Source of the DNA: Trueperaceae bacterium
Lineage (GTDB): Bacteria; Deinococcota; Deinococci; Deinococcales; Trueperaceae
Length of the DNA: 64,000 nucleotides
Assembly (NCBI GenBank): GCA_034521815.1
Contig: JAXHLW010000013.1
Coordinates: forward strand, 1,568,001 to 1,632,000
Direction: 5' to 3'
In this document: in pieces, positions 1 to 64,000 of the stretch
Position numbering within the stretch: the first letter of the stretch is position 1
How the letters are laid out: each line of letters starts with the position of its first letter
Notes under the pieces: model-generated
What the model saw: the letters and a program-made list of their open reading frames with translations, nothing else
The model's database searches: none
What the model was told of the DNA's origin: nothing
Position numbers and translations under genes: made by a program

Positions 1-705
1 TTCGGAGGACGCCCGGATGCCGGCCGTCAGCTCCTGGTGCAGCTCACGCATCGCGCCGTCCGGCTCGATGCCCATCTCGGCGTTCAGTTCGCGCGCGTAC
101 GTCGCGTACAGTCGCTGCACCGCGTCGATGCGGCCGGCGGCCGCCAGGCTCCGCATGCCGCACCGCACGGCGCGCTCGTCCAGCGGATCGGTGTCGAGGA
201 GCGCGAGGGACAGCTCGGCCGCCGCTTCGGGATCGACCCGCTCGAGCCGGTCGCACTCGGCGATTCCCGCGTCGACGAGCCGCGTGCGGAGCTGTGCGCG
301 CTCGTGCTCGAGCCAGCGGGCGAACTCCGGGGGTGCACCGACGTCGAGCCCCTCGAGGAGCGAGCCTCGATACAGCTTCAACGCTGTCGCGACGTCTCGT
401 ACGCGCAACGCGTCGCGCCAAGCGCGCAGATCGGAGTCCACCCGCCAACGGAACCGGTCGCCCTCCGTCTCGATGCCACGCAAGCTGTGCCGTGCCCGGT
501 GAAGGAGCTTGCGCAGGTTCCGGCGCCCGACGGCGTCCACACGGTCGGGCCAGAACAGGAAGATCACCTCGTCGCGCGCCACCCACTCCGCCCGGGCCGC
601 CAGGTACGCGACGAACCGGTGCAGGTGACTGGCGACCAGGAACCTGCGCCGTCCATCCTGGCGCAGGTCCGGGCGGCCGAACAGCCGCACGGCATCAGGG
701 GGCAT
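1..705 (-). CDS. SARP/BTAD-family transcriptional activator, runs off the left edge (not in ORF track)
   Basis: Manual translation MPPDAVRLFGRPDL...RDEVIFLFWPD...GRRNLRKLLHR...LYRGSLLEG...DPLDERAVRCGMRSLAAAG...ELNAEMGIEP matches wHTH + BTAD pattern; TACAAT 5 nt before the ATG. Confidence 0.85.
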   Translation of the reverse strand, partial: MPPDAVRLFGRPDLRQDGRRRFLVASHLHRFVAYLAARAEWVARDEVIFLFWPDRVDAVGRRNLRKLLHRARHSLRGIETEGDRFRWRVDSDLRAWRDALRVRDVATALKLYRGSLLEGLDVGAPPEFARWLEHERAQLRTRLVDAGIAECDRLERVDPEAAAELSLALLDTDPLDERAVRCGMRSLAAAGRIDAVQRLYATYARELNAEMGIEPDGAMRELHQELTAGIRASSE

Positions 706-814
706 GGAGCATTGTAGGCCCAGATCCCGGCCGGGGACCGTCCAACCGCCGTTGGAGCGCCCTGGCCGGCGTTCACGCCGCCCCCGCCCTATCGCGACTG
801 CAGCGTCCCCGCCG

Positions 815-1354
815 TCACGCCTCCACCTTCACGCTCGTTGCGGGACGCGCTACGAGCGTGGCAGCGATCTCACGAGCCCACGCCGCGATCGTCGAGGGAT
901 CGCGGTAGTCGCCCACGGGCGCCTTGACCGCGCGGACGACCCAGCGCTCGAACAGGCCCAGCTCCTCAGGGTCCAGCTTTCCGTGGAACAGCCGCACGTC
1001 GCGCGGCGCGATGCGCTCGATCGTGGCCTGCAGGGGCTTGGGGTAGGTCCAGCCGTCGGTGAGCTCCACCGGATCGCCCTCGTCGGTCGGTCCGCTCGAA
1101 AAGATCCAGGTATCGCGCCCGGCGAGCAGATCGGCGTAGCGGGTCACGAATCGGCTCGCTTCGCGGCGCCAACGCCCCATGTACACCGCGCTACCCAGCA
1201 CGACGGCGGAGTACGGCGCCATCTCCGTCACCTCTCCCACCGGCGCGACGTGAACGGGTAGGCCGGCGTCGGCCAGGACCGCTCCGATCTGTTCTGCGAT
1301 CTCGGCGGTCGACCCGTGCTTGCTCGCGTACGCGACGAGCACCTGGCCGATCAT
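815..1354 (-). CDS. Flavodoxin-domain protein (HemG-like, menaquinone-dependent protoporphyrinogen oxidase family)
   Basis: VLVAYASKHGSTAEIAE, VVLGSAVYMGRW, FHGKLD, GDYRD motifs; ATG at 1354. Confidence 0.85.
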   Translation of the reverse strand: MIGQVLVAYASKHGSTAEIAEQIGAVLADAGLPVHVAPVGEVTEMAPYSAVVLGSAVYMGRWRREASRFVTRYADLLAGRDTWIFSSGPTDEGDPVELTDGWTYPKPLQATIERIAPRDVRLFHGKLDPEELGLFERWVVRAVKAPVGDYRDPSTIAAWAREIAATLVARPATSVKVEA

Positions 1355-1502
1355 GGCGTGGCACCGCTCGGAAAGAAGACCGTCATCTCGAACCTCGCTA
1401 TCGGACCCGTGTCGGGTCGATCCGTCGCATTTTCGCCTGCATCTCGCCAGCCCATGGCCCGCACCCCGCCCGTCAGGATAGGTGAAAGCGACGCGCCCGC
1501 CC

Positions 1503-1516
1503 AGGGCGTTCGTCCT
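1503..1516 (-). promoter_or_regulatory. Putative activator box AGGAC-GAAC-GCCCT upstream of the flavodoxin gene
   Basis: 22 nt upstream of TATCCT (1475-1480, minus strand); similar box and spacing recur at four other promoters. Confidence 0.55.
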
Positions 1517-1879
1517 TTGAATCGACGATGAGCGTGGCGCGCTCGAGATCCGGCGCACGACGCGTGGCGCGCGGTGCGGTGCTGGCGCGACGGTCGCTGC
1601 GCGCCGAAGTTCCGGCTCGCGCGCCGACGTGCGCGCGTCTTCAGCGGCCTGCTGGCGCACGCCGGTCGTGCGCTGACCTGCGTCGACTGGCGTCCTGCGG
1701 CGTTGCTCGCATTGTCGCGGGACTACGATGCGCGGCGTCGCGACTCGGGATGACGACGATGGCTGCTCGAGCACGATTCGCCAGCCCGGCCTGGTCACGA
1801 TCGCGGCATGGGTCGGACCGCGGCGGTCCGAGCCGCTCGCACGCTTCGCTTGCTGGCCTCGTCGCTCCGCGCCGCGCCT

Positions 1880-2620
1880 CGTCGACGTGCGGTGTGCTGC
1901 GGTCCGTGCTGTCCGGTGAGGCGAGCGACGACGGCGCATCGGTCGCGACCGGGCGTCGGTCGACCGCTGACCGATCGCGCGCGCTGGACACGGGCTTGCC
2001 GCGACCCGTCGACCCCTGGCGTGGCGACGCGCTCGTGCATGGCGGATCGCCGAGGCGGCGTCGCGACCTGTTCGACGCGTTCGACGACCATGGTCGGCGT
2101 CCGTCGACCGCGCTGCTGCAGCGCGTGCGCGCGATGCGACGTCGCCGTGCTCGAGGCTGGCCGCACGCGCGCAAGCGACGGTGCGCTGGCTTGGACGTCC
2201 CCGGCACTTGCAGTGAAGCGGACGCGCGCGCCATCGCCACCGATGACGATCTGCCGGTCGGTTCTCGGCCGTGGCTGGACGAGCGCCGACCAGTCGTGCG
2301 CCTACGTCGCAGGAGCGTCGAGACGCTGGACGAGGCGCAGGAGGCCGAGCTCGAGCAGTCTGTCCGCACGCTGCGACTGCGACCGGGCCGCAAGCTGCTG
2401 GACGTCGGCTGCCGCTCGCGCGCTCGGCGCTGACGGATGCGTCCGCGCCGAGACGTTCGGTACCCGGCGATCGGGTGCCGGCGAACGCGCCCAGGCCGTC
2501 GCCGTCGGACGGGTTTCTGTCGAGCGATCGTGATCGGCGTGTCGCGTGCAGGTCGCGATCACGTTCGGCAGTCGAGCACGTCGGGCGCAGCCGCGTACGA
2601 ATCGCTCCCGTCCGTCGACC
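1880..2620 (+). pseudogene. cfa: Degraded cyclopropane-fatty-acyl-phospholipid synthase remnant (boundaries approximate)
   Basis: Fragments in different frames: DARAIA-xx-DLPV..WLDER, SCAY, ETLDEAQEAELE..LRLRPGRKLLDVGC, VEHVGRSR. Confidence 0.65.
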
Positions 2621-2981
2621 ACATGCATCGCTTGGGCGGCTGGCGATGCGCCTTTCCGCAGGCCTGTGTCGCGGTATCGAACGCGCGGCGTGCGTGCAGC
2701 CAGCAGGTTCGCCGCACGAGAACCCGCTGCGAGGATCGCCGACCGACCGCGATCACGATCCGTGCAGCTCGAAGCGGTAGGTCGTTCGCGACGTCGACGA
2801 TCTGCCGACTACGTGGCGCATGATCCGGCTCCTGTCGTGGCACTTCGGAAGGTGTGCGTTGGCGCAGGCTGGCGCGCCGCTGGCGGACATGGAGGCGTAG
2901 TCGACCGTTCCCTCACGGCAGCTCAGTGACAGGTGGACCATGCGGCCCAAGAACATGGCGGCGGACGCCGACCGCGTACGC

Positions 2982-4418
2982 CTAGCGCGACGCTCGAACG
3001 GCCGGTCCCAAGACGGCGTTCGCGACCACCTCGGCGTCGTCCACCAGCTTCCCGACCGCGATGCCGCGGTAGGCGTTCCCCGCTAGATGGACGCCGGGCA
3101 GATCGCGCAGGCGCGTTTCGATCCGGTCCAGACGAGCTTGGTGACCCATCACGTACTGCGGGATCCCGCGGTCCTGCCGACCGACCCAGGAGCGGACCGG
3201 CTCCCCCTCCGGTCCGTCGACCAGGCCCCAGGCGCGGTCGATGGCCGTTCGCGCGATGCGCGCCATCTCGGCGTCGCTCAGCTCGTCGATGGCCGGGCCG
3301 GCGACGCCGCCCACGATGACGCGGACCAGCACGGTCCCGGGCGGCGCACGGTGAGGAAACACGTTCGATTCGATCAGCACGCCCAGGACGTCCAGCTCCT
3401 CGCCCGGGGCGACCAGGAACCCGAACCCGTCGGGCGGCGTCCTGAACGCCTCGGCCGCGAAGCCCATCGCCACCATGCCGATCGCGCCGGACGGGATGCC
3501 CGACAGCTCGCGGGCCGCCTCGGCGTCGGTCGACGCCAGCAGCTCGGACGCGGGGCGCGGGGGAATCGCGAGGACGACGGTGTCGAACCGCCGGGATGTC
3601 CCGCCTGGACCCGTGAGCAGGTACCGCCCGCCCGCCGGATCGACGGCAAGCCCCAGCGCCGGCGTCGAGGTGTGGACAGCGTCGCCGAGGTCCGCAGCCA
3701 AGGCGTCGACGATCACGTTCATCCCGCCGTGGAAGCTCCAGGTCGTCTTGCGCTCCTGCATCCGCTCGCGGGTCCCCGCGATGCCGGCCACCACCAGCGA
3801 GCGGTGGTCGCGCTCCATCTCGCGCATCACCGGGAACGCCGCGTCGACCGACAGCTCGTGCGCATCGCCGCCGTACACGCCGCGCACCATCGTCCCCAGC
3901 AGGATCTCGGCCGCCTCGGGCCCGATGTGGCGCGCGGCGTAGTCGAACACCGTCTCCTCGTGATCCACGCGCTGGGCCAGGAACGGCTCGGCCAAAATGC
4001 GGAACCGGCCCTCGACGCTGAGCGGCTCGAACTCCAGCAGCGAGATCGGACCGCTGGGCATCAGGTGGAGGCGGCCGCCGTGGAACACGTAGCGCCGGTT
4101 GGCGGCGGGATTCGCGTGCACCTGCTCCTCCTCGAGGCCCAGGCGTGCGACCAGGTCGGCGGTCGGACCGACGCCGGACCGGAACGCGTTCGCGGCCCAC
4201 TCGATCAGGAAGCCGTCCTGGGCCACCGTCCGAAGCTGACCCCCGGGACGGTCGGCGGCCTCCCAGACCTCGAGCTCCAGCGCCTCGCCTCGCTCCTCGG
4301 CGTGCCGCCGGATCGCGTGGGCCGCCGTCAGCCCGCCGAGTCCGGCGCCCACCACCGCCACGCGGCGTGGCGAGGCGCCCAGCGGCGGCCTGGGTCGTGC
4401 GGTCGGCTCTTCGTTCAT
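2982..4418 (-). CDS. hemY: FAD-dependent protoporphyrinogen/coproporphyrinogen oxidase (HemY family), copy 1
   Basis: VAVVGAGLGGL, GGQLRT, GFGFLV, GIPQY, LAGNAYRGIAV motifs. Confidence 0.9.
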   Translation of the reverse strand: MNEEPTARPRPPLGASPRRVAVVGAGLGGLTAAHAIRRHAEERGEALELEVWEAADRPGGQLRTVAQDGFLIEWAANAFRSGVGPTADLVARLGLEEEQVHANPAANRRYVFHGGRLHLMPSGPISLLEFEPLSVEGRFRILAEPFLAQRVDHEETVFDYAARHIGPEAAEILLGTMVRGVYGGDAHELSVDAAFPVMREMERDHRSLVVAGIAGTRERMQERKTTWSFHGGMNVIVDALAADLGDAVHTSTPALGLAVDPAGGRYLLTGPGGTSRRFDTVVLAIPPRPASELLASTDAEAARELSGIPSGAIGMVAMGFAAEAFRTPPDGFGFLVAPGEELDVLGVLIESNVFPHRAPPGTVLVRVIVGGVAGPAIDELSDAEMARIARTAIDRAWGLVDGPEGEPVRSWVGRQDRGIPQYVMGHQARLDRIETRLRDLPGVHLAGNAYRGIAVGKLVDDAEVVANAVLGPAVRASR

Positions 4419-4437
4419 GGGGACTCCCGTCCGCGCG

Positions 4438-4488
4438 CTTCGGATGAAGAGCGTCTTCAGATGAACAGCGCCTTCAGATGAACAGCGT
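4438..4488. repeat. 17-bp tandem repeat x3 duplicating the 3' end and stop codon of the dsrE-like gene
   Basis: cttcggatgaagagcgt / cttcagatgaacagcgc / cttcagatgaacagcgt. Confidence 0.85.
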
Positions 4489-4971
4489 CTGCGCTCCCTC
4501 GGAGATGTCGAGGAACTCCGTCGCGCTGATGATCCCCTCGACCCCCTCGTACAGGTCGTCCTGGGTCAGCTTGTTCATGTCGGCCGACATGCGGCACGCC
4601 CACAGGTGGCCGCCGGCCTCGGTGATCATCTCCAGGAACTCGGGCACCGCCGGTACGTCCAGCTCGGCGATCTGCCGGCGCATCATGCGGGTGGCGACGC
4701 CTTGCATGCCGGGCAGCCCGGAGACGGCGGTCGGCATGTGCGTGGCGGGGTTCGCGACCGGCGTGAACTGGAGGTGCGCCATCGTCTTCTTGTTGATGAT
4801 CTCGTAGCCCCAGAAGGTGAAGAACAGGTGCGTCTCGATCCCCTCGCCCAGCGCGGCGTTGGCCAGGATCAGCCCCGGGTAGGCCATGTCCAGCGAGCCT
4901 TTCGAGCAGATGATGCACAGCTTGCGGTCGGGACCGTCGTCGAAGGTGGGCACGGGGCGCGGCGTGGTCAT
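4474..4971 (-). CDS. DsrE/DsrF/DrsH-like sulfurtransferase (DsrE2-type)
   Basis: IICSKGSLDMAYPGLILA, LFFTFWG, LWACRMSADM. Confidence 0.9.
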   Translation of the reverse strand: MTTPRPVPTFDDGPDRKLCIICSKGSLDMAYPGLILANAALGEGIETHLFFTFWGYEIINKKTMAHLQFTPVANPATHMPTAVSGLPGMQGVATRMMRRQIAELDVPAVPEFLEMITEAGGHLWACRMSADMNKLTQDDLYEGVEGIISATEFLDISEGAQTLFI

Positions 4972-4988
4972 GCGGATCTCCTAAGGCG

Positions 4989-5300
4989 TCATACGCAGCC
5001 GACGGGCTTGGGCACGCCGGCGACGTAGGCGATCTTCTTCGCGGGCTTCTTCGGGAACAGCACGAACAGGCGCTTCAGCGGGACGCCACCGGTGGTCGAG
5101 ATGCGCCGCAGCGTGGGGGTCACGCCTTCGGCGGCATAGTCGTCGCGGACGAAGCGGATCACCTCGAGGTGCTCCTCGCTCAGCGCGACGCCGATGTCGG
5201 CCGCGAGCTCGGCGGCGACGGCCTCGTCCCAGTCGCCGTACTCGGTCAGGAACCCCTCGTCGTTCACGTGCACGGTCCGTCCGGCGATGGTGGCCAGCAT
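4989..5300 (-). CDS. TusE/DsrC/DsvC-family sulfur relay protein (single C-terminal Cys)
   Basis: VNDEGFL..W, LFPKKPAKKIAYVAGVPKPVGCV C-terminus. Confidence 0.9.
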   Translation of the reverse strand: MLATIAGRTVHVNDEGFLTEYGDWDEAVAAELAADIGVALSEEHLEVIRFVRDDYAAEGVTPTLRRISTTGGVPLKRLFVLFPKKPAKKIAYVAGVPKPVGCV

Positions 5301-5330
5301 CGTGCGGTCCTTTCTCATGCGCGCGCAGCG

Positions 5331-5657
5331 TCAGCGCATGCCCCTGATCGTCTTGAGCAGCAGCAGGACGTTGTCGCCGATCATGGTGACGCCCTCCCGG
5401 TCGAAGTCCTGCACGATGCGGTCGACCACCTCGGCGCTGGCGCCGAGCACCTCGCCGTAGCCGCGACCCTGCAGGCTGTCCAGCTTCGTCGTCGCGCCGT
5501 TCATGGCCTGCCTGAGCAGCGGCGTCATGTCGCGTGCGAACTCGTCGATGGCTTCCCAACGCTCGCGCGAACGACGGCTCTCGGCGGCGATCTCGGCCAG
5601 CTGCGTCTCCATCCGTGCGAGCTGGGCCTGCAGCGCTGCGACGTCCGGGGCGCTCAC
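5331..5657 (-). CDS. Short DUF1641-like SQR partner protein (appears C-terminally shortened)
   Basis: GTGA overlap with the sqr stop; coiled coil then D-x-TPLLRQA...LDSLQGRGY...IGDNVLLLLKTIR, as in proteins found between sqr and tusE. Confidence 0.6.
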   Translation of the reverse strand: MSAPDVAALQAQLARMETQLAEIAAESRRSRERWEAIDEFARDMTPLLRQAMNGATTKLDSLQGRGYGEVLGASAEVVDRIVQDFDREGVTMIGDNVLLLLKTIRGMR

Positions 5658-6922
5658 CGGGACGCCTCCTGCGGCTCGCGCGTCTCCGCCGTCTCGCGGA
5701 CCTTGCCGGCCAGCGTCATCTCGGGGGCCAGGGGAACCTCGCGGCCGCGGAGCAACAGGTGCCAGTACGTCCACTTGAACATCATCTTTCCGGCATGGTT
5801 CATGGCCGTCTCCTCGAGGAGCGCGAAGGGGCCGACGCCGGGCAGCGGGTAACGGCCGGGCAGCGGTTGCGTCGCGTAGTTGTAGTCCAGCAGCAGCGCC
5901 TTGCCGTTCCCGGACTCGACGAAACAGCTCACGTGTCCGTCGTAGGCGTGCGGCATCGGCCGGCCCGCAGCGTGCTCGACGAAGTTCTCGGCGAACACGT
6001 CGACCGAGAAGTGGACGCCCGATCCGGCCTTGGCGATCGGCAGGGCGGCAGCGTCTCCCAGGGCGAAGACGTTGGGCCAGCGCCGTGATTGCAGCGTGCC
6101 GGGATCGACCGGGACGTGGTTCAGCTCGTCCCCCAGTCCGCTGCGGCCGACGGCGTCGGCTCCCATGTTCACCGGCACGGTGACCAGCAGATCGAACGGA
6201 ATCTCGCGCTCGTCGTACGAGATCAGGGTCTTGGCGGCATCGTCGATGCGCTCGACCACGAAGTCGGTCTGGACCGTGATGCCACGGCTGCTCAGCATGC
6301 CGGCCAGGCGCTGGGCAGCGACCGGCGTGGTGAACGCGGCGTCGAGCGGCGTGACGTACACCAGCTCGACCTGGTCGCGCACGCCCGCCTCCCGAAAGTG
6401 CGCGTCCGCGAGGAACAGCAGCTCCAGCGGTGCGACGGGGCACTTGATCGGCATCTCGGCGACGTGGACGACGAACCGTCCGGCCTGGAACCCGGTCAGC
6501 GCCTCGGCCAGGGCCTCGGCGCCCTCGAGCGTGTAGAACTCGTGAACGCTGTCGCGCCACTCGGGGCCCAGCATGCCGGGCGTCTGGTCGGGTCGGGGCT
6601 GCGTGCCGGTCGCGATGACCAGCTGGTCGTACGGCAGCTCGGTGCCGTCCTCGAGCGTGACCGAGCTGGCCTCGGGGTCGATCGCGTAGGTCTCGCCGAG
6701 CAGCAGGTCGACACCGCTGGGCAGGAAGCGCGCCCGAGGTCTGACGACGTCGTCGCGCCGATACGCGCCGAACGGGATGAACAGGTAGCCGGGCTGGTAG
6801 TGGTGCTCATCGTCCTTGTCGACCAGGGTGATGCGCCATTCGGAGGACGGCAGCCGGGGTCGGAGCTTGTTCGCGACCATCGTTCCCGCGCTGCCGGCGC
6901 CGAGCACGAGCAGATGCTTCAT
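5654..6922 (-). CDS. sqr: Sulfide:quinone oxidoreductase (type III/SqrC-like)
   Basis: LVLGAGSAG, HHYQPGYLFIPFG, IKCPVAPLE, FALGDAA, SCFVESG; strong SD GAGGAGG. Confidence 0.88.
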   Translation of the reverse strand: MKHLLVLGAGSAGTMVANKLRPRLPSSEWRITLVDKDDEHHYQPGYLFIPFGAYRRDDVVRPRARFLPSGVDLLLGETYAIDPEASSVTLEDGTELPYDQLVIATGTQPRPDQTPGMLGPEWRDSVHEFYTLEGAEALAEALTGFQAGRFVVHVAEMPIKCPVAPLELLFLADAHFREAGVRDQVELVYVTPLDAAFTTPVAAQRLAGMLSSRGITVQTDFVVERIDDAAKTLISYDEREIPFDLLVTVPVNMGADAVGRSGLGDELNHVPVDPGTLQSRRWPNVFALGDAAALPIAKAGSGVHFSVDVFAENFVEHAAGRPMPHAYDGHVSCFVESGNGKALLLDYNYATQPLPGRYPLPGVGPFALLEETAMNHAGKMMFKWTYWHLLLRGREVPLAPEMTLAGKVRETAETREPQEASR

Positions 6923-6994
6923 CGGGTCCTCCTCGCGTGCCGCGCGGCTCGTGCGACACGAACAGACGATGACGCACCGCGGTGAAGGCTGAAA

Positions 6995-7008
6995 GGGTGG
7001 AACGTCCC
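6995..7008 (-). promoter_or_regulatory. Putative activator box GGGAC-GTTC-CACCC upstream of the sqr operon
   Basis: 23 nt upstream of CATCGT (-10-like, 6966-6971 minus strand). Confidence 0.5.
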
Positions 7009-7036
7009 CGACGGAAACACGGCTCGCGCCGCTGGA

Positions 7037-7528
7037 TCAGTACCGCAGGCTGCGCACCTCGTACGTGACCGTCCGCTCCCCCAGAGGCACGCGCACGCTG
7101 TCGCCCACGCGAAGCCCCAGCAGACGCCGCCCCAACGGCGATGCGTCGCTGATCCGCATCACGTCGTCCGCCACGATGGCCGCGTCGAGGGTCTCGACCA
7201 CCTGCAGCGTCGTCTCTTCGTCGGCGTCCACCTCGGCGTTCACCTCGGCGTTCACCTCGGCCACCGTCACGACCGCACCGACCTCGACCGTGGACGAGGT
7301 CCGACCTGGAGGCAGGACGTGTGCGTCGTCCAGCGTCTCCTCCAACCGGTCGACACGGTCAGTCAGCCTCGCTTTTTCGAGCCGCGCGTCGCGCAGCGTG
7401 ATCGCATCGGTGTCGCACGTGCACGCCATCTGCTCGCGAAGGAACGCGTCCACGTCCGACAGACGCTTGCGCGCGTGACCGAGCTCCCGCTCGAGGCGAT
7501 CACGGCCCTCCGTCGTCAATCGCACCAT
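7037..7528 (-). CDS. GreA/GreB-family factor, Gfh1-like
   Basis: VRLTTEGRDRL, EKARL..RVDRLEE, VEVGAVV, MRISDASPLGRRLLGLRVGD; lacks the GDLSENAEY motif of GreA. Confidence 0.8.
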   Translation of the reverse strand: MVRLTTEGRDRLERELGHARKRLSDVDAFLREQMACTCDTDAITLRDARLEKARLTDRVDRLEETLDDAHVLPPGRTSSTVEVGAVVTVAEVNAEVNAEVDADEETTLQVVETLDAAIVADDVMRISDASPLGRRLLGLRVGDSVRVPLGERTVTYEVRSLRY

Positions 7529-7761
7529 CGTCGCTCCCTCCGCGCGGCATCCGCTGGTTTTCCATGCCGTGCCGAACCGTGCGCGAGCGCCAGCGCCCGC
7601 GCGGGCAGTGTAGGGTCCTTTCGGCGCCCTGAACGTCGGCGTTGGTACGGTACCCAGCGGAAAGATTGCTACCCTCATCGAATGAGCGTCGTTCACGACG
7701 CATCGTGAGTTCGGTCGCGGCATGGTGCCGACACCGCCGAACCGAAAGAATGGAGACCGTC

Positions 7762-8229
7762 ATGCGTACGATCGCGAACCTGATCTTCGCTACCGCTCTG
7801 CTCGCGTCGACGACGGCGCTGGCACAGTCCAGCGGCGAGTCCACCTACCAAGCCAACTGCGTCGCGTGTCACCAAGCGACCGGGCAGGGCATTCCCGGGG
7901 CGTTCCCGCCGCTGGCCGGGCACGTACCCGAGCTGCTCGCGCGGGACGGTGGACGCACGTACCTCGTCCACACGCTTCTGTACGGGCTGCAAGGGTCGAT
8001 CACGGTCGGTGGGCAGACCTACAACGGCGTGATGCCGGCGTGGCAGCATCTGGACGACGCTCAGCTCGCGGACGTCCTCACCTACATCTCGACGGCGTGG
8101 GAAAACGAGGCGGAGCTGCCCGAGGGCTTCGAGCCGTTCACCGCGGAAGAGGTCTCGGCCGAGCGCGACCTGGGGATCACCGGCGGCGACGTGCTCGAAG
8201 AGCGGACCGGGCTGCTGGCGACCGAGTAG
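7762..8229 (+). CDS. Monoheme cytochrome c552-like periplasmic protein
   Basis: Signal peptide, CVACH, GQGIPGAFPPLAGH, YNGVM axial Met; resembles Thermus c552. Confidence 0.9.
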   Translation: MRTIANLIFATALLASTTALAQSSGESTYQANCVACHQATGQGIPGAFPPLAGHVPELLARDGGRTYLVHTLLYGLQGSITVGGQTYNGVMPAWQHLDDAQLADVLTYISTAWENEAELPEGFEPFTAEEVSAERDLGITGGDVLEERTGLLATE

Positions 8230-8261
8230 CGCTGTGGCTGGTCCCGCGTGCGGCCGCACCG

Positions 8262-10010
8262 CTACAGCGCGAAGTGCGTCGCCTGGCTGGCGACGACGTA
8301 CCAGGTCACGAACAGGCCGTTGGCGAACGCGCCCGGCCAGACGCTGCCCGTCTTCTCGAACAGGTAGGTCGATAGCATTCCGGCGATCGGGAGCAGCACC
8401 AAGAGCTGGAACCCGATGATCGTCAGCAGCGGCTCGCCCAGCGGCAGGGGGCGTCCCGACAGGAGAGGCACGTACTGAATCAGGAGCAGGGCCGCGAATC
8501 CCGCGAACATCAGGACACCGTTCCCGACCACGGCGGCCGCCGTCGAGGTCGGCTCGCGCGAGCGTAGCTGCCCGTGCAGCGCCAGGCCCAACGTCGCGAA
8601 GAAGAAGGTGAACGGCAGGAGGTAGATCACGGCGATACGCGCATGGAGGGCGTCCAGCGGACGTGCCGCCAGCACCCACGCGCGGAAGTCGGTGCCGAAC
8701 AGGCCGTTCACGGCGATCAGCAGCAGGTAGCCGGAGCCGACGGTGGCCAGCGCCAGCCCGATGGAGCGCAGCAGCCCGCCGCTCAGGCCCACGCCCGCTC
8801 CTCCACCACGGCGCCCGGACACGGCGTACCAGAGCAGGAACAGGACGAGGGACAGCGCGCCGTTGGCGACGGCCCAGACCACGATCCCGTTCGTGATCTG
8901 TTGCGGGAACCAGACGCCGACGGGCAGCCACTCGGCCGCTTGGTTGTTGAGCCAGAAGTACGTCGCGACCGGCACGATGATCAGGATCAGGGCCGCCAGC
9001 CACCAGCCCAGGCCGCTGGGGCCGACACCGACCGCCGGCGTGCGCTGCAACGGCGCGAACGCGGGGGTCCGCAGCCACAGCCCTCCTGCCGCGAAGAACG
9101 CGAGGATCATCCCGAGAAAGCCCAGGCCTGTGCCCAGCTCCTTGAGCATCCAGGCCTGATCGGTGGCGGGAAGCGGGCTCGGCGCCGGCACGGTCCGCTG
9201 GATCCACTCGATCACGGGAGCGATGCCGGCGACGGTGATGTGGTCGCCTGGGTGGGTGACGGGCGGCTGCGCCAGCCAGCGCGCCGTGCCCGCGTCGATC
9301 TCGCCGTACAGCTGCCCCGGCACCACCGGCGGCTCGGTTCCGAATACGCCCGCGAGCTTGTCGGTCGTGACGACCGCGGCGCCCGTGGGCGCTCCCCACA
9401 TCAGCTGCGAGAACTCGTCGTACTGACTGAACACCAGCCCGAAGTTGCGGGGGAACTGCGGTGTGCCCTCGGGCGCGCCGAACGTGCCGGTCGACGCTCC
9501 CGAGACGATGATCGAGGCGTAGTCGTCGGGGGCCGCGCCTGCGGCGATCAGCACCGCCCAGCCGCCCATCGAGTGGCCGGACAGGACGATGCGGTCCGGA
9601 TCGACCATGGGCAGCGACCGGAGGTACGCCAGTCCGTCGGGTCCGCCGAATCCGGCCGCGAACGCGGGTGGATCGCTGTTGCCGTGGCCGCTCTGGTCCA
9701 ACGCGACGACGACGTAGCCGCGGCGTGCGAGCTCGATCGCGTAGGGCGACTGCGTCTCGCGGTCGTTGATGTAGCCGTGGACCGCCAAGACACCGGGTGC
9801 CGGGCTGGACGGCGTGGCCGACTCGGGGACGTACAGCTCGGCGGTCATCGTGCGACCGTCGGCCGCGACGAAGCGGACGGTGTCGACGTCGACGCCGCCT
9901 GCGTCGGTCCGCACCCACGACGCCAGCCAGCCGCCGCCGAGCGCGAGCACGATGGCCACGATCAGCAGGCCCACAGAGCCTGGCCTGCGAACGCGAGTCG
10001 AATCCGTCAT
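8262..10010 (-). CDS. Membrane-anchored alpha/beta hydrolase with multi-TM C-terminus
   Basis: HGY, GHSMGG nucleophile elbow, many C-terminal TM helices. Confidence 0.8.
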   Translation of the reverse strand: MTDSTRVRRPGSVGLLIVAIVLALGGGWLASWVRTDAGGVDVDTVRFVAADGRTMTAELYVPESATPSSPAPGVLAVHGYINDRETQSPYAIELARRGYVVVALDQSGHGNSDPPAFAAGFGGPDGLAYLRSLPMVDPDRIVLSGHSMGGWAVLIAAGAAPDDYASIIVSGASTGTFGAPEGTPQFPRNFGLVFSQYDEFSQLMWGAPTGAAVVTTDKLAGVFGTEPPVVPGQLYGEIDAGTARWLAQPPVTHPGDHITVAGIAPVIEWIQRTVPAPSPLPATDQAWMLKELGTGLGFLGMILAFFAAGGLWLRTPAFAPLQRTPAVGVGPSGLGWWLAALILIIVPVATYFWLNNQAAEWLPVGVWFPQQITNGIVVWAVANGALSLVLFLLWYAVSGRRGGGAGVGLSGGLLRSIGLALATVGSGYLLLIAVNGLFGTDFRAWVLAARPLDALHARIAVIYLLPFTFFFATLGLALHGQLRSREPTSTAAAVVGNGVLMFAGFAALLLIQYVPLLSGRPLPLGEPLLTIIGFQLLVLLPIAGMLSTYLFEKTGSVWPGAFANGLFVTWYVVASQATHFAL

Positions 10011-10158
10011 GACGACCTCCAAGGTCCCGCACGCGTATAGGACGCGCGTCGCTGCGTCCGAAGTCGAGATCCGGCCTCAACCTAGCACCGGCTTCGCGTC
10101 GCTGACGCGATGTTCTCCACGGCGGGCTTCCTCGGACGAGCTCCTCGTAGGTCCTCGC

Positions 10159-11418
10159 TCAGGCGCGGGCCGTCTTCGACCCGTCTCCGTTCAGCAACCC
10201 TTCGAGCAGCTGCACGGCCCGCCGGGCTCCCCCGGCGTCGCGGAACCCCTGCGCGACCCGCTGGGCTCCTGCGCGCCGAGAACGGGCCTCGCGCATGGCG
10301 GCCCGCAGCCGCGCCACAGTCAAGCGGCGCCGGGCGACCATCGTGCCCGCGCCGGCGACCTCGGCACGGCGGGCGGACTCGCTCTGATCGCGGCCCCACG
10401 GCACGACGCAGACGGGGACGCCGGCGGCCAGCGCACGCTGCGTCGTGCCCATCCCACCGTGGGTGACGACGAGGTCCATCTCGGGAATCACGCTGGCGTG
10501 AGGGAGGAAGCGAACGATTCGGGTGCGGTCGTGAGGAGGCTCGAATCGGTCGGGGTCCAGCGCGGCGGACGTGACGACGACGCTGCCCGGCTCGTCGGCC
10601 AACGCCTCGAGCGCGGTAGCGATGATCATTCCGTCCTCCTGGAGCTCGGTGGAGACGCTGACCAGGACGCGTGGCCGTGGCAGCGTGGCGAGCCAGTCCG
10701 GCGCCTCGCCCGGAGGGGCCCACAGTCCGGGGCCGATGGCGTGGACTCCGCGCGGCCAGCCCTGGCGCGGGTACTCGAACGGCTCGGCGGTGCGGTAGAG
10801 GAGCACGTCGGCTCGCACGAACAGATCGGAGTAGCCGTCCAGCGGCGGCGCGCCCAGCTCGGCGCGAAGGCGCTGGAGCTTCGTCACCGGCCCGCGGAGC
10901 GAGCCGTTCATGACCGCCCAGACGAGCCGGTCACGCAGGCGATCGACGCCGCCCTTCGGAGGCGGGAAGCCGGGCCCGAACGCCGGCGTGGTGGGGGACG
11001 GCACGGGAAGCGCGTACGGCAGGAACATGGACCAGGCGCGACCCGTGCGGTCGGCCTCGGCTTCGGCGGCCGCGGCCGCGCCCCAGGTGTTGGCGTCGAC
11101 CAGGACCAGCTCGGGGTCCAGCTCGGACCGGGCGGCCTGGAGGTCGTCGACCTCGTGCGGCGCGCGGGTCAGCCAGCAGTCGAACGCCGCTCGAAGCTGC
11201 TGCATGGGGTTGCCTTGCCGGTAGTCGTCGAGGGTCAGGGCCTCGATCTCCGGGGCGATGGGTCGGTGCTCGAGCCCCTCGGCCGTCACCCGGTCTCGCT
11301 CGGAGGCCAGCGTCTGGACGACGACGCGGTGGCCGGCGTCGCGCATCGCGAGCGCGACGTCCATCATCGGGTAGAGGTGCCCGCGTGCTGGCGACGTGTA
11401 CATCAGGATCGTGCTCAT
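10159..11418 (-). CDS. GT1/MGT-family glycosyltransferase
   Basis: TSPARGHLYP, FLPHASVIPEMDLVVTHGGMGT, VPWGRDQ; own SD (GGAGG) and ATG at 11418. Confidence 0.88.
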   Translation of the reverse strand: MSTILMYTSPARGHLYPMMDVALAMRDAGHRVVVQTLASERDRVTAEGLEHRPIAPEIEALTLDDYRQGNPMQQLRAAFDCWLTRAPHEVDDLQAARSELDPELVLVDANTWGAAAAAEAEADRTGRAWSMFLPYALPVPSPTTPAFGPGFPPPKGGVDRLRDRLVWAVMNGSLRGPVTKLQRLRAELGAPPLDGYSDLFVRADVLLYRTAEPFEYPRQGWPRGVHAIGPGLWAPPGEAPDWLATLPRPRVLVSVSTELQEDGMIIATALEALADEPGSVVVTSAALDPDRFEPPHDRTRIVRFLPHASVIPEMDLVVTHGGMGTTQRALAAGVPVCVVPWGRDQSESARRAEVAGAGTMVARRRLTVARLRAAMREARSRRAGAQRVAQGFRDAGGARRAVQLLEGLLNGDGSKTARA

Positions 11419-12039
11419 GGTCGTGCCTCCGATGGGTGTGCGTTCGATCGGCCTGCGTCCGACGCCGCGTCGGCCAGGACGCCTCTCGCCAGGCGAATCA
11501 TCGTGGCCTCGGTCTCCTGCCGTGAGCGCCCCACGTCGAGGCGCAGCAGCTTCCAGACGTACAGGTCGGTCGCCGCCACCAGCGCGTCGACGAGCGGGCG
11601 TTCGGCCTCGCCGGCCGGCGAGGCCGAACGCCCGCGTCACCCAGTCGCGGTGGTAGCTCCGTCCGCGCTGGACGCCGTCGCGCGCTACGGGCTCTCCTCC
11701 ATGCTCCTGAGCGAGCAGGTTCGGCACCAGGCGTCCCTCGGCCTCGTAGTGCGCGACGAGACTCGAGATCGCCCCTTCGACGTCGCCGGGGCGGGTCGCC
11801 TGGCGCTGCGCCTCGACCCTTCGTTCGACGCGCTCGCCGACGGCGTGCAGGCAGCCGTCGCGCGAGCCCATGTGGCGCAGCACCGTCTGCACCGTGACGC
11901 CGGCCCCTTCGGCGATCGCGGGCAGGGTGACGTCGCCCAGCGGGCCGTCCGCGAGCAGACGCTCGGTGGACGCCACGATGCGTTCGGTCGTCTGGGCTGC
12001 GCGCCGGGCGCGGTTCGTCATGTCGTAGCTGCGGGTCAT
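11415..12039 (-). pseudogene. TetR-family regulator with a frameshift near 11594-11635 (as written it reads in frame into the glycosyltransferase)
   Basis: HTH IAEGAGVTVQTVLRHMGSRDG; typical C-terminus LVDALVAATDLYVWKLLRLDVG...EARP* is in another frame and ends in an ATGA overlap with the GT start. Confidence 0.75.
11594..11635. repeat. Perfect 42-bp loopless palindrome inside tetR
   Basis: gcgggcgttcggcctcgccgg|ccggcgaggccgaacgcccgc. Confidence 0.9.
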
Positions 12040-12049
12040 CGTCCTCCTC

Positions 12050-12110
12050 AAGTTCATGTTGATCATAGACACATGGATATTCGATGTCAATAGCCGTCAC
12101 ATTGATATGG
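12050..12110. promoter_or_regulatory. AT-rich divergent promoter with candidate TetR operator(s)
   Basis: Imperfect inverted repeats atgtcaat-N9-attgatat and catgt-N11-acatg upstream of tetR. Confidence 0.45.
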
Positions 12111-12147
12111 TGGCACTCGCTCGGCGACGCGAGCTGTAGAATCGGAA

Positions 12148-12765
12148 ATGCACCGTCTCGACAGCTGGATCGACCACGTTCCGTACGACGACGCCACCGG
12201 ACGGCTCCGCGCCCTGTACGACCGCATCCGGGGCCCAGGCGGCTCGATCGACAACATCATGAGGGTGCACAGCCTGCGCCCCCACACGATGGAGGGGCAC
12301 CTGGCGCTGTACAAGGGCGTGCTGCATCACTCCCGCAACACCGTCCCCCGCTGGCTGCTCGAGACCACCGGGGTGTACGTCAGCCTGCTGAACGGCTGCG
12401 ACTACTGCGTCGAGCACCACTTCGCCGGCCTACGCCGTCTGTTGAACGACGACGCCCGGGCCGAGGCGATCCGTGCCGCCCTCCGTCGCGGCCGCCCCGA
12501 AGAGGCGTTCCACGGTCGCGAGCTCGCCGTGCTCCGTTACGCCGAAGCGTTGACGGTCGCGCCCGCCACGATGAGCGAGAACAACGTCGAGTCGATGCGG
12601 GCGGAAGGCATGAGCGACGGCGAGATCCTGGAAGTGAACCAGGTGGTCGCCTATTTCGCCTACGCGAACCGCACGGTGCAGGGCCTGGGCGTCACCACCG
12701 AAGGAGACACGCTGGGCCTATCGCCCAGCGACAGCGACGCTCCCGACGACTGGCATCATCGCTGA
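12148..12765 (+). CDS. AhpD/carboxymuconolactone decarboxylase-family peroxidase-related enzyme
   Basis: VHSLRPHTMEGH, NGCDYCVEHH CxxC, YFAYANR. Confidence 0.85.
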   Translation: MHRLDSWIDHVPYDDATGRLRALYDRIRGPGGSIDNIMRVHSLRPHTMEGHLALYKGVLHHSRNTVPRWLLETTGVYVSLLNGCDYCVEHHFAGLRRLLNDDARAEAIRAALRRGRPEEAFHGRELAVLRYAEALTVAPATMSENNVESMRAEGMSDGEILEVNQVVAYFAYANRTVQGLGVTTEGDTLGLSPSDSDAPDDWHHR

Positions 12766-12886
12766 CCGATCGCCGACAGCGTCTCGCGCCAGCAGCACCA
12801 CACGCGCGCCGCCTCCGAAACGCTGCCGCAGGTGGCAGCATCGCGGAGGCGGCGATCGTGTCGTTCGTGGCCGGCAGGCTCGGTCA

Positions 12887-12914
12887 CGCGCCGTCCGCGA
12901 TCGCGGACGGCGCG
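12887..12914. terminator. GC-rich palindrome just downstream of nirK-1, between convergent genes
   Basis: cgcgccgtccgcga|tcgcggacggcgcg; no clear U-tract. Confidence 0.5.
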
Positions 12915-12921
12915 ACCGGCG

Positions 12922-14313
12922 TCAGTGCTCGCTGCCGGGCGTCACGTTCCCGTCGAAGACCTCGGGGTTCTCGTCCCCAGCCGCCTGGAGGATGCCGACC
13001 AGGCCGCGCTCGGCGCGACTCAGGGCGTGATCGACCAGGATGTAGTCGCCGGGCACCTCGAGCCCGAACTCGACCATCGTGGCTCCGCCCGGCGCGACCG
13101 TCGTGGTCTGCACGTTGGTGAGCGGCGAGCTGGTCAGCGACCCCTGGTCGTAGACCCGGTCGAAGATCTCCCCGATCACGTGGAAGCTGCTGGTGAAGTT
13201 CGGTCCGCCGACGCCGAAGAAGATGCGTACGGTCTCGCCGACGTTCGCCTGCAGCGGATACTCGTCCGTCAACGCGCCCACCGCGCCGTTGAAGGTGAAG
13301 TACTCGGGGTCCTCGTCGAGAAGCTTGTTCACGCTGAACTCGGCGTTTCCGCGATTCCCGAAGTCGCCGTCCGTATAGACCTCGCCCTGCATCACGTAGA
13401 ACTCGCGGTCGACCTCCGCGAGCCCTTCCTCGGGCTCGACGAGGATGAGACCGTACATGCCGTTGGTGATGTGGTGGGCGACCATCGGCGTAGCGCAGTG
13501 GTAGACGTACAGGCCCGGATTCAGGGCCTTGAAGGTGAACGCCGTGGCGTCGCCGGGGCGGGTCTGCGTCACCGCCGCGCCGCCGCCGGGGCCCGTCACG
13601 GCGTGGAAGTCGACGGAGTGGATCATCGTGCTGTCGTCCGCGTTCTCGAGCGTCATGTTGACGGTGTCGCCCACCTTGACGCGAAGGAACGGGCCGGGGA
13701 TCTGGCCGTCGAACGTCCAGAAGCGATAGCTCGTGCCGTCGGCCAAGCGGGCCTCGACCTCTTCGGTCACGAGCGCGAGGTCGTGCGTGACCGGCTCTCG
13801 TTCGCCGATCGGTCCGGGCAGGTCCGCCGGATCGCGGACGATGGACGGGAGCTCCTCTTCGTCCGACTCGGCGACCGTGCCGATCTCGAGGAGCCCCTCC
13901 ATGCCGGCCTGACGGTGCCCCGGCACGGTGCAGTAGTAGTCGTACTGGCCGGCCTCGTCGATTCGGAAGACGGTGACCGAGCTGGCGCCTTCCTCGAAGA
14001 CCATGTCGGTAGCCACGCCGTCGACGCCGTCCACGGCCCAATCGTGCTGAACGCCGTCTCCGTTGACGAGGGTGAGCTGGACCACGTCACCGGGCTCGGC
14101 GACGAGGCGCGGGTTGACGACGCCGTCGATCTGTCCCCCGACGCCGATGAAGGCCATCTTGCCGCCGGCCAGTCCGGTCGTCAGGCGGTAGGAGACGTCG
14201 GGCGTGTATTCGGCGGGCGACAGCGGCTGGCCTTGAGCCAAGGCCAGCGAGCCCGCGGCCAGCAGGCCCGCGAGGGCGAGCGTGGCTGCGATCAGGAATC
14301 GATTCATGGACAT
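12922..14313 (-). CDS. nirK: Copper nitrite reductase with N-terminal cupredoxin domain (three-domain NirK), copy 1
   Basis: Signal peptide; extra T1 site H...YYCTVPGHRQAGM; core HSVDFH, YHCATPMVAHHITNGM, SSFHVIG, LVDHALSR. Confidence 0.93.
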   Translation of the reverse strand: MSMNRFLIAATLALAGLLAAGSLALAQGQPLSPAEYTPDVSYRLTTGLAGGKMAFIGVGGQIDGVVNPRLVAEPGDVVQLTLVNGDGVQHDWAVDGVDGVATDMVFEEGASSVTVFRIDEAGQYDYYCTVPGHRQAGMEGLLEIGTVAESDEEELPSIVRDPADLPGPIGEREPVTHDLALVTEEVEARLADGTSYRFWTFDGQIPGPFLRVKVGDTVNMTLENADDSTMIHSVDFHAVTGPGGGAAVTQTRPGDATAFTFKALNPGLYVYHCATPMVAHHITNGMYGLILVEPEEGLAEVDREFYVMQGEVYTDGDFGNRGNAEFSVNKLLDEDPEYFTFNGAVGALTDEYPLQANVGETVRIFFGVGGPNFTSSFHVIGEIFDRVYDQGSLTSSPLTNVQTTTVAPGGATMVEFGLEVPGDYILVDHALSRAERGLVGILQAAGDENPEVFDGNVTPGSEH

Positions 14314-14445
14314 GAAGCTCCCTTCGATGCTCTCGGTGTTGGATCCGAGTAATGTCGGATGCACGTATCCAAGTAAACCACATGCGTCCGCCCCTTGCCA
14401 AATGGCGGCACCCGCAGAGCCGGCTGGTGCAGTACGCTCGGAAGC

Positions 14446-15183
14446 GTGACGGTATGGAAACCGGACGTCGCGCGACTCCCTCGGGCCCAGCTCGACGGCG
14501 ATCACGTCATCGTGCACGACGTCAGGAACACCCGCTACGGTCGACCAAGCGAACGGTACGAGGTGGAATGGGAGGATCGCGACTACGACCTCGCCACGCT
14601 CCGCAGGCTGTGGTTCCTGGTCGAGCCGTTCCTCCCACAGGTACCGGTCATCGCCCATACCTTCATCGCCTTCGAGTTCGACGACGCGTTCCTGGCGCTC
14701 TCGATCGAAGCGCGGCTCCGGCAGGACCAGCGCTACTCGATCTTCCGGGGCATGATCGGTCGCTACGCCCTCACCTACAGCTTCGGCGACGAACGCGACT
14801 TCATCCTGCGACGAACCCTTCATCAGCAGCACCAGGTGTACCTCTACCCCCTGGTCACCCCCGAGCTCGAGGTTCGCGCCCTGTTCCTGAACATGCTGGC
14901 CAGTGCCAACGCGCTCATCGCTCGACCGCTCCGGTACAACAGCATCCGCCACAACTGCACGAGCATGCTCCGCAGGCACGCCAACCAGGTCAGGCCCGGC
15001 AGCTTCCCGCCGTTCATCCTCGCCGACGTGATGCCGGGACGATCGGACCGGGTGCTGTACCGAAAGGGATGGATCGACACCAGCGTCGGTGAAGACGCGC
15101 TCCGCGACACTCACGCGATCCGCGACAAGGCGAACGCCGCGGCGGACGATCCCGGCTTCTCCCGACGCATCCGCGAGCCGTGA
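14446..15183 (+). CDS. DUF4105 (Lnb N-terminal-like) domain protein
   Basis: IAHTFIAFEF, SIEAR, GDERD, YNSIRHNCTS; GTG 7 nt after TACGCT. Confidence 0.8.
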   Translation: MTVWKPDVARLPRAQLDGDHVIVHDVRNTRYGRPSERYEVEWEDRDYDLATLRRLWFLVEPFLPQVPVIAHTFIAFEFDDAFLALSIEARLRQDQRYSIFRGMIGRYALTYSFGDERDFILRRTLHQQHQVYLYPLVTPELEVRALFLNMLASANALIARPLRYNSIRHNCTSMLRRHANQVRPGSFPPFILADVMPGRSDRVLYRKGWIDTSVGEDALRDTHAIRDKANAAADDPGFSRRIREP

Positions 15184-16043
15184 CCAAGACGCTCATCGTC
15201 AACGCCGACGACCTGGGCATGTCCGAAGCCGTGACGCGCGGCATCCTGGACGCCCACCGCAACGGCATCGTCACCTCCTCGTCGGCGATGATGAACGGCC
15301 CGCACGCCCGAGCCGGGCTCGAAACCGCCCTTCGCGACGCGCCCGAGCTGGGCCTCGGCCTGCACCTGACCCTCACCTGGGGACGACCGGTCCTCCCACC
15401 GGAGCGGATTCCGAGCCTCGTCGGCGCGCACGGCGGCTTCGTCAGCGTGCCGCGCGGAATGGCGCTGCCCGGCAACTGGAGCCGAAAGGACATCGCCGCC
15501 GAGCTACGCGCCCAGCTCGACCGCTTCGTCGAGATCGCCGGCAGGCCGCCCGACCACGTCGACGCGCATCACGGCATCACCACCTACGCGGCGCCCGTGC
15601 GCGAGGTGATGCTCGAGATCGCCAGCGAGCACGGCATCGCGGTGCGCCGCACCCGCGCCGGCTGGTTCGCCCGAATGGAGCGCATCATGCCTACCGCCGC
15701 CGACCTTCCTGACGAGTGGGGTCCCTGGCTGGACCGCGTCCCCACGCCCTGGAGGCGGGGACCGATGGGCGAGCGCACGCCGCTGTCCACCGACGGCCTC
15801 GACTTCCGCTTCTTCGGCGAGCGCGCCACCGTCGAGCAGCTGCTCCGCATCTTGGGCACCCTCCCAGGCGGCGTCACCGAGCTGATGTGCCACCCTGGAA
15901 GCGCCAGCGGCGGGGACGACTACGCGTTCCGCGAGGCGGAGCTGGCGGCCCTCACCGATCCGCGCGTGAAGGCCAAGGTCGAGGAGGCCGGGATCGAGCT
16001 GGCGTCCTTCGCCGTGCTGACGAAGCTCCCAGCGCGCGACTGA
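15180..16043 (+). CDS. ChbG/HpnK/YdjC-family carbohydrate deacetylase
   Basis: LIVNADDLG, GLHLTLT, HVDAHH, ELMCHPG. Confidence 0.9.
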   Translation: MTKTLIVNADDLGMSEAVTRGILDAHRNGIVTSSSAMMNGPHARAGLETALRDAPELGLGLHLTLTWGRPVLPPERIPSLVGAHGGFVSVPRGMALPGNWSRKDIAAELRAQLDRFVEIAGRPPDHVDAHHGITTYAAPVREVMLEIASEHGIAVRRTRAGWFARMERIMPTAADLPDEWGPWLDRVPTPWRRGPMGERTPLSTDGLDFRFFGERATVEQLLRILGTLPGGVTELMCHPGSASGGDDYAFREAELAALTDPRVKAKVEEAGIELASFAVLTKLPARD

Positions 16044-16072
16044 CCGCGTCGCCCCCGGACCCAGGAGGCCGC

Positions 16073-16795
16073 ATGCCGACTCGATCGTGCTCGCAGGACG
16101 CGCCCGCTCTCGCCACCCCCTTCCGCGCGACCGTCGCGAACGTCCTCGTCGTCCTCGTCCTCGTCGTCGTCGCCCTGGCCATCGCGTCCGGGTCAGCTCA
16201 CGCGCAAGGCGTCCGGCACGAGATCGACCACCAGCGCTCGACCGTTCACGTCGTCACCCGCCGGGCCGGCGCGCTCGGGTTCCTGGGCCACGATCACGCG
16301 ATCCTGGCGACACGGTGGACCGGAAGCATCTGCTTCGCTCCCGACGACCCCTCCGCCTCCGAGGTCCGCGTCACGGTGGCGACGCCCTCGCTGGTGATCG
16401 ATACCGACCTCGCCGTGGAGGTCGCCGGCACGTCCTGGCGACCGGGGCCGGACACGATGCTCGAGATCCGCACGCGCATGCTGGGCCCCGAGTTCCTCGA
16501 CGCCGACGAGCACCCCGAGATCCGCTTCGCGTCACGGTCCGTCACCAGCGACGGCGACGACGACCTGATCGTCGAAGGCCCGTTCACCCTGCACGGTCGG
16601 ACACGGATCGTGAGGGCCCCCGTCACCGTGACGCCTGCGCCCGACGGCACGGTGCGGTTCGAGGTCCGGATGTCCGTGCGGATGACCGACTACGGGATCG
16701 AGCCCGAAACGAACCTCGGCGTGGTCGACGTCGCCGACGAGTTCGACCTGTTCGTCGACGTCCTGACGCGGCCCACGAGCGAACCTTGTCCCTGA
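16073..16795 (+). CDS. YceI-family lipid/polyisoprenoid-binding protein
   Basis: Signal/TM segment, FLDADEHPEIRFAS, GPFTLHGRTR, MTDYGI. Confidence 0.8.
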   Translation: MPTRSCSQDAPALATPFRATVANVLVVLVLVVVALAIASGSAHAQGVRHEIDHQRSTVHVVTRRAGALGFLGHDHAILATRWTGSICFAPDDPSASEVRVTVATPSLVIDTDLAVEVAGTSWRPGPDTMLEIRTRMLGPEFLDADEHPEIRFASRSVTSDGDDDLIVEGPFTLHGRTRIVRAPVTVTPAPDGTVRFEVRMSVRMTDYGIEPETNLGVVDVADEFDLFVDVLTRPTSEPCP

Positions 16796-16859
16796 GCGGT
16801 GCCTGCCGGTCGTCGCGCAGGGGCCGGCCCGAACGCGCGGCCATCGATATCGTGTCGTG

Positions 16860-18050
16860 ATGTCCGCTAACGACGACCACGACTGGCGCGTCACCGTGCG
16901 GCCTACCGCCACGACGCTCAGTCCCCGTCGTGACACGGTCGTCGCGTTCGACCTCGAGGGACGGCCGACGAGCCTGTTCGCCGGCGGCGACACGTTCAAG
17001 CGCTCCCTCGCCTCCGAGCTGTACGGCCGCCGCAGCGAGGGCGGCGCACGACGCCGCTGGCGCGTGCCGTGCGACCGGGCGGCCGACCTCCTGGAGCGGT
17101 CGCTGACGATCGCGGCGGACGCGAGGTCGGCCGTGCAGCGCGGCGAGCGGCTGCCCGGAGCGGCGGGGGCCGCCGCCGAAGCCGCGTTGGCGCAACGTCT
17201 GGACACGGTGCTCGGCTGGACGCCCGACCTGCTCTTGGACGAGCGTCGACGCTTTTTGGACGCCTACGCGCCGATCGCCATCCTTCCGCCCGACCAGTAC
17301 GGCGCCGTGGTCTTGCAGGCGACGTTCGGCTGCAGCTGGAACCGCTGCAGCTACTGCACCTTCTATCAGGACCGTCCGTTCCAGGTCCGTCCGATCGCTG
17401 CGTTCCGCGAGCACGTCGGCGCCGTTCGCGATCTGCTGGGCCGCGCCGCAGCCGGCCGGACCGGCATCTTCCTGGCCGACGGCAACGCGCTGGTGCTGAG
17501 CAACGATCGTCTGCAGCCCATCTTCGACACCGCGACCGCCGCGTTCCCGGGGCGGCCGGTCGCGGGCTTCGTCGACGTGTTCAGCGGCGAGCGCAAGACG
17601 GCGGACGACTGGCGCGAGCTGCGCGCCTGGGGCCTCCGGCGCGTCGCGATCGGCGTCGAGACCGGCTCGGATGCGCTCCTGGCGTACCTGAACAAGCCGG
17701 GCGGAGCGAGCGAGGCGGCCGCCTTCGTCGCGCTGCTGAAGGAGGCCGGGCTGGACGTGTCGGTGATCCTGATGGTGGGCGTCGGCGGGCGCCGGTTCGC
17801 AGCCGACCACGTGCAGCAGAGCGCCACCCTACTCACGCGGCTCCCGCTGACCGGCAGCGACCTGATCTACCTCTCTCCGTTCGTGCGCCAGCACGATTCG
17901 GCGTACGCCGACCGCGCCGCCGCCGACGGGCTCCACGACCTGACGCAGGCGGAGCTCGCCGCGCAGGATCGCGCGCTTCGCGACGCCGCGCGCGCCGCGC
18001 TACCCGCCACCAAGGTCGCCCGCTACCACATCGACGAGTTCGTGTACTGA
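16860..18050 (+). CDS. Radical SAM protein, function unknown
   Basis: LQATFGCSWNRCSYCTFY (CxxxCxxC), FLADGNAL, IGVETGS. Confidence 0.88.
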   Translation: MSANDDHDWRVTVRPTATTLSPRRDTVVAFDLEGRPTSLFAGGDTFKRSLASELYGRRSEGGARRRWRVPCDRAADLLERSLTIAADARSAVQRGERLPGAAGAAAEAALAQRLDTVLGWTPDLLLDERRRFLDAYAPIAILPPDQYGAVVLQATFGCSWNRCSYCTFYQDRPFQVRPIAAFREHVGAVRDLLGRAAAGRTGIFLADGNALVLSNDRLQPIFDTATAAFPGRPVAGFVDVFSGERKTADDWRELRAWGLRRVAIGVETGSDALLAYLNKPGGASEAAAFVALLKEAGLDVSVILMVGVGGRRFAADHVQQSATLLTRLPLTGSDLIYLSPFVRQHDSAYADRAAADGLHDLTQAELAAQDRALRDAARAALPATKVARYHIDEFVY

Positions 18051-18107
18051 GCGGCCTTGGGCGCGACCCGCGCCGAAGCGCACGCTCACGAGGGCGCGCG
18101 CGCCGTG

Positions 18108-18905
18108 CTAGCTGCCGTTGCCCGCCACGCCGAGCACGTCCCGCAGCACCTCGACCTGCCTCAGGAGCTCCGTTTCGTCCCGTCCGTACTCGAGCGTGAG
18201 CGCCCACGGCGCGGTCGCCCACAGCATCTCCTGGACCAGCCGCACATCCACGTCGCGGAGCGGCTCGTGCGCATCGACCAGAACGCCGTCACGAAGGCGC
18301 GGGCCGCTCACGTGGAGCTGGCGCACGCGCTCCAACGGAAGCCCCGCGAGGTAGGTGGTGACGTCCACGCCCTGCCGGTCGGCGCTCACCTGCGCATGGG
18401 CGAGATCCAGCAGCAGGTACGTGTCGGACGCCTCGATCAGCTCGCGGACGAACGCCGGCTCGCAGATGTGCGCGTACGCGCCGGTCGGCTGGTCGTCGAG
18501 ATTCTCGAGCAGCAACGGAACCTCGATCAGGTCGGCCAGGGCACGAACGTTGCCGGTCATCGCTTCGAGCGTCTCGTCGCGGCTCAGCGGCGGAGAGGTC
18601 GGCCGCATCCCGTCGTCGTACGCGACCGTCGCCGCGGCGAAGCCGATGTGCACGCTGAGCCAGGGCGCCCTCGTCTGCGCGAGTCGGCGCATCGTCACCG
18701 CCACGACGTCGTCCTGCGAGAGGGCGTCCGGATGCGCCAGCGACCAGTCCCACACGGCGTTGTGCAGCAGGAACGGCCGCTGCGGGAACGCCGCGACGGC
18801 GCCGTCGACGTGGGGGCCGCTGGTCTCGAGAACGACGGTGTCCAGCAGGCCCCGGTGGGACAGCGATCTGGCGAGCGGAGTGTCGTTCACGGCCAAGGTG
18901 ACCAT
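18108..18905 (-). CDS. DUF692-family multinuclear non-heme iron oxidase-like protein
   Basis: WLSVHIGF, LLLENL, LLLDLAHA, QLHVSG, DAH, TLEY metal-ligand pattern. Confidence 0.8.
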   Translation of the reverse strand: MVTLAVNDTPLARSLSHRGLLDTVVLETSGPHVDGAVAAFPQRPFLLHNAVWDWSLAHPDALSQDDVVAVTMRRLAQTRAPWLSVHIGFAAATVAYDDGMRPTSPPLSRDETLEAMTGNVRALADLIEVPLLLENLDDQPTGAYAHICEPAFVRELIEASDTYLLLDLAHAQVSADRQGVDVTTYLAGLPLERVRQLHVSGPRLRDGVLVDAHEPLRDVDVRLVQEMLWATAPWALTLEYGRDETELLRQVEVLRDVLGVAGNGS

Positions 18906-19006
18906 GGCCGAACCGTATCGCGGAACGGGCGCCTGGGATCACGGCCGCGCGTCGCGGCGTCGGCCGATTGACGGATCCTCGACGAGACGGGCGGTACGAA
19001 GGAGCC

Positions 19007-19507
19007 ATGACGAACCGACCCCGACCGACCCTGCTCCTGGCGGCCATCACGATGCTCGCTGCGCTCGCTGCCTCGATCGTGCTGGGACAGGACCGGACGC
19101 AGACCGAGGAGCGACCGCCCGGACAGGATCCGCCGCGCGACGAAAAGATCGCGTTCGAGGCGTCGCTGGACTTCGCGCAGGTCGAGAAGGTCGTCGTCAC
19201 CGTCGCGGACGACGGGACGTACCGTTTCTCCGTCACGGTCCGGCACCGTGACGAGGGCTGGGACCACTACGCCGACGTCTGGGAGGTCTACGACCCCGAA
19301 TCGGGCGAGGTTTTGGGGACGCGCGAGCTGGCCCACCCGCACGACACCGAGCAGCCGTTCACGCGCAGCCTGAGCAGCGTCCGGATACCCGGCGGCGTGC
19401 GCTTGGTGGCCGTCCGTGCCGCGTGCAATGTCCACGGCTTCGGGGGTCGCGAGGTCGCCTTGGACCTCGACACCGAGGAGGGCGACGGGTACGAGGTTCG
19501 TCGCTGA
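19007..19507 (+). CDS. Secreted conserved hypothetical protein with His-rich putative metal site
   Basis: Signal peptide; VRHRDEGWDHYADVWEV, LAHPH, EQPFTRSL, ACNVHG. Confidence 0.75.
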   Translation: MTNRPRPTLLLAAITMLAALAASIVLGQDRTQTEERPPGQDPPRDEKIAFEASLDFAQVEKVVVTVADDGTYRFSVTVRHRDEGWDHYADVWEVYDPESGEVLGTRELAHPHDTEQPFTRSLSSVRIPGGVRLVAVRAACNVHGFGGREVALDLDTEEGDGYEVRR

Positions 19508-19573
19508 GCATGGCGGCCCGGCAAACCTCGGCACACCCCGGCATGCTCTACGCTGATGGTGAAGGGACGTGCC

Positions 19574-19759
19574 ATGGACCTCATGAACATCGTCAACATC
19601 GCCGTACTGATCATCGTCGTGTACGTGGCGCTTCGTGTCGGCGCCGTTCTGCTGAAGGTGCTTCTCGGGCTGATCGCGATCGGGTTGGCCGTCTGGCTGA
19701 TCGCCGGCCTGTTCGGGGGCGTGCCCGTCGGCGCATCCGCCGCGACGGTCTGGTGGTAG
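19574..19759 (+). CDS. Small two-TM membrane protein
   Basis: 61-aa hydrophobic ORF with SD-like GAAGGGA. Confidence 0.6.
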   Translation: MDLMNIVNIAVLIIVVYVALRVGAVLLKVLLGLIAIGLAVWLIAGLFGGVPVGASAATVWW

Positions 19760-19771
19760 GACATTCGGCTG
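19758..19771 (+). promoter_or_regulatory. Putative activator box AGGAC-ATTC-GGCTG upstream of hemN
   Basis: 23 nt upstream of TACCCT (19795-19800), which is 5 nt before the hemN GTG; only the left half-site is good. Confidence 0.45.
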
Positions 19772-19805
19772 GCGCACGGAGGCGGCGCTGCGGGTACCCT
19801 GACGT

Positions 19806-21227
19806 GTGGATTCTCGTGACGACCCGCGTACGCCCGGCGGGCCGGATGTTCCGTTGCGCGTAACGTTCGAACAGACGCAGCGCTACGACCGCCCCGGGCC
19901 GAGGTACACCTCCTATCCCACCGCCGTCGAGTTCGACGAGGCGTTCGGCGCCGACGCGTACACGGACGCGCTCGAAGCCGCGCGCACGACGGACGCGCCG
20001 CTTTCGCTGTACATGCACCTGCCGTTCTGCGCGGAGCGCTGCCTGTACTGCGCCTGCAACGTCGTGATCACGCCCCACACCTACGTGGCCGAGCCGTACC
20101 TCGACTACCTGGAGCGCGAGATGGACCTCGTCGTCGACCGGCTCGGCTCGTCCCGGCCGGTGGCGCAGCTGCACCTCGGTGGAGGCACGCCCACCTACTT
20201 CTCGCCTCGGCAGCTCGACGACCTGATGGAACGGCTGGGCCGGCGCTTCGCGTTTTCTCCCGACGCCGAGAAGGCGCTGGAGGTCGATCCCCGCGTCACG
20301 ACCCGGGAGCACCTCGCGACCCTCGCGACGCACGGCTTCAATCGCCTGTCGCTGGGCGTGCAGGACTTCGACCCCACGGTCCAGGCGTCGGTGAACCGGA
20401 TCCAGTCGGTCCAGCAGACCCGCGACCTGATGGACGCCGCGCGAGAGCTGGCTTTCGGATCGCTGAACATCGACCTGATCTACGGTCTGCCCCACCAGAC
20501 GCCGGCGTCGTTCGCGCGAACCGTCGCCCAGGTCGCCGAGCTGCGACCCGACCGGCTCGCGGTCTACTCGTTCGCGCTGGTGCCGTGGCTGAAGCACCAT
20601 CAGAAGCAGCTCCCCCACGAGGCGCTGCCCTCGCCCGAGACGAAGCTGGAGCTGCTCCTCACCGCACGCGAGGGGTTGATGGGCGCAGGCTACCTGGACA
20701 TCGGCATGGACCACTTCGCGCTGCCCGACGACGAGCTGGCTCTGGCGCAGCAGGACGGCCGGCTGTGGCGCAACTTCATGGGGTACACGACCGTGCGGGC
20801 GCCCGACATGGTCGGACTGGGCGTGTCGGCGATCGGCTCGGTCGGGGGCACGTTCGCGCAGAACGAGAAGAAGCTGAGCCGCTACTATCGGGCGCTGGAC
20901 GAGGGGCGCCTGCCGATCGAGCGCGGCTACGCCCTGACGGCCGACGACCTGGTTCGCCAGCACCTGATCCGGGAGTGGATGAGTCAGTTCCGGGTGGACA
21001 AGGCCGACGTCGAGCGGCGCTTCGGCATCGACTTCGATCGCTACTTCGCAGGCGAGCTCGCCACGCTGTCGCGCGACTTCGTACCCGAGGACCTGGTCCG
21101 TCTGGAGCCGGACGCGATCGTGGCCCAGCCGCTGGGCAGGCTGTTCCCCCGCAACGTCGCGATGGTGTTCGACGTCCACCTCCGGGCGCGCACGTCGGAC
21201 AAACCGATGTTCTCGAGAACGGTGTGA
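19806..21227 (+). CDS. hemN: Oxygen-independent coproporphyrinogen III oxidase
   Basis: GPRYTSYPTA, HLPFCAERCLYCAC, GGGTPT, IGMDHF, RNFMGYT. Confidence 0.95.
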   Translation: MDSRDDPRTPGGPDVPLRVTFEQTQRYDRPGPRYTSYPTAVEFDEAFGADAYTDALEAARTTDAPLSLYMHLPFCAERCLYCACNVVITPHTYVAEPYLDYLEREMDLVVDRLGSSRPVAQLHLGGGTPTYFSPRQLDDLMERLGRRFAFSPDAEKALEVDPRVTTREHLATLATHGFNRLSLGVQDFDPTVQASVNRIQSVQQTRDLMDAARELAFGSLNIDLIYGLPHQTPASFARTVAQVAELRPDRLAVYSFALVPWLKHHQKQLPHEALPSPETKLELLLTAREGLMGAGYLDIGMDHFALPDDELALAQQDGRLWRNFMGYTTVRAPDMVGLGVSAIGSVGGTFAQNEKKLSRYYRALDEGRLPIERGYALTADDLVRQHLIREWMSQFRVDKADVERRFGIDFDRYFAGELATLSRDFVPEDLVRLEPDAIVAQPLGRLFPRNVAMVFDVHLRARTSDKPMFSRTV

Positions 21228-22648
21228 GCGCCAGCGACCGCGACGGACCGCGCGTCGTGATCGTCGGTGGCGGGATCTCGGGCCTGGCCACGGCGTTCCG
21301 CGTGCGCGAGGCCCTGCCCGGCGCCTCGCTGACCGTGCTCGAGAAGCAGCCCGACGCCGGCGGCATCGCCCGCAGCGACGCGGTCGACGGCTACGTCGTC
21401 GACCGCGGCCCGAACGGCTTTCTGACGAACGTGCCCGAGTCGGTCGAGCTGGCGCGCGCGTTGGGCCTGGAGGACGATCTGGCCCCCGCCACCGACGCGG
21501 CCCGGCACCGCATGCTGTACCAGCGGGGCGAGCTCCGCTCGCTCCCGACCGGACCGGCCGCGTTCCTCACGACCGGACTGCTCTCCCCTGTGGCCAAGGC
21601 GCGCGTCGCGCTGGAGCCGTTCGTCCGTCGGGCGCCGCCGGACGTGGACGAGACCGTGCACCGCTTCGCCCAGCGGCGGCTGGGCCGCGCGTTCGCCGAC
21701 GCGTTCATCGCGCCGATGGTGCTGGGCATCACGGCCGGCGACGCCAGGCTCACCAGCGTAGGAGCGTTGTTCCCTCGCCTCAAGCGCCTCGAGGACGAGC
21801 ACGGCGGTCTGTTCCGGGGGATGCTCGCTCGGCAGCGCGAGGCCCGCGCCCAGCCCGACAGCGCGGGCGGTCCCGCCGGGCCGGGCGGTCGGCTGACCAC
21901 CTTCCGAGGAGGCGGTATCGAACGGCTGATCGACGCGCTGCGCGACGATCTCGGATCGATCGTGCGCACCGGACACGAGGTCACGCGAATCGTGGCCGAC
22001 GCCGGCGGCGACGGCGACAGCGACGGTGCGCGCTACCGTGTCGAGCTCGACGTCGGCGACGTCGTCGCGGCCGACGTGCTGATCGTGGCCACACCCGCCT
22101 TCGTCGCCGCGAAGCTGCTGGCCGACGTCCTGCCGGAAGCGAAGGACGATCTCGAGGCGATCCCCTACGCCGGCGTGCGGGTCCTGGGACTGGGCTACGC
22201 CCGCGAGCACGTACCGCGTCCGCTGGACGGGTTCGGCTTCCTGGTGCCACGCGGCCAAGGCGTCCGCATCCTGGGCTGCCTGTGGACGTCCACGCTGTTC
22301 CCCTGGCAGGCGCCCGAGGGCAAGGCGCTGCTGCGCGTCATCGCGGGCGGCGTGCCGGATCCCGAGTTCGTGCAGCTGAACGACGACGAGGCGCTCGCGG
22401 TGGTCCAGCGCGACCTGGAGACCACCATGGGCATCACCGCGGAGCCCGAGATGGTCCACCACGTACGCTGGGAGAAAGCGATTCCGCAGTACTGGCAGGG
22501 GCACCGCGAGCGGGTGGCGCGCATCATGGCGGCCGCAGGCGCGCGTCCCGGCCTGCTGCTCACGGGAAACGCGTACTACGGCATCGGCGTGAACGACTGC
22601 GCCCGTGACGCGAACCGCGTGGCCGAGGCGGTCAGCGCCTCGGCCTGA
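21224..22648 (+). CDS. hemY: FAD-dependent protoporphyrinogen oxidase (HemY family), copy 2
   Basis: GTGA overlap with hemN; IVGGGISGL, RGPNGF, GFGFLVP, AIPQY, TGNAYYGIGVNDC. Confidence 0.9.
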   Translation: MSASDRDGPRVVIVGGGISGLATAFRVREALPGASLTVLEKQPDAGGIARSDAVDGYVVDRGPNGFLTNVPESVELARALGLEDDLAPATDAARHRMLYQRGELRSLPTGPAAFLTTGLLSPVAKARVALEPFVRRAPPDVDETVHRFAQRRLGRAFADAFIAPMVLGITAGDARLTSVGALFPRLKRLEDEHGGLFRGMLARQREARAQPDSAGGPAGPGGRLTTFRGGGIERLIDALRDDLGSIVRTGHEVTRIVADAGGDGDSDGARYRVELDVGDVVAADVLIVATPAFVAAKLLADVLPEAKDDLEAIPYAGVRVLGLGYAREHVPRPLDGFGFLVPRGQGVRILGCLWTSTLFPWQAPEGKALLRVIAGGVPDPEFVQLNDDEALAVVQRDLETTMGITAEPEMVHHVRWEKAIPQYWQGHRERVARIMAAAGARPGLLLTGNAYYGIGVNDCARDANRVAEAVSASA

Positions 22649-22684
22649 TCCCGGCCCCACCGCTCCCGCGCGGTAGGGCTTCGT

Positions 22685-22713
22685 GCCTCAGGCCACCGCC
22701 GCCTCAGGCCACC
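22685..22713. repeat. Direct repeat (13 bp, period 16) covering the stop codon of the ADP-ribosylglycohydrolase gene
   Basis: gcctcaggccacc-gcc-gcctcaggccacc. Confidence 0.7.
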
Positions 22714-23477
22714 CCGAAGCGCGCCTCGAACGACGCGACGACCTCGCGCAGGCGGTCGTCGAGACGGGCCAGCGTTTCCGTCCGGATCCGGGCCGGCACG
22801 CCGCCGAAGTACGCCTGGGCGATGCCGCCGGCGATGCACGCCATGGTGTCGGCGTCGCCGCCCAGCGAGATCGCCTTGCGCACCGCGTCCTCGACGTCGT
22901 CGGCCTCGAGGAACGCCGTGATCGAGGGCGGCACCGAGCCTTGGCAGGACACGTCGAAGCCGTAGCCGGGCCGGATCTCGTCCAGGGTCGCGCTCAGGTC
23001 GTAGCCGGCGTCACGCTCGATCGCCTCGCGGACCTCGTCCTTCGAGGCGCCGTGGCGCGCCAGGAAGATCGCCAGGGCGACCGCCTGGGCACCGCGGACG
23101 CCCTCGGGATGGTCGTGGGTGACGGCCGCCGTCTCGGCCGCCTTGGCCCAGGCCTCCTCCTCGCTGGCGGCCGCGAAGCCCACCGGGCTCACCCGCATCG
23201 CGGAGCCGTTGCCCCAGCTCCCGTACGGCTCCCGGCGCCCGTCGCGCGCCCAGCGCAGGAAGTTTCCGCCGTAGCCGGCATGCGGGTAGGCGCGGACGTA
23301 AGCGTGGAACAGCTCGACGAGGTCCGTGCCGTCCAGCAGGTGCTCGGCGACGGCGACGGTCAGGACGGTGTCGTCGGTGAAGCGGCTGTCCGGGACCCAG
23401 AGCGGGAAGGCCGTGCGCTTGGTCCCGGCCCCCTCGTGGACCGAGCCGATGACGTCGCCGGCGATCGCGCCGAGCAC
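22704..23477 (-). CDS. ADP-ribosylglycohydrolase (DraG/ARH family)
   Basis: LGAIAGDVIG, FTDDT, GNGSAMR, THDH, GGDADT. Confidence 0.92.
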   Translation of the reverse strand: MLGAIAGDVIGSVHEGAGTKRTAFPLWVPDSRFTDDTVLTVAVAEHLLDGTDLVELFHAYVRAYPHAGYGGNFLRWARDGRREPYGSWGNGSAMRVSPVGFAAASEEEAWAKAAETAAVTHDHPEGVRGAQAVALAIFLARHGASKDEVREAIERDAGYDLSATLDEIRPGYGFDVSCQGSVPPSITAFLEADDVEDAVRKAISLGGDADTMACIAGGIAQAYFGGVPARIRTETLARLDDRLREVVASFEARFGVA

Positions 23478-23479
23478 CC

Positions 23480-24073
23480 TCAGGCCTCCGTCGGCTCGGC
23501 GGACCTCTCCGCCTGACCCGCCGCACCGTCCTTGGCGCGCCGCAGCTCGCGGACCAGCAGGCGCGACACCGCGGTGTGGCAGGTGCTGCAGGTAGGGCTG
23601 GTCCCCAGGTAGGGCGCGAGGTCGGCGAACGAGGTGGCGCCGTGATCCGCGATGACGCGCCGCACGTCGGCGCTGGTGAGCCGGTGGTCGTCGCACACGT
23701 CGTACACCGCCGGCGGCGTCAGCGACCAGCGATCCGGGTCGGCCTGATGCTCGGCGAACCTGGCGTCCCAGAACGCGCGCTCGAAGTCGACCATGGCCAC
23801 CTCGAACTCGGCCATCCCGCTGGCCAGCGTCCGTCCGTCCTGGGCCAGCCGCTCCTCCTCCTCGAGGAACGGAAGCTCGAAGTCGGCCAGGATGTCGACG
23901 GCGTCGAGCAGGAAGGCGTCGAGCTCGTCACGGCGGGCGCGCAGGTCACGGAGCCGCTCGGGCGTCCACGGCGCCTCGGGGGCCTCCACCATCAGCATCG
24001 GGAGCACCAGCTCCTTGGCGTTCTTGGTGGCGGCGACGGCGGCCTCGATGAAGGCACGCTTGTGGCGGATCAT
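23480..24073 (-). CDS. Hypothetical protein with C-terminal BFD-like Fe-S binding domain
   Basis: VCDDHRLT..VRRVIADHGATSFADL....GTSPTCSTC..AVSRLL follows BFD spacing; SD AGGAG. Confidence 0.65.
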   Translation of the reverse strand: MIRHKRAFIEAAVAATKNAKELVLPMLMVEAPEAPWTPERLRDLRARRDELDAFLLDAVDILADFELPFLEEEERLAQDGRTLASGMAEFEVAMVDFERAFWDARFAEHQADPDRWSLTPPAVYDVCDDHRLTSADVRRVIADHGATSFADLAPYLGTSPTCSTCHTAVSRLLVRELRRAKDGAAGQAERSAEPTEA

Positions 24074-24112
24074 CGGCAGCTCCTCATCGGCAGCTCCTCA
24101 TCAGCAGATCCG
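24071..24112. repeat. 14-bp tandem repeat containing SD + ATG at the hypE/BFD junction
   Basis: Minus strand cggatctgctgATG aggagctgccgATG aggagctgccgATG. Confidence 0.85.
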
Positions 24113-25163
24113 CGGCAGCTGCTCTTCGATCGGCATCTCGAGCAGCCTTCGGCTGCCGTACGCGGTCTCGATCAGCGCCACCCCTTCGGGCTTCTTCACG
24201 ATGTCGCCGATGACGGCGGCCTCGCGCCCCAGCGGGTGCGCCTTCATGGCGCCCAGCGCCGCCTCGGTCTGGTCGGGCGGCACGACCATCATCACCTTGC
24301 CCTCGTTCGCGGCCAGCAGCGGGTCGATGCCCAGCATCTCGCTGTACTGCTCGACGATGTCGTGGATCGGTACGGCGACGTCGAACACGCGCAGCCCGAA
24401 CGCGCGCCGGTGCACGACCTCGTTCGCGACGGCGGCCAGCCCGCCCCGGGTCACGTCCCGCATGAAGCGGACGCCGGGCGCGACCTCCAGGACGCGCGCG
24501 ATCAGGCCGTTCAGCGGCGCGACGTCGGACTCCAGCTCCACGCCCAGCTCCAGCCCTTCGCGCCGGGACATCACCGGCGATGCCGTGGTCGCCCAGCGTG
24601 CCGTTGACGAGCACCTTGTCGCCGGGCCGAATCTGGCCCAAGCCCAGCGTCAGGCCGTCGGGAACGAACCCGATGCCGGCGGTGTTCACGAACAGGCCGT
24701 CGCCCTTGCCGCGTTGCAGCACCTTGGTGTCGCCCGCGACGATCTCGATGCCCGCCTCGTCCGCGGTGGCCTTCATGGAGCGGACCACGCGCTCGAGCTC
24801 GTCCATGTCGTAGCCCTCCTCGAGCAGGAAGGCCGCCGTGAGGTAGGCCGGTCTCGCGCCCATCACGGCCAGGTCGTTCACCGTTCCGGCCACCGCCAGG
24901 CGACCGATGTCGCCGCCGGGGAAGAAGGTGGGCGTCACCGTGTGCGAGTCGGTCGCGAACGCGATCCGCCCGCCCGGGTTGGCCACGATCGCGGCGTCGG
25001 TGAGCTCGCGCAGCGGCTCGTTGCTGAAGACCGAGACGAACAGCTCCTCGATCAGCTCCAGGCTGAGCTTGCCGCCCGAGCCGTGCGCCAGCCGGACGGT
25101 GTCGTACCGCGACGTCGTCTTGGGCTGGGCGGCGGTGGCCGCTCCTTCAGGCGGTTTCGACAT
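24101..25163 (-). CDS. hypE: Hydrogenase maturation carbamoyl dehydratase HypE with one-base frameshift at about 24575 (sequence error or pseudogene)
   Basis: AHGSGG, ATDSHTV.P.FFPGGDIGRLAVAGTVNDL, GDTKV in one frame; MRDVTRGG, ANEGK, EQLPRIC in the next. Confidence 0.9.
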
Positions 25164-26403
25164 GGAGCGTCTCCTTGTGCATGCCGTAGACGTACCAGGC
25201 TCGGCAGGTGCCCTCGTGGCTCACCATGCACGGGCCGTAGGGGGCGTCCGGCGTGCACAGCTTGCCGAACACGCCGCACTCGTCGGGCCGGATCTGCCCC
25301 AGCGTCACCTCGGCGCAGCGGCAGCCCTTGGGATGCTCGGCGCCGGCCAGCTCGGCCTCGTCCAGGCTGTCCGCGAAGCGCAGGGCGGCGCTGTACGACC
25401 GGTACGCCTCGCGCAGCTTGTAGCCCGAGGCGGGGATCTCGGCGATGCCGCGCCAGCGGATCGGGGCGAGCTCGAACACCTCGTTCAGCTCCTGCTTGGC
25501 GCGCTCGTTCCCGTCGTACTTGACCAGTCGCTGGTACGGGTTCGCGACGATCGGCTCGCCGTCGCGGATCTGCTCCAGCAGCGACGCGACGGAGGCCAGC
25601 ACGTCCACGGGCTCGAACCCGCCGGCAGCGCAGGCGATGCCCAGCTCGTTCAGGTGCTCGTACACCCGCAGGCCGGTGATCGTCGCGGCGTGCCCCGGCA
25701 GGATGAACCCCTCGATGTCGAAGCCCTCGAGCTGCGGCAGGATCGCGGTGGCCGGCGGCGTGTAGTAGTTCGCCTCGATGATGCTCAGGTTCGCCGGCGC
25801 GCCGCGCTTCAGCATGGCGGCGACGGCGACGACGGTGGTCTCGAACCCGACGGAGAAGAACACCACCTCGCGGTCCGGGTTCTCGCGCGCCAGCTTGGCG
25901 GCGTCGAACACGCTGTAGACGGCGCGTACGTCGCCGCCCTGAGCACGCGCGTCCAGCAGGCTCATGCGCACGTCGCCGCGGCGCTCGCCCTTCAGGGGGA
26001 TGCTGCCGGGCACGGCCAGCATGTCGCCGAACGAGGCGAGGATCACGCCGGGCGTGAGCGCCAGCTGAATCGCCATGTTGATGTACTCGTTGTCGCACAC
26101 GCAGACCGGGCAGCCCGGCCCGGCGAGCACCTCGACGCTGCTGGGAAGAAGGTCGCGAAGCGCGTAGCGGCCGATCTCGTGCTCGTGCGTGCCGCAGATG
26201 TGCATCAGCTTGGTGGGGCGGCCGATCTCGCCTGCGAGCTCCGCGATGCGCCTCTGCAGGCGCCCGACCAGCTCGGCGTCCTTGTACGTCTCGGGCCGGA
26301 AGTCGAACGCCGGCCCCGCCTGGGGGTCGGCGCTCTGGGCTCCGCCGCTCTGGGTTCCACGGTCGGGCGCCGGCGCGACCGCCACGTCGTCCCTCTCAGG
26401 CAC
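25147..26403 (-). CDS. hypD: Hydrogenase maturation protein HypD
   Basis: CGTHE, GPGCPVC, GFETT, PGH, C-terminal Cys cluster GCRC...C...C...GPCMVS.EGTC. Confidence 0.95.
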   Translation of the reverse strand: MPERDDVAVAPAPDRGTQSGGAQSADPQAGPAFDFRPETYKDAELVGRLQRRIAELAGEIGRPTKLMHICGTHEHEIGRYALRDLLPSSVEVLAGPGCPVCVCDNEYINMAIQLALTPGVILASFGDMLAVPGSIPLKGERRGDVRMSLLDARAQGGDVRAVYSVFDAAKLARENPDREVVFFSVGFETTVVAVAAMLKRGAPANLSIIEANYYTPPATAILPQLEGFDIEGFILPGHAATITGLRVYEHLNELGIACAAGGFEPVDVLASVASLLEQIRDGEPIVANPYQRLVKYDGNERAKQELNEVFELAPIRWRGIAEIPASGYKLREAYRSYSAALRFADSLDEAELAGAEHPKGCRCAEVTLGQIRPDECGVFGKLCTPDAPYGPCMVSHEGTCRAWYVYGMHKETLHVETA

Positions 26404-26626
26404 GGGTCTCGGGCTCCAGGTAGCGCTGGATCAGGCGCAGGTTGGCCTTGGCGTCGTCCGGCTCGATCTTGTCGATGGCGAAGCCGGCGTGCACGACGAC
26501 CCAGTCGCCCGGTTTCAGGTCCTCGATCAGGCCGATGAAGCAGTGTTGCGTCGCCTGGCCCAGTCGGATCGTGCAGCTGTCCTGGTCGATGACGTCGACC
26601 ACCTCGTGGGGAATCCCTAGACACAT
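26396..26626 (-). CDS. hypC: Hydrogenase chaperone HypC/HupF
   Basis: MCLGIP N-terminus, GDWVVVHAGFAI. Confidence 0.95.
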   Translation of the reverse strand: MCLGIPHEVVDVIDQDSCTIRLGQATQHCFIGLIEDLKPGDWVVVHAGFAIDKIEPDDAKANLRLIQRYLEPETRA

Positions 26627-26712
26627 GTCGAGCCTCCAGCTCTGGTGCCGTGCTCGTGAATCTGCAGCCCGTAGACGCCCGACACCCCCGGCGCCCGCTG
26701 GTGGACCGGTGC

Positions 26713-27432
26713 TCAGGCCAGCTTCGCGGCGCGCTGTTCGCGCAGCCAGGCCAGCCAGGGAGCCATGCCTTCGCCCGTCCTCGCGGAGAGCTCGAACAGC
26801 TTGGCGTTCGGGGTGACCTGGCGCACGCTTTCCAGCGCGCGATCGCGATCGAACCCGACCGCCTCCGCGATGTCGATCTTGTTGATGATCACCGCGTCCG
26901 CGTCCTTGAAGATGCGGGGGTACTTCAGCGGCTTGTCCTCGCCCTCGGTGACCGAGAGCATCGTGACCCGCAGGTCCTCGCCCAGGTCCCAGGCGGCCGG
27001 ACAGACCAGATTGCCGACGTTCTCGATCACGACGACGTCGAGGTCGTCGAGGTCCAGGCCGTCCACCGCGCGGGCCACCATCTCGGCTTCCAGGTGGCAC
27101 ACCGCGCCGGTCACGATCTGGACGGACGGCGCACCGGCCCCGTGCAGGCGGACCGCGTCGTTGTCGGTCTCCAGGTCGCCGACGACGACGCCGATGGCGA
27201 GGTCGCTCGCGAGCTCCCGGACGGTGCGCTCCATCAGCGCGGTCTTGCCCGATCCGGGCGAGGAGACGATGTTCAGCACCAGGCGTCGCGCGAACCGGGT
27301 CCGGTTCTCGGCGGCCACCCCGTCGTTGTGGGTCATCAGCGACTTCTGTACCTGGACGACGCGCATGTCCGTGCCCGCGGACGTGCCGTGGGCACGGACG
27401 CGTACATCGCGTGTCGCGACCTTCGTTTCCAT
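26713..27432 (-). CDS. hypB: Nickel-insertion GTPase HypB
   Basis: SSPGSGKT, CHLEA, ENVGNLVCPA, EGEDKPLKYP. Confidence 0.95.
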   Translation of the reverse strand: METKVATRDVRVRAHGTSAGTDMRVVQVQKSLMTHNDGVAAENRTRFARRLVLNIVSSPGSGKTALMERTVRELASDLAIGVVVGDLETDNDAVRLHGAGAPSVQIVTGAVCHLEAEMVARAVDGLDLDDLDVVVIENVGNLVCPAAWDLGEDLRVTMLSVTEGEDKPLKYPRIFKDADAVIINKIDIAEAVGFDRDRALESVRQVTPNAKLFELSARTGEGMAPWLAWLREQRAAKLA

Positions 27433-27475
27433 CAGGCGACCTCCCTCTTCGTCGTTGGCCCCATCATGTCACCTC

Positions 27476-27823
27476 TCACACCACTTCGAGATGGGCGAGC
27501 TGTAGCTCGCGCCCTTGGCGGAGGTCGGCGGACGGCGTCCCGCAGGTGGGGCACAACGCGACGCCGTAGCGGTTGTCGAGCTCGAAGCTGGCGTCGCACA
27601 GGCCGCAGTGCGCGATGGCGGGCAGGTAGTCCACCTCGAGCCGCGCATCCTCGGCCATGGTGCCGAGGCGAGCTCCGGAGAACGCGAACTCCAGCGCCTC
27701 GGGAACGACGCCCGCGAGGGCGCCGATCTCGAGGTGGATCGCGTCGATGCGTGTCGCGCCGTCGTCCCGCGCCGTCTTCTCCGCGAGGTCCAGCATGCTC
27801 ATCACCAGCGAGAACTCATGCAT
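27476..27823 (-). CDS. hypA: Nickel chaperone HypA
   Basis: MHEFSL, two CxxC motifs, GRELQL. Confidence 0.95.
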   Translation of the reverse strand: MHEFSLVMSMLDLAEKTARDDGATRIDAIHLEIGALAGVVPEALEFAFSGARLGTMAEDARLEVDYLPAIAHCGLCDASFELDNRYGVALCPTCGTPSADLRQGRELQLAHLEVV

Positions 27824-28373
27824 GGGCCAACACGATCTCCTCGGCGCTGAACACGTCGTCGGCCCGCATCTCCGGCCGGACGATCTGGGGCGTGACGCCG
27901 TGCGTTTCGAGCTCGCGAAGCACGACGGTGGCCAAGGCGTCCATGCGACCACGCACCGTCGGCGTGAGTCCCACGCCCACCTCGCCGCTCTCGAACTCCA
28001 GGGGAGCGACGCCGATGCCGACGATCGTCACGTCGGGCAGGTCCCCGTACAGGTCCATCGCGGTGAGCAGGTCGGGAACCTCCCACTCGTGAGAGGACAG
28101 CTTGCCGTAGCCGATCTCGTCGGGAACCTCGCCCCGCCCGAAGCGATACACCTTTCCGGGCGGGGCGGCGACGGCGTCGACCAGCACGACGTGCCGGTAC
28201 TCGGCGATCAGGTTCAGCAGCTGCCAGCCCAGCGTCCCGCCGTCGACGATCTCGACGTGGTCCGGGAAGGCGTACTTGCTGCGCAGGTAGTGCATCAGGT
28301 GCACGCCCGCGCCCTCGTCGCCGTAGTACACGTTTCCGACGCCGAGCACGAGGAGCGGGCGTGCGTCGCTCAT
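27816..28373 (-). CDS. hyaD: Hydrogenase maturation endopeptidase (HyaD/HupD family)
   Basis: VLGVGNVYYGDEGAGV, DGGTLG, VDAV, SSHE. Confidence 0.92.
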   Translation of the reverse strand: MSDARPLLVLGVGNVYYGDEGAGVHLMHYLRSKYAFPDHVEIVDGGTLGWQLLNLIAEYRHVVLVDAVAAPPGKVYRFGRGEVPDEIGYGKLSSHEWEVPDLLTAMDLYGDLPDVTIVGIGVAPLEFESGEVGVGLTPTVRGRMDALATVVLRELETHGVTPQIVRPEMRADDVFSAEEIVLAHA

Positions 28374-29230
28374 GAGGTCTCGTCCCTCTTCGAATCGCGC
28401 GTCGCGCGCTTGGTCGTGCGCTTCGCCGTCGGCGCGCTGCTCGGCTCGACGGCGTCGACCTCTTCGGCCCCCGCTTCGCGCGTGGTGGCGTCCTGGGCCG
28501 CGAAGCCGGAGATGATGCCCTCGACCAGCATGTTGCCGGTCCGCATGCTGTTCCAGACCGCCATGTAGATGTGGACCATCGTGAACACGACGAAGAACCA
28601 CATCGCGACGTGATGGACCATGCGGACGTTGGCGAGGCCGCCCAGCCAGACTTGGATCGGGCTCAGCAGGTTCGCGCCGAACGTCGCCAGCCCGCCCTGC
28701 ACGTACGGTGCCGCGATCAGGATGCCGGTGACGCTGATGACCAGCAGCGCGGCGTAGAGGAGCGTGTAGACGAGGTACTGAAGCGGGCCGTAGTTGCTGT
28801 ACGTGAAGTGCGGGTGCTCGCGCTTCATCAGCAGGTAGAACGCCAGCTGATCGCGCCACGCCTTCCAGTTGAACAGGATCGGCGCCATGCGGAGCTCCGC
28901 ACCGAGACCCAGCTTGCCCTCCCGGTTGATGAACAGGAACTGGTAGATCCGGGCCAGCGTGAACGCCAGCAGCAGCCAGCCGGCGGCCACGTGCCAGCCG
29001 CGAATCTGCGCCAGCATGAAGTTGTCGGCCGTTGCGACGCCCAGGTTGCGTGCGAAGAACGGGTTGGCGAGGTAGATGCCGCTCAGCACCAGCCAGATCA
29101 GCAGCGCGTTGCGGACCCAGTGCGTGATCCGCACGAACCGTCCGAAGACGTACACCACCATCTTCGGGCGGCCCTTGCGCTCCATCACGACCGCTCTGGG
29201 CCTACCGGCACGGGTCGTGTCGGTCGTCAC
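28370..29230 (-). CDS. hyaC: [NiFe] hydrogenase b-type cytochrome subunit
   Basis: VRITHW, RGWHV, YGPLQ, RMVHH..MWFFVVFTMVHIYMA heme-ligand His pattern. Confidence 0.9.
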   Translation of the reverse strand: MTTDTTRAGRPRAVVMERKGRPKMVVYVFGRFVRITHWVRNALLIWLVLSGIYLANPFFARNLGVATADNFMLAQIRGWHVAAGWLLLAFTLARIYQFLFINREGKLGLGAELRMAPILFNWKAWRDQLAFYLLMKREHPHFTYSNYGPLQYLVYTLLYAALLVISVTGILIAAPYVQGGLATFGANLLSPIQVWLGGLANVRMVHHVAMWFFVVFTMVHIYMAVWNSMRTGNMLVEGIISGFAAQDATTREAGAEEVDAVEPSSAPTAKRTTKRATRDSKRDETS

Positions 29231-29233
29231 GCG

Positions 29234-30925
29234 TCACACCTCCACTTCGTGGTGCGCGATCTCCTCGCCGTCGCGGTTCAGGATGTGCACCGCGCAGGCG
29301 AGGCAAGGATCGAACGAGTGGATGGTGCGCACGACCTCGAGCGGCTGGGTGGGGTCGGCCATCGGCTGTCCGACCAGCGCGGACTCGTACGCGCCCCGCT
29401 GCTCGCGGCCGTCCTTCGGGCTGGCGTTCCAGGTCGAGGGAACGACCGCCTGGTAGTTCGAGACCGATCCGCCCTGAACGGTGAGCCAGTGGCTCAGGCT
29501 GCCGCGCGGCGCTTCCGCCATCGCCCAGCCGGGCCCGTCCTTGGCGTCGTAGCGGTTGAAGAACCGGTCGTCGCCGTTCGAGACGTTCGCGGTGAGGTTC
29601 CCGATCATGCTGGGCACGTAGTCGGAGACGATCTTCGTCTCGAGTCCGCGGGCCACGGTGCGGCCGACGGTGGAGTACCAGAACTCGAACGGAACCCCGA
29701 GCTGCGAGGTGTAGTCGTCCATGATCGTACGGACCGACTCGTTCCCGCCGGCGTAGGCGATCAGCATCCGCGCCAGCGGGCCGACCTCGACCGGCATGCC
29801 GTCGTAGCGCGGCGACTTGATCCAGGAGTAGCTGCCTTCGGTCTGAAGGGTGTTGTCGTCCGCGAAGCCGGTGTAGGCGGGGTTGGTCTGGCCGTCGAGC
29901 GGGTGGAGCGAGTCCTCGCCGCCTTCGTACGTGTACCAGGAGTGCGCGACCTCTTCGCCGATGAGCATCGGGTCGATCGTCCGCACCGTATCCAGGTCGC
30001 GGTCGACGATCAGTCCGGGCTGGAGGAAGAACGCGCGGTTCTCCCACGGGCGCTCGTCCAGCGAGATGGCGCCGAAGCTCATGTAGTTGCGCAGGCCGCC
30101 GCCTTCGCCGGCGAGCGCCTCTTCACGGTAGCGATCGCCGATCAGGGCCATGTCGGGCAGGTACGCCCGCTCGACGAAGTCGGCCGCCTTGGCCATGAGG
30201 AACTGGTACTCGGCGATCCGGTGCGCATCCAGGGCGTCGCGGGCGGAGGTGATGCCGCCGACGATCAGGCTCTGCGGGTGGGGGTTCTTGCCGCCGAAGA
30301 TCGCGCTGGCCTTGGCGCTGAGCCGCTGGATCGCCAGGTTGTCGAGGTAGTGCGAGGCGACGATCAGGTTCTCTTCCGGCGTGAGCCGGTACTTGGGGTG
30401 TCCCCAGTAACCGCCGGCGAACGGTCCGAGCTGGCCGCTCTGGACGAACGCGAGCAGCCGCTCGGCGACCGCGCGATAGTGGCTGACCGAGGCGTTGTAC
30501 GGCTTGTCGTGGTACTGCATCGCGACGTCGGTCGCGGCTTGCGGATCGGCGTCGAGCGCGCTGACGACGTCGAACCAGTCCATCGAGTGCAGCTGGTAGA
30601 AGTGCGTGGTGTGGTCGTTCACCAGCTGGGCGGCCCAGATCAGGTTGCGAAGCATCCGGGCGTTGGGGGGGATGGTGACGCCGTACGCGCTCTCGGTCGC
30701 CTCGACGCCGCGCTCGTAGTGGTGGTAGGTGCAGACGCCGCAGATGCGTTGCGCGAACAGGCCGACGTCCTTGGGATCGCGACCCCGCATGATGCTCTCG
30801 AAGCCGCGGAAGGCGGTGCTGCTGCTGGCGGCCTCCTCGACCGTGCCGGCGTCGCCGACCTCGATCTCGATGCGGAGATGCCCCTCGATGCGGGTAATGG
30901 GATCGATGACGTGTTTAGCGGCCAC
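29234..30925 (-). CDS. hyaB: Group 1 [NiFe] hydrogenase large subunit
   Basis: DPITRIEGH, QRICGVC (L1), SFDPCLACAVH (L2) plus cleavable tail. Confidence 0.97.
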   Translation of the reverse strand: MAAKHVIDPITRIEGHLRIEIEVGDAGTVEEAASSSTAFRGFESIMRGRDPKDVGLFAQRICGVCTYHHYERGVEATESAYGVTIPPNARMLRNLIWAAQLVNDHTTHFYQLHSMDWFDVVSALDADPQAATDVAMQYHDKPYNASVSHYRAVAERLLAFVQSGQLGPFAGGYWGHPKYRLTPEENLIVASHYLDNLAIQRLSAKASAIFGGKNPHPQSLIVGGITSARDALDAHRIAEYQFLMAKAADFVERAYLPDMALIGDRYREEALAGEGGGLRNYMSFGAISLDERPWENRAFFLQPGLIVDRDLDTVRTIDPMLIGEEVAHSWYTYEGGEDSLHPLDGQTNPAYTGFADDNTLQTEGSYSWIKSPRYDGMPVEVGPLARMLIAYAGGNESVRTIMDDYTSQLGVPFEFWYSTVGRTVARGLETKIVSDYVPSMIGNLTANVSNGDDRFFNRYDAKDGPGWAMAEAPRGSLSHWLTVQGGSVSNYQAVVPSTWNASPKDGREQRGAYESALVGQPMADPTQPLEVVRTIHSFDPCLACAVHILNRDGEEIAHHEVEV

Positions 30926-30928
30926 GGT

Positions 30929-32176
30929 TCACTGCTCCTTCTGCTTGCCCTGGCGCTGCTCCTGGGCGGACTTGATGGCGGTGGCTCCAGCGTGAGCCGC
31001 GACGCCGACGGCGGCCGCTCCGAGCACGACCTTGCCGATGGTGTCGGCGTTGGCGTCGGTGCCGAACGGGGTCGAGTACACACGCCCGGCGAGGGGCTGC
31101 TCGAACGGGGTCATGGTGTCCCAGAAGCCGGGCTCGCTACAGCCGATGCAGCCGTGGCCGGCCATGATCGGCCAAGACGCGCCCTCGTTGAAGCGCACGA
31201 CGCCGCAGTTGTTGAACGCCATCGGGCCTTTGCAGCCGACCTTGTACAGGCAGAGGCCGTCCTTGAGACCTTCGATGTCGGTCCAGCCCTCGACGAACTC
31301 GCCGGCGTCGAAGTGGCCGCGGCGCTCGCACTTGTCGTGGATGCGATCGCTGTACGCCCAGAGCGGCCGGTTGAACGCGTCCAGCGACGGCAGCCTGCCG
31401 AACAACGCGTACTCGAGGATCGTTCCGGTCACGTTCGTGCTGGACACCGGGCAGCCGGGCAGGTTCACGACCGGCTTGGAAACGCCGCGCTGACCCAGGA
31501 AGTCGCCGACGCCCAGCGCCGTGGTGGGGTTGGGGCGCGCGGCGGGGATCCCGCCGTACGCGGCGCAGGTGCCGGCGTTGATCACGGCGGCCGCGTGCGT
31601 GGCGACGTGCTCCACGATCCGGGTTCCGGTATGGCCGTCGGGGCCGATGGTGAGGAAGTTACCGTCGTCGCCGATCGGGACGGAGCCTTCGAACACCGCG
31701 ATGTACTGTCCGTCGAAGCGCTCGATCGCCGCCTCGAGCACGGCGTCGGCCTGGTGGCCGGACGGGGCCATCAGCACCTCGGCGTACTCGAGACTGATCA
31801 GGTCGAGGATCAGCTCGTCCACGCCGGGGTTCGTGTTGCGGATGAGCGCCATGCTGTTCCCGGTGCACGACTGCAGCTCTTGCCAGATGACCGGGATGCG
31901 GGTCGCGACCTCTTGGGCGCGAGCGACGCGCAGGTCGAACATGGAGGGAAGGCCGAGGGTCGCGGTCGTGACGGCGGACATCTTGAGGAAGTCGCGGCGC
32001 GAGAGGCCGCGGCGCTTGAGCACGTCTTCGAGCGAGACGTCCTTGAGGGGCGCCTGCGCCTCGAGGCGATCGAGGTTGGCGTCGGCCTCCGCGGCCAACA
32101 TCTCATAGTGCTCCAGGGTTCTCCGGTCGAGATTCGCCTGGGCGTCGGGGTCGTGCTTCCTCGGTGTTTGCGTCAT
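30929..32176 (-). CDS. hyaA: [NiFe] hydrogenase small subunit (Tat signal, C-terminal TM anchor)
   Basis: SRRDFLK, CTGN, GTCAAYGG, PGCP, HDKC, CLYKVGCKGP, CIGC. Confidence 0.97.
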   Translation of the reverse strand: MTQTPRKHDPDAQANLDRRTLEHYEMLAAEADANLDRLEAQAPLKDVSLEDVLKRRGLSRRDFLKMSAVTTATLGLPSMFDLRVARAQEVATRIPVIWQELQSCTGNSMALIRNTNPGVDELILDLISLEYAEVLMAPSGHQADAVLEAAIERFDGQYIAVFEGSVPIGDDGNFLTIGPDGHTGTRIVEHVATHAAAVINAGTCAAYGGIPAARPNPTTALGVGDFLGQRGVSKPVVNLPGCPVSSTNVTGTILEYALFGRLPSLDAFNRPLWAYSDRIHDKCERRGHFDAGEFVEGWTDIEGLKDGLCLYKVGCKGPMAFNNCGVVRFNEGASWPIMAGHGCIGCSEPGFWDTMTPFEQPLAGRVYSTPFGTDANADTIGKVVLGAAAVGVAAHAGATAIKSAQEQRQGKQKEQ

Positions 32177-32359
32177 GCGCTCCTCCTCGCGCTGTCCGTC
32201 CCCGACGTTTCGCCGAGGCGACCGAGGGGCTCCCCGGTCCACGATCACGGTCTAGGCTGCGGAACTCCTGCGTCGATCTCGGGTCTTCGCCGTCAGGTGA
32301 GTGCGGCAACCTCGCTTACGTGATGCGACGAAAGTAGCAGCCGGAGGCGTCGCCGTCGC

Positions 32360-32373
32360 GGGACATCGGTCCT
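32360..32373 (-). promoter_or_regulatory. Putative activator box AGGAC-CGAT-GTCCC upstream of the hydrogenase operon
   Basis: 23 nt upstream of TACTTT (32331-32336, minus strand). Confidence 0.65.
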
Positions 32374-32415
32374 TTGCCCTCGTGAAGAGTTCCTCGGACG
32401 GCTGCCGGCTTCCAC

Positions 32416-33981
32416 GTGACGTCGACGCGAACGGAGGCCGTCGCCATCGGCCTGAGCGCTCCTCGTCACGGCGCCGCTGAGCGCCGGCGTTCGCGGACGC
32501 TCGGCGGCGAAGCGCCACGGGGGTACACTGCGTGCCTGCCGTGGCTCGTACGCCTAGGGGCATGTCGCCTCGCCGCCCGAGAAAGCGATTCGCTTGAACA
32601 CGCTGCATCGACTCCGTTCCGGCGCACGCCGCACCTACTTCGGTGGTGGATCGTGGCCGGATCGATCGGGATTCAGGTTCTCGCCGCGGGCCTGGTGATG
32701 CAGGCGTTCGGAACGTACGTCGCGGTCTGGCAGGCCGAGTTCGGCTGGAGCAAGACCGCCTTCGCCGCCGCGTTCGCGCTGCAGCGAGGTTTGATGGCGT
32801 TGCTCAGCCCGGTGCAGGGCTGGCTGCTCCAGCGGCTCGGACCGCGCACCGTGATCCAGGCCGGCCTGGTGATCCTCGCCATCGGCTTCGTCCTGCTCAG
32901 TCGGTTCCAGACCCAGGCCGGCTTCTACGCCGCGTTCATGGTCATGGCCCTCGGCGTCGGGATGAGCGGGTTCCTGTCGTTGACCTCGACGATCGTGAAC
33001 TGGTTCGAGCGACGCCGGTCGTCCGCCCTGGCGTTGATGCAGCTGGGCATCAGCCTAGGCGGGCTGATGGTGCCCGCCGTCGCTTGGCTGCTGACGACGC
33101 AAGGCTGGCGAGCGACCGCGCTCATCTCGGCGGGTGCGGTGCTGGCGTTCGGCCTGCCGCTCAGCGCGCTGATGCGCAGCACGCCCGAGGCGTACGGAAT
33201 GCGTCTCGACGGCGATCCGCCACGCACCCCCGCCGCGATCGATCCCACGGCAGCCATGGCGGACGATGAAGAGGACGCCAGCACCCGCAAGGACGCGGCC
33301 CGTTACGAGCCGGGCGCCGCGGCCAGCGGCGCCGACAGCGATCCGGCCCCGGCAGCGGGGCACGACTTCGGTGCGCGCGAGGCCATCCGTACCCGCGCGT
33401 TCTGGTTCATCACGGCCGGCCACGCGATCGCGGTCACCCTGGTCGCCACCGTCACGGTCCACCTCGTCGTGCATCTCAACGAGGGCCTGGGCCTGTCGAT
33501 CCAGACCGCCGCCACCATCGTCGCCCTCATGACCGGCGCCATGATGGTCGGCCAGCTGGTCGGCGGCGTCCTCGGCGACCGCTTCCCGAAGCGCGTGATC
33601 GCGACCGTCGCGATGCTGGCGCACGCCGTCGCGCTGGTCGTCGTCGCCCTCGCCCCGTCGCTGCCGTGGGTGGTGTTCTTCGCTGTTCTCCACGGCGTCG
33701 CCTGGGGCATGCGAGGCCCGATCATGCAGGCGCTGCGGGCGGACTACTTCGGGCGCAGCTCGTTCGCGACGATCATGGGCATCAGCTTCTCGTTCGTGAT
33801 GCTGGGACAGATGGCCGGTCCGCTGATCGCCGGAGCCCTGGCCGACGCGCTGGGCGACTACCGGCTGGCGTTCTTCGGCCTCGCGGCGCTGGTCGCCCTG
33901 GGCTCGCTGTTCTTCGTGTTCGCAGCGCCGCCCCCCGGGTCGCGGGCCACACCCGCGCCTCCGAAAGCATCGACGCGATGA
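32416..33981 (+). CDS. MFS transporter (true start probably further downstream)
   Basis: About 12 TM segments; GWLLQRLGPR, NWFERRRS, GVLGDRFPKR, ADYFG. Confidence 0.85.
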   Translation: MTSTRTEAVAIGLSAPRHGAAERRRSRTLGGEAPRGYTACLPWLVRLGACRLAARESDSLEHAASTPFRRTPHLLRWWIVAGSIGIQVLAAGLVMQAFGTYVAVWQAEFGWSKTAFAAAFALQRGLMALLSPVQGWLLQRLGPRTVIQAGLVILAIGFVLLSRFQTQAGFYAAFMVMALGVGMSGFLSLTSTIVNWFERRRSSALALMQLGISLGGLMVPAVAWLLTTQGWRATALISAGAVLAFGLPLSALMRSTPEAYGMRLDGDPPRTPAAIDPTAAMADDEEDASTRKDAARYEPGAAASGADSDPAPAAGHDFGAREAIRTRAFWFITAGHAIAVTLVATVTVHLVVHLNEGLGLSIQTAATIVALMTGAMMVGQLVGGVLGDRFPKRVIATVAMLAHAVALVVVALAPSLPWVVFFAVLHGVAWGMRGPIMQALRADYFGRSSFATIMGISFSFVMLGQMAGPLIAGALADALGDYRLAFFGLAALVALGSLFFVFAAPPPGSRATPAPPKASTR

Positions 33982-34118
33982 TTCGCGCCCGGCGTGGGCC
34001 GTGCCCAGCAGCCAGGCGTTGATCGGCGATCCGAGCAGAGTCGCGGCGAAGAGTGCGCAGGTCCGCCCGACGTCGTGACCGACGCCGGGCGAAGAACGGC
34101 TCGTCGCCGACGTCGAGC

Positions 34119-34913
34119 TCAGCCGCCAGCGGCCACCTCGAGCACCGGATTCCGCCAGTCCCATTCGGCCGGGTCCAGATCGCCCACCCCGAGGATTCCG
34201 CCGTGCAACGCGACGTGACCCTCCGCGCCTTCCAGTGCGCGCGCTCCGGCGCTGCCGCACGGAGGACCGGGGATCTGGTCGCACCGTTCCGTGTTCGCCT
34301 CGCTGCCGGCGTCGAACACGCGGACCACCGCGTCGTGCGGTGGCGGAGCGGCGCCCATCGCGTCCATTGCGTCCATGCCGCCCATCGCGCTCGGGTCGTC
34401 CATCGACGTCGCGCCGTCGGCGGTCATGGCGTCGTCCGCCATCGTCATGCTCATCGGATCCAGCTCGCGAGCGTCTCCGGTCCAGACCAGGAAGGCGTCG
34501 TTCGTGGTCACCAGCATGCCCAGGACGGTCAGGTAGGGCTGCTCCTCCGACGTCTCGACCTCGAGCGTGACGCTCTGGCCCGGTGGCAGCGGTCCATCGG
34601 CGATCACGACCGCCGCGACGGCCGGATCGAGCCGCGTGATCGCGGCCAGCTCCGACGCGTCGCCGTCCTCGGCCAGCCGCGCCAGCTCGGGCGTGGCCTC
34701 GCCGCCGATCAGGAACGGCGCGTAGTCGGCATCGTGGGCGATCAGGAGCGGAGGCGAGATCACCTGCGGCGACGTGTTCGTGAGCGTGACGCGGACGGTG
34801 CTCGTCTCGCCCATGCCCTGGGCCAGCGCGGCACCGACCCCCAGCATCGTCGCGAGCGAGAGAGCGAGCGCGAGCAGCGCCTTGCGGGTCGTGACGTTCG
34901 GGTGCGTGGTCAT
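34119..34913 (-). CDS. Secreted Spondin_N-domain protein with Met-rich insert
   Basis: Signal peptide; ISPPLLIAH, LAEDGD, MLVTTNDAF, FDAGSEANTE. Confidence 0.8.
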   Translation of the reverse strand: MTTHPNVTTRKALLALALSLATMLGVGAALAQGMGETSTVRVTLTNTSPQVISPPLLIAHDADYAPFLIGGEATPELARLAEDGDASELAAITRLDPAVAAVVIADGPLPPGQSVTLEVETSEEQPYLTVLGMLVTTNDAFLVWTGDARELDPMSMTMADDAMTADGATSMDDPSAMGGMDAMDAMGAAPPPHDAVVRVFDAGSEANTERCDQIPGPPCGSAGARALEGAEGHVALHGGILGVGDLDPAEWDWRNPVLEVAAGG

Positions 34914-34985
34914 GTGCGATCTCCTTTCGAGAACCACGCTAGGGCGCACATGCTCACGAGCGCATCGCGAACCTTCCCGAGACGA

Positions 34986-36593
34986 TCACGCCAAGGGCGT
35001 CTCCGGCCCTTCGGGACCCGCGAGCGGAAGCTCGATGCGGACGTGGGTGCCACGTCCGAGCTCGCTGCGCAGGTGGATCTCGCCGCCGTGGAGCTCGACG
35101 ATCCGGCGGGCGATCGCCAGGCCCAGCCCCGCTCCGTGGCCGCCTCGCTCGGGCGCGACCTGATGGAAACGGTCGAACACCCGGGCGACGTGGGCGTCCG
35201 GGATCCCTTCGCCGGTGTCCTCGACAGCGATTCGTAGCCGCTCGCGGGTCGCGTCGATGCGCACGTCGACGCGCCCCCCTCGCGGGGTATGCCTGATCGC
35301 GTTGTCCAGAAGATTCGACAGCGCCCGCTCGACCTGCCCGACGTCGGCAGAGAGGAGCGGGAGCTGGCCGGGCGGCGCGACGTGCAACGACACGCCCCGA
35401 CCCTGGGCACGGTCGGCGAACTTCGCGACCACGTCGTGCACCAGCTCGGCCACCGCGAACGGCTCGGTCCGCAGCGCCGGCGCGCTTCCGTCGATGCGCG
35501 CGAGGTCGAACAGGCTCTCGGTCAGGCGTTCGAGCCGGTCGGCGTTTCGCCGCGCCGTCTGGAGCAGCCGGTCGGCGTCCTCCGTCCGTCCAGCGCGCGC
35601 AGCGTCGGCCGACGCTTCCAGCGCGCCTTGCAGCGCCGTGAGCGGCGTGCGGAGATCGTGCGACACGTTCACCACCAGCTCGCGCCGCACGGCGTCCGCA
35701 CGCTCGAGCTCCTCGACCTGGGCGCGGACGCGCGCGGCGAGATCCCGAAACGCGCGCGAGAGCTCTTCGATCTCGTCACCGCGGCGCGCGTGGCCGGCGC
35801 GCTGCGGCTGTCCGCCTCGGCGGGCGCGCCCCTGGCGTGGGCGGCGGGCGCCGCCCGGACCGCTCCCAGCCGAGCCGGTCGACGCGGCGACGCTCGATGG
35901 GGCGACGCCCGATGGGGCGACGCCCGATGCGGTATCGGACGCCGCGAACGCCCTGACCTCGCGGCTCAGCGCCCGGAGGCGGCGGGTGAGCAGCGAGAAC
36001 GCCACGGCGGCGATCCCCAGCAGCGTCACGAGGCCCAGGCCGCCCGCCCACGACACCAGCGCCAGGCTTGTGCTGGTCCGGACGCTGCGGGCCAGCGACG
36101 CCCGCGTCTCGTCGGTGAGCACCACGTACATCCAGCCGCCCTCGGGCAGCGAGGCCGCCGAGAACACGGTCGTGCCGCCCCGGCGCGGATCGGTGCCCAG
36201 GAGGGGAAACGCGTCACCGCCCTCCTCCGTCGCGCGCACGAACGCCCGAACCGGCGCGAGGTCGACGGCCGTCCGGGCCAGCGTGACCTCGGGCGGAGCG
36301 TGAAGCACGCCGCCGTCCGGACCCAGCAGGTAGATCTCGACGCCGGGGTGCGCCATGGCCAGCATCTTGACCAGGTCGTCCATCGCCGCCTCGGATGCCA
36401 GCGGCGCAGGCTCCGCGTCGGCCCGGAGCTCGGCGATCAGATTGCGCGCCAGCCCCGCGTCGGTCCGCTGGGTGATCTCCTGGTGGTAGGCGCGCGCGCC
36501 GCGCAGCGACGCGCCGATCCAGATGGCGCCCGCCGGCACCAGGATCACCGCCAGCAGCACGGTCAGCCGGACGTGCAGGGCGCCCGGCCTCAC
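34986..36593 (-). CDS. HAMP sensor histidine kinase
   Basis: 2 TM, VSHDLRTPL, NLLDNAIRH, DTGEGI, GAGLGLAI. Confidence 0.93.
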   Translation of the reverse strand: MRPGALHVRLTVLLAVILVPAGAIWIGASLRGARAYHQEITQRTDAGLARNLIAELRADAEPAPLASEAAMDDLVKMLAMAHPGVEIYLLGPDGGVLHAPPEVTLARTAVDLAPVRAFVRATEEGGDAFPLLGTDPRRGGTTVFSAASLPEGGWMYVVLTDETRASLARSVRTSTSLALVSWAGGLGLVTLLGIAAVAFSLLTRRLRALSREVRAFAASDTASGVAPSGVAPSSVAASTGSAGSGPGGARRPRQGRARRGGQPQRAGHARRGDEIEELSRAFRDLAARVRAQVEELERADAVRRELVVNVSHDLRTPLTALQGALEASADAARAGRTEDADRLLQTARRNADRLERLTESLFDLARIDGSAPALRTEPFAVAELVHDVVAKFADRAQGRGVSLHVAPPGQLPLLSADVGQVERALSNLLDNAIRHTPRGGRVDVRIDATRERLRIAVEDTGEGIPDAHVARVFDRFHQVAPERGGHGAGLGLAIARRIVELHGGEIHLRSELGRGTHVRIELPLAGPEGPETPLA

Positions 36594-36603
36594 GACCCCG
36601 ACC

Positions 36604-37308
36604 TCACGAACGGACCGCCACCAGCTTGTAGCCGCGCCCCCACACGGTCAGCACCCGCTCAGGATTGGCTGGATCGTCCTCGATCTTCGCTCGGAGCCGG
36701 TTGATGTGCGAGTTCACGGTGTGCGCGAAGCCGTCGAATCCTGCGCCCCACACCCTATCGAGGAGCTCCTCGCGGGTGAACACCGCGCCCTCGTGGCGTG
36801 CGAGCACCAGCAGCAGGTCGAACTCGCGGCGCGTCAGGTGCGCGTCACGCCCCCGCACCGAGACGGCCTGGCCGGCCACGTCGATCCGGAGGTCGCCGCG
36901 CTCCAGGATCTCGCTCTCGCCCGGCGCGGCGCGGCTGGCCTCCCGGCGCCTGAGCAGCGCCTTGACGCGGGCCTGCAGCTCCCGGAGGCTGAACGGCTTG
37001 GTGACGTAGTCGTCCGCGCCCAGCTCCAAGCCCAGGACCCGGTCGATCTCGCCGGTACGGGCGGTCAGCATCACGATCAGGGCGTCCGGACGCTCCTCGC
37101 GCAGGCGGCGACACACCTCGAAGCCGTCGAGGCCCGGCAGCATCGCGTCCAGCACGACGACGTCGACGTCCGGGTCGCTGGCCGCGTCCAGACCGGCGAG
37201 CCCGTCGGCGTGCACCTCCACCTCGAACCCCGTGGCCGACAGGGCGTCCCGCACCAGGTCGGCGATGTCGGGATCGTCCTCGACGACGATCACGCGCGCG
37301 AGCGACAT
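36604..37308 (-). CDS. OmpR-family response regulator
   Basis: VEDD, LDAMLP, GADDYVTKPF, TVNSHINRLR, VWGRGY. Confidence 0.95.
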   Translation of the reverse strand: MSLARVIVVEDDPDIADLVRDALSATGFEVEVHADGLAGLDAASDPDVDVVVLDAMLPGLDGFEVCRRLREERPDALIVMLTARTGEIDRVLGLELGADDYVTKPFSLRELQARVKALLRRREASRAAPGESEILERGDLRIDVAGQAVSVRGRDAHLTRREFDLLLVLARHEGAVFTREELLDRVWGAGFDGFAHTVNSHINRLRAKIEDDPANPERVLTVWGRGYKLVAVRS

Positions 37309-37420
37309 GGAAGGAGTGTCGCACGACGCGGTTCACGCCGGCATCACGTCGCCGCCACCCGTGATCCGGGTGGCGGCGACGAGTGGGCGACGAGGTGAGC
37401 GACGATGTCGGGACGAACGG

Positions 37421-38938
37421 TCAGTTCAGAACGCTGTGGAGGAACTCGGCGGACTTGGTGAGGTTCTTCTTCGGCACGCCGTCGCTGTCGGTAACGGCGA
37501 AGCAGCTGGTCCGCGTGCCACTGGCGTAGCTCATGAGCGACGGACCGGTGGGACCGACCTCCCAGAAGCCGAAGATCGTGCAGCGGTGGCTGTCGTACGT
37601 CTCGGGACTACCGGCGGCGTTCGTCTGATGCGTCCCGCCCAGGATGTGTCCCGATTCGTGCATGAACACGAAACTGGTCCAGTCGGTGCTGCCGCCGCCG
37701 TAGCCCGACCAGCCGACCGCGTAGTCGTTGGGATCGCGGTGAACGGTGCTGATGTAAGCGCAGCCGCCGCCGTACTGCTTGGTCCACCACATCCAGTACT
37801 CGTTCTCGGCGTTCGGGGTGGAGGTCGACAGCTGGCGGACCACGTCGACGAAGCTTCCCGACCCGCCGCACGTGTTCGACGGGTAGCTGATCTGGGTCTT
37901 GCCGTACTCCGTCAGGACCAGGTAGCCGGCGATCTCGGTCCGCATCAGCAGGCGGTTGTTGTCGACTGCGAGGTCGCTGGTCGAGGAGGGGACGTCGGAG
38001 CCGATGTTCGAGAACAGCAGGTACGCGTCCTGACGGTTGGCGGCCGCGTCGACCCGGTCGAACCAGTTGCTCACCAGCCAGGTGTCGGTGTCCGGGTCGT
38101 AGACGGTGGAGTCGGCGACCATCACGGGGTGGACGGTCTCGAACGGACTCGTCGCATGGACGTCGGCCGTGGTGTCGCGAACCGCATCGCCGTCCGCGTC
38201 GGCCGGTTCGCCGTGCGTATCGAGGCCGATGACCTCCGGCGCCGGGATCTCGCCGTGCTCGACGGGCGGCTGGTAGTCCTGCTGGCGATAGACGAGGTAG
38301 TTCGCGTCGCTGAGGGCGGCCAGCCGGCGCGCTTCGTCGGTGCCGACGTGGGGCTGGAGCAGCGAGTCGATCTTCTCGATCACCTGAACGGCCTCCGACT
38401 CGGGGTTTCCGTAGTACGCCCCTTCGAAGCCGTCGCCGACGAGGTTCAGGACCGACGGCTGGATTTCGGACTCGTTCAGCTCGTCGGGCGGCTGGTCGAC
38501 CATGAGCTCGATCTCCTCGAGGGTCATCTCGGGGATGCCGCGGAAGGTGCGACTGGGACCCTCGGGTTGGACGGGCGACATCTGGACCGCCTCGGGCAGC
38601 CCTTCGTTGAACAGGAACTCGCGTCGAACGTCGACGTGGTACGCGGTCCAGGTCTTCTCGCCGATGGAGCCGTCCGCCCTCAGGACCGGAAGGTCGACGT
38701 ACACGGGCCCTGCGGCACCGCTGCTGACGAGTCCTTCGAGCTCTTCGACGATCGGACCGTCGTCGACCTCGACCAGCTCGAAGCGCTCCATGGCGGGCAG
38801 GGCCTCTTCGATGGCGGATCGAAGCTCGGCGTCGGGCGCTTCCTGGGGCGTGCAGCTGGCCAGGACCGTGGCCAGCGCCAGCAGGACGATCGGTCCCGCC
38901 AACCCGAAACGTCGTGAACGGGTGCGTAGGATGGACAT
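37421..38938 (-). CDS. Lipoprotein zinc metallopeptidase (metzincin, M12/reprolysin-like)
   Basis: Lipobox VLASC; HESGHILGGTH; Met-turn SLMSY. Confidence 0.8.
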   Translation of the reverse strand: MSILRTRSRRFGLAGPIVLLALATVLASCTPQEAPDAELRSAIEEALPAMERFELVEVDDGPIVEELEGLVSSGAAGPVYVDLPVLRADGSIGEKTWTAYHVDVRREFLFNEGLPEAVQMSPVQPEGPSRTFRGIPEMTLEEIELMVDQPPDELNESEIQPSVLNLVGDGFEGAYYGNPESEAVQVIEKIDSLLQPHVGTDEARRLAALSDANYLVYRQQDYQPPVEHGEIPAPEVIGLDTHGEPADADGDAVRDTTADVHATSPFETVHPVMVADSTVYDPDTDTWLVSNWFDRVDAAANRQDAYLLFSNIGSDVPSSTSDLAVDNNRLLMRTEIAGYLVLTEYGKTQISYPSNTCGGSGSFVDVVRQLSTSTPNAENEYWMWWTKQYGGGCAYISTVHRDPNDYAVGWSGYGGGSTDWTSFVFMHESGHILGGTHQTNAAGSPETYDSHRCTIFGFWEVGPTGPSLMSYASGTRTSCFAVTDSDGVPKKNLTKSAEFLHSVLN

Positions 38939-39150
38939 GTAGGGTTCCTCTCCGCGAGGATCGGCGTGCAGGCTCGAGACGTGCGGGCTCGAGAAGGTGG
39001 GGACGAGCCCCGCATGGGCGACCGGAACGGGTGCGACGGCGCTCGTCAGCTCCCCAACGCGTCCTGCTCTTGCTTTCTACCGCACCATCCGAACCGTAGC
39101 ACACGACGAATCGCCCCGGGCGGCGCGGCCTCGGCCGAACGCAGCGCGAG

Positions 39151-40094
39151 TCAGCGCGCCGTAGCCTCCAGCACGTCGTGCGCCAGCCGGTGGGTCTCGA
39201 GCGCGTCCTCGATGTCGCAGTACAGACGCGAGCGGTCTCCTGTCCGCACGGCGTGCAGGAACGCACGGTTCTGTGCCACGAACGGATCGCCTTGGGTGCG
39301 CACCTCGCGCACGACGTGACCGTCGTCGTAGCGGACCGCGTCCTGGGTGACGACCACGTGCAGCCCGGTGCACACCAGCTCCAGCCGGATCCAGGAACGC
39401 CCGCCCAGCGCGCAGGTCGCGGTGACCGTCCCCGGGATGCGCGCGGGGAACTCCAGCAGCGTCGCGGCGACGTCGGCGACGTCCGCGCCGGGCAGCAACG
39501 GAACCTCGGGAGTCGCGCTCCGGGCGGCGACGACGTCCGCCTCGCCGACCAGGTGGCGCGCCAGGTCCAGCAGGTGCGTCGCCTGCTCGACCATCTGGCC
39601 ACCGCTGCGCGCCTCTTTCGCCACCACGGGGGCGCGGGAATCGCGTCGTGCCATGCGCCCGTCACCATGCGGACGGGCGCCTCTGCGAGACGCTCACGCA
39701 GCTCCGGAAGGGTGTCCAGTGCACGCCAGTGGTAGCCGACGGCCACCAGCGCGCCGGCGTCCAGCGCCGCTCGGGCCAGCTCCTCGCCGGTGGCGCGGTC
39801 GGCCGACAACGGCTTCTCGAGCAGGTACGGCACCTCCGCGGCCAGCAGCGCCCGCTCGGCCGGTCCGTGTGCACCGGGTGGCACGGTGATCCAGGCGGCG
39901 TCGGGCCGCTCGCGGTCCACGAGCTCGGCGACGTCGTCGTAGGCACGGCCGCCGAACAGCGTGGCGTGGCGCTGGGCGGACGCGCGCGTCCGAGCGACGT
40001 GCCCGCCGATCTCGACGCCCTCCTCCCGGGCCAGCACCTCGAGGTGGCGCCGGGCGATTCCGCCGGCTCCGATCATCACGACACGGGTCGTCAT
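39151..40094 (-). CDS. Gfo/Idh/MocA oxidoreductase with one-base frameshift at about 39617
   Basis: IGAGGIA, LEKP in one frame; SGGQMVEQATHLLDL in the next; break at an A run (cga-aa-gag). Confidence 0.85.
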
Positions 40095-40348
40095 CGTTCG
40101 CCTCCGTTCGGCAGGTGGGGCGCCTCGTCGGACGCCGCCTCGGTGGCCAGGACCACCTGGAGCGCCGCGTCCGGCGCCTCGTCCAGAAGGCGGAACGCCT
40201 CTGACGCATCGTCGAACGGCAGCACGCGGCTGACCAGGCCGGACAGGTCCAGCGTACCGTCCGCTTGGAGATCCATGATCGTGGCGATCAGCCGGGCGTG
40301 CTCGATCACGACCTGGCGAGGAGCTTCGGTGGTGACGATACCGGCCAT
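40091..40348 (-). pseudogene. Internally deleted Zn-binding (MDR) dehydrogenase remnant
   Basis: N-terminal strand (IVTTEAPRQVVIE) joined directly to typical C-terminus (LDLSGLVSRVLPFDDASEAFRLLDE..ALQVVL); SD GGAGG retained. Confidence 0.6.
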
Positions 40349-40363
40349 GGTGCCTCCGGAGGG

Positions 40364-40401
40364 GTCGTCGGACGCGCCGACCCGACGGCGCGTCCGACGA
40401 C
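40364..40401. terminator. 16-bp-stem hairpin downstream of the SCO gene
   Basis: gtcgtcggacgcgccg-acccga-cggcgcgtccgacgac. Confidence 0.55.
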
Positions 40402-40430
40402 GGTCGCTCCAGGTTAGCGCCGCACGCTGC

Positions 40431-41129
40431 TCAGCGTTCCGGCTCGCCGGCCGCGACGACCGCCCGAACCGCCGGCTCCACGGGCCGGCCCAGGCCCTCT
40501 TCGCTGTGCACCACGACGCCGCCCCCGTCCAGCACGCTGATCAGGTTGGTGTGGCTGAACATGCCGTTCCCGGCCGGCCGGTAGCGTACGCCCAGCAGCG
40601 CGGCGAGGGCGCGGGTGGCGTGAGCGTCGCCGACCGCGAACCGCCAGGCAGGATGCTCGGTGCCGGTCGAGGCGACGTAGCTCGCGAGGCGCTCGGGGGC
40701 GTCGCGCTCGTGGTCGAAGCTGACGACGAGCACCTGCGTGTCGGCGCGCGCTGCGTCCGGCAGCGCCTCGTACAGGCGCTGGACGTCGCCGACCAGGATG
40801 GGGCAGGCGGTCTCGCAGCTCGCGTAGATCATCGTCACGATCACCGGTCCACCGCGCAGGTCCTCGAGCCGTAGCGCCTCGCCGCGATGATCGGTCCAGT
40901 CGGCGTCCAGGTGGTAGAGCGAGGCCCCCGGAAGCGGCGCGTCGCTGGACAGCGCGGTCGGATGGTCGACGTGCGCAGGCGCGGGATCGTCGACGTGGAG
41001 GAGCTCGGCGGGGGCCACTCGCGCATCGTCAGCACTGGACGGGCCGCAGCCCCAGGTCCAGGCGAGGGCGATCAGCAGCGCCAGCGCGCGCACGATCGTG
41101 TGTCGGGAACGGCGGGTCGGGGTCGGCAT
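40431..41129 (-). CDS. SCO1/SenC copper chaperone (probable lipoprotein)
   Basis: YASCETACP CxxxC, FSH conserved His. Confidence 0.9.
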   Translation of the reverse strand: MPTPTRRSRHTIVRALALLIALAWTWGCGPSSADDARVAPAELLHVDDPAPAHVDHPTALSSDAPLPGASLYHLDADWTDHRGEALRLEDLRGGPVIVTMIYASCETACPILVGDVQRLYEALPDAARADTQVLVVSFDHERDAPERLASYVASTGTEHPAWRFAVGDAHATRALAALLGVRYRPAGNGMFSHTNLISVLDGGGVVVHSEEGLGRPVEPAVRAVVAAGEPER

Positions 41130-41161
41130 GGGGATCTCCTCGGAGTTGGACGGGGTGGGCG

Positions 41162-41974
41162 TCAACGGGCGCAGCGGAACCCGACCGACCCGGTCACCGA
41201 CGCGGGGCCTAGGGCCGTGCGAACGGCGTGACGGAGGAAGGCGGGGTAATCGTCGCGATCACGTGCGCCCAGGCTGGCTCCGCCGCAGACGCGGGCGACG
41301 TCGCGGTCGCCGATGTTGCGGCTGTCGCCCTGGACGATGCCGCTCCACGGATCCTCGACCCATTCCCAGACGAGCCCGTGCAGATCGTGCACGCCGTAGA
41401 GGTTCGGCGCTGCCCGGCCCACGCGGGGCGGCGCGGCGTTCCTGCGGGCGTACGCCGCGAGACGCTCGGCCTGGACGACCGGATCGTCGCTGGCGTCGGC
41501 ACGGTCGACGCCTGCGCGGGCGGCGACCTCCCATTCGTCCTCGCTGGGGAGGCGCAGGCCCCGGGCGTCGCAGTAGGCTCCGGCCGCGAACCAGCTGACG
41601 TTCGTGACCGCGGCGTCGGCGGGCGTGTCGCCCAGATCGGTGGGGCCGGCCCAGTGCGCCAGGTAGCCGGGGTCGGCGAAGATCTCGGGCGGCGCGCCCT
41701 TGGCCCAGTCGGGATGGTCGCGGACGAAGGCGAGGTAGTCCGCGTTCGTGACCGGCACCACCGCGATCTCGAACGCCGGCACCTCGTGCGGGCCTTCGCC
41801 GGCGACCGGGTAGAACGGCGCGTAGGTCGTCGCAGGGACGGAGGCGAGCGGCTGGCTGAACGCGGCGCCCACCAGCAGGGCGGACAGGAGGAAGAGGACG
41901 CGCGCCAGGCCGGCTGGCGCGCGGTCGGCGGGCGTTGCGGCAGGGGCGTGCGCATGGCGGGGGGCCGGGGTCAT
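41162..41974 (-). CDS. FGE-sulfatase domain protein (NirV-like)
   Basis: PVTNADY, VSWFAA.AYC, RLPSEDEWE, DLHGLVWEW, GFRCA; directly downstream of nirK. Confidence 0.85.
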   Translation of the reverse strand: MTPAPRHAHAPAATPADRAPAGLARVLFLLSALLVGAAFSQPLASVPATTYAPFYPVAGEGPHEVPAFEIAVVPVTNADYLAFVRDHPDWAKGAPPEIFADPGYLAHWAGPTDLGDTPADAAVTNVSWFAAGAYCDARGLRLPSEDEWEVAARAGVDRADASDDPVVQAERLAAYARRNAAPPRVGRAAPNLYGVHDLHGLVWEWVEDPWSGIVQGDSRNIGDRDVARVCGGASLGARDRDDYPAFLRHAVRTALGPASVTGSVGFRCAR

Positions 41975-42044
41975 GGCGGGCGTCTCCTCTCCTGCGAGAT
42001 CGCGGTCCGGGCACGCTGGGCACCCGGACCGCGGGAGCGAACGA

Positions 42045-43274
42045 TCAGTTCGCGGGGAGGTCGGGAGCGTCGGCGGGATCGAACGGACGCTCGTACTGGC
42101 GCTCGCTGTAGATCTCGTGGTCTTCCTCGCCGACGACGACGATCTGTCCGAGCGTGCCCTTGTGGAAGGTCCGGAAGATGCTGTGGTCGACGAGGTTCAG
42201 CGTCGAGGGAACCTCTGCGCGGAACTCGACCATCGCGGAGCCGCCGGCGGGAACGAGCGTGGTCTGGACGTTCTCGTTCACCATCATGCCGCCCTCGACG
42301 TACACCCGGTCGAAGATCTCGCCGATGACGTGGAAGCTCGAGACGAGGTTGGGGCCGCCGTTGCCGACGAACAGCCGGACGGTCTCGCCCACTTCGGCGT
42401 GCAGGGCGTTCTCGCCGGCGATGGCGCCGACCCGGCCGTTGAACAGGACGTAGCTGGGGTCCTCGTCGATGGCGCGCTGCATGTCGAACGGCTGGTGGCC
42501 GGGCTCGCCGAAGTCGCCGGGGGTGTAGAAGTCGCCCTGGACGACGTAGTACTCGCGGTCCACCTCGGGGTAGCCCTCTTCGGGCTCGACCACGATCAGG
42601 CCGTACATGCCGTTGCCGATGTGCATCCCGACGGGCGCGGTGGCGCAGTGGTAGATGTACACGCCCGGGTTCAGGGCGCGGAAGGTGACGCCGGTCTCGT
42701 GACCCGGCATGGTCAGCGTCGCCTCGGCGCCGCCGCCGGTGCCGGTCACGGCGTGCAGGTCGATGTTGTGCGGCATGGCGCTCTCGTGCGAGTTCTTGAA
42801 GTTCAGGCGGACGGCGTCGCCCTGGCGGACGCGGATCATCGGGCCGGGAACGCTGCCGTTGAACGTCCAGAAGGTGTAGTCGACGCCGTCGGCGATCTCC
42901 ATCGTCTCTTCGGTCGAGATGAACTCGACGTCGACCAGCGCGGGATGGTCGCGGTCGACGGGCGGCGCGGCGTTCGGGGCGTAGCCGAGCTCGGCTTCGA
43001 CGACGGGCAGGTCGGCGACGTCGACGAGCTCGACGGGAGCGAGCGCTTCCTCGGGCATCGTCACGTCGTGACCGGTGGAGGTGTCCTGGACGTGCTGGAC
43101 GATGGGCTGGGCGGCAGGCTGGACGGGCGCCGCGTCGACGCGGGTGGACGCTCCGCGGTCGACCAGCCAGCCGGTGGTGCCGATCGCCAGGACGCCGAGC
43201 GCGAGAACGATCGCGACGAGGGCGGTGCCTCCGTCGATGGACGTGCGGTTCTGGGTGGAGCGGGGAATCTTCAT
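42045..43274 (-). CDS. nirK: Copper nitrite reductase with N-terminal TM anchor, copy 2
   Basis: [46 protein letters not shown]. Confidence 0.93.
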
Positions 43275-43351
43275 CGGGTCTCTCCTCCTTGGGCTCCGAT
43301 CTATCTCGGAGTTGATGGTCGGAGAATATCTGCGACATCCACGTCCGAGTA

Positions 43352-43365
43352 GGGACGAGTGTCCC
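43352..43365 (-). promoter_or_regulatory. Perfect palindromic box GGGAC-ACTC-GTCCC upstream of nirK-2
   Basis: 23 nt upstream of TATTCT (43323-43328, minus strand). Confidence 0.7.
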
Positions 43366-43427
43366 AACGCACCCCCACCGCCACGGCGAGCCGTGCACGG
43401 CCCCGCCCCGACGTGGTGGGATGACGC

Positions 43428-44684
43428 ATGCCGACCACATCCCCTGCCGACGCCACGCCGACCCACCCGTCCGCTGCCGACGCCGCCGCACCCGATAGGC
43501 GCCGATCCGGTCCCATCACCTCGGCCGAGCGAGCCGCACGCGCCCACGCCCTCTTCGGCGCCCTGGCCGACGACGTCCGCGCCGTCGTGCTGTTCGACGA
43601 CCAGTACGTCCAGTACTACACCGGCTTCGTGTTCGCGCCGACCGAGCGGCCGATCGGCGCCGTGCTGCTCCGGGACGGCGAGCGCGTGCTGTTCGTACCG
43701 AGGCTGGAGCTGGAGCATGCCGAAGCCAGCGCCGACGCCGACCGCGTCGTCGCCTACCCCGAGTACCCCGGCAGGCGGCATCCGATGGAGATCCTCGAGG
43801 AGGAGCTCCGCACCGCCGGCGCCACCCGCGGCGTGATCGGCGTCGACCACGACGGCTATCCGCCCGTGATGGGCTACCGCCCCTGGCCGCTGAGTCGGCG
43901 GGTCGCGATCCGGCCCGTCTCCGAGACGGTCGACGCGCTCATGTCGCTCAAGAGCGAGCACGAGATCGCCCTGATCCGCGAGAGCGCCCGCTGGGCCGCC
44001 CGCGCCCACCGGCTCATGCAGGACGCCACGCGTGTGGGCCTCAGCGAGCCCGAGGCCGCCGGCCCCGCCAGCCGCAGCGCCAGCGACGAGCTGGCCGCCG
44101 CGATGGGTCCCGGCTACCGCCAGCGCAACCGCTGGATCTCGGGCGCCGTCGCGCTCTACCGAGGGCAGATCGGTCCCGCCTCGGCGTTCCCCCACGCGCT
44201 GGCGGACGACGTTCGCTTCGCTCACGGCGACGTCCTCGTCACCGGCGCCAGCGCCGACGTGTGGGGTTACATGTCCGAGCTGGAGCGCACCATGGTACTG
44301 GGTGCCGCCGCGCCCGAACAGGTCCGCTTCTTCGACCACATGGTCGCGCTCCAGGACCTGGCGTTCGAGACGATTCGCGCCGGCGTTCCGTGCGCCCATA
44401 TCGACGAGGCGGTCCAGGCGTACGTCGACCGGCACGACCTCCGCCCGCACTGGCGGCACCACGTCGGCCACTCGCTGGGCCAGCGCATCCACGAGAGTCC
44501 GTTCCTGGACGTCGGCGACGCCACCGAGCTGCGCCCCGGCATGGTCCTCAGCGTCGAGCCCGGCCTGTACGTGCCCGGCCTCGGCGGCTTCCGGCACAGC
44601 GACACCGTCCTCGTGACCGAAGACGGTGTCGAGATGCTGACCGACTACCCGCGCGACCTCGCGTCGCTCACGCTGCCGGCCTGA
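43428..44684 (+). CDS. M24-family (Xaa-Pro) aminopeptidase-like protein
   Basis: [34 protein letters not shown]; some canonical metal Asp/Glu positions look substituted. Confidence 0.85.
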
Positions 44685-44735
44685 CGGCGCCGGTGGGCGG
44701 TCGGCCCGACCGTGTCGTTCTCGCTGTAAGCCTGA

Positions 44736-44772
44736 CGGTGCGCGCCCCGCTACGTCCGCGGGGCGCGCACCG
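44736..44772. terminator. 15-bp-stem hairpin between convergent genes
   Basis: cggtgcgcgccccgc-tacgtcc-gcggggcgcgcaccg. Confidence 0.55.
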
Positions 44773-44790
44773 GCCCGGGCGCCGAAGCTC

Positions 44791-45012
44791 TCAGCCCTTG
44801 CGCTTGGCGTCGGACGCCGGCGTCGTGCGCATGTTCAGCATGGCGTAGAGCGGGCAGAACCCCACCGCGCCGGTCACCAGCAACACCGCGCCGACGATGC
44901 CCAGCAGCCATACCCAGACACCGGTCACCATCCCGGCGAACGCCACCACCAGCAGCGCGACGCCCACGATCACGCGGACGATTCGATCGACGGAACCTTC
45001 GTTGGTCGTCAT
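44791..45012 (-). CDS. DUF2892 (YgaP-like) membrane protein
   Basis: [20 protein letters not shown]. Confidence 0.9.
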
Positions 45013-45081
45013 AGTCGCCTCCTTCGCCAATTAGGCTAGACCCCTGTCCCCACCAACACAATGGCGGATATGGTGCGAATC

Positions 45082-45690
45082 ATGACGACGCGCGATCGAC
45101 TCCTCGCCCACCTGAAACGAGCCGGCGACGCCAGCGTCCACGATCTCGAAGGCGCGCTCGAGCTCAGCGAGAACGCCGTTCGACACCACCTCGCGCGGCT
45201 GCGCGCCGACGGTCTGATCGAGGACGCCCCGCCCAGGCGAGGCACGCCAGGGCGTCCCGCCCGCCGCGTCCGTCTCACCAGCGCCGCCGAGGGCCACTTC
45301 CCCAAGCGCTACGACGAGCTGTTGCAGCTCGTTCTGGCCGAAGCCGAAGCGGATCAGCGCCTGTCGGGCCTGCTGGACCGGGTCGCCCAGCGACTGGCGG
45401 ACAGCGTCCACGACGAGCTGAGCGCGCTTCCACCCCGCGAACGCCTGCGAGCGCTGATGGAACGGCTGGACTACGGCGAGATGATGGGACGCCTGGACGA
45501 GACGAGAGGCGGCTGGACGTTCGAAGCGCACAACTGCGTCTACTACCAGGCGGGCCTGCGCTTCGAGCCGGTGTGCGACCTCCTCCCCCGCACCATCCGC
45601 CGCGCCACCGGGCTCCCGGCCGAACGTGTGGTGTGCCAACGGGACGGCGCACGCGCCTGCCGCTTCGCCGGCGGCTTCGTCGAGGACTGA
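45082..45690 (+). CDS. HTH metalloregulator, SufR/COG2345-like, Cys-rich C-terminus
   Basis: AVRHHLARL..DGLI, GRP, FPKRY, HNC-x12-C, C-terminal C..C. Confidence 0.8.
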   Translation: MTTRDRLLAHLKRAGDASVHDLEGALELSENAVRHHLARLRADGLIEDAPPRRGTPGRPARRVRLTSAAEGHFPKRYDELLQLVLAEAEADQRLSGLLDRVAQRLADSVHDELSALPPRERLRALMERLDYGEMMGRLDETRGGWTFEAHNCVYYQAGLRFEPVCDLLPRTIRRATGLPAERVVCQRDGARACRFAGGFVED

Positions 45691-45719
45691 TCGTCGAGGA
45701 CCGACCGTCCGAGGACCGG
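45677..45719. repeat. About 14-bp tandem repeat x3 duplicating the regulator's 3' end and stop
   Basis: tcgtcgaggactga / tcgtcgaggaccga / ccgtccgaggaccgg. Confidence 0.75.
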
Positions 45720-45776
45720 CTCGTCGAATCGCGAAGCATGGACGCCTCTCATCGAAAAACCCTCTAAGGTGCGTCC

Positions 45777-47909
45777 ATGGAACCTCACGCATGCTCTCGA
45801 CCCGTCGACCGTGATGGACGTCCGGCGCGCCGCGTCCGCCGCCTCGCCTCGCTCCTCGTGGCCCTGGTCCTGAGCGCCGCGGCGTCGGCCCAATCGGGCT
45901 CAGCCGGATCGGGCTCAGCCGGATCGGACATCACCCAGGCCGACCTCCCGGTCACGCGCCTGGTGGCGACCACCAGCGGCCTGGCCACCTTCGAGCACGA
46001 AGGCACCGTCAGCGGCAGTCAGGAGCTGGTCCTGAGCGTCCCCGAGGCGGCGATGGACGACCTGCTGCAGAGCCTGGTGCTCCAGGACCTGGACGGCGGC
46101 ACCGTCCGTCCCGTCCGCTACGCCGCCCGCGACGCGCTGGGGCGGGTGCTGGCCAGCTACGCGTTCGACCTGCGCGAGACGCCCGGGCTGGCCGAGCTGC
46201 TGGCGCAGGCCCGCGGCGAGGAGCTGATCATCGACGGGCCGTCGGAGCTGCGCGGCACGCTGCTGTCCGTCGAGCGCGTCGACGAGCCCGACGAGGCTCC
46301 CGCCTGGTTCCTGACGCTGGTGCACGACCGTGGTCTGACCCGGCTCCCGTTGGCCGACGTCCGCTCCGTGCGCTTCGAGGACGAGGCGCTGCAGGACGAG
46401 CTGAACGCCGCGCTGGCGGCGTTGGCGCGAGACCGTGGCGCGAACATCGGCCAGCTCCGCATCCGGTTCGAGGGCGTCGGCGAGCGCCGCGTCCGCGTCG
46501 CGTACGTCCGCGAGATGCCGGTCTGGAAGACCAGCTACCGGCTGGTCGTCGGCGACGACGGCAGCGCCGAGCTGCAAGGCTGGGCGATCCTGGACAACCC
46601 GACCGACATGGACCTGAACGACGTCCAGGTGACGTTCCTGGCCGGCCAGCCGATCTCGTTCGTCACCGAGCTGTTCGGTCCCGTGTACGTCGACCGCCCG
46701 CGCGTCTCGGTCGACACCGGCCCGCAGATCGTCCCCGAAGCCGACGCGGGCGCCCTGGACGGAGCGCAGGCCGAAAGCGCCTTCGCGCCCGCGCCCAGCG
46801 CGGCTCGCGCCGCGGACGGCGTGGCCATGATGGCCGCCCCTGCCGCCCCCGAGCTGCGAGGTGCCGGCGTCGAGGCGGCCGCCACCGGCCAGCGCACCGC
46901 CAGCGCCTACGCGTACCGCGTCGACGAGCCCGTCACCGTCGGTCGGCACGCCTCGGCGATGGTCCCGATCGTGCAGGCCACCCTGCCCGCGACGCGGCTG
47001 ACGGTCGTCGACCCCGAGCTGGCGAACGGCGCGCCGCTGCGCGCGGTCCGGATCGAGAACGACTCGGGCGCGCTCCTGGCGGCCGGGACCGTGACCCTGT
47101 ACGACGAGGCCGGCTTCGCGGGCAACGCCCGCCTGGCCGACCTGGCCCCGGGAGGCGAGCGGCTGCTTCGCTACGCCGGAGACCTGGGCGTCCGCGTCGG
47201 CAGCGAGCGGGAGACCACGCCGGAGCGGGTCGTGTCGGTTCGGATCGACGGAGGCCTGCTCAGAAGCGAGGTCCGCCATCGCGCCATCACCCGCTACCGC
47301 ATCGCGCGCGACGACGACGAGCCTCGCCTGCTGGTGATCGAGCACCCCGCCCCCGACGGCTGGACCGTCGCGTCCCCCAGCCCGGATCCGGTGCGGACGG
47401 AGGACGCCTGGCGCTTCGGCGTCGCGCTCGGGGACGCGGAGGACGGCGCCGAGGAGAACGAGGCCTTGCCCGTGCAGCTCCGCTGCGACGGCGAGGAGGC
47501 GTGCGTCCTCGAGGTCGCGCTCGAGCGGACCGAATCCCAGACGACGCAGATCACGAACCTGTCGTCCGACCGGATCGCGGTGCTGCTGCAGAACGTGGAG
47601 CTCGACCCGGCCGACCGCGAGGCGCTCACGCGCATCGCCGAGCTTCAGCGCCGCGTCGCGCAGCTGGACGCCGCCATCGCCGACCAGCAACGGAGACGGG
47701 ACGACATCCACCGCGAGCAGGACCGCATCCGCGAGAACATGCAGGTTCTGGAGCGAAACTCCAGCCTGTACCGGCGCTACCTCTCCGACCTCGAGGCCCA
47801 GGAGGACGAGCTGGACGTCGTGCTCACGGCGATCGAGGGGTTCCGCAGCGAGAGGACCGAGGCCACCACGCGTCTGAACGACGCGATCCGGGCGCTGCCC
47901 GAACGCTGA
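45777..47909 (+). CDS. Secreted DUF4139-like protein with coiled-coil C-terminus
   Basis: MDDLLQSL, PVWKTSYRL, LQGWAILDN..DLNDV, GQPISF. Confidence 0.75.
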   Translation: MEPHACSRPVDRDGRPARRVRRLASLLVALVLSAAASAQSGSAGSGSAGSDITQADLPVTRLVATTSGLATFEHEGTVSGSQELVLSVPEAAMDDLLQSLVLQDLDGGTVRPVRYAARDALGRVLASYAFDLRETPGLAELLAQARGEELIIDGPSELRGTLLSVERVDEPDEAPAWFLTLVHDRGLTRLPLADVRSVRFEDEALQDELNAALAALARDRGANIGQLRIRFEGVGERRVRVAYVREMPVWKTSYRLVVGDDGSAELQGWAILDNPTDMDLNDVQVTFLAGQPISFVTELFGPVYVDRPRVSVDTGPQIVPEADAGALDGAQAESAFAPAPSAARAADGVAMMAAPAAPELRGAGVEAAATGQRTASAYAYRVDEPVTVGRHASAMVPIVQATLPATRLTVVDPELANGAPLRAVRIENDSGALLAAGTVTLYDEAGFAGNARLADLAPGGERLLRYAGDLGVRVGSERETTPERVVSVRIDGGLLRSEVRHRAITRYRIARDDDEPRLLVIEHPAPDGWTVASPSPDPVRTEDAWRFGVALGDAEDGAEENEALPVQLRCDGEEACVLEVALERTESQTTQITNLSSDRIAVLLQNVELDPADREALTRIAELQRRVAQLDAAIADQQRRRDDIHREQDRIRENMQVLERNSSLYRRYLSDLEAQEDELDVVLTAIEGFRSERTEATTRLNDAIRALPER

Positions 47910-47952
47910 GGCGGACCGCGCCGACCGTCAGGAGCGGCCGCGGGCGAGCGGA

Positions 47953-48858
47953 TCAGTCGTTCTCCCGCGCCGCCTCCCACGCGCCGCGGCCCGCCTCGTC
48001 CAGGCGAGCGACGTCGTCGTCCGAGAGCTCGAGCTGCGCTGCACGCACGTTCTGCTCCAGGTGGTCCACCTTGCCGGTCCCGGGGATCGGCAGCATCACC
48101 GGGCTCCGAGCCAGCAGCCAGGCCAGCGCCACCTGAGCGTGCGTGGCGTCCAGGCGGGACGCGACCTCGTCCACCACACCGCCCGGCTGGGCCAGCTCGC
48201 CCGCGGCCAGCGGGAACCAGGGGATGAACCCGATCGCGTTCGCCTCGCAATGGTCGAGAACCTCCTCGCTGTCGCGGTTCGTGAGGTTGTAGAGGTTCTG
48301 CACCGTCGTGACGTCGAACCACGCCGAGGCCGCCTCGATCTCCTCGACGCCCACCTGACTCAGGCCGACGTGCCGGATCAGCCCCTCCTCCTGCATCGCC
48401 CGGATGACGTCGAACTGCTCGTCGCGCGGGACCGCCGGATCGATGCGATGCAGCTGCCACAGGTCGATGCGCGAGACGCCCAGGCGACGCATGCTCATCA
48501 GCACGCACTGGCGCAGGTATTCCGGGCGGCCCACCGGCTTCCAGACGTTCGGACCGTGCCGCGTCAGGCCCCCCTTCGTCGCGACGACCAGACCGTCGTA
48601 CGGATGGAGCGCCTCGCGCAGAAGGTCCTCGCTCACGAACGGTCCGTAGCTGTCGGCGGTATCGATCAGGTTCACGGCCAGCTCCGGCAAGCGCGTCAAG
48701 ACGCGCCGCGCCTCGTCCGGGTCCTCCGGATCGCCCCAGATGCCGTCGCCGGTCACGCGCATCGCGCCGAAGCCCAGGCGATGGACCTCGAGGTCGCCGC
48801 CGATCGTGAAGGTGCCGCTGGCCGCGGCGTTCGGCTCGTCGTTCAGGTGTTTGGACAT
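47953..48858 (-). CDS. Aldo/keto reductase
   Basis: [30 protein letters not shown]. Confidence 0.93.
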
Positions 48859-48961
48859 GGCTCGACCCTACCCCCCGGCGACAGTCGTGCCGGTCGAGGC
48901 GCGCACCGTGCCCGCGCCGGAAGCCGGTGCGACGGGCGTCCCGCCGTGGCATGCTCGATCG

Positions 48962-49459
48962 ATGAGCGCGCCCGAAGATCTATCGGCCCTGCTCCGCGAC
49001 CTTCGGCCCGAGCTCGCCGAGGGGCCGTTCGTGTTCGCCGAGGCCACCGTCCACGAGACTGACCACGAGACTGACGGACTGGCCCCGTTCGCGACCGTGC
49101 TCGAGGACGAGGGGCTGACGCTGGTGCTTCCGCTCGCGCAGGCGCAACGGGCCGGACTGCCGTTCGACTTCGTCGCCGCACGCATCACGCTCCGCCTGTC
49201 GTCCGAGCTGACGGCCGTCGGTCTCACCGCCGCCGTCGCGGGGCGTCTGGCGCGAGCCGGCATCGCCTGCAACGTGATCGCGGGCCTGCACCACGACCAT
49301 CTGCTGGTCCCGTGGGAGCGCGGCGAGGAGGCGCTGACCCTCCTCGAGCCGAGCTGCGCGACGCGCCGCCGTAGGCCCTGCTCTTCACCGGTCCGTCCAC
49401 CGATCGGCGCACACGGACCCGCAGCCGATGCGCCGTGCCGAACGACGAGGTCGAAGTAG
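48962..49459 (+). CDS. ACT-domain protein (DUF2241-like); true end may be the TAG at about 49373 through a frameshift
   Basis: LRPEL, EDEGLTLV, ITLRLSSELTAVGLTAAV, CNVIAGLHHDHLLVP. Confidence 0.8.
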   Translation: MSAPEDLSALLRDLRPELAEGPFVFAEATVHETDHETDGLAPFATVLEDEGLTLVLPLAQAQRAGLPFDFVAARITLRLSSELTAVGLTAAVAGRLARAGIACNVIAGLHHDHLLVPWERGEEALTLLEPSCATRRRRPCSSPVRPPIGAHGPAADAPCRTTRSK

Positions 49460-50508
49460 CCGCGGAACTGCTCGATCAGCCCGGTGCGGGCGTCGGGTCC
49501 CGGCAGGTGCAGCCGGTCCGCGACGTCGCGCCACGCCGCGAGCTCCTCGTCCCGCAGCTCGATCCGGGCGCGAAGGTCCGCGAGCGCGTCCGGAGCGACC
49601 TTGCGCAAGCGAGCGTACGTCTCCAGCGCGAAGACCAGGGCCGAACGGCTCTGCTCGTTCGTGAACGCGTTGTCGTCCACGTTCTCGTGGTACTCGTCGG
49701 GACCCAGCACACGGCGGATCTCCCAGCGGCGGCGGTGCGGGATCCACACCACGAACGACGCCAGGAAACGCGCGACCTCGAACACGATCTCGGCGCCCCT
49801 CTCGATCAGGAACGACTCGTCCCCGGTCGCGTCCAGGTAGTCGCGCACGGCGACCGCCACGTCCGGCGAGACGTGCATCTGCCAGTCGTTGAAGTGGTTC
49901 CGGATCGGACGTCCGGTCACGACCTCGCGGAAGAACCAGTCGGGACAGAGCTCCTCGCCGTCGTCTCCGCTGATCCAGGCGTAGAACGCGCCGTGGTAGC
50001 CCAGCCGCTCCGCTTTGCGTCGCGCGCCGGGAAGCGTGCGCCAGCGGTAGCTCAGGATGCGGCGCGCGACCTCGGGCCGGGTGTGCAGGAACACGTCGAG
50101 GTTGTACGCCTCCTGGTCCCAGAACGCCGCGCCCTGGTACGCCTGGCACGAAAGGCCGCGCGCGCCGATCGGCAGCCGGTCGGAATGCTCCGGCGTGGCG
50201 ATGCGGTTGTGGTAGATCGCGAACCGGAGCGCGCGCTGCGCATCGTCGTCGCCGTCGATCCGCACGTCGGAGAGCTGCCAGAACCGCTCCCAGTCGTCCG
50301 CGTTCCGGGCCGCGAGCGCGTCCCAGCCGGACGCCAGCGCGCGCTCCACGCTGGTGACGGCGGCCGCGGCGGGGTCGTCCGCGACGTCCGTCGCCGGGTC
50401 GACGTCGTTCGACGACGCCACCGCGAACGCGCGCAGCACCGTCGCCGTGCCGTTCGCCGGATCCAGGGCTCTTGGTCGCTCTCGCCCGCGCGTGGGATCG
50501 TCCCTCAT
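49440..50508 (-). pseudogene. Truncated GH65 (kojibiose/maltose phosphorylase family) fragment
   Basis: IGARGLS.QAYQGAAFWDQE, GPDEYHENVDDNAFTN, LIEQFRGYFDL then loss of similarity; N-terminal domain also missing. Confidence 0.8.
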
Positions 50509-51386
50509 CCGGGCTCCTGGTCGCTCGCGCCCGGAAGCGGCGCCCCGCAACGCCGACAGAAGGCGGCGTCGGCCGCGTGGCCTCCCGCGCCGCAGGCGTC
50601 GCAGCTGCGTGACCCGCCGCCGTTCGCGTCGGCGTCCGGCGTCGGCTCCGGATCGGCCATCGGCGCAGGACGGGACTCCCACACCGACGCCCGCGTCAGC
50701 TCGCTGGTCACGATCCCGGTCGGGACGGCGATGATCGCGTAGCCGAGGATCATCACCGCCGCAGCCAGCGTCTTGCCGACCGGCGTGCCGGGAGCGACGT
50801 CGCCGTAGCCCACGGTCGTGAGCGTGACGATCGCCCAGTAGATGGCCACGGGGATGCTGTCGAACCCGTTGGCCGGCCCCTCGATCAGGTACATCGCCGA
50901 GCCGATGATCAGCACCAGCGTCAGCACGGTCACCAGGAACACCGTGATCTTCTCGCGGCTGGCCCGCAACGCGCGGACCAGGACCCCGGCCTGGCCCAGG
51001 TAGCGCGCCGCCTTGAGCACCCGGAACACGCGCAGCAGTCGAAGCGAGCGGATCACCAGCAGGTACTGCGAGCCCACCAGCACGACGCTCAGGTAGGTCG
51101 GCAGGATCGCGAGCGCGTCGATCACGCCGTAGAAGCTGCGGACGTACCGCAACGGCTTTCGTGCCGTGTAGATCCGCGCGACGTACTCGATCGTGAAGAG
51201 ACCGGTGAACACCCACTCCAGCGTGCGCAGCGTGTCCCCGTAGCGTGCGCGGACCCCGGCCATGCTCTCGAGCAGGACCAGCGCGACGCTGAGCACGATC
51301 GCCCAGAGAAGCGCCACGTCGAACCCGCGCGCCGCCGGCGTGTCGGTCTCGAAGATGATGTCGCCTAGACGCTCCCTGAACGACAT
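50505..51386 (-). CDS. Voltage-gated potassium channel-type ion transporter
   Basis: S4 RSLRLLRVFRVLK, TTVGYGD filter, C-terminal CxxC..CxxC. Confidence 0.93.
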   Translation of the reverse strand: MSFRERLGDIIFETDTPAARGFDVALLWAIVLSVALVLLESMAGVRARYGDTLRTLEWVFTGLFTIEYVARIYTARKPLRYVRSFYGVIDALAILPTYLSVVLVGSQYLLVIRSLRLLRVFRVLKAARYLGQAGVLVRALRASREKITVFLVTVLTLVLIIGSAMYLIEGPANGFDSIPVAIYWAIVTLTTVGYGDVAPGTPVGKTLAAAVMILGYAIIAVPTGIVTSELTRASVWESRPAPMADPEPTPDADANGGGSRSCDACGAGGHAADAAFCRRCGAPLPGASDQEPG

Positions 51387-51422
51387 GCCCCAGGCTACGC
51401 CAGCCGGGCGTACGATGGCCGG

Positions 51423-52682
51423 ATGCGTGCCAAAGGACTCGGCGAAGCGAACCGAAACTTCTGGCTGGGCGTGTACAACGGCATCCTCGTCAACGGCGGC
51501 GAGGCGTTCTTCCACAGCGGGCTGGTGCTGGCCCCGTTCCTCGCGGCGCTGGGCGCGCCCGCCTGGGCGATCGGCCTGATCCCGACGGTACGTATCGGCG
51601 GCTGGTTCCTACCGCAGCTGTTCGTCGCGAGCCGCCTGGCGCACCAGCCGTTCAAGCTGCCGGTCTATCGCCGCTCGTCCACCGTGCGCGTGCTCGCGTT
51701 CGCCGTCCTCACCGCGACCGTGTTCGCAGCAGGCGACCGGCCTGGACTGATCGTCGTCGTGACGCTCGTCGTCCTGGGCGTGAACGCCATCGCCGGCGGG
51801 GTCGGCGGCGTGCCGTTCGCGGACGTCACCGCCAAGGTCGTGCCGCACTACCGGCTGGGAACGTTCTGGGTGCTTCGCAACGCGATCGGCGGCGCCCTGG
51901 CGCTGCTGGCGGGTCTGGTGCTGAGCCGGGTGCTGGACTCGAGCTTGCCGTTCCCGCGCGACTTCGGCCTGGTGTTCCTGCTGGGCTCGACCCTGATGGC
52001 GGGCGCCTACCTGGCGTTCGCACTGGTCCGGGAGCCGGCCGGGACGCCGGCGCTACGCGAGCCGATGCGGGCCATGCTTCGGCGTCTGCCCTCGGTGCTC
52101 AGGCAAGACGAGAGCTTCCGGCGCTACCTGCGCGTGCGGTTCCTGGCGCTGGCCGCCCTGCTGGCGGAGCCGTTCTACGCCGTCCACGCGATCAAGAACC
52201 TGGGGGCGCCGGTCACGTCGCTGGGAACCTTCGTGGTGATGGCGACGTTCGCCTCGATCGCCGTGAACTTCGCGCTGCGTCGGCACGCCGACCGGGGTCG
52301 GAACGTGACGGTCCTGCACATCGCGCTGACGCTTCTGGTCGCCGCACCGCTGGCCGCGCTGACGATTCAGGATCCGCGCGCGTTCGGCGTCGTGTTCGCC
52401 CTGTCCGCCGCCGGCACGTCCGCGATGGGCATCGCGGCGTGGAACCTGCTGTACGCCGTCTCGCCCGCACCCGAACGACCGCTCTACGTCGGCGTCGCGA
52501 ACAGCGTGCTGGCCCTGCCCAGCCTGGCGCCGGTCGTGGCCGGCCTGGCCGCGGGACTGATCGGCTTCAGGCCCCTGTTCGGCGTCGCCGCCCTGGTCGC
52601 GGCGAGCAGTCTGGCGTTCTCGTTCCGCTTCGTTCAGCTCCGCGAGCTGGACCGCGCGGCGCTGGAGCACGAGCCGTCCTGA
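51423..52682 (+). CDS. MFS transporter
   Basis: About 12 TM segments; LPQLF, ERPLYVG. Confidence 0.8.
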   Translation: MRAKGLGEANRNFWLGVYNGILVNGGEAFFHSGLVLAPFLAALGAPAWAIGLIPTVRIGGWFLPQLFVASRLAHQPFKLPVYRRSSTVRVLAFAVLTATVFAAGDRPGLIVVVTLVVLGVNAIAGGVGGVPFADVTAKVVPHYRLGTFWVLRNAIGGALALLAGLVLSRVLDSSLPFPRDFGLVFLLGSTLMAGAYLAFALVREPAGTPALREPMRAMLRRLPSVLRQDESFRRYLRVRFLALAALLAEPFYAVHAIKNLGAPVTSLGTFVVMATFASIAVNFALRRHADRGRNVTVLHIALTLLVAAPLAALTIQDPRAFGVVFALSAAGTSAMGIAAWNLLYAVSPAPERPLYVGVANSVLALPSLAPVVAGLAAGLIGFRPLFGVAALVAASSLAFSFRFVQLRELDRAALEHEPS

Positions 52683-52769
52683 CAACGCCTCGAAAGGTCC
52701 TCGCCGTGACTCTGGGCGTGGTGGCTGTACCGTGGCGGCTGTACCGTGGTGGCCTTGCGCGCCTCGGCT

Positions 52770-53324
52770 CTAGGCGTGATCGACGATGTCGAGGTCGACG
52801 TCGAGGTCGATGTCCACGCCGATGGCCATGGCCGCCGACGCGACCGTGTGCCCAACGTCGCCGACGTCGGCGTGAAGCAGGCTCGGCTGCCCCACGTCGG
52901 TGACGAGGTCGGTGACAAGGTCGATGACGGGGGCAGGCACGGAACCGGTGACGGGACCGGTGTCGACCGTCTCCCCGGATCCGCCCACGCCCTGCGGCGC
53001 TGACGGGCTCGGCGCGGCGACGCGCACCCAGCTCCGCAGCCCCACGGTGCGGACCTCCACGACCGGCGTCCCGCCCGCGTGCGCCAGCTCCTTGCAGCGT
53101 GCCTTGATCGCGCGACGGGTCAGGCGCGGGTACGAGTTCGGAGACTGCGACGACTCGATCTCGCTGACCGTGACCCAGCCGGGCTTGCGCCGTAGCGACT
53201 CGCTGAGAGAGGGTCGTCTGGGGGGTCTGGTGACGCCCTCGACGTGAGCATCTTCGGGAAGCTCGCTGCTGCCGTAACGGTTGAGCGCTTTTTGCAGCGC
53301 GGTGGTCAGATGCTCGTCCTTCAT
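52770..53324 (-). CDS. Hypothetical protein with low-complexity tail
   Basis: SD-like GAGG + ATG, fills the gap between genes; no recognised family. Confidence 0.45.
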   Translation of the reverse strand: MKDEHLTTALQKALNRYGSSELPEDAHVEGVTRPPRRPSLSESLRRKPGWVTVSEIESSQSPNSYPRLTRRAIKARCKELAHAGGTPVVEVRTVGLRSWVRVAAPSPSAPQGVGGSGETVDTGPVTGSVPAPVIDLVTDLVTDVGQPSLLHADVGDVGHTVASAAMAIGVDIDLDVDLDIVDHA

Positions 53325-53590
53325 GGTCGACCTCGCAGACGCCCGACGCGGGCGGGGGCCGTATCTCGGCTACGCGAAAATGGTACCGCGGCCGCCGTCC
53401 CGGACGCAATGCGTGACGCTTCACAGTGGCTCGCACCAGGACACCCGCGACCGTCCCGCAGCGGTCGCCGATACGGCCGACCGTCGTGGACCGGCGTGGG
53501 GTCGACGGTGCGTGTCGAGCGGATCGCCGCGAGCGGACCGTGGCGGGACGTCCTGACCGCGATGAAAATCACGGGCTACACTGGACGACG

Positions 53591-55129
53591 ATGGAAACGA
53601 CCCGCGCCCCGACCGACGACCGTTCCGGCCCCGAGCCGCTCGACGCCTTTCTCGAGCGCTACGGCCGGGTCCTTCGCCGCGTCTTTCGGCCCCCGACCGA
53701 CGACGTACGCCGCCACCTGGTACGCGGCCTTCCGCCTTCGGAGCTTCGTGCCGTCCTCGCCCAGCAGCCGTTGTCCGTGTTCATTCCCCACCGCTACGGC
53801 GGACGGGGCGAGCACGTGCACGAAGGCCTCGCCATGCTGGAGCGCACGGCGTACGACTCGCTCGCCATGTCGCTCACCTTGGGCATCAACGGCGCGCTGT
53901 TCCTGCAGCCCGTCGCGAAGTACGGATCCGAGGACATCCACGCCCCGATCTTCGAGCGCTTCCTGGACCACCAGAACATGGGCGGTCTGATGATGACCGA
54001 GCCCGACTACGGCTCCGACGCGCTCAGCATGCAGACGTCGTGGACCGAGGCGTCGGGCCGCTACCGGATCCGCGGCACGAAGCACTGGGCCGGACTGACG
54101 GGTCTGGCCGACTACTGGCTGATGACGGCCCGCGGCCGCGACGCGGACGGCAAGCTCTCGCGCGACGTGGACTTCTTCGTCTTGGACGCTCACCGTCCAG
54201 ACGAGGCGGTGGTCGTCGAGGAGCGGTTCGAGAACCTCGGCCTGTACGCCATTCCGTACGGTCGGAACCGGGTCGACGTGAGCGTTCCAGGCGCGCAGCG
54301 GCTGACGCCGAAGCGAAGCGGCCTGAAGATGATGCTGGACCTGCTTCACCGCAGCAGGATCCAGTTCCCCGGCATGGCGCTCGGCTTCCTTAGGCGCCTC
54401 GCGGACGAGGCGATGGAGCACGTCCACGAGCGACAGGTCGGCGGACGCAGCCTGCTGGCGTACGACCAGGTCCAGCGTCGGATCGCGCGGCTGCAGGCGT
54501 CGGTCACCGTCGCGAGCGCGATGTGCGTGTTCGCCTCGTCGCGGGCGGGCGTCGATCAGGACCTGTCCAAGGAGGGGCTGCCGGCCAACATCGTCAAGGC
54601 CACGGTCACCGACCGGATGCAGGAGGGCGCGCAATCGGTCCTCCAGCTGATGGGCGCGAAAGGCTACCGGCTGGACCACATCGCCGGTCGCGGGCTCATC
54701 GACTCGCGTCCGTTCCAGATCTTCGAGGGCAGCAACGACATCCTCTACGAACAGATCGCCACCGCCACGCTCCAAGCGATGCGCAAGGCCAAGGAGCCTC
54801 GGCTGGGCGCGTTCCTGGCCGCGACGGACTGGGCGTCGCGCGCCGCCGACAGGCTGGCGACGTCGCTGGACGTTCGCATCGACACCGAGCTGCCGCAGCG
54901 CAGGCTCGTGGATTTCGGTCGCCTGATCGGCCAGATCGCATCGATGGAGATGGTCGTCGAGCTGGGCGAGCGCGGCTACTCGGCCGAGCGCGTCCGCAGC
55001 GCCATCGAGCAGCTCGGCACCGAGATCGCCGGCGCCTTCACCGCCTTCGCTCAGCAGGACGCCACCAAGGCGATCGACGACGAGCTGGCCGGCGGCGCGT
55101 GGGTGGCGCACCTGAGCTCTCCGGGCTGA
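53591..55129 (+). CDS. Acyl-CoA dehydrogenase-family protein
   Basis: MMTEPDYGSD, GTKHW, GAKGY, QIFEGSNDIL. Confidence 0.9.
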   Translation: METTRAPTDDRSGPEPLDAFLERYGRVLRRVFRPPTDDVRRHLVRGLPPSELRAVLAQQPLSVFIPHRYGGRGEHVHEGLAMLERTAYDSLAMSLTLGINGALFLQPVAKYGSEDIHAPIFERFLDHQNMGGLMMTEPDYGSDALSMQTSWTEASGRYRIRGTKHWAGLTGLADYWLMTARGRDADGKLSRDVDFFVLDAHRPDEAVVVEERFENLGLYAIPYGRNRVDVSVPGAQRLTPKRSGLKMMLDLLHRSRIQFPGMALGFLRRLADEAMEHVHERQVGGRSLLAYDQVQRRIARLQASVTVASAMCVFASSRAGVDQDLSKEGLPANIVKATVTDRMQEGAQSVLQLMGAKGYRLDHIAGRGLIDSRPFQIFEGSNDILYEQIATATLQAMRKAKEPRLGAFLAATDWASRAADRLATSLDVRIDTELPQRRLVDFGRLIGQIASMEMVVELGERGYSAERVRSAIEQLGTEIAGAFTAFAQQDATKAIDDELAGGAWVAHLSSPG

Positions 55130-55173
55130 GCGGTCCGCGCCGAGCGCCGCCGCGCGCTGGGCGCACGACGCGC

Positions 55174-56400
55174 TCAGGCGCAGACGCGCCGCGCGACGTG
55201 GTCAAGACCCTGCCGCACCGTCTCGACGCTGGCGAGGTCCACCCACTCGTCGGGCCGATGGATCCCGCCGCCCACCGGACCGAACAGCACCGTAGGGATG
55301 CCTGCCGCCTCGATCAGCGCGGCGTCGGTCCAGTACGGCGCTCCCGATCGCGCCGCCTCGCGTCCCGTGACCGCCAGGATCGCCGCGGCGACCGCCTCCG
55401 TCGCGGGCGAGTCGATCGCGGCCTCGAACGCCTCGCGGGCGACCAGCGTCCGGACGGAGGCGCGCAGCGTCGGGTCGGCCAGGCGGAGCGCGTCCAGCAT
55501 GCCCGTCGCCTCGGCTTCGGCACCCTGAGCCGCGGACTCGCCGGGAAGGGTTCGACGCTCGATCGTCGCGACCGCGTGGGACGGCGTGGTGAACAGCTCG
55601 TGGCCGCCCGACGCCAACACGGCCTGCCACGAGCCGTGACGCAACGACGGGTGCGGTGCGGCGCTCCGCAAGATGGCGTCGCGATCCTCGACCGCGGTGA
55701 GAAGACGGCCCAGCTGCCGTAGCGCGTTCACGCCCGCCTCGGGTTGCGAGGTGTGCGAGGCACGCCCCTCGAAGGTGACCTCGAGCACCGCGAAGCCTCG
55801 ATGGGCGACGTGGATCGCCAGGTCGGTCGGCTCGGTCACGATCGCGACGTCGGCACGGACGGCGTCGAGCGCCGAGCGGGTGCCGATGCTGTCGTGCTCC
55901 TCGTCGGACACGGCTGCGAGCACGACGTCGCCGGCGAGATCGCCACGTCGCGCCGCGTCCTCGAGCACCAGCAGGCAGGCGGCCAGGCTGGCCTTCATGT
56001 CCATGGTGCCGCGTCCGTACATCCGACCGTCCTCGAGCCGCGGCTCGAACGGCGCGTCCATGCCGTCGACCCCGACGGTATCGAGGTGGGCGTTCAACAG
56101 CAGCGTGCGTCCTGCCCCGCTGCCGGGCGCCCGAACGATGACGCTGGGCCGGCCGGGAACCGGCTCCAGCCAGTCGGTGCGCAGGCCCCGCTGGTCGGCC
56201 CAGTCGCGGACGAACCGCGCCGCCTCGCTCTCGCCGGCATGCGCGGGGTCCAATGCGGGGTTGACCGAGTCGATCCTGACCAGCTGGGCGAGCAGCTCCT
56301 GGATCCGGCCCGGACCGTCCGTCGCGCCGTCCGTCGCACCGTCCGTCGCACCGTCCACCGCGTCGCCGGTCCCCTCTCGCGGGTCGCCAGGCGCGCTCAC
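55174..56400 (-). CDS. M20/ArgE/DapE-family deacylase
   Basis: NAHLDTV, GRGTMDMK, DEE, TEPT, H.PDEWV. Confidence 0.9.
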   Translation of the reverse strand: MSAPGDPREGTGDAVDGATDGATDGATDGPGRIQELLAQLVRIDSVNPALDPAHAGESEAARFVRDWADQRGLRTDWLEPVPGRPSVIVRAPGSGAGRTLLLNAHLDTVGVDGMDAPFEPRLEDGRMYGRGTMDMKASLAACLLVLEDAARRGDLAGDVVLAAVSDEEHDSIGTRSALDAVRADVAIVTEPTDLAIHVAHRGFAVLEVTFEGRASHTSQPEAGVNALRQLGRLLTAVEDRDAILRSAAPHPSLRHGSWQAVLASGGHELFTTPSHAVATIERRTLPGESAAQGAEAEATGMLDALRLADPTLRASVRTLVAREAFEAAIDSPATEAVAAAILAVTGREAARSGAPYWTDAALIEAAGIPTVLFGPVGGGIHRPDEWVDLASVETVRQGLDHVARRVCA

Positions 56401-56774
56401 AGCACACCCGTCGTCGGACTGCCTGACACCGCGAGCGTGACGGTGACGGCCAGCAGACCCAGCGCGATCGCCGCGCCCAAGGAGCGACGCCGCGTGATCT
56501 GCATCCATGCCGCGCCGATCAGGAGCACGCTGAGCCCTGCCGCAGCGACGCGGGCCACGGCGTCGGGCGCACCGAACAGCGCGGGCGTCACCAGCGCGGC
56601 GGCGCCCAGCAGCTCGACCACGGCGATGGCCACGACCGCTCCGCGACCCAGGGAAGCCGCCACCTCCATGCCCACGCGCGACAGGCCGGCAGGAGGAAGC
56701 ACGAGCTTGGCCCCGGCGGCGATCAGGAAGGCCAGCGCGACGAGGATGCGGAGCGTCTGCTGAAGCTCGTTCAT
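56397..56774 (-). CDS. DoxX-family membrane protein
   Basis: FLIAAGAKL, IAVVELLGAAAL. Confidence 0.75.
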   Translation of the reverse strand: MNELQQTLRILVALAFLIAAGAKLVLPPAGLSRVGMEVAASLGRGAVVAIAVVELLGAAALVTPALFGAPDAVARVAAAGLSVLLIGAAWMQITRRRSLGAAIALGLLAVTVTLAVSGSPTTGVL

Positions 56775-57397
56775 GACGTCAGGGTAGCCCGGCGCGCACC
56801 CCGCAGCGAGCTGCCGATCCACAGGCGCGTGGCGCGGCGAAGATCGCTCGGTCGCAGCGTGCCGACCCGCGCCGCGCCGCACGCCAGCCACGTCGCCCGG
56901 AGGACCCCCGGAAGCGCTCCCGCGGCGATCGGCGGCGTCCAGACGCGGCCGTCGATCTCCGCGAAAACCGTGCTGATGGCGCCCTCGACCACCTCGCCCC
57001 GCTCGTTGCGGAACAGCACGTCGGCCAGTCCGGCCTGGGCCGCGTGGCGCGCCCCGCGGTCGTACGCCGCCCGGTCGCGGCTCTTGTGCCGTCTGGCCGG
57101 ATCGTCGGACCGAACCACCTCCTCGGCCCAGCCCACCGTCACGAGCGTTTCGGGAGGATCGGGCTCGAACGGCCACGACTCGAGGCGGACGCTGCCGTCC
57201 GAATGCACGGTCAGCCGCAGCCGCAGCATGCCCCCTGGAAGATCTGCGAGCGCCGCGTCGACCTCGGCCTCGTTCAAAGGAATCCCGAGCGCAGCCGCCG
57301 AGCGCCGCAGCCGCGCCAGGTGCAGGGGGCCACGAACCGGCCGGCCCGCCTCGGCGCGGAGCGTCTCGAACAGCGTCCTGGCCGGATCGTCGCTCAT
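56771..57397 (-). CDS. pabC: Class IV aminotransferase (4-amino-4-deoxychorismate lyase-like)
   Basis: LFETLR, HLARL, HKS, EGAIST, LPGVLR. Confidence 0.8.
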   Translation of the reverse strand: MSDDPARTLFETLRAEAGRPVRGPLHLARLRRSAAALGIPLNEAEVDAALADLPGGMLRLRLTVHSDGSVRLESWPFEPDPPETLVTVGWAEEVVRSDDPARRHKSRDRAAYDRGARHAAQAGLADVLFRNERGEVVEGAISTVFAEIDGRVWTPPIAAGALPGVLRATWLACGAARVGTLRPSDLRRATRLWIGSSLRGARRATLTS

Positions 57398-58683
57398 GCG
57401 CTCCTGGCGAACGCGCCCTTGAGCAGCGCCTCGCGGTACTCCTCGTCGGCGACCGAGTCGATCACGATGCCGCTGCCCAGGCCCAGCACGCCGCGCCCGG
57501 AGCGGATCTCGGCGGTGCGGATCGCGACGCTGAACACGAACGCACCGTCCGGCGCGGCGTAGCCGATCGCTCCGGTGTAGGTGCCGCGCGGCTCGTCCTC
57601 GATCTCGGCGATGGCCTCCATCGTGGCGCGCTTGGGGGCCCCGGTGACCGAGCCGCAGGGGAACATCGCCTCGAGCACGCTCGGCAGCGCACGGCCTCGC
57701 AGCTCCGGCCGAAGCTCGCCGCGGACCGTCGACGTCATCTGGAGCACGGTCGGGTAGCGCTCGACCTCGAACAGCGGGTCGGCGACGACCGAGCCGTAGG
57801 TGGCCACCCGTCCGAGATCGTTGCGGAGCAGGTCCACGATCATCACGTTCTCCGCCAACGCCTTCGGATCGGCACGCAGCGCGGCGGCCAAGGCGTCATC
57901 CTGGCTCGGTCCCGATCCCCTGGGCGCGGTCCCCTTCATCGGACGGGTCCAGACCGCCTGCCCGTCGCTTCGGACGAACAGCTCGGGCGACAGGCTGACG
58001 ATCTCGTGATCATCGCCCGGCCTGAGGTAGGCGGCGAACGGGACGGGATGCGCCCGCGACCAGGCACGGTACGCGGCCCACCCGCCGAGCCCGGCCCGGA
58101 ATCGCATGCGCCCGGTCAGGTTCACCTGGTAGGTCTCGCCCGCACGAATGCGGTCGTGCACCCCGTCGACCTGCCCGCGCCAGCGCCGTGGCGACGTCGC
58201 GAAGCGGAACGCGTTCGTGCCGGATCGGAGGGTCGCGTCGTCCACGCTGGCCGGACCGGGTCCCGTCGCGGCCGAAGGGTCGCTGGGTACGTCACTGGGC
58301 GCGTCAGGAGGCATCTCGGCAGGCGCGTCGTACACGCCGAACCAGGCGAGCGCGCCTACCGTTCCCACCGGGAGCGGAAGCCCCAGCAGCGGATAGCCGG
58401 CCTCGAACGCCAGCGCGCCGGCGATCCACCGTCCGGCGTCGAGGTGCGCCTGAAGCCGCGCGAACAGCTCGAGCGGGTCGCCCCCGGGCGCCAACGTCTC
58501 GGTCGCGATCGGATTCTCGAACCGTAGCGAGCGGCCGCCGTCCCGGTCCGGTCGGCCGCTCTCCAGAAGGACGGTGCCGACCGGCGGAGCGGCGCCCCGC
58601 GCCCCCGGCTCACGAGAACCCGACGCACGAGAACCGTGCTCACGAGAACCGTGCTCACGAGGCGCCGGCGTAGAACCGCTCAC
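57394..58683 (-). CDS. pabB: Aminodeoxychorismate synthase component I
   Basis: GETYQVNL, SPELF, RPMKGT, ENVMIVDLLRND, FPCGSVTGAPK. Confidence 0.88.
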   Translation of the reverse strand: MSGSTPAPREHGSREHGSRASGSREPGARGAAPPVGTVLLESGRPDRDGGRSLRFENPIATETLAPGGDPLELFARLQAHLDAGRWIAGALAFEAGYPLLGLPLPVGTVGALAWFGVYDAPAEMPPDAPSDVPSDPSAATGPGPASVDDATLRSGTNAFRFATSPRRWRGQVDGVHDRIRAGETYQVNLTGRMRFRAGLGGWAAYRAWSRAHPVPFAAYLRPGDDHEIVSLSPELFVRSDGQAVWTRPMKGTAPRGSGPSQDDALAAALRADPKALAENVMIVDLLRNDLGRVATYGSVVADPLFEVERYPTVLQMTSTVRGELRPELRGRALPSVLEAMFPCGSVTGAPKRATMEAIAEIEDEPRGTYTGAIGYAAPDGAFVFSVAIRTAEIRSGRGVLGLGSGIVIDSVADEEYREALLKGAFARSA

Positions 58684-59627
58684 CCGAAGCGGACGTACCC
58701 CAGGAACCGTGCCTCGTCCTTGGGCCCGTCGATCACCGGCGTGTCCACGACCCGCATCGCGCGCCCGCTGGCGTGCGCCATCCGGCCGTCCCCGAGGTAG
58801 AGACCGACGTGACCGCGCATGCACACCACGTCGCCCGGCTCGGGATTCTCGACCTCGCGCCCGGCGTCCCACTGCTCGTCCCCGTCGCGGGGAACCTCGA
58901 CGCCCGCCATGCGGAACAGCAGCTGCATCAGCCCCGAGCAGTCCAGACCCCAGGCGCTGCCACCGCCCCACAGGTACGGAGCGCCCAAGAAACCGCGCCA
59001 CGTCTCGAGCGGGTCGATCGGACGGACGTCGTGCCAGGTGGTCAGCGCCGGGGTCGGAACGAACGCCGTCCGTCCGTCGGGGAGCACGACCTCGGCGAAG
59101 GTGCCCTCCTCCGTCCGAACGCGCAGGCGGTCGCCCCAGGCGAGCTCCGCGAGCACCTCGCCCTGCACCCGCGGCGCGGCGTAGGCGTGGCTGCGGAGCT
59201 GGGTGACCAGGTGGGTCGCCTCTGGCCCGGGCAGCGTCAGCGCTCCCTCGTGGATCCAGCCCAGGTAGCGGTCGGAGCCCGTACGGACCTTTCGCCACGC
59301 GCCCTCGCGCGCGACGATCTCGACCGGCTCGCCCAACCGGACCGACGTCACGGCTTCCGCGCTGGGCTGCGGAGCGCCCCGCAGCAGACGCGACCGGGTG
59401 ACCGTCGCCAGCTCGGGCACCACCGCCGTCACGGCGTCCGCGTCGAGCCCTTCCGCGTGCGCCCAGGCGCGCACCGCCGCCACGTGCACGGCGTCGACCG
59501 AGCCGGCCAGGAGGCGGCCGGTGGCGCGCAGCTCCAGCTGGTCGTGCCGTGCGTCGTACCCGGGCACGATCGGCGCAGGGTCGATGCGAACGACCTGCGA
59601 AGCGCGGTCGATGGGACCGTACGTCAT
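58680..59627 (-). CDS. SH3 + NlpC/P60 (C40) peptidase, YkfC-like
   Basis: PYLWGG.S..GLDCSG, GHVGLY, HAS. Confidence 0.88.
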   Translation of the reverse strand: MTYGPIDRASQVVRIDPAPIVPGYDARHDQLELRATGRLLAGSVDAVHVAAVRAWAHAEGLDADAVTAVVPELATVTRSRLLRGAPQPSAEAVTSVRLGEPVEIVAREGAWRKVRTGSDRYLGWIHEGALTLPGPEATHLVTQLRSHAYAAPRVQGEVLAELAWGDRLRVRTEEGTFAEVVLPDGRTAFVPTPALTTWHDVRPIDPLETWRGFLGAPYLWGGGSAWGLDCSGLMQLLFRMAGVEVPRDGDEQWDAGREVENPEPGDVVCMRGHVGLYLGDGRMAHASGRAMRVVDTPVIDGPKDEARFLGYVRFG

Positions 59628-59787
59628 GACGACTCCTTCCGGCGCCAGCGCTCCCGTACCGGGTGCAGCCGTCTCGAGCGCAGCCGTCTCGAGCGCACCC
59701 GATGCCAGCGCTCCAGGTGCGAGCGACGGGGCCGAGCCGGCCCCGAGGTACGCTGGCGCGCGCGAGCATCATCCCACGGGAGGCCCC

Positions 59788-60807
59788 ATGCACGTCGACT
59801 GGACCCGCTACGAGCTGACGACCGCCCGCCCCTTCGGCATCGCACGCTGGACGCACTCGACCTACCCCAGGGTGGTGGTGCGTCTGTCCGACGATGATCA
59901 CGAGGGTGCGGGCGAGGCGACGCCCAACGCGTTCTACGGCGAGACCGCCGACACCGTCATCGCGGTGCTCCCGACGTTGCTCGACGCGCTATCAGGCGAC
60001 CCGTGGGCGTGGCGGGGCGCAGCGCAGGCGATGGAGGCGCGGCTTCCCGGCCACCACCGCAGCGCCCAGGCCGCCGTCGAGGCCGCCCTGCTGGAGCTGG
60101 CCGCGAAGCGGGTGGGCCTGCCGGTGCACCGCCTTCTGGGCCTGTCCGGCCGGGGCGGAATCAGCTCGATCACCGTGGGTCTCGGATCGCTGGACGAGGT
60201 TCGTGCCCAGGCCGCCACCCACGTCGAGAACGGCTTCACCGCGCTGAAGGTCAAGCTGGGCGGCGACGACGACGAGGGCGTCCTCGCCGCCATCCGCGAC
60301 GCGGCGCCCCAGGCCCGGCTGCGCGTGGACGCGAACGCCGCCTGGACGGCGCGCGACGCGATCCGCCGCCTCCCGATGCTGGAGGCGCACGGCGTCGAGC
60401 TCGTCGAGCAGCCGGTCGCCGGTGCCGATCTGGACGGCCTCGCGGCCGTCACGAACGCCAGCCGGATCCCGGTCGCCGCCGACGAGTCGTTCGTCTCGCT
60501 GCGAGACCTGGCGCGGCTGCGGGTCGACGTCGTGAACGTCAAGCTCGCCAAGATCGGCGGTCCGCGCCGCGCGATGCTGGCGCTGGAAGCGGCCAAGGCG
60601 ATGGGGTTCGGCACGATGCTGGGCTGCATGATCGAGTCCAGCCTGGCGACCGCCGCGGCGGCGCACCTGGCCGATCTGGCCGATTGGCTGGATCTGGACG
60701 GTCCGCTGTTGCTGGCCCACGATCCGTGGACCGGTCTGACGTGGAGCGAGGGTGGCCATGTCGGACCGGGAACCGGACCCGGCTGGGGCGTCCGAGCGGT
60801 GCGCTAG
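59788..60807 (+). CDS. Dipeptide (L-Ala-D/L-Glu) epimerase, enolase superfamily
   Basis: KVKLG, VDAN, EQP, ADES, KLAK.GG, GCMIES, DLDG. Confidence 0.9.
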   Translation: MHVDWTRYELTTARPFGIARWTHSTYPRVVVRLSDDDHEGAGEATPNAFYGETADTVIAVLPTLLDALSGDPWAWRGAAQAMEARLPGHHRSAQAAVEAALLELAAKRVGLPVHRLLGLSGRGGISSITVGLGSLDEVRAQAATHVENGFTALKVKLGGDDDEGVLAAIRDAAPQARLRVDANAAWTARDAIRRLPMLEAHGVELVEQPVAGADLDGLAAVTNASRIPVAADESFVSLRDLARLRVDVVNVKLAKIGGPRRAMLALEAAKAMGFGTMLGCMIESSLATAAAAHLADLADWLDLDGPLLLAHDPWTGLTWSEGGHVGPGTGPGWGVRAVR

Positions 60808-60850
60808 CGGGGCGGCGATCTCGGCGCGCCGCTTGGTACGCTTCAGCCGC

Positions 60851-61405
60851 ATGCCCCGCATCGGACCGACCGTACGCTGGACCGTCGCCACCGCCCTGGC
60901 CGGGGTGGTCGTCGGCCTGTCGGATGCGGCCGGCGTCCGCTTCGCGGCGACGCTGCTGCTGCCGGGGCTCGCCATGGGCCTGGCGCAACGCATCGCCGCC
61001 CCGGCGCACGTTCCGCCCATCTGGACGCTGTTCTCCGGGCTCGCCTGGATCGCGGGGGCGCTCTTGGACGCCACCACCGGGTTCGTGCCGTCCGGCGCCG
61101 GTCTGTGGCTTCTCCCCATCGGCACCATGGCGCTCTGGCAGCTGTTCCTCCTGAACGACGTGCGCCGAGCCTGGCCGTGGCTGCCGATCTCGCTGCTCGC
61201 GGCGTTCGCGCTGCAGCTCACCGCGCAGGGCGCATGCACGATCGGCTGCGAGCCGCTGACCGCGCGCTTCGGACCGGTCGCTGCGACCAGCTGGACCTAC
61301 GGCGCGGGGTTCGCCGCCTACGGAGCGATCACGGGGGCGGCGCTTCCGTGGCTGACGCGTCGCTCGCAGGACGACCCGCGGGCCGCGACGCAGGGAGCGC
61401 AGTAG
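60851..61405 (+). CDS. Hypothetical multi-TM membrane protein
   Basis: About 6 hydrophobic segments. Confidence 0.6.
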   Translation: MPRIGPTVRWTVATALAGVVVGLSDAAGVRFAATLLLPGLAMGLAQRIAAPAHVPPIWTLFSGLAWIAGALLDATTGFVPSGAGLWLLPIGTMALWQLFLLNDVRRAWPWLPISLLAAFALQLTAQGACTIGCEPLTARFGPVAATSWTYGAGFAAYGAITGAALPWLTRRSQDDPRAATQGAQ

Positions 61406-61406
61406 C

Positions 61407-61838
61407 GTGGCGGGTGCGCACGACCGAGGCGCGCACACCCCCGACGCTCGCGTCGAGGCGCGGCTGAACGCCGCGTTCGGAGCGCTGTACCCGACGTTGT
61501 TGGACGAGGCGCCCGAACGCGCCGCCTGGTCGCGCCTGCCCATGGAGCAGGTCGACGCGGCGATCGTGGCGGCGCGCGATCGCGTGGGCGAGACGGGACA
61601 CGCGCTGGGCTTTCGAACGCTGCTCAAGCAGGAGCTCGACGCCGCCTGTCGCCTGACCCCGCCGGTGATGTCGTTCGAGGCGCGAACCGTTCCGGGCGAC
61701 CGGGCCGTGCGCCGCCGCGAGGCGCGGCACGACGAGCGCGCGCGCGATCTCGAGCGCCGGGCGCAGCTTCGCCGCGACGAGCTTCACGCGCAGGCCGCGC
61801 GCCTGCTGCGTGACCGAGCGTCCCGCGACGACGACTGA
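61407..61838 (+). CDS. Hypothetical protein
   Basis: ORF tiles between neighbouring genes; no recognised motif. Confidence 0.5.
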   Translation: MAGAHDRGAHTPDARVEARLNAAFGALYPTLLDEAPERAAWSRLPMEQVDAAIVAARDRVGETGHALGFRTLLKQELDAACRLTPPVMSFEARTVPGDRAVRRREARHDERARDLERRAQLRRDELHAQAARLLRDRASRDDD

Positions 61839-61850
61839 CCCTCCGGTACC

Positions 61851-62540
61851 TCAGGGAAGCCCCAGCAGCGAGAACGCCAGCGGCGCCAGCAGGCCGCTCA
61901 CGACCGCCGTGGACGCCATCGCCAGGCCCGAGAGCGCAGTGGCCGCCTCGCTCTCCCGACCGGCCAGCGCCGCGGTGCCGATCCCGTGGCTGTTGGTGCC
62001 GACCGCGACGCCCAGCGGCTTCGACCCGAACCGCAGCGCCCGCAGCAGCGGGGGGCCGATGACCGCCCCGACGATGCCGGTGAGGATCACCAGCGGAACG
62101 GTGAGCGCGGCGTCGGCGCCGACCCGCTCGGCCAGGTCCACGCCGACGGCGGACGTGACGGACTTCAGCGCCAGCGCAGCCTGCAACGCCGGATCCGCTC
62201 CGAGCGCACGCGCGATCGCCGGCGTGACGATCAGGCTGACGGCACCTCCGCAGGTCACCCCAGCGAGGAGCGGCCAGGCGTAGCGCCTCAGCGTCGCGCG
62301 CTGCCGGTGCATCAGCCAGCCCAACGCCACGACCGCCGGACGGAGCGCCCACACCAGCGGCTCGGTCCCCTGCCGGTACGAAGGCAGCGGGATCGCTCCG
62401 CTGCCCACCACGATGATGAGCGCCACCACGGTCAGCGCCACCGGGTTGGTCCACGGTCGCCGGATTCGAGCGTCCAGGCGATCGGCCACGGCGTAGGTGG
62501 CCAGCGTCACGGCCAGGGCCAGCAGGGCGACGGGGCTCAC
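61851..62540 (-). CDS. lrgB: LrgB/CidB-family membrane protein
   Basis: PAVVALG, KSVTS, GTNSHGIGTA. Confidence 0.9.
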   Translation of the reverse strand: MSPVALLALAVTLATYAVADRLDARIRRPWTNPVALTVVALIIVVGSGAIPLPSYRQGTEPLVWALRPAVVALGWLMHRQRATLRRYAWPLLAGVTCGGAVSLIVTPAIARALGADPALQAALALKSVTSAVGVDLAERVGADAALTVPLVILTGIVGAVIGPPLLRALRFGSKPLGVAVGTNSHGIGTAALAGRESEAATALSGLAMASTAVVSGLLAPLAFSLLGLP

Positions 62541-62584
62541 GCCGGCACGCTCACGCCGACACGCTCACGGCCGGCACGCTCACG
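62535..62584. repeat. About 14-bp tandem repeat containing GTGA at the cidA/lrgB junction
   Basis: gctcacgccggcac / gctcacgccgacac / gctcacggccggcac / gctcacg. Confidence 0.8.
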
Positions 62585-63017
62585 AGCGGGACGCTTCGTG
62601 AGGCGGCTCGTGAGCCCCCTCGGGCGAGCCCCCGCCCACGACGCGCGACGTCGCCGACGCCGCCGCGGCGGAGGCCAGCAGCGTGATGACCGACCCGGCG
62701 ACGATCGCGACGACGATCGCGACGGCGTGCTGCGCGACGAGCTCGCCGTACGCCACCACGCCGACACCTACCGGCACGAACAGCAGCCCCAGCAGCCGGA
62801 CCAGCGCCTGCGCCGCCCTGCGGATCCTGGCTTCGGGCAGCCAGCCCGCCTCGAGCGCGGCGAACGCCAGCAGCATCCCCCACAGCGAGCCTGGCAGCGG
62901 CGCCCACGGCAGCAGGGCGGCCACGCCCTCGCCCACGACCCAGGCGGCGACGAGAAGCGCGCCTCCGACCAGCAGGTCGGCGAGCGTGAGAGCCATCGTT
63001 CCGAGACCGCGTCGCAT
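62580..63017 (-). CDS. CidA/LrgA holin-like protein
   Basis: PLPGSLWGMLL, LLFVPVGVGV. Confidence 0.88.
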   Translation of the reverse strand: MRRGLGTMALTLADLLVGGALLVAAWVVGEGVAALLPWAPLPGSLWGMLLAFAALEAGWLPEARIRRAAQALVRLLGLLFVPVGVGVVAYGELVAQHAVAIVVAIVAGSVITLLASAAAASATSRVVGGGSPEGAHEPPHEASRS

Positions 63018-63073
63018 GGCGCGAGCGTACCCGCCCGCTCGCCCGCTCGTGCCGGCGCTCGTATGCTGCGGGC

Positions 63074-64000
63074 ATGGCCAGCAACGCACGCATCGCCGCC
63101 GACCTCGACGAGATCGCCGACCTCCTGGAGCTCCAGGACGCGAACCCGTTCCGGGTCCGGGCGTACCGCAACGCCGCCCGCACCGTTCGCGACGCGGACG
63201 GTCCGGTCCGCACCCGCGTCGAGGCGGGCGAGGACCTGCGCGAGCTTCCCGGCATCGGCAAGGACATCGCGGCGCAGATCGTCCGCAAGGTGAGGGGCGC
63301 GGAGATGGACGCGCTCGCCGAGCTGCGAGCCGCGGTCCCGCGCGGCCTGCTGGACGTCGTCCGCGTACCCGGCGTCGGACCGAAGAAGGCGCGGGCGCTC
63401 TGGTCGGAGCTGGGCGTCGAGTCGCTGGACGCCCTGGAGGCCGCGGCGAAAGAGGGACGGATCGAGGCCCTGAAGGGATTCGGCGCCAAGACGCAGGAGC
63501 GGATCGTGCAAGGCGTCGCGTCCGTACGCCGCTTCGCCGAGCGACGCCGGCGGGCGGACGCCGAGGCCGCGCTGGTTCCGCTCCTCGCCTGGCTGCGCGA
63601 GGACGACGCCGTGCAGCGGCTGGAGGTGGCGGGCAGCTTCCGCAGGGGCCGCGACACGGTCGGCGACGTGGACCTGCTGGTCGTGACCGACGATCCGACC
63701 GCCGTCATGGCGCGTTTCCGCGACTACGAGGAGACCGAGACGGTGCTGGGCTCGGGCGAGGACAAGACCAGCCTGGTGCTCGCGGACGGCCTGCAGGTGG
63801 ACCTGCGCGCCGTCTCCGCGGCGGCGTTCGGCGCGGCGCTGCTCTACTTCACCGGCAGCAAGGCGCACAACGTCCGCCTCCGCCGCAGGGCGAACGAGCG
63901 GGACGCCACGCTGAACGAGTACGGCCTGTGGACGGCGGACGGCGGGGAGCGGATCGCCGGCGCCGATGAAGAGGAGGTGTACGAGGCGCTGGGGCTGCCG
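63074..64000 (+). CDS. polX: DNA polymerase X (PolX, usually PHP-fused), runs off the right edge (not in ORF track)
   Basis: Manual translation MASNARIAADLDEIADLLELQDANPFRVRAYRNAA, LPGIGK, AGSFRRGRDTVGDVDLL, QVDLR, YFTGSKAHN, LNEYGL. Confidence 0.93.
   Translation, partial: MASNARIAADLDEIADLLELQDANPFRVRAYRNAARTVRDADGPVRTRVEAGEDLRELPGIGKDIAAQIVRKVRGAEMDALAELRAAVPRGLLDVVRVPGVGPKKARALWSELGVESLDALEAAAKEGRIEALKGFGAKTQERIVQGVASVRRFAERRRRADAEAALVPLLAWLREDDAVQRLEVAGSFRRGRDTVGDVDLLVVTDDPTAVMARFRDYEETETVLGSGEDKTSLVLADGLQVDLRAVSAAAFGAALLYFTGSKAHNVRLRRRANERDATLNEYGLWTADGGERIAGADEEEVYEALGLP

Follow-up and report, generated by a model that had tools for sequence, protein, structure and literature searches.

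A palindromic RGGAC-N4-GTCCY box at fixed distance from predicted -10 elements of nirK and hydrogenase promoters in a Trueperaceae-like bacterium, with counterparts in the denitrification island of Thermus

Introduction

[quoted passage not shown] In the available portions of the Thermus papers, the promoters of this island are induced by anoxia and nitrogen oxides, NsrR is reported as a dual regulator, and DnrS, the proposed oxygen sensor, is stated not to have been amenable to assays of DNA binding. The element published for these promoters is a palindrome, CTTGACCNNGGTCATGG, that the same portions assign to NsrR and that overlaps a DnrT site at about -43. FNR, DNR and NnrR act from class II sites (TTGAT-N4-ATCAA, at -41.5), and their typical target set includes nirK, hydrogenase and hemN. 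The mycobacterial DosR/DevR regulons respond to hypoxia and NO, and the proximal DosR box lies near the -35 region. The published DosR consensus is TTSGGGACTWWAGTCCCSAA (PMC2275270, partial text); DevR contacts G4G5G6A7C8T9 and its promoters require at least two tandem boxes (PMC3177182, partial text).

Here we analyze a 64-kb stretch of DNA (hereafter, the window) that comes from a Trueperaceae-like member of Deinococcota, the closest named relatives being Trueperaceae, in agreement with the probable Deinococcota lineage suggested in an earlier note on this sequence. That note had described a 14-bp box before five respiratory and heme promoters and proposed that a single activator, resembling DosR/DevR or FNR/CRP in its binding site or position, co-induces all of them.

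Results

The box and its promoters in the window

All five 14-mers of the earlier note are present in the window, each followed by a -10-like hexamer after 23, 23, 23, 23 and 22 nt; the hemN box is on the plus strand and those of nirK-2, the hydrogenase, sqr and the HemG-like gene are on the minus strand. Scored against RGGAC-N4-GTCCY (RGGACNNNNGTCCY), the nirK-2 box is a perfect palindrome, the hydrogenase box contains no mismatches, and the HemG-like, sqr and hemN boxes contain one, two and three mismatches, respectively.

Exact matches number two in 64 kb, both intergenic and both followed after 23 nt by TANNNT on the strand of the respective gene. One of these, GGGACactcGTCCC (43352..43365, minus strand), precedes the hexamer TATTCT (43323..43328, minus strand), which predicts a transcription start site at about 43316 and a leader of about 40 nt for nirK-2 (42045..43274, minus strand; ATG at 43274, with GGAGGAGAG before it). 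The product is a copper nitrite reductase (TIGR02376 score, 361.8 bits; cut-off, 296.3). Behind the gene are those for a NirV-like FGE-sulfatase (41162-41974) and SCO1/SenC (40431-41129), with Pfam as further evidence for the annotation. The other nitrite reductase gene of the window, nirK-1, has no box. The second exact match, AGGACcgatGTCCC (32360..32373, minus strand), lies upstream of a putative extended -10 element, TACTTT preceded by TGc (32331..32336, minus strand), and of the [NiFe]-hydrogenase operon (24084..32176, minus strand). This operon encodes HydS (30929-32176; TAT signal present, ATG associated with GAGGAGGAG), HydL (29234-30925), cytochrome b (28370-29230) and a HyaD-like protease (27816-28373), all on the minus strand, along with hypA, hypB, hypC, hypD and hypE. 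A third box, AGGACgaacGCCCT (1503..1516, minus strand), has a single mismatch, is located 22 nt upstream of TATCCT (1475..1480, minus strand) and is probably a genuine site; the gene behind it (815..1354, minus strand) encodes a Flavodoxin_5 protein (Pfam, 86 bits) that is only HemG-like, scoring 30 bits with the NCBIfam HemG model against a cut-off of 142. A SARP-AAA-TPR regulator gene, cut by the window edge (1-705), is located 109 nt downstream of the flavodoxin gene.

When counted from the -10-like hexamers and the start sites these predict, the boxes would span approximately -49 to -36, with the center at about -42.5, close to the -42 given in the earlier note. The -35 hexamers of the nirK-2, hydrogenase and HemG-like promoters (TACTCG, GCGACG and TGGGCG) are poor, agreeing with the consensus in 2-3 of six letters, which, together with the location of the box, is consistent with class II activation.

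The significance of the box in the window rests on its location rather than on the total count. Although non-coding DNA comprises only 9.1% of the window, both exact boxes lie there, as do 5 of the 11 that have at most one mismatch; 1000 rounds of dinucleotide shuffling applied to the 42 intergenic segments gave expectations of 0.049 exact boxes (P=0.003) and 1.07 boxes with at most one mismatch (P=0.004), compared with the observed 2 and 5. Counted over the entire window, the box is not significantly enriched by itself: there are 2 exact matches where 0.56 would be expected, and 13 of 100 shuffles contain at least 2; likewise, the strict palindrome consensus with at most one mismatch gives 5 matches in the whole window against 6.6 expected. 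The intergenic share falls to 8% for boxes with two mismatches and 10.5% for those with three, that is, to background, so that by sequence the sqr and hemN boxes are indistinguishable from chance. Two further intergenic or upstream candidates with one mismatch were rejected: the box at 4420-4433 (GGGACTCCCGTCCG), located 8 nt upstream of the start codon of the first protoporphyrinogen-oxidase-like gene, overlaps the GGGAG ribosome site of this gene, has no correctly spaced -10 element and is attributed to chance, and the one at 10039-10052, upstream of a hydrolase gene, also lacks a -10 element at the right distance.

The spacing provides a separate signal. The composite pattern RGGAC-N31/32-TANNNT has four matches in the window, all intergenic and in the sense orientation, before the genes for the HemG-like protein, HemN, HydS and NirK-2. 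When spacings from 0 to 80 were scanned, the mean was 0.21 intergenic matches per spacing; spacing 32 yielded three and spacing 31 one, and no spacing other than 32 exceeded one. The inclusion of all five promoters in one regulon, with joint induction of the hydrogen, sulfide, nitrite and heme genes, draws on the fact that all five have RGGAC 31-32 nt from YANNNT in sense, intergenic positions, but it appears improbable. The sqr sequence (GGGACgttcCACCC; 6995..7008, minus strand) combines its two mismatches, a class at the background intergenic share, with a poor -10 element, CATCGT, and 7 of the 8 window matches to the corresponding pattern RGGAC-N31/32-CANNNT are within genes; this box is at chance level and was excluded from the element. 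At hemN, there is a half-site (AGGACattcGGCTG; 19758..19771, plus strand) with correct spacing, 23 nt before TACCCT (19795-19800), such that membership is possible but doubtful: apart from the three good palindromes, this is one half-site match against approximately 0.42 expected, which is not significant. Of the five promoters originally proposed, nirK-2, the hydrogenase and, probably, the HemG-like gene are therefore retained.

Conservation at nirK promoters and in Thermus

The comparison of the box across genomes covers nirK only, where the box is conserved in two further lineages. In a metagenome-assembled genome with a NirK 77% identical to NirK-2 (L001), the nirK box GGGACgaacGTCCC is followed after 23 nt by TAAACT; in a Trueperaceae genome of the same kind with a NirK 59% identical (L008), the box AGGACatctGTCCT is followed after 23 nt by TAATTT. 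The four central nucleotides vary but the arms are preserved, and in L008 the two outermost letters have undergone matching substitutions (G to A and C to T), the pattern anticipated for a site bound by a dimer. The agreement between the window and L001 partly reflects shared ancestry because these orthologous promoters align from the box onwards, with 17 of the 23 spacer bases identical by alignment count. Among 80 nirK loci (1.34 Mb), the exact box occurs four times. Three of these copies lie shortly before nirK (L001, L008 and a Kangiella locus, L057); the fourth, in L001, precedes a serine-hydrolase gene and has TAGCGA rather than TANNNT at 23 nt. The composite of the box, 22-24 nt and TANNNT occurs in these loci twice, at the L001 and L008 nirK promoters only. 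In a tblastn search of a plasmid collection with NirK-2, HydS and HemN, no Deinococcota match was found among the matches listed or in the organism tallies.

In the T. thermophilus megaplasmid pTHTHE1601, of which 299,999 of the 440,026 bp were scanned, there are seven exact boxes, four inside coding sequences and three intergenic. All three intergenic boxes belong to promoters of the denitrification island (dnrS/nar, nirS and ywiC-like), and in every case TANNNT follows after 13 nt in the sense orientation of the gene in question (dnrS, nirS or ywiC-like); in T. parvatiensis, with a DnrS 60% identical, the box is kept upstream of dnrS with a spacing of 12 nt. Thus, exact intergenic boxes precede respiratory genes at a constant distance from TANNNT in 3 of 3 cases in 300 kb of Thermus DNA and in 2 of 2 cases in the window, and the PnirS box of Thermus, AGGACATCTGTCCT, has the same letters throughout as the nirK box of L008. 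The two systems differ in that the distance is 13 nt in Thermus but 23 nt in the window, so that the Thermus box overlaps the -35 position and would suit a repressor too, and in that the hydrogenase and flavodoxin genes are outside the gene set of the Thermus island. According to the partial text of the Thermus papers, the DnrS-dependent promoters Pnar/Pdnr, PnirS and PnorC have the box and the DnrS-independent Pnrc and Pdrp do not, whereas PnirJ is DnrS-dependent yet lacks it, so that the box and DnrS dependence agree in 6 of 7 cases. The portions of the Thermus denitrification literature examined do not mention the RGGAC box. The published palindrome CTTGACCNNGGTCATGG (TTGACC-NN-GGTCA) shares with the box only the inner GAC-N4-GTC and has no match with at most one mismatch in the window; moreover, PnorC contains both the RGGAC box and the DnrT-assigned TTGACC-NN-GGTCA, implying two different factors.

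Discussion

Proposed mechanism and candidate regulators

The presence, enrichment and constant spacing of the box and its conservation at nirK are demonstrated; the activating role, the inducing signal and the nature of the factor are inferred. We consider it somewhat probable that RGGAC-N4-GTCCY is a conserved Deinococcota binding site of a dimeric factor that mediates class-II-type activation at respiratory promoters. Under this proposal, a dimeric transcription factor encoded outside the window would occupy the box from about -49 to -36, replace the -35 contact and recruit RNA polymerase to promoters without a usable -35 element. The likely targets would be nirK-2 with nirV and sco1, as well as the membrane-bound [NiFe]-hydrogenase operon with the hyp genes; the flavodoxin/HemG-like gene would probably be another, and hemN with the downstream protoporphyrinogen-oxidase-like gene (hemY2) may belong here but is doubtful. 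By analogy with Thermus, where the same box marks promoters controlled by anoxia and nitrogen oxides, the signal would most likely be anoxia and/or nitrogen oxides. None of the 164 open reading frames in the window contains a CRP, GerE/LuxR, Rrf2 or GAF-BTAD domain, which bears out the earlier remark that the activator is not obviously encoded in the window.

Our first, still tentative candidate is a DnrS-type GAF-wHTH-BTAD oxygen sensor. A DnrS homologue with 48% identity over 99% of the query is found in a Truepera sp. metagenome-assembled genome; three Deinococcus plasmids carrying DnrS-like genes beside a molybdopterin oxidoreductase cluster all lack an exact box (0 of 3). SARP/OmpR-type winged helices usually bind direct rather than inverted repeats, which counts against a factor of this type. 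The SARP-type gene at 1-705 was rejected as a DnrS ortholog: the similarity of the two is confined to the wHTH-BTAD part (26% identity, E 3e-6), and full-length relatives of this gene are SARP-AAA-TPR proteins of about 1150 aa without a GAF domain. The more specific proposal is speculative, namely that the box is the DNA target of DnrS-type sensors and marks an anaerobic regulon across Thermales and Trueperaceae, widened here to hydrogen oxidation and a flavodoxin/heme step, with the distance of the site from the -10 element changed by exactly one turn of the helix (13 nt in Thermus and 23 nt here). Second comes a CRP/DNR-type factor with altered specificity, which we regard as possible at best. 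Like the box, FNR/DNR/NnrR class II sites are inverted repeats of 5-N4-5 architecture, 22-23 nt from the -10 element, at promoters with a weak -35, and their typical targets match the box-bearing genes; however, the FNR consensus and the box agree in only two of five half-site letters (G3 and A4), and the window contains no CRP-family gene and no canonical box (TTGAT-N4-ATCAA or the DNR/DnrT-type TTGAC-N4-GTCAA) with at most one mismatch.

Third, and rather unlikely, the box could be the operator of a NO-responsive NsrR-type Rrf2 [Fe-S] regulator, acting mainly as a repressor or in the dual manner of Thermus NsrR. In L008, an Rrf2 gene is divergent from nirK, with the box within the shared intergenic region, and its product is 50-53% identical to the Rrf2 protein encoded beside norCB (nsrR) on the Thermus megaplasmid and 57-59% identical to those encoded on Deinococcus plasmids; nevertheless, the same nsrR-nirK divergon of D. 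ficus has no box with at most one mismatch, and the boxes of the window and L001 have no adjoining Rrf2 gene. The two boxes of Thermus PnirS are adjacent; NsrR represses this promoter and shifts its fragment in EMSA (PMC5748679, partial text), but it also shifts, according to the partial sources, the PnirJ fragment, which lacks a box. At PnorC, a box with one mismatch abuts the NsrR-assigned palindrome; the deletion fragments reported in the accessible text remove both and cannot separate them; the assignment made there by the Thermus authors is to CTTGACCNNGGTCATGG, and NarG expression is reported to be NsrR-independent in spite of the exact box at Pnar/Pdnr. In addition, a repressor would not require strict spacing between the box and the -10 element at unrelated promoters such as nirK and hyd. 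A DosR/DevR-type site of a NarL/LuxR-family response regulator, ranked fourth, is less likely still. The resemblance pointed out in the earlier note is real for the core, GGGAC-N4-GTCCC, which is identical to that of the published consensus in sequence and half-site spacing as far as the partial source shows, is exact at nirK-2 and matches at 9 of 10 positions in the hydrogenase box, and the hypoxia and NO response of DosR regulons fits as well. It does not extend further, and the mycobacterial box belongs to a different phylum: T follows RGGAC in none of the 10 half-sites of five promoters (nirK-2, hydrogenase and HemG-like in the window, L001 and L008), so that T9/A12 are missing; the TTS/SAA flanks of the 20-bp site are not kept, the flanks here being variable; and the nirK-2, hydrogenase and HemG-like promoters each have a single box, with no second one with at most one mismatch nearby. 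No GerE/LuxR-type regulator was found in the window or in the L001 and L008 loci, and T. thermophilus, which the available text describes as devoid of NarX/NarL homologs, has the box all the same. Finally, that the boxes are palindromes arisen by chance, or else structural or repetitive elements without a regulatory role, is very improbable and already disfavored: the whole-window count and the weak hairpin that a 5-bp stem and 4-nt loop could form speak for this explanation, whereas the intergenic enrichment, the unique spacing peak, the nirK conservation in two further lineages with identical spacing and the restriction of intergenic Thermus copies to denitrification promoters speak against it.

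Concluding remarks

We found no description of the RGGAC-N4-GTCCY motif in the literature searchable as text, and the 10-mer GACATCTGTC is associated there, among the matches listed, with unrelated eukaryotic or viral topics only. If the box is an ordinary NsrR or CRP-type operator, the present result amounts to a routine regulon prediction. Anaerobic gene control in Deinococcota is not known to use FNR or NarXL, and a fixed-phase box common to the Thermus nar/dnr, nirS and ywiC-like promoters and to the Truepera-like nirK and hydrogenase promoters is a concrete candidate site. The box offers a means to recognize, from sequence only, candidate anaerobic regulons of uncultured Deinococcota and would tie hydrogen oxidation to nitrite respiration in the Truepera-like group.

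Support for the individual sites

All five 14-mers that the earlier note had placed before respiratory and heme genes were found at the coordinates claimed, and the box-to-hexamer spacings measured, 22 nt at the HemG-like flavodoxin gene and 23 nt at the other four, are those claimed. Compared with the palindrome RGGAC-N4-GTCCY, the sites of nirK-2 (43352-43365, minus strand) and of the [NiFe]-hydrogenase operon (32360-32373, minus) are exact, the HemG-like site (1503-1516, minus) has one mismatch, the sqr site (6995-7008, minus; hexamer CATCGT) two, and the hemN site (19758-19771, plus) three.

Given that at least two exact boxes also arise in 13 of 100 shuffles of the whole window, the count of two in 64 kb (0.56 expected; window G+C 71%) proves nothing by itself. 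The location of the boxes is more informative. By our gene map, 9.1% of the window is non-coding, and both exact boxes, as well as 5 of the 11 boxes with at most one mismatch, are intergenic. Dinucleotide shuffling of the 42 intergenic segments (1000 rounds) gave expected numbers of 0.049 for exact boxes (P=0.003) and 1.07 for boxes with at most one mismatch (P=0.004). Thus, comparison with shuffled DNA bears out the intergenic enrichment of exact and one-mismatch boxes but not the whole-window count, which is not significant. At two mismatches (8 of 98 matches intergenic) and three (84 of 797), the intergenic share equals the background, so that nothing in their sequence sets the sqr and hemN boxes apart from noise.

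The evidence from spacing is stronger than that from box location. The composite RGGAC-N31/32-TANNNT, where TANNNT is the -10-like hexamer, has four matches in the window, all intergenic, in the sense orientation and located before the HemG-like, HemN, HydS and NirK-2 genes. When spacings from 0 to 80 were scanned, the mean was 0.21 intergenic matches per spacing, with three matches at spacing 32, one at 31 and at most one at any other. After exclusion of the three good palindromes, the single match that remains, hemN, is not significant, about 0.42 being expected. For the hexamer type of sqr, RGGAC-N31/32-CANNNT, seven of eight matches lie within genes. Of the proposed five promoters, two are therefore strong (nirK-2 and hydrogenase), one probable (HemG-like), one doubtful (hemN) and one at chance level (sqr); the original observation as a whole is confirmed in part, and its interpretation is likewise supported in part.

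Genes associated with the boxes

The genes were mapped with Pfam and NCBIfam on 140 + 42 + 24 candidate ORFs, complemented by a codon-usage gene caller. Downstream of nirK-2 (42045-43274, minus strand) are a NirV-like FGE-sulfatase gene and SCO1. The group-1-type [NiFe]-hydrogenase operon encodes HydS (with a TAT signal; start ATG 32176, preceded by GAGGAGGAG), HydL, cytochrome b, a HyaD-like protease and hypABCDE. Here hypE (24084-25163) is apparently frameshifted: the N-terminal half fits HypE model positions 2-175 in the 24084-25163 frame and the AIRS_C half lies in a different frame (24101-24574), which reflects either a pseudogene or an assembly error. The type III sulfide:quinone reductase gene sqr (5654-6922) precedes an unassigned 108-aa ORF, TusE/DsrC and DsrE2, all in the orientation of sqr. 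Its product scores 583 bits (cut-off 525) with the NCBIfam 'type III SQR, selenoprotein subtype' model and, despite this match, reads through as an ordinary ORF. At the dsrE2 3' end, three tandem copies of a ~17-nt unit (GCTGTTCATCTGAAG-like; 4440-4495) lie immediately upstream of the first protoporphyrinogen-oxidase-like gene; another such gene follows hemN. The Flavodoxin_5 protein reaches 30 bits with the NCBIfam HemG model, below the cut-off of 142, so that 'HemG-like' is a family-level label.

A truncated SARP-type gene (1-705; wHTH and BTAD domains, with full-length relatives of ~1150 aa that also contain AAA and TPR) follows the flavodoxin gene in the same orientation after 109 nt and might be co-transcribed from the box-bearing flavodoxin promoter. 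Those of these relatives that bear a name belong to a Trueperaceae MAG and to a soil-metagenome bin tagged 'DEI', which, together with L008, a nirK locus of an uncultured Trueperaceae bacterium, supports the Deinococcota lineage proposed from the sequence.

Conservation in the nirK loci of relatives

A search of genome contigs with NirK-2 as the query identified 588 stretches with a relative, of which the best 80 loci (1.34 Mb) were analyzed. The two closest are L001, from a MAG with 73% G+C (NirK 77% identical, M24 peptidase-nirK-nirV order as in the window), and L008 (59% identity over residues 2-408). For nirK, conservation of the element in orthologous promoters was borne out: L001 has GGGACgaacGTCCC + 23 nt + TAAACT, and L008 has AGGACatctGTCCT + 23 nt + TAATTT. 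Between the window and L001, all 10 arm positions are identical, three of the four central bases differ, and there is no conservation upstream of the box; given that the two promoters can be aligned from the box downstream, the agreement partly reflects shared ancestry. The L008 spacer cannot be aligned with that of the window, and both outer arm positions of its box are changed symmetrically, as expected under selection on a dimer site.

Among the best 80 loci, there are four exact boxes (two in L001 and one each in L008 and the Kangiella locus L057), and the composite with 22-24 nt was found in the L001 and L008 nirK promoters only; the exact box is absent from the remaining 76 loci, mostly from Proteobacteria and other phyla. 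With at most one mismatch, six sites lie within ~400 nt before nirK, four of them being those named for L001, L008 and L057. In tblastn searches of the plasmid collection with HydS, HemN and NirK-2, no Deinococcota appeared among the matches listed or the organism tallies.

Several other features of these loci were noted. The second L001 box (GGGACGAACGTCCC, 11089-11102) is letter-identical and lies 69 nt upstream of a gene for a 679-aa beta-lactamase-family serine hydrolase, with TAGCGA instead of TANNNT at 23 nt. The nirK 5' leaders of the window (43275-43322) and L001 (763-838) share an inverted repeat (CTCCGAGA...TCGGAG) immediately ahead of the ribosome site. The gene remnants within the window (39151-39594, 48868-50508) include a GFO/IDH/MocA C-terminal fragment without the Rossmann domain, intact in L001, and a GH65 reading frame overlapping an ion-channel gene. 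In Kangiella (Gammaproteobacteria, 44-45% G+C), GGGACATTTGTCCC and GGGACATATGTCCA (L057 9748-9761, L061 9794-9807) precede the first start codon of the nirK reading frame by ~140-170 nt, with a canonical DNR-like box (CTGATccagATCAA) ~75 nt further downstream; at this G+C content, a chance occurrence is very unlikely.

The box in Thermus and Deinococcus plasmids

In L008, an Rrf2 gene is divergent from nirK, with the box located between them. A tblastn search of plasmids with this Rrf2 protein yielded 33 records, 20 from Thermus, 2 from Deinococcus and the remainder from rhizobia; the Thermus homologue adjoins norCB and is nsrR, and that of D. ficus is divergent from nirK. On the Thermus thermophilus SG0.5JP17-16 megaplasmid (NC_017273.1), three promoters combine the box with 13-nt spacing (L083 5372-5418 and 9327-9359; L084 42728-42771): the nar/dnrS intergenic region (GGGACATCTGTCCT + 13 nt + TAGGCT + 8 nt + dnrS ATG), the nirS promoter (GGGACttttGTCTT abutting AGGACatctGTCCT, then 13 nt + TATCCT), where the second box is letter-identical to that of L008 nirK, and the nsr cluster (GGGACTTCCGTCCC + 13 nt + TACCCT, 30 nt before a ywiC-like gene). 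The scanned 299,999 of 440,026 bp contain seven exact boxes, four within annotated CDSs, and the three intergenic ones are these sites. In the norC/nsrR intergenic region, a one-mismatch copy, GGGACgttcGCCCT, abuts the published palindrome, and Thermus parvatiensis (DnrS 60% identical) has GGGACATTTGTCCT + 12 nt + TACCCT + 8 nt + dnrS ATG. Each lineage keeps a constant phase (13 nt in Thermus, 23 nt in the window lineage), the Thermus box being one helical turn closer to the hexamer. On three Deinococcus plasmids (L087-L089), a conserved gene cluster (MFS, molybdopterin oxidoreductase, 4Fe-4S, Rieske, DUF6755, nitrate/nitrite transporter) is immediately followed by DnrS-like GAF-BTAD genes, an arrangement suggestive of a nitrate module linked to DnrS in this genus; none of the three has an exact box.

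Candidate regulators

As the earlier note had anticipated, no plausible regulator is encoded in the window: the Pfam/NCBIfam search of its ORFs found no CRP, GerE, Rrf2 or GAF-BTAD protein, the regulators present being an OmpR-type response regulator with its kinase, ArsR/SufR-like, TetR fusion, GreA-like and SARP-AAA-TPR proteins. The sections considered here of three studies on T. thermophilus (PMC5748679, PMC6282519, PMC7694296) describe an organism without FNR or NarXL, in which DnrT (CRP family, DNR subgroup) is bound at about -43 in Pnrc (CCTTCACCTTACTCCTTGACCCCGGTCAT), and NsrR (Rrf2, Fe-S), with the assigned site CTTGACCNNGGTCATGG, shifts PnirS, PnirJ and PnorC, whereas NarG is expressed independently of NsrR. 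DnrS (GAF + BTAD) is the presumed O2 sensor; its DNA binding was not assayable there, and it is needed by Pnar and Pdnr but not by Pnrc and Pdrp. In our scan of Thermus, the palindrome TTGACC-NN-GGTCA was found at Pnrc, Pdrp, PnirJ, PnorC and PnsrS, and the RGGAC box at Pnar/Pdnr, PnirS and, with one mismatch, PnorC; the box is absent from Pnrc, Pdrp and PnirJ.

For 6 of 7 promoters, the presence or absence of the box thus appears to agree with the dependence on DnrS that has been reported, which makes DnrS a tentative candidate for the factor; the boxless PnirJ is a point against. Alignment to the window SARP protein, and PF00486 in most homologues, point to a winged-helix segment before BTAD in DnrS. 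Related proteins are encoded in Meiothermus, Calidithermus, Marinithermus and a Truepera sp. MAG (48% identity). The usual site of PhoB/SARP-type winged-helix activators ends 13 nt before the -10 element, replacing -35; however, these proteins normally read direct repeats, and the boxless Deinococcus plasmids also count against DnrS. A CRP/DNR-type factor, a possible but less favored candidate, would fit the 5-N4-5 geometry and the predicted -42.5 position in the window lineage, but both palindromes co-occur in Thermus, where DnrT is assigned to the TTGACC-NN-GGTCA type; no canonical FNR/DNR box with at most one mismatch was found in the window. An NsrR-type factor, which would be compatible with L008 and PnirS but not with Pnar/Pdnr, PnirJ or D. 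ficus, seems unlikely. A DosR-type factor is more unlikely still. In the resemblance to DosR/DevR that had been noted, the box core does match the consensus core in the part of PMC2275270 considered, but T9, contacted by DevR according to the section used of PMC3177182, is present in 0 of 10 half-sites, the site flanks diverge, and the boxes do not occur in tandem.

Predicted promoter architecture and implications

A dimer bound at the predicted positions -49 to -36 would activate promoters with poor -35 hexamers; TACTCG, GCGACG and TGGGCG match at 2-3 of 6 positions, and at the hydrogenase operon the -10 is, in addition, of the extended type (TGcTACTTT). Transcription is predicted to start ~7 nt downstream of the TANNNT hexamers. 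On the other strand, no TANNNT lies 21-24 nt from the box toward the divergent M24 peptidase and MFS genes, for which the box is not positioned. By analogy with Thermus, the signal would be anoxia and/or N-oxides.

A string search of the accessible literature found no description of RGGAC-N4-GTCCY, only unrelated papers with a 10-mer, and the box is not mentioned in the sections considered of the Thermus denitrification papers (PMC5748679, PMC6282519, PMC7694296). The kind of element, an activator palindrome for an anaerobic regulon, is already known; new are the box sequence, its distribution in Deinococcota, the one-turn position shift and the hydrogenase among the targets. Given that the second nitrite reductase gene, nirK-1 (12922-14313; N-terminal cupredoxin domain), lacks the RGGAC box and has an upstream palindrome of a different type, TTGGATacgtgcATCCGA (14355-14372), the two nitrite reductases are probably under different regulation. 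The presence of the box at respiratory promoters of both lineages points to a cis-element shared by at least the Thermales and the Trueperaceae-like clade.

Follow-up and report, generated by a model that had tools for sequence, protein, structure and literature searches.

Whether a [NiFe] hydrogenase matures in air, and whether it can be expressed in a foreign host, depends on type-specific accessory proteins. The rubredoxin HoxR/HupI and the proteins HyaE/HoxO, HyaF/HoxQ and HybE are cytoplasmic, serve one hydrogenase type each, and act on the Tat-bearing small-subunit precursor or its Fe-S clusters. In Bfd, a cluster is held by four cysteines arranged as C-x-C...C-x2-C, and BFD folds that carry no cluster also exist. 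Here, we describe a protein of 197 amino acids (P197) in which a BFD-like domain with a different ligand pattern is linked to one hydrogenase type. It is encoded in a window of 64,000 nucleotides, the whole stretch of DNA that was analyzed, from a Trueperaceae bacterium (GCA_034521815.1, contig JAXHLW010000013.1).

The window carries a minus-strand operon for a membrane-bound [NiFe] hydrogenase and its hyp genes, which terminates in P197 followed by a hydrolase gene. The small-subunit precursor (30929..32176, in an open reading frame spanning 30929-32248) has a twin-arginine motif and a long conserved N-extension. It is followed by the 563-aa large subunit (29234..30925; PF00374, 644.7 bits), whose closest solved relative is 3myr_B (535 bits), a cytochrome b subunit (28370..29230; PF01292, 93.3 bits) and a maturation endopeptidase of the HycI/HupD type (27816..28370, start approximate; PF01750, 85.3 bits). 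Next are hypA (27476..27820, start approximate; PF01155, 104.6 bits), hypB (26713..27432; cobW/HypB, 83.6 bits), hypC (26396..26650, start approximate; PF01455, 70.9 bits), hypD (25147..26403; PF01924, 407 bits) and hypE (24101..25163; AIRS N- and C-domains, C-terminal PRIC). The spacer between hypE and P197 (24073..24100) consists of two tandem copies of a 14-nt unit that contains the ribosome-binding motif GAGGAG, the last base of the second copy being the A of the P197 start codon; one contig of sequencing run X3 has 14 nt fewer here. P197 (23480..24073; ATG at 24073, TGA at 23482-23480) yields a Fer2_BFD match, and the ADP-ribosylglycohydrolase gene (22704..23477, 257 aa; PF03747) begins with GTG at 23477, 2 nt past the P197 stop. 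The tight same-strand run from hypE through the 197-aa frame to the hydrolase, as described in the initial annotation, is present in the sequence.

The hypE frame of the window is broken by a 1-nt insertion at 24576/24577. The extra base does not occur in contigs from runs X1, X2 and X5, and the frameshift is probably an assembly error. The earlier observation that hypF lies outside the operon was also correct, since hypB and hypC are only about 60 nt apart; because a genome search placed a complete hypF on contig C1 of the same genome (735 bits), its absence from the operon carries no meaning. A promoter and terminator scan of positions 22400-24300, of a kind uninformative for this organism, gave no signal.

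The enzyme has the usual three-cluster route to cytochrome b, and its small subunit reads C-T-G-N-S (31853-31867) in place of the C-T-G-C-S of standard enzymes, so that the standard group-1 proximal-cluster site, C-T-G-C, is absent. The C-T-G-C residues belong to a four-cysteine proximal cluster, and the stretch was aligned to HoxK chains. A survey of hydrogenases that tabulates cluster ligands by subgroup reportedly has a '3Cys1Asn' entry. All ten P197 loci that contain a small subunit showed C-[TS]-G-N-S, and the 120 closest small-subunit homologs divided into 81 with C-x-G-N, 36 with C-T-G-C and three with no motif. The N-extension, which precedes the twin-arginine motif, and Asn107 were invariant in the alignment (A5).

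The small subunit of 'Ca. Hydrogenisulfobacillus filiaventi' (P0172) is 51% identical to that of the window and reads C-D-G-N-T. In the accessible text of the report on this organism, its group-1b operon continues after hypC with an Fe-S protein, annotated by the authors as a 4Fe-4S ferredoxin domain protein, and with an unknown protein, and the nearest named relatives of the window enzyme are classed as O2-sensitive group 1b (PMC10080006). Because this related Bacillota operon appears, as far as that text goes, to employ a different Fe-S protein, P197 does not appear to be universally required for C-x-G-N small subunits.

P197 is a true gene and not a random frame in DNA of 73% G+C: the family comprises 70 homologous clusters (21 representatives), with pairwise dN/dS values of 0.11-0.26. 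No name or published description of the family was found in the accessible parts of the hydrogenase-maturation and Trueperaceae literature. The protein consists of a helical N-domain (residues 1 to about 115) and a BFD-fold domain (residues 124-181), and has neither a signal peptide nor a twin-arginine motif. In the AF2 model (pLDDT 95), residues 124-181 resembled Bfd 4e6k_G (Z 6.6, rmsd 2.0 Å, 56 of 57 residues aligned), and Foldseek paired the domain with 6e6s_A (prob 0.99, TMt 0.77). The C-terminal domain of GlpD, which we take to be a BFD fold carrying no cluster, fitted nearly as well (Z 6.4). The window protein matched Fer2_BFD (PF04324) over residues 126-173 (E 5.7e-5, 23.8 bits; gathering score 26), while two relatives scored 28.5 (P0079) and 27.7 bits (P0010) and the Meiothermus-family homolog of locus L056 gave no match. 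Besides Fer2_BFD and a sub-threshold DUF5324, no Pfam family was matched at E<=0.01. A P197 profile found Bfd chains among PDB sequences at E 0.0055, and the BFD domain alone gave chance matches only (E >=0.53). TAL effectors headed the same profile search (E 1.8e-9) and were rejected as a repeat artefact: single repeats scored at most 4.7 bits, and the total adds up 11-23 such repeats, which by chance read 'LCxAHGLTxxQV'.

The putative ligand motif of the window protein is C127-D-D-H130...C162-S-T-C165. C127, H130, C162 and C165 were invariant across alignments of 31-48% mean column identity, and 82 of the 90 family proteins contain C-x2-H...C-x2-C; the remaining eight are seven fragments (44-146 aa) and P0076 (184 aa), matched over residues 1-114 only. 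Full-length members all have this pattern and not the four-cysteine C-x-C...C-x2-C; the set is compatible with zinc as well. Asp128 and Asp129 vary across the family, which leaves His130 as the conserved ligand candidate. The initial annotation, which had read the protein as a helical N-terminus of unclear affinity joined to a BFD-like domain with C-D-D-H and CxxC, is confirmed by sequence, model and Bfd fold match; of the 3Cys+Asp/His ligation that it suggested, the cysteines and the histidine are borne out as a conserved motif and the aspartate is not. We lean towards a [2Fe-2S] center held by the four invariant residues with 3Cys+1His ligation, and see Zn, in a structural or transferable role, or some other metal as a possible occupant of lower probability.

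Modelled alone, the N-domain reached a pLDDT of 93.5. No fold relative stood out, the best scores being Z 5.0 in VIA-align (48,161 chains) and E 2.1 in Foldseek; as modelled, the domain seems to match no known fold, which does not in itself prove that the fold is new. An ESM Atlas feature search with P197 gave no usable match, and no longer fused forms were found at E<=1e-5, a result that the tool itself rates as weak evidence. The sole fusion seen was with a DUF302-like tail of 130 residues (P0084, L059). It belongs to one genus of the Meiothermus family, in which a cytoplasm-type DUF302 protein is either joined to P197 in one chain or encoded after it. Where it is a separate gene (136 aa, L056:8519-8926), it scored 25.3 bits against DUF302 (PF03625, gathering score 23), and the fused forms P0084 and L059 were unmatched at E<=0.01. 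In the window's own genome the best DUF302 hit had E 0.097, and a homolog was taken as absent.

The P197 family is confined to Deinococcota, where its genomic position was highly consistent. P197 lay immediately 3' of hypE in 21 of 21 contig loci, and in all 30 species-representative loci, a set that overlaps with the former, it adjoined hypE (25 loci, one of them with a gap of about 780 nt) or hypC (5 loci). It follows hypE in Trueperaceae and hypC in the Meiothermus family, often at a spacing of 2-30 nt. In the latter, the genes run SSU-LSU-cytb-protease-hypA-hypB-hypF-hypC-P197, and hypD and hypE are encoded outside this cluster. Of 364 genomes from the phylum, 33 contained P197 (E<1e-30) and 33 an ortholog of the small subunit (>=62% identity), and 32 contained both. 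In the one genome with the small subunit only (G268), the contig (L080) breaks off within hypE, and in the one with P197 only (G192) the locus is decayed and P197 frameshifted. By comparison, hypD occurred in 69 of the 364 genomes; 37 of these lacked this small-subunit type, and 36 of the 37 lacked P197. One such case is the genus g28, where hypE closes the cluster with no P197 after it and HypC, HypD and HypE are 58-68% identical to those of the window. The carrier genomes are related (about 12 genera in three families), and the co-occurrence could partly reflect inheritance of a single operon block. The proposal that the gene is an undescribed, hydrogenase-linked accessory gene is supported by this neighborhood analysis, in which P197 consistently accompanied hydrogenase or hyp genes and tracked one hydrogenase type.

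A complex of P197 with the small-subunit precursor was predicted with a score of 0.57 (runs 0.55, 0.59 and 0.57), the best of three controls scoring 0.01. The runs shared >=68% of contacts, with a partner pLDDT of >=81. Among 157 solved complexes, 116 attained the pass mark, against 2 among 215 mismatched pairs, and just 18 of the 157, together with both of those mismatches, did so at scores of <=0.60; these counts apply roughly here because custom alignments were used. The value of 0.57, obtained without interface output, lies in a zone in which, by the tool's own rating, wrong calls outnumber right ones except for pairings that are likely a priori. The small-subunit precursor was the sole partner modelled. 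The prediction lends weak support to binding of the small-subunit precursor by P197.

The hydrolase presents a different picture. It matched PF03747 with 124.3 bits (gathering score 26.2) over profile positions 3-283 of 287, but scored only 54.5 bits against the DraG equivalog TIGR02662 (cut-off 337) and 35.7 bits against Tri1 (cut-off 490). By these profiles it is a member of the DraG superfamily and not a DraG equivalog, so that the 'DraG-type' label first given to it does not hold in the strict sense. The sequence reads TDDT and GGDADT, which we take to be the metal-binding motifs and which appear intact, and a dN/dS of 0.31 indicates purifying selection. The gene adjoined P197 in 3 of 30 loci, those of the window genome and two species of the same genus (2 of 21 in the contig set), and lies there between P197 and a convergent hemY. 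A same-genus relative has no hydrolase at this place, hemY following 160 nt after P197. Orthologs of 69-74% identity were located on contigs other than that of the hyp locus (G252, G254, G344), and orthologs of 52-58% identity in genomes that lack both hypD and this small subunit (G251, G266, G287); their neighbor genes vary. On this distribution, the hydrolase is best described as a separate gene, a recent insertion that in one small sub-lineage came to lie between P197 and hemY; there it is probably co-transcribed with P197 yet stands outside the system.

The initial annotation had raised the idea of an ADP-ribosylation switch, made up of the hydrolase and P197 and acting on H2 metabolism, after the model of DraG/DraT on nitrogenase. 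The 2-nt spacing, the seemingly intact motifs and the purifying selection speak for such a switch. They are set against the adjacency in a single genus, the relative that lacks the gene, the unlinked orthologs with their varying neighbors and the low DraG score. Moreover, no NifH (PF00142) was found in the window's own genome, which is 83.5% complete, with a control that was positive in 14 of 14 genomes. The same genome gave no match to DraT (PF07357) or ART (PF01129), but the controls for these were silent too, and the result therefore shows nothing. The annotation had held that the idea would fall if the two genes were adjacent in this genome only, and three close-kin species of one genus come near to that. 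We consider the switch unsupported and very improbable, and judged by its distribution this reading is close to refuted and can be dropped.

For P197, the explanation that we prefer, at a probability of roughly 0.5, is that of a dedicated cytoplasmic maturation factor of the C-x-G-N-type, Tat-exported, cytochrome-b-linked membrane-bound group-1 [NiFe] hydrogenase. P197 would contact the small-subunit precursor in the cytoplasm, ahead of Tat export, and would then aid insertion, protection or proof-reading of the unusual Fe-S complement of this subunit. HoxR/HupI, HyaE/HoxO and HybE fill such type-specific roles for other hydrogenases. Since none of HoxR/HupI, HyaE/HoxO, HyaF/HoxQ and HybE is present in the window operon, the role in small-subunit maturation is vacant. 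Points against this explanation include the location of the P197 gene, which lies among the hyp genes at a distance from the structural genes, and the Fer2_BFD score of the window protein, which is below the gathering score.

That same location would suit a protein serving the Hyp machinery, as a small [2Fe-2S] redox partner of, or iron donor to, HypC, HypD or HypE during Fe(CN)2CO assembly; electrons could, for example, be passed to the [4Fe-4S] relay of HypD. P197 always adjoins hypE or hypC, BFD is a ferredoxin-type module with a weak match to the NifU central domain (E 0.0012), and to our knowledge no donor of the electrons that cyanide transfer on HypCD requires has been named. We nevertheless consider this role possible but unlikely, as 36 of the 37 hypD-positive genomes without this hydrogenase type, including genus g28, lack P197, and as P197 of the Meiothermus family has stayed in one cluster with hypC and the structural genes, apart from hypD and hypE. 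The predicted pairing with the small subunit, which passed weakly in a comparison confined to that partner, also points away from it.

The strict co-occurrence with the structural genes, the ferredoxin-like domain and the weakly supported predicted contact could be accommodated by an extra structural or electron-transfer subunit, co-exported by 'hitch-hiking' on the Tat signal of the small subunit. This is improbable given that the gene is separated from the structural genes by the maturation genes, that the enzyme already has its three-cluster route to cytochrome b, and that one genus joins P197 to a cytoplasm-type DUF302 protein by fusion or succession. A sensor of redox state, iron or O2 that controls hydrogenase expression or maturation, with a labile 3Cys-1His cluster as the switch, seems about as improbable. 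[2Fe-2S] sites with 3Cys-1His ligation tend to be labile and to serve in sensing or transfer, as in mitoNEET or the IscR-type ligation, and the carriers are aerobic and the nearest named relatives of their enzyme belong to the class described above as O2-sensitive. However, no DNA-binding or signaling domain was detected in P197, and its N-domain has no significant fold match.

Returning to the maturation factor, a more specific version is that P197 and the C-x-G-N small subunit represent an unrecognised way to build or maintain the proximal cluster in an uptake hydrogenase bound to the membrane. A cytoplasmic 3Cys-1His [2Fe-2S] P197 would dock on the unusually long, conserved N-extension of the Tat signal and deliver or repair the non-standard cluster of a 3Cys+Asn site before export, in strictly aerobic Deinococcota. 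This version is speculative, and we would be rather surprised if all of it were correct. If it were, the cluster chemistry of this '1b-like' clade, and possibly its O2 behavior, would be unlike that of all characterized hydrogenases. Irrespective of this, P197 marks a hydrogenase clade whose small subunit is without the canonical proximal-cluster cysteine, and whose carriers are aerobic, salt- and desiccation-tolerant Trueperaceae and Meiothermus. With a 3Cys-1His cluster and the small subunit as its target, P197 would be a new component in the maturation scheme, and would suggest that an H2 oxidiser common in the environment uses Fe-S chemistry yet to be tested.

Several described systems share individual features with this locus. 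The fold of P197 residues 124-181 is like that of Bfd from P. aeruginosa (PDB 4E6K/6E6Q-S), with the second pair, C-x2-C, kept; P197 has C-x2-H where Bfd has C-x-C as the first pair, adds a helical N-domain of 115 residues, and occurs in the context of a hydrogenase and not of bacterioferritin. The central, permanent [2Fe-2S] domain of NifU is likewise a BFD-type module in metallocluster assembly, to which P197 is weakly similar at TIGR02000 positions 136-199 (E 0.0012), and the NifU/Nfu-like genes of group 1h hydrogenase operons share this likeness. In contrast to NifU, P197 scores 18.4 bits against a cut-off of 273, has no IscU-like or Nfu domain and has another ligand set. The hydrolase is of the same superfamily (PF03747) as DraG and Tri1, but is shorter (257 aa) and occurs in a genome in which no nitrogenase was found. 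The enzyme itself resembles group 1b HynABC/HydABC of Wolinella, Helicobacter and 'Ca. Hydrogenisulfobacillus filiaventi' (HynA), with a small subunit 50-55% identical and the same architecture of small subunit, large subunit and cytochrome b, a likeness to 1b judged by sequence identity; its small subunit differs in having C-x-G-N instead of C-T-G-C and an N-terminus about 40 residues longer. Finally, like HoxR/HupI, HyaE/HoxO, HyaF/HoxQ and HybE, P197 is encoded only with one hydrogenase type; the folds are different, and the function that P197 would have in common with these proteins is inferred.

The window has a G+C content of about 70% and open frames are therefore abundant; despite them, one clear operon is found on the minus strand (22704-32248). 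It begins with the gene for a hydrogenase small subunit with a Tat signal (PF10518, PF01058, PF14720), followed by those for the large subunit (563 aa; PF00374, 645 bits), a cytochrome b, a HycI-type endopeptidase and, in that order, hypA, hypB, hypC, hypD and hypE. Next on the same strand come P197 (23480-24073), which encodes a 197-aa protein with a BFD-like C-terminal domain, and the gene for a 257-aa ADP-ribosylglycohydrolase (22704-23477; PF03747, 124 bits), whose GTG start lies 2 nt past the P197 stop. A hemY-like gene on the plus strand, ending at 22648, is convergent with the operon. P197 reads C127-D-D-H130 and C162-S-T-C165, and the initial annotation had described the two genes after hypE, the 2-nt gap and this motif correctly. 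Its remark that hypF is absent from the operon was also borne out: a full-length copy (798-aa ORF, 735 bits against TIGR00143) resides on contig C1 of the same genome among unrelated genes, and several relatives place a 2.3-kb hypF between hypB and hypC. The spacer between hypE and P197 (24073-24100) contains a 14-nt unit with a GAGGAG ribosome-binding motif in two tandem copies, of which one contig from the public sequencing run X3 has a single copy.

A single extra base at 24576/24577 splits hypE into two frames. This base is missing from the closest relatives (loci L001 and L002) and from contigs of three public runs belonging to two studies, as a one-letter deletion in X1 and as inferred via loose contig ends in X2 and X5. 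An assembly error or a private mutation probably accounts for the frameshift. X1 contigs, however, are themselves indel-prone: the same contig also has a base missing at 23960, where it is clearly the window that keeps the conserved frame.

P197 lies directly after hypE in all 21 loci of the genome_contigs set. Matches were present in 35 of the 364 genomes of the phylum, or 33 after removal of two weak ones in which the BFD part belonged to large ORFs. The phylum scan returned 30 loci, a set overlapping the 21, with P197 adjoining hypE in 25 and hypC in 5; P197 has therefore been kept in the operon through two gene orders. The second family with P197, the Meiothermus family, of which one small-subunit homolog bears the source name Meiothermus cerbereus, has the order small subunit, large subunit, cytochrome b, protease, hypA, hypB, hypF, hypC and P197, with hypD and hypE elsewhere. 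Here a DUF302 gene of 136 aa (25.3 bits; L056:8519-8929) comes next after P197, and one genus has both as a single fused protein of about 313 aa (P0084; L059:178-1119, minus strand); no DUF302 homolog was found in the genome of the window (best E 0.097). Individual loci differ in other ways. About 780 nt, possibly with an extra gene, separate hypE from P197 in L044 (genome G247), and a second HupD-like protease segment (43% identity) immediately follows P197 in L031 (G248). Directly downstream of the operon of one Meiothermus-family genome (L056:9500-13750) are CRISPR-associated genes (cas1/cas2/cas4-like ones and a Csx-like ORF), judged by eye from translations.

Across the 364 genomes, hypD was detected in 69 and an ortholog of the small subunit (at least 62% identity) in 33, and in 32 genomes P197 and this small-subunit type occur together. 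The small subunit occurs without P197 in G268, where the contig stops inside hypE (L080), and in G192 the P197 gene is frameshifted and its locus no longer has the structural genes. That locus (L061; G192:C60:21000-37000) is a decaying operon from which the genes for both subunits are gone and in which cytochrome b is partial. Among hypD-positive genomes without the small-subunit type, 36 of 37 are also without P197; in genus g28, hypE is the last cluster gene, followed by a universal-stress-protein-like gene. These tallies take in an unpublished genome (G325; hypD-positive, P197-negative), and because the genomes are relatives the counts overstate independent support. P197 follows one hydrogenase type, not the Hyp system.

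The small subunit of this type is atypical. Aligned to HoxK chains, it reads C-T-G-N-S (31853-31867, minus strand) against C-T-G-C-S in standard enzymes; the cysteine replaced by asparagine is a proximal-cluster ligand, and glycine occupies the position of the second 'extra' cysteine of O2-tolerant enzymes. The asparagine was found in each of the ten P197 loci covering the small subunit and is invariant in a 24-row small-subunit alignment (A5). The 120 closest homologs comprise 81 with C-x-G-N, including a Bacillota enzyme, 36 with C-T-G-C[ST] and 3 in which the motif was not found. A conserved, helix-like stretch of about 40 residues precedes the twin-arginine motif in A5 (window ~32000-32176, minus strand); its pattern, E-x-Y-E-x-L-A-A-E-A-D-x-x-L-D-x-L-E, is specific to the C-x-G-N clade, the C-T-G-C relatives being 30-40 residues shorter. 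Outside the phylum, the closest relatives with names are the enzymes of 'Ca. Hydrogenisulfobacillus filiaventi' (51% identity, with its own motif C-D-G-N-T) and Helicobacter/Campylobacter (50-55%). PMC10080006 gives the class of the former relative as group 1b, places after hypC in its operon two genes, for a '4Fe-4S ferredoxin domain protein' and for an unknown but conserved protein, and states that its small subunit is without a Tat signal; contrary to that statement, A5 shows T-R-R-D-F-L-K-W behind the N-extension.

P197 is a real, conserved and narrow family. A word-indexed search gave 70 clusters (165-233 aa), most of them without a name or automatically labelled 'bacterioferritin-associated ferredoxin', and an exhaustive HMMER search of 1.84 billion representatives gave 21, 18 of them at E<=1e-10; named genomic records are all Trueperaceae MAGs or 'uncultured bacterium'. 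Orthologs have a dN/dS of 0.11-0.26, and the tree separates, with full support, a Trueperaceae clade from one that unites the two remaining families, as expected under vertical descent. P197 scores 23.8 bits against Fer2_BFD, slightly below the 26-bit threshold. Its AlphaFold2 model (33-row alignment; pLDDT 95, pTM 0.76) predicts helices at 5-30, 38-46, 53-78 and 87-111, ahead of a compact domain at 124-181 with a terminal helix after it. Over 56 of 57 residues, the C-terminal domain can be superposed on Bfd from P. aeruginosa (Z 6.6, rmsd 2.0 A; Foldseek prob 0.99, TMt 0.77), and the family profile matches Bfd chains at E 0.0055. Modelled alone (pLDDT 93.5), the N-terminal domain gave no convincing fold match (best Z 5.0, best Foldseek E 2.1); P197 is a variant BFD domain plus an unmatched helical domain. 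TAL effectors, top-ranked in the profile search, were rejected as a repeat-summing artefact.

Residues C127, H130, C162 and C165 are invariant in alignments with 31-48% mean column identity, while Asp125, Asp128 and Asp129 vary across the family. The pattern C-x2-H-x31/32-C-x2-C is present in 82 of 90 family proteins, the other eight being seven fragments (44-146 aa) and P0076 (184 aa), whose match spans residues 1-114 only. We favour a 3Cys-1His [2Fe-2S] cluster as the metal centre (probability about 0.55); zinc or another metal is a possible, rather less probable, occupant.

The initial annotation had read P197 as a possible hydrogenase-linked accessory protein, a view upheld by the loci and the co-occurrence, and the hydrolase as possibly a DraG-type ADP-ribosylation switch on H2 metabolism, which is unsupported. 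The hydrolase adjoins P197 in 2 of the 21 genome_contigs loci and 3 of the 30 phylum-scan loci, namely only in the genome of the window and two same-genus species (P197 81-82% identical). In another genome of the genus hemY lies 160 nt after P197; the hydrolase was therefore inserted between the two. Matches occur in 11 of 128 genomes of the family. Orthologs of 69-74% identity (G252, G254, G344) are on different contigs from the hyp locus, and those of 52-58% (G251, G266, G287) have variable neighbours in genomes without hypD and without the small-subunit type. Against the DraG equivalog the protein reaches 54.5 bits (cut-off 337), and against Tri1 35.7 (cut-off 490). The genome of the window (83.5% complete) yielded no NifH, with the control positive in 14 of 14 genomes, and no match to DraT or ART families, for which the controls were equally silent. 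It does have two sirtuin (SIR2) genes (G000:C13:1548876-1549343 and G000:C12:147421-148020), whose products are a conceivable source of substrate for the ADP-ribosylglycohydrolase; one lies about 19 kb before the window start. With a dN/dS of 0.31 the hydrolase looks intact, and it is probably co-transcribed; nothing in these data ties its function to hydrogen metabolism.

Signal peptide and twin-arginine motif are both absent from P197, whereas the enzyme is Tat-exported; unless P197 leaves the cell's interior by hitch-hiking with the enzyme, the two could therefore meet only in the cytoplasm, during maturation. The small subunit is the usual client of accessory genes tied to a single hydrogenase type (HoxR/HupI, HyaE/HoxO, HybE). 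Since none of these known ones is in the operon of the window, P197 was paired with the small-subunit precursor. Complex prediction scored 0.57 (runs 0.55, 0.59 and 0.57; verdict 'weak support') against 0.01 for the best of three controls, with contact agreement between runs of at least 68% and partner pLDDT of at least 81. Of 157 solved complexes 116 reached the mark, as did 2 of 215 mismatched pairs; passes at or below 0.60 made up just 18 of the 157 plus both mismatches. These counts apply only roughly to this pair, for which the analyst's own alignments were the input. With this prediction, action of P197 on the small subunit becomes modestly more likely. The association of the genes is strong, and cultivable Meiothermus would allow a test of the link to the atypical small subunit. 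P197 appears to be a new accessory protein, lineage-restricted and tied to a single hydrogenase type, whose function and metal content we infer, and would belong to a known kind, the type-specific hydrogenase maturation factors.
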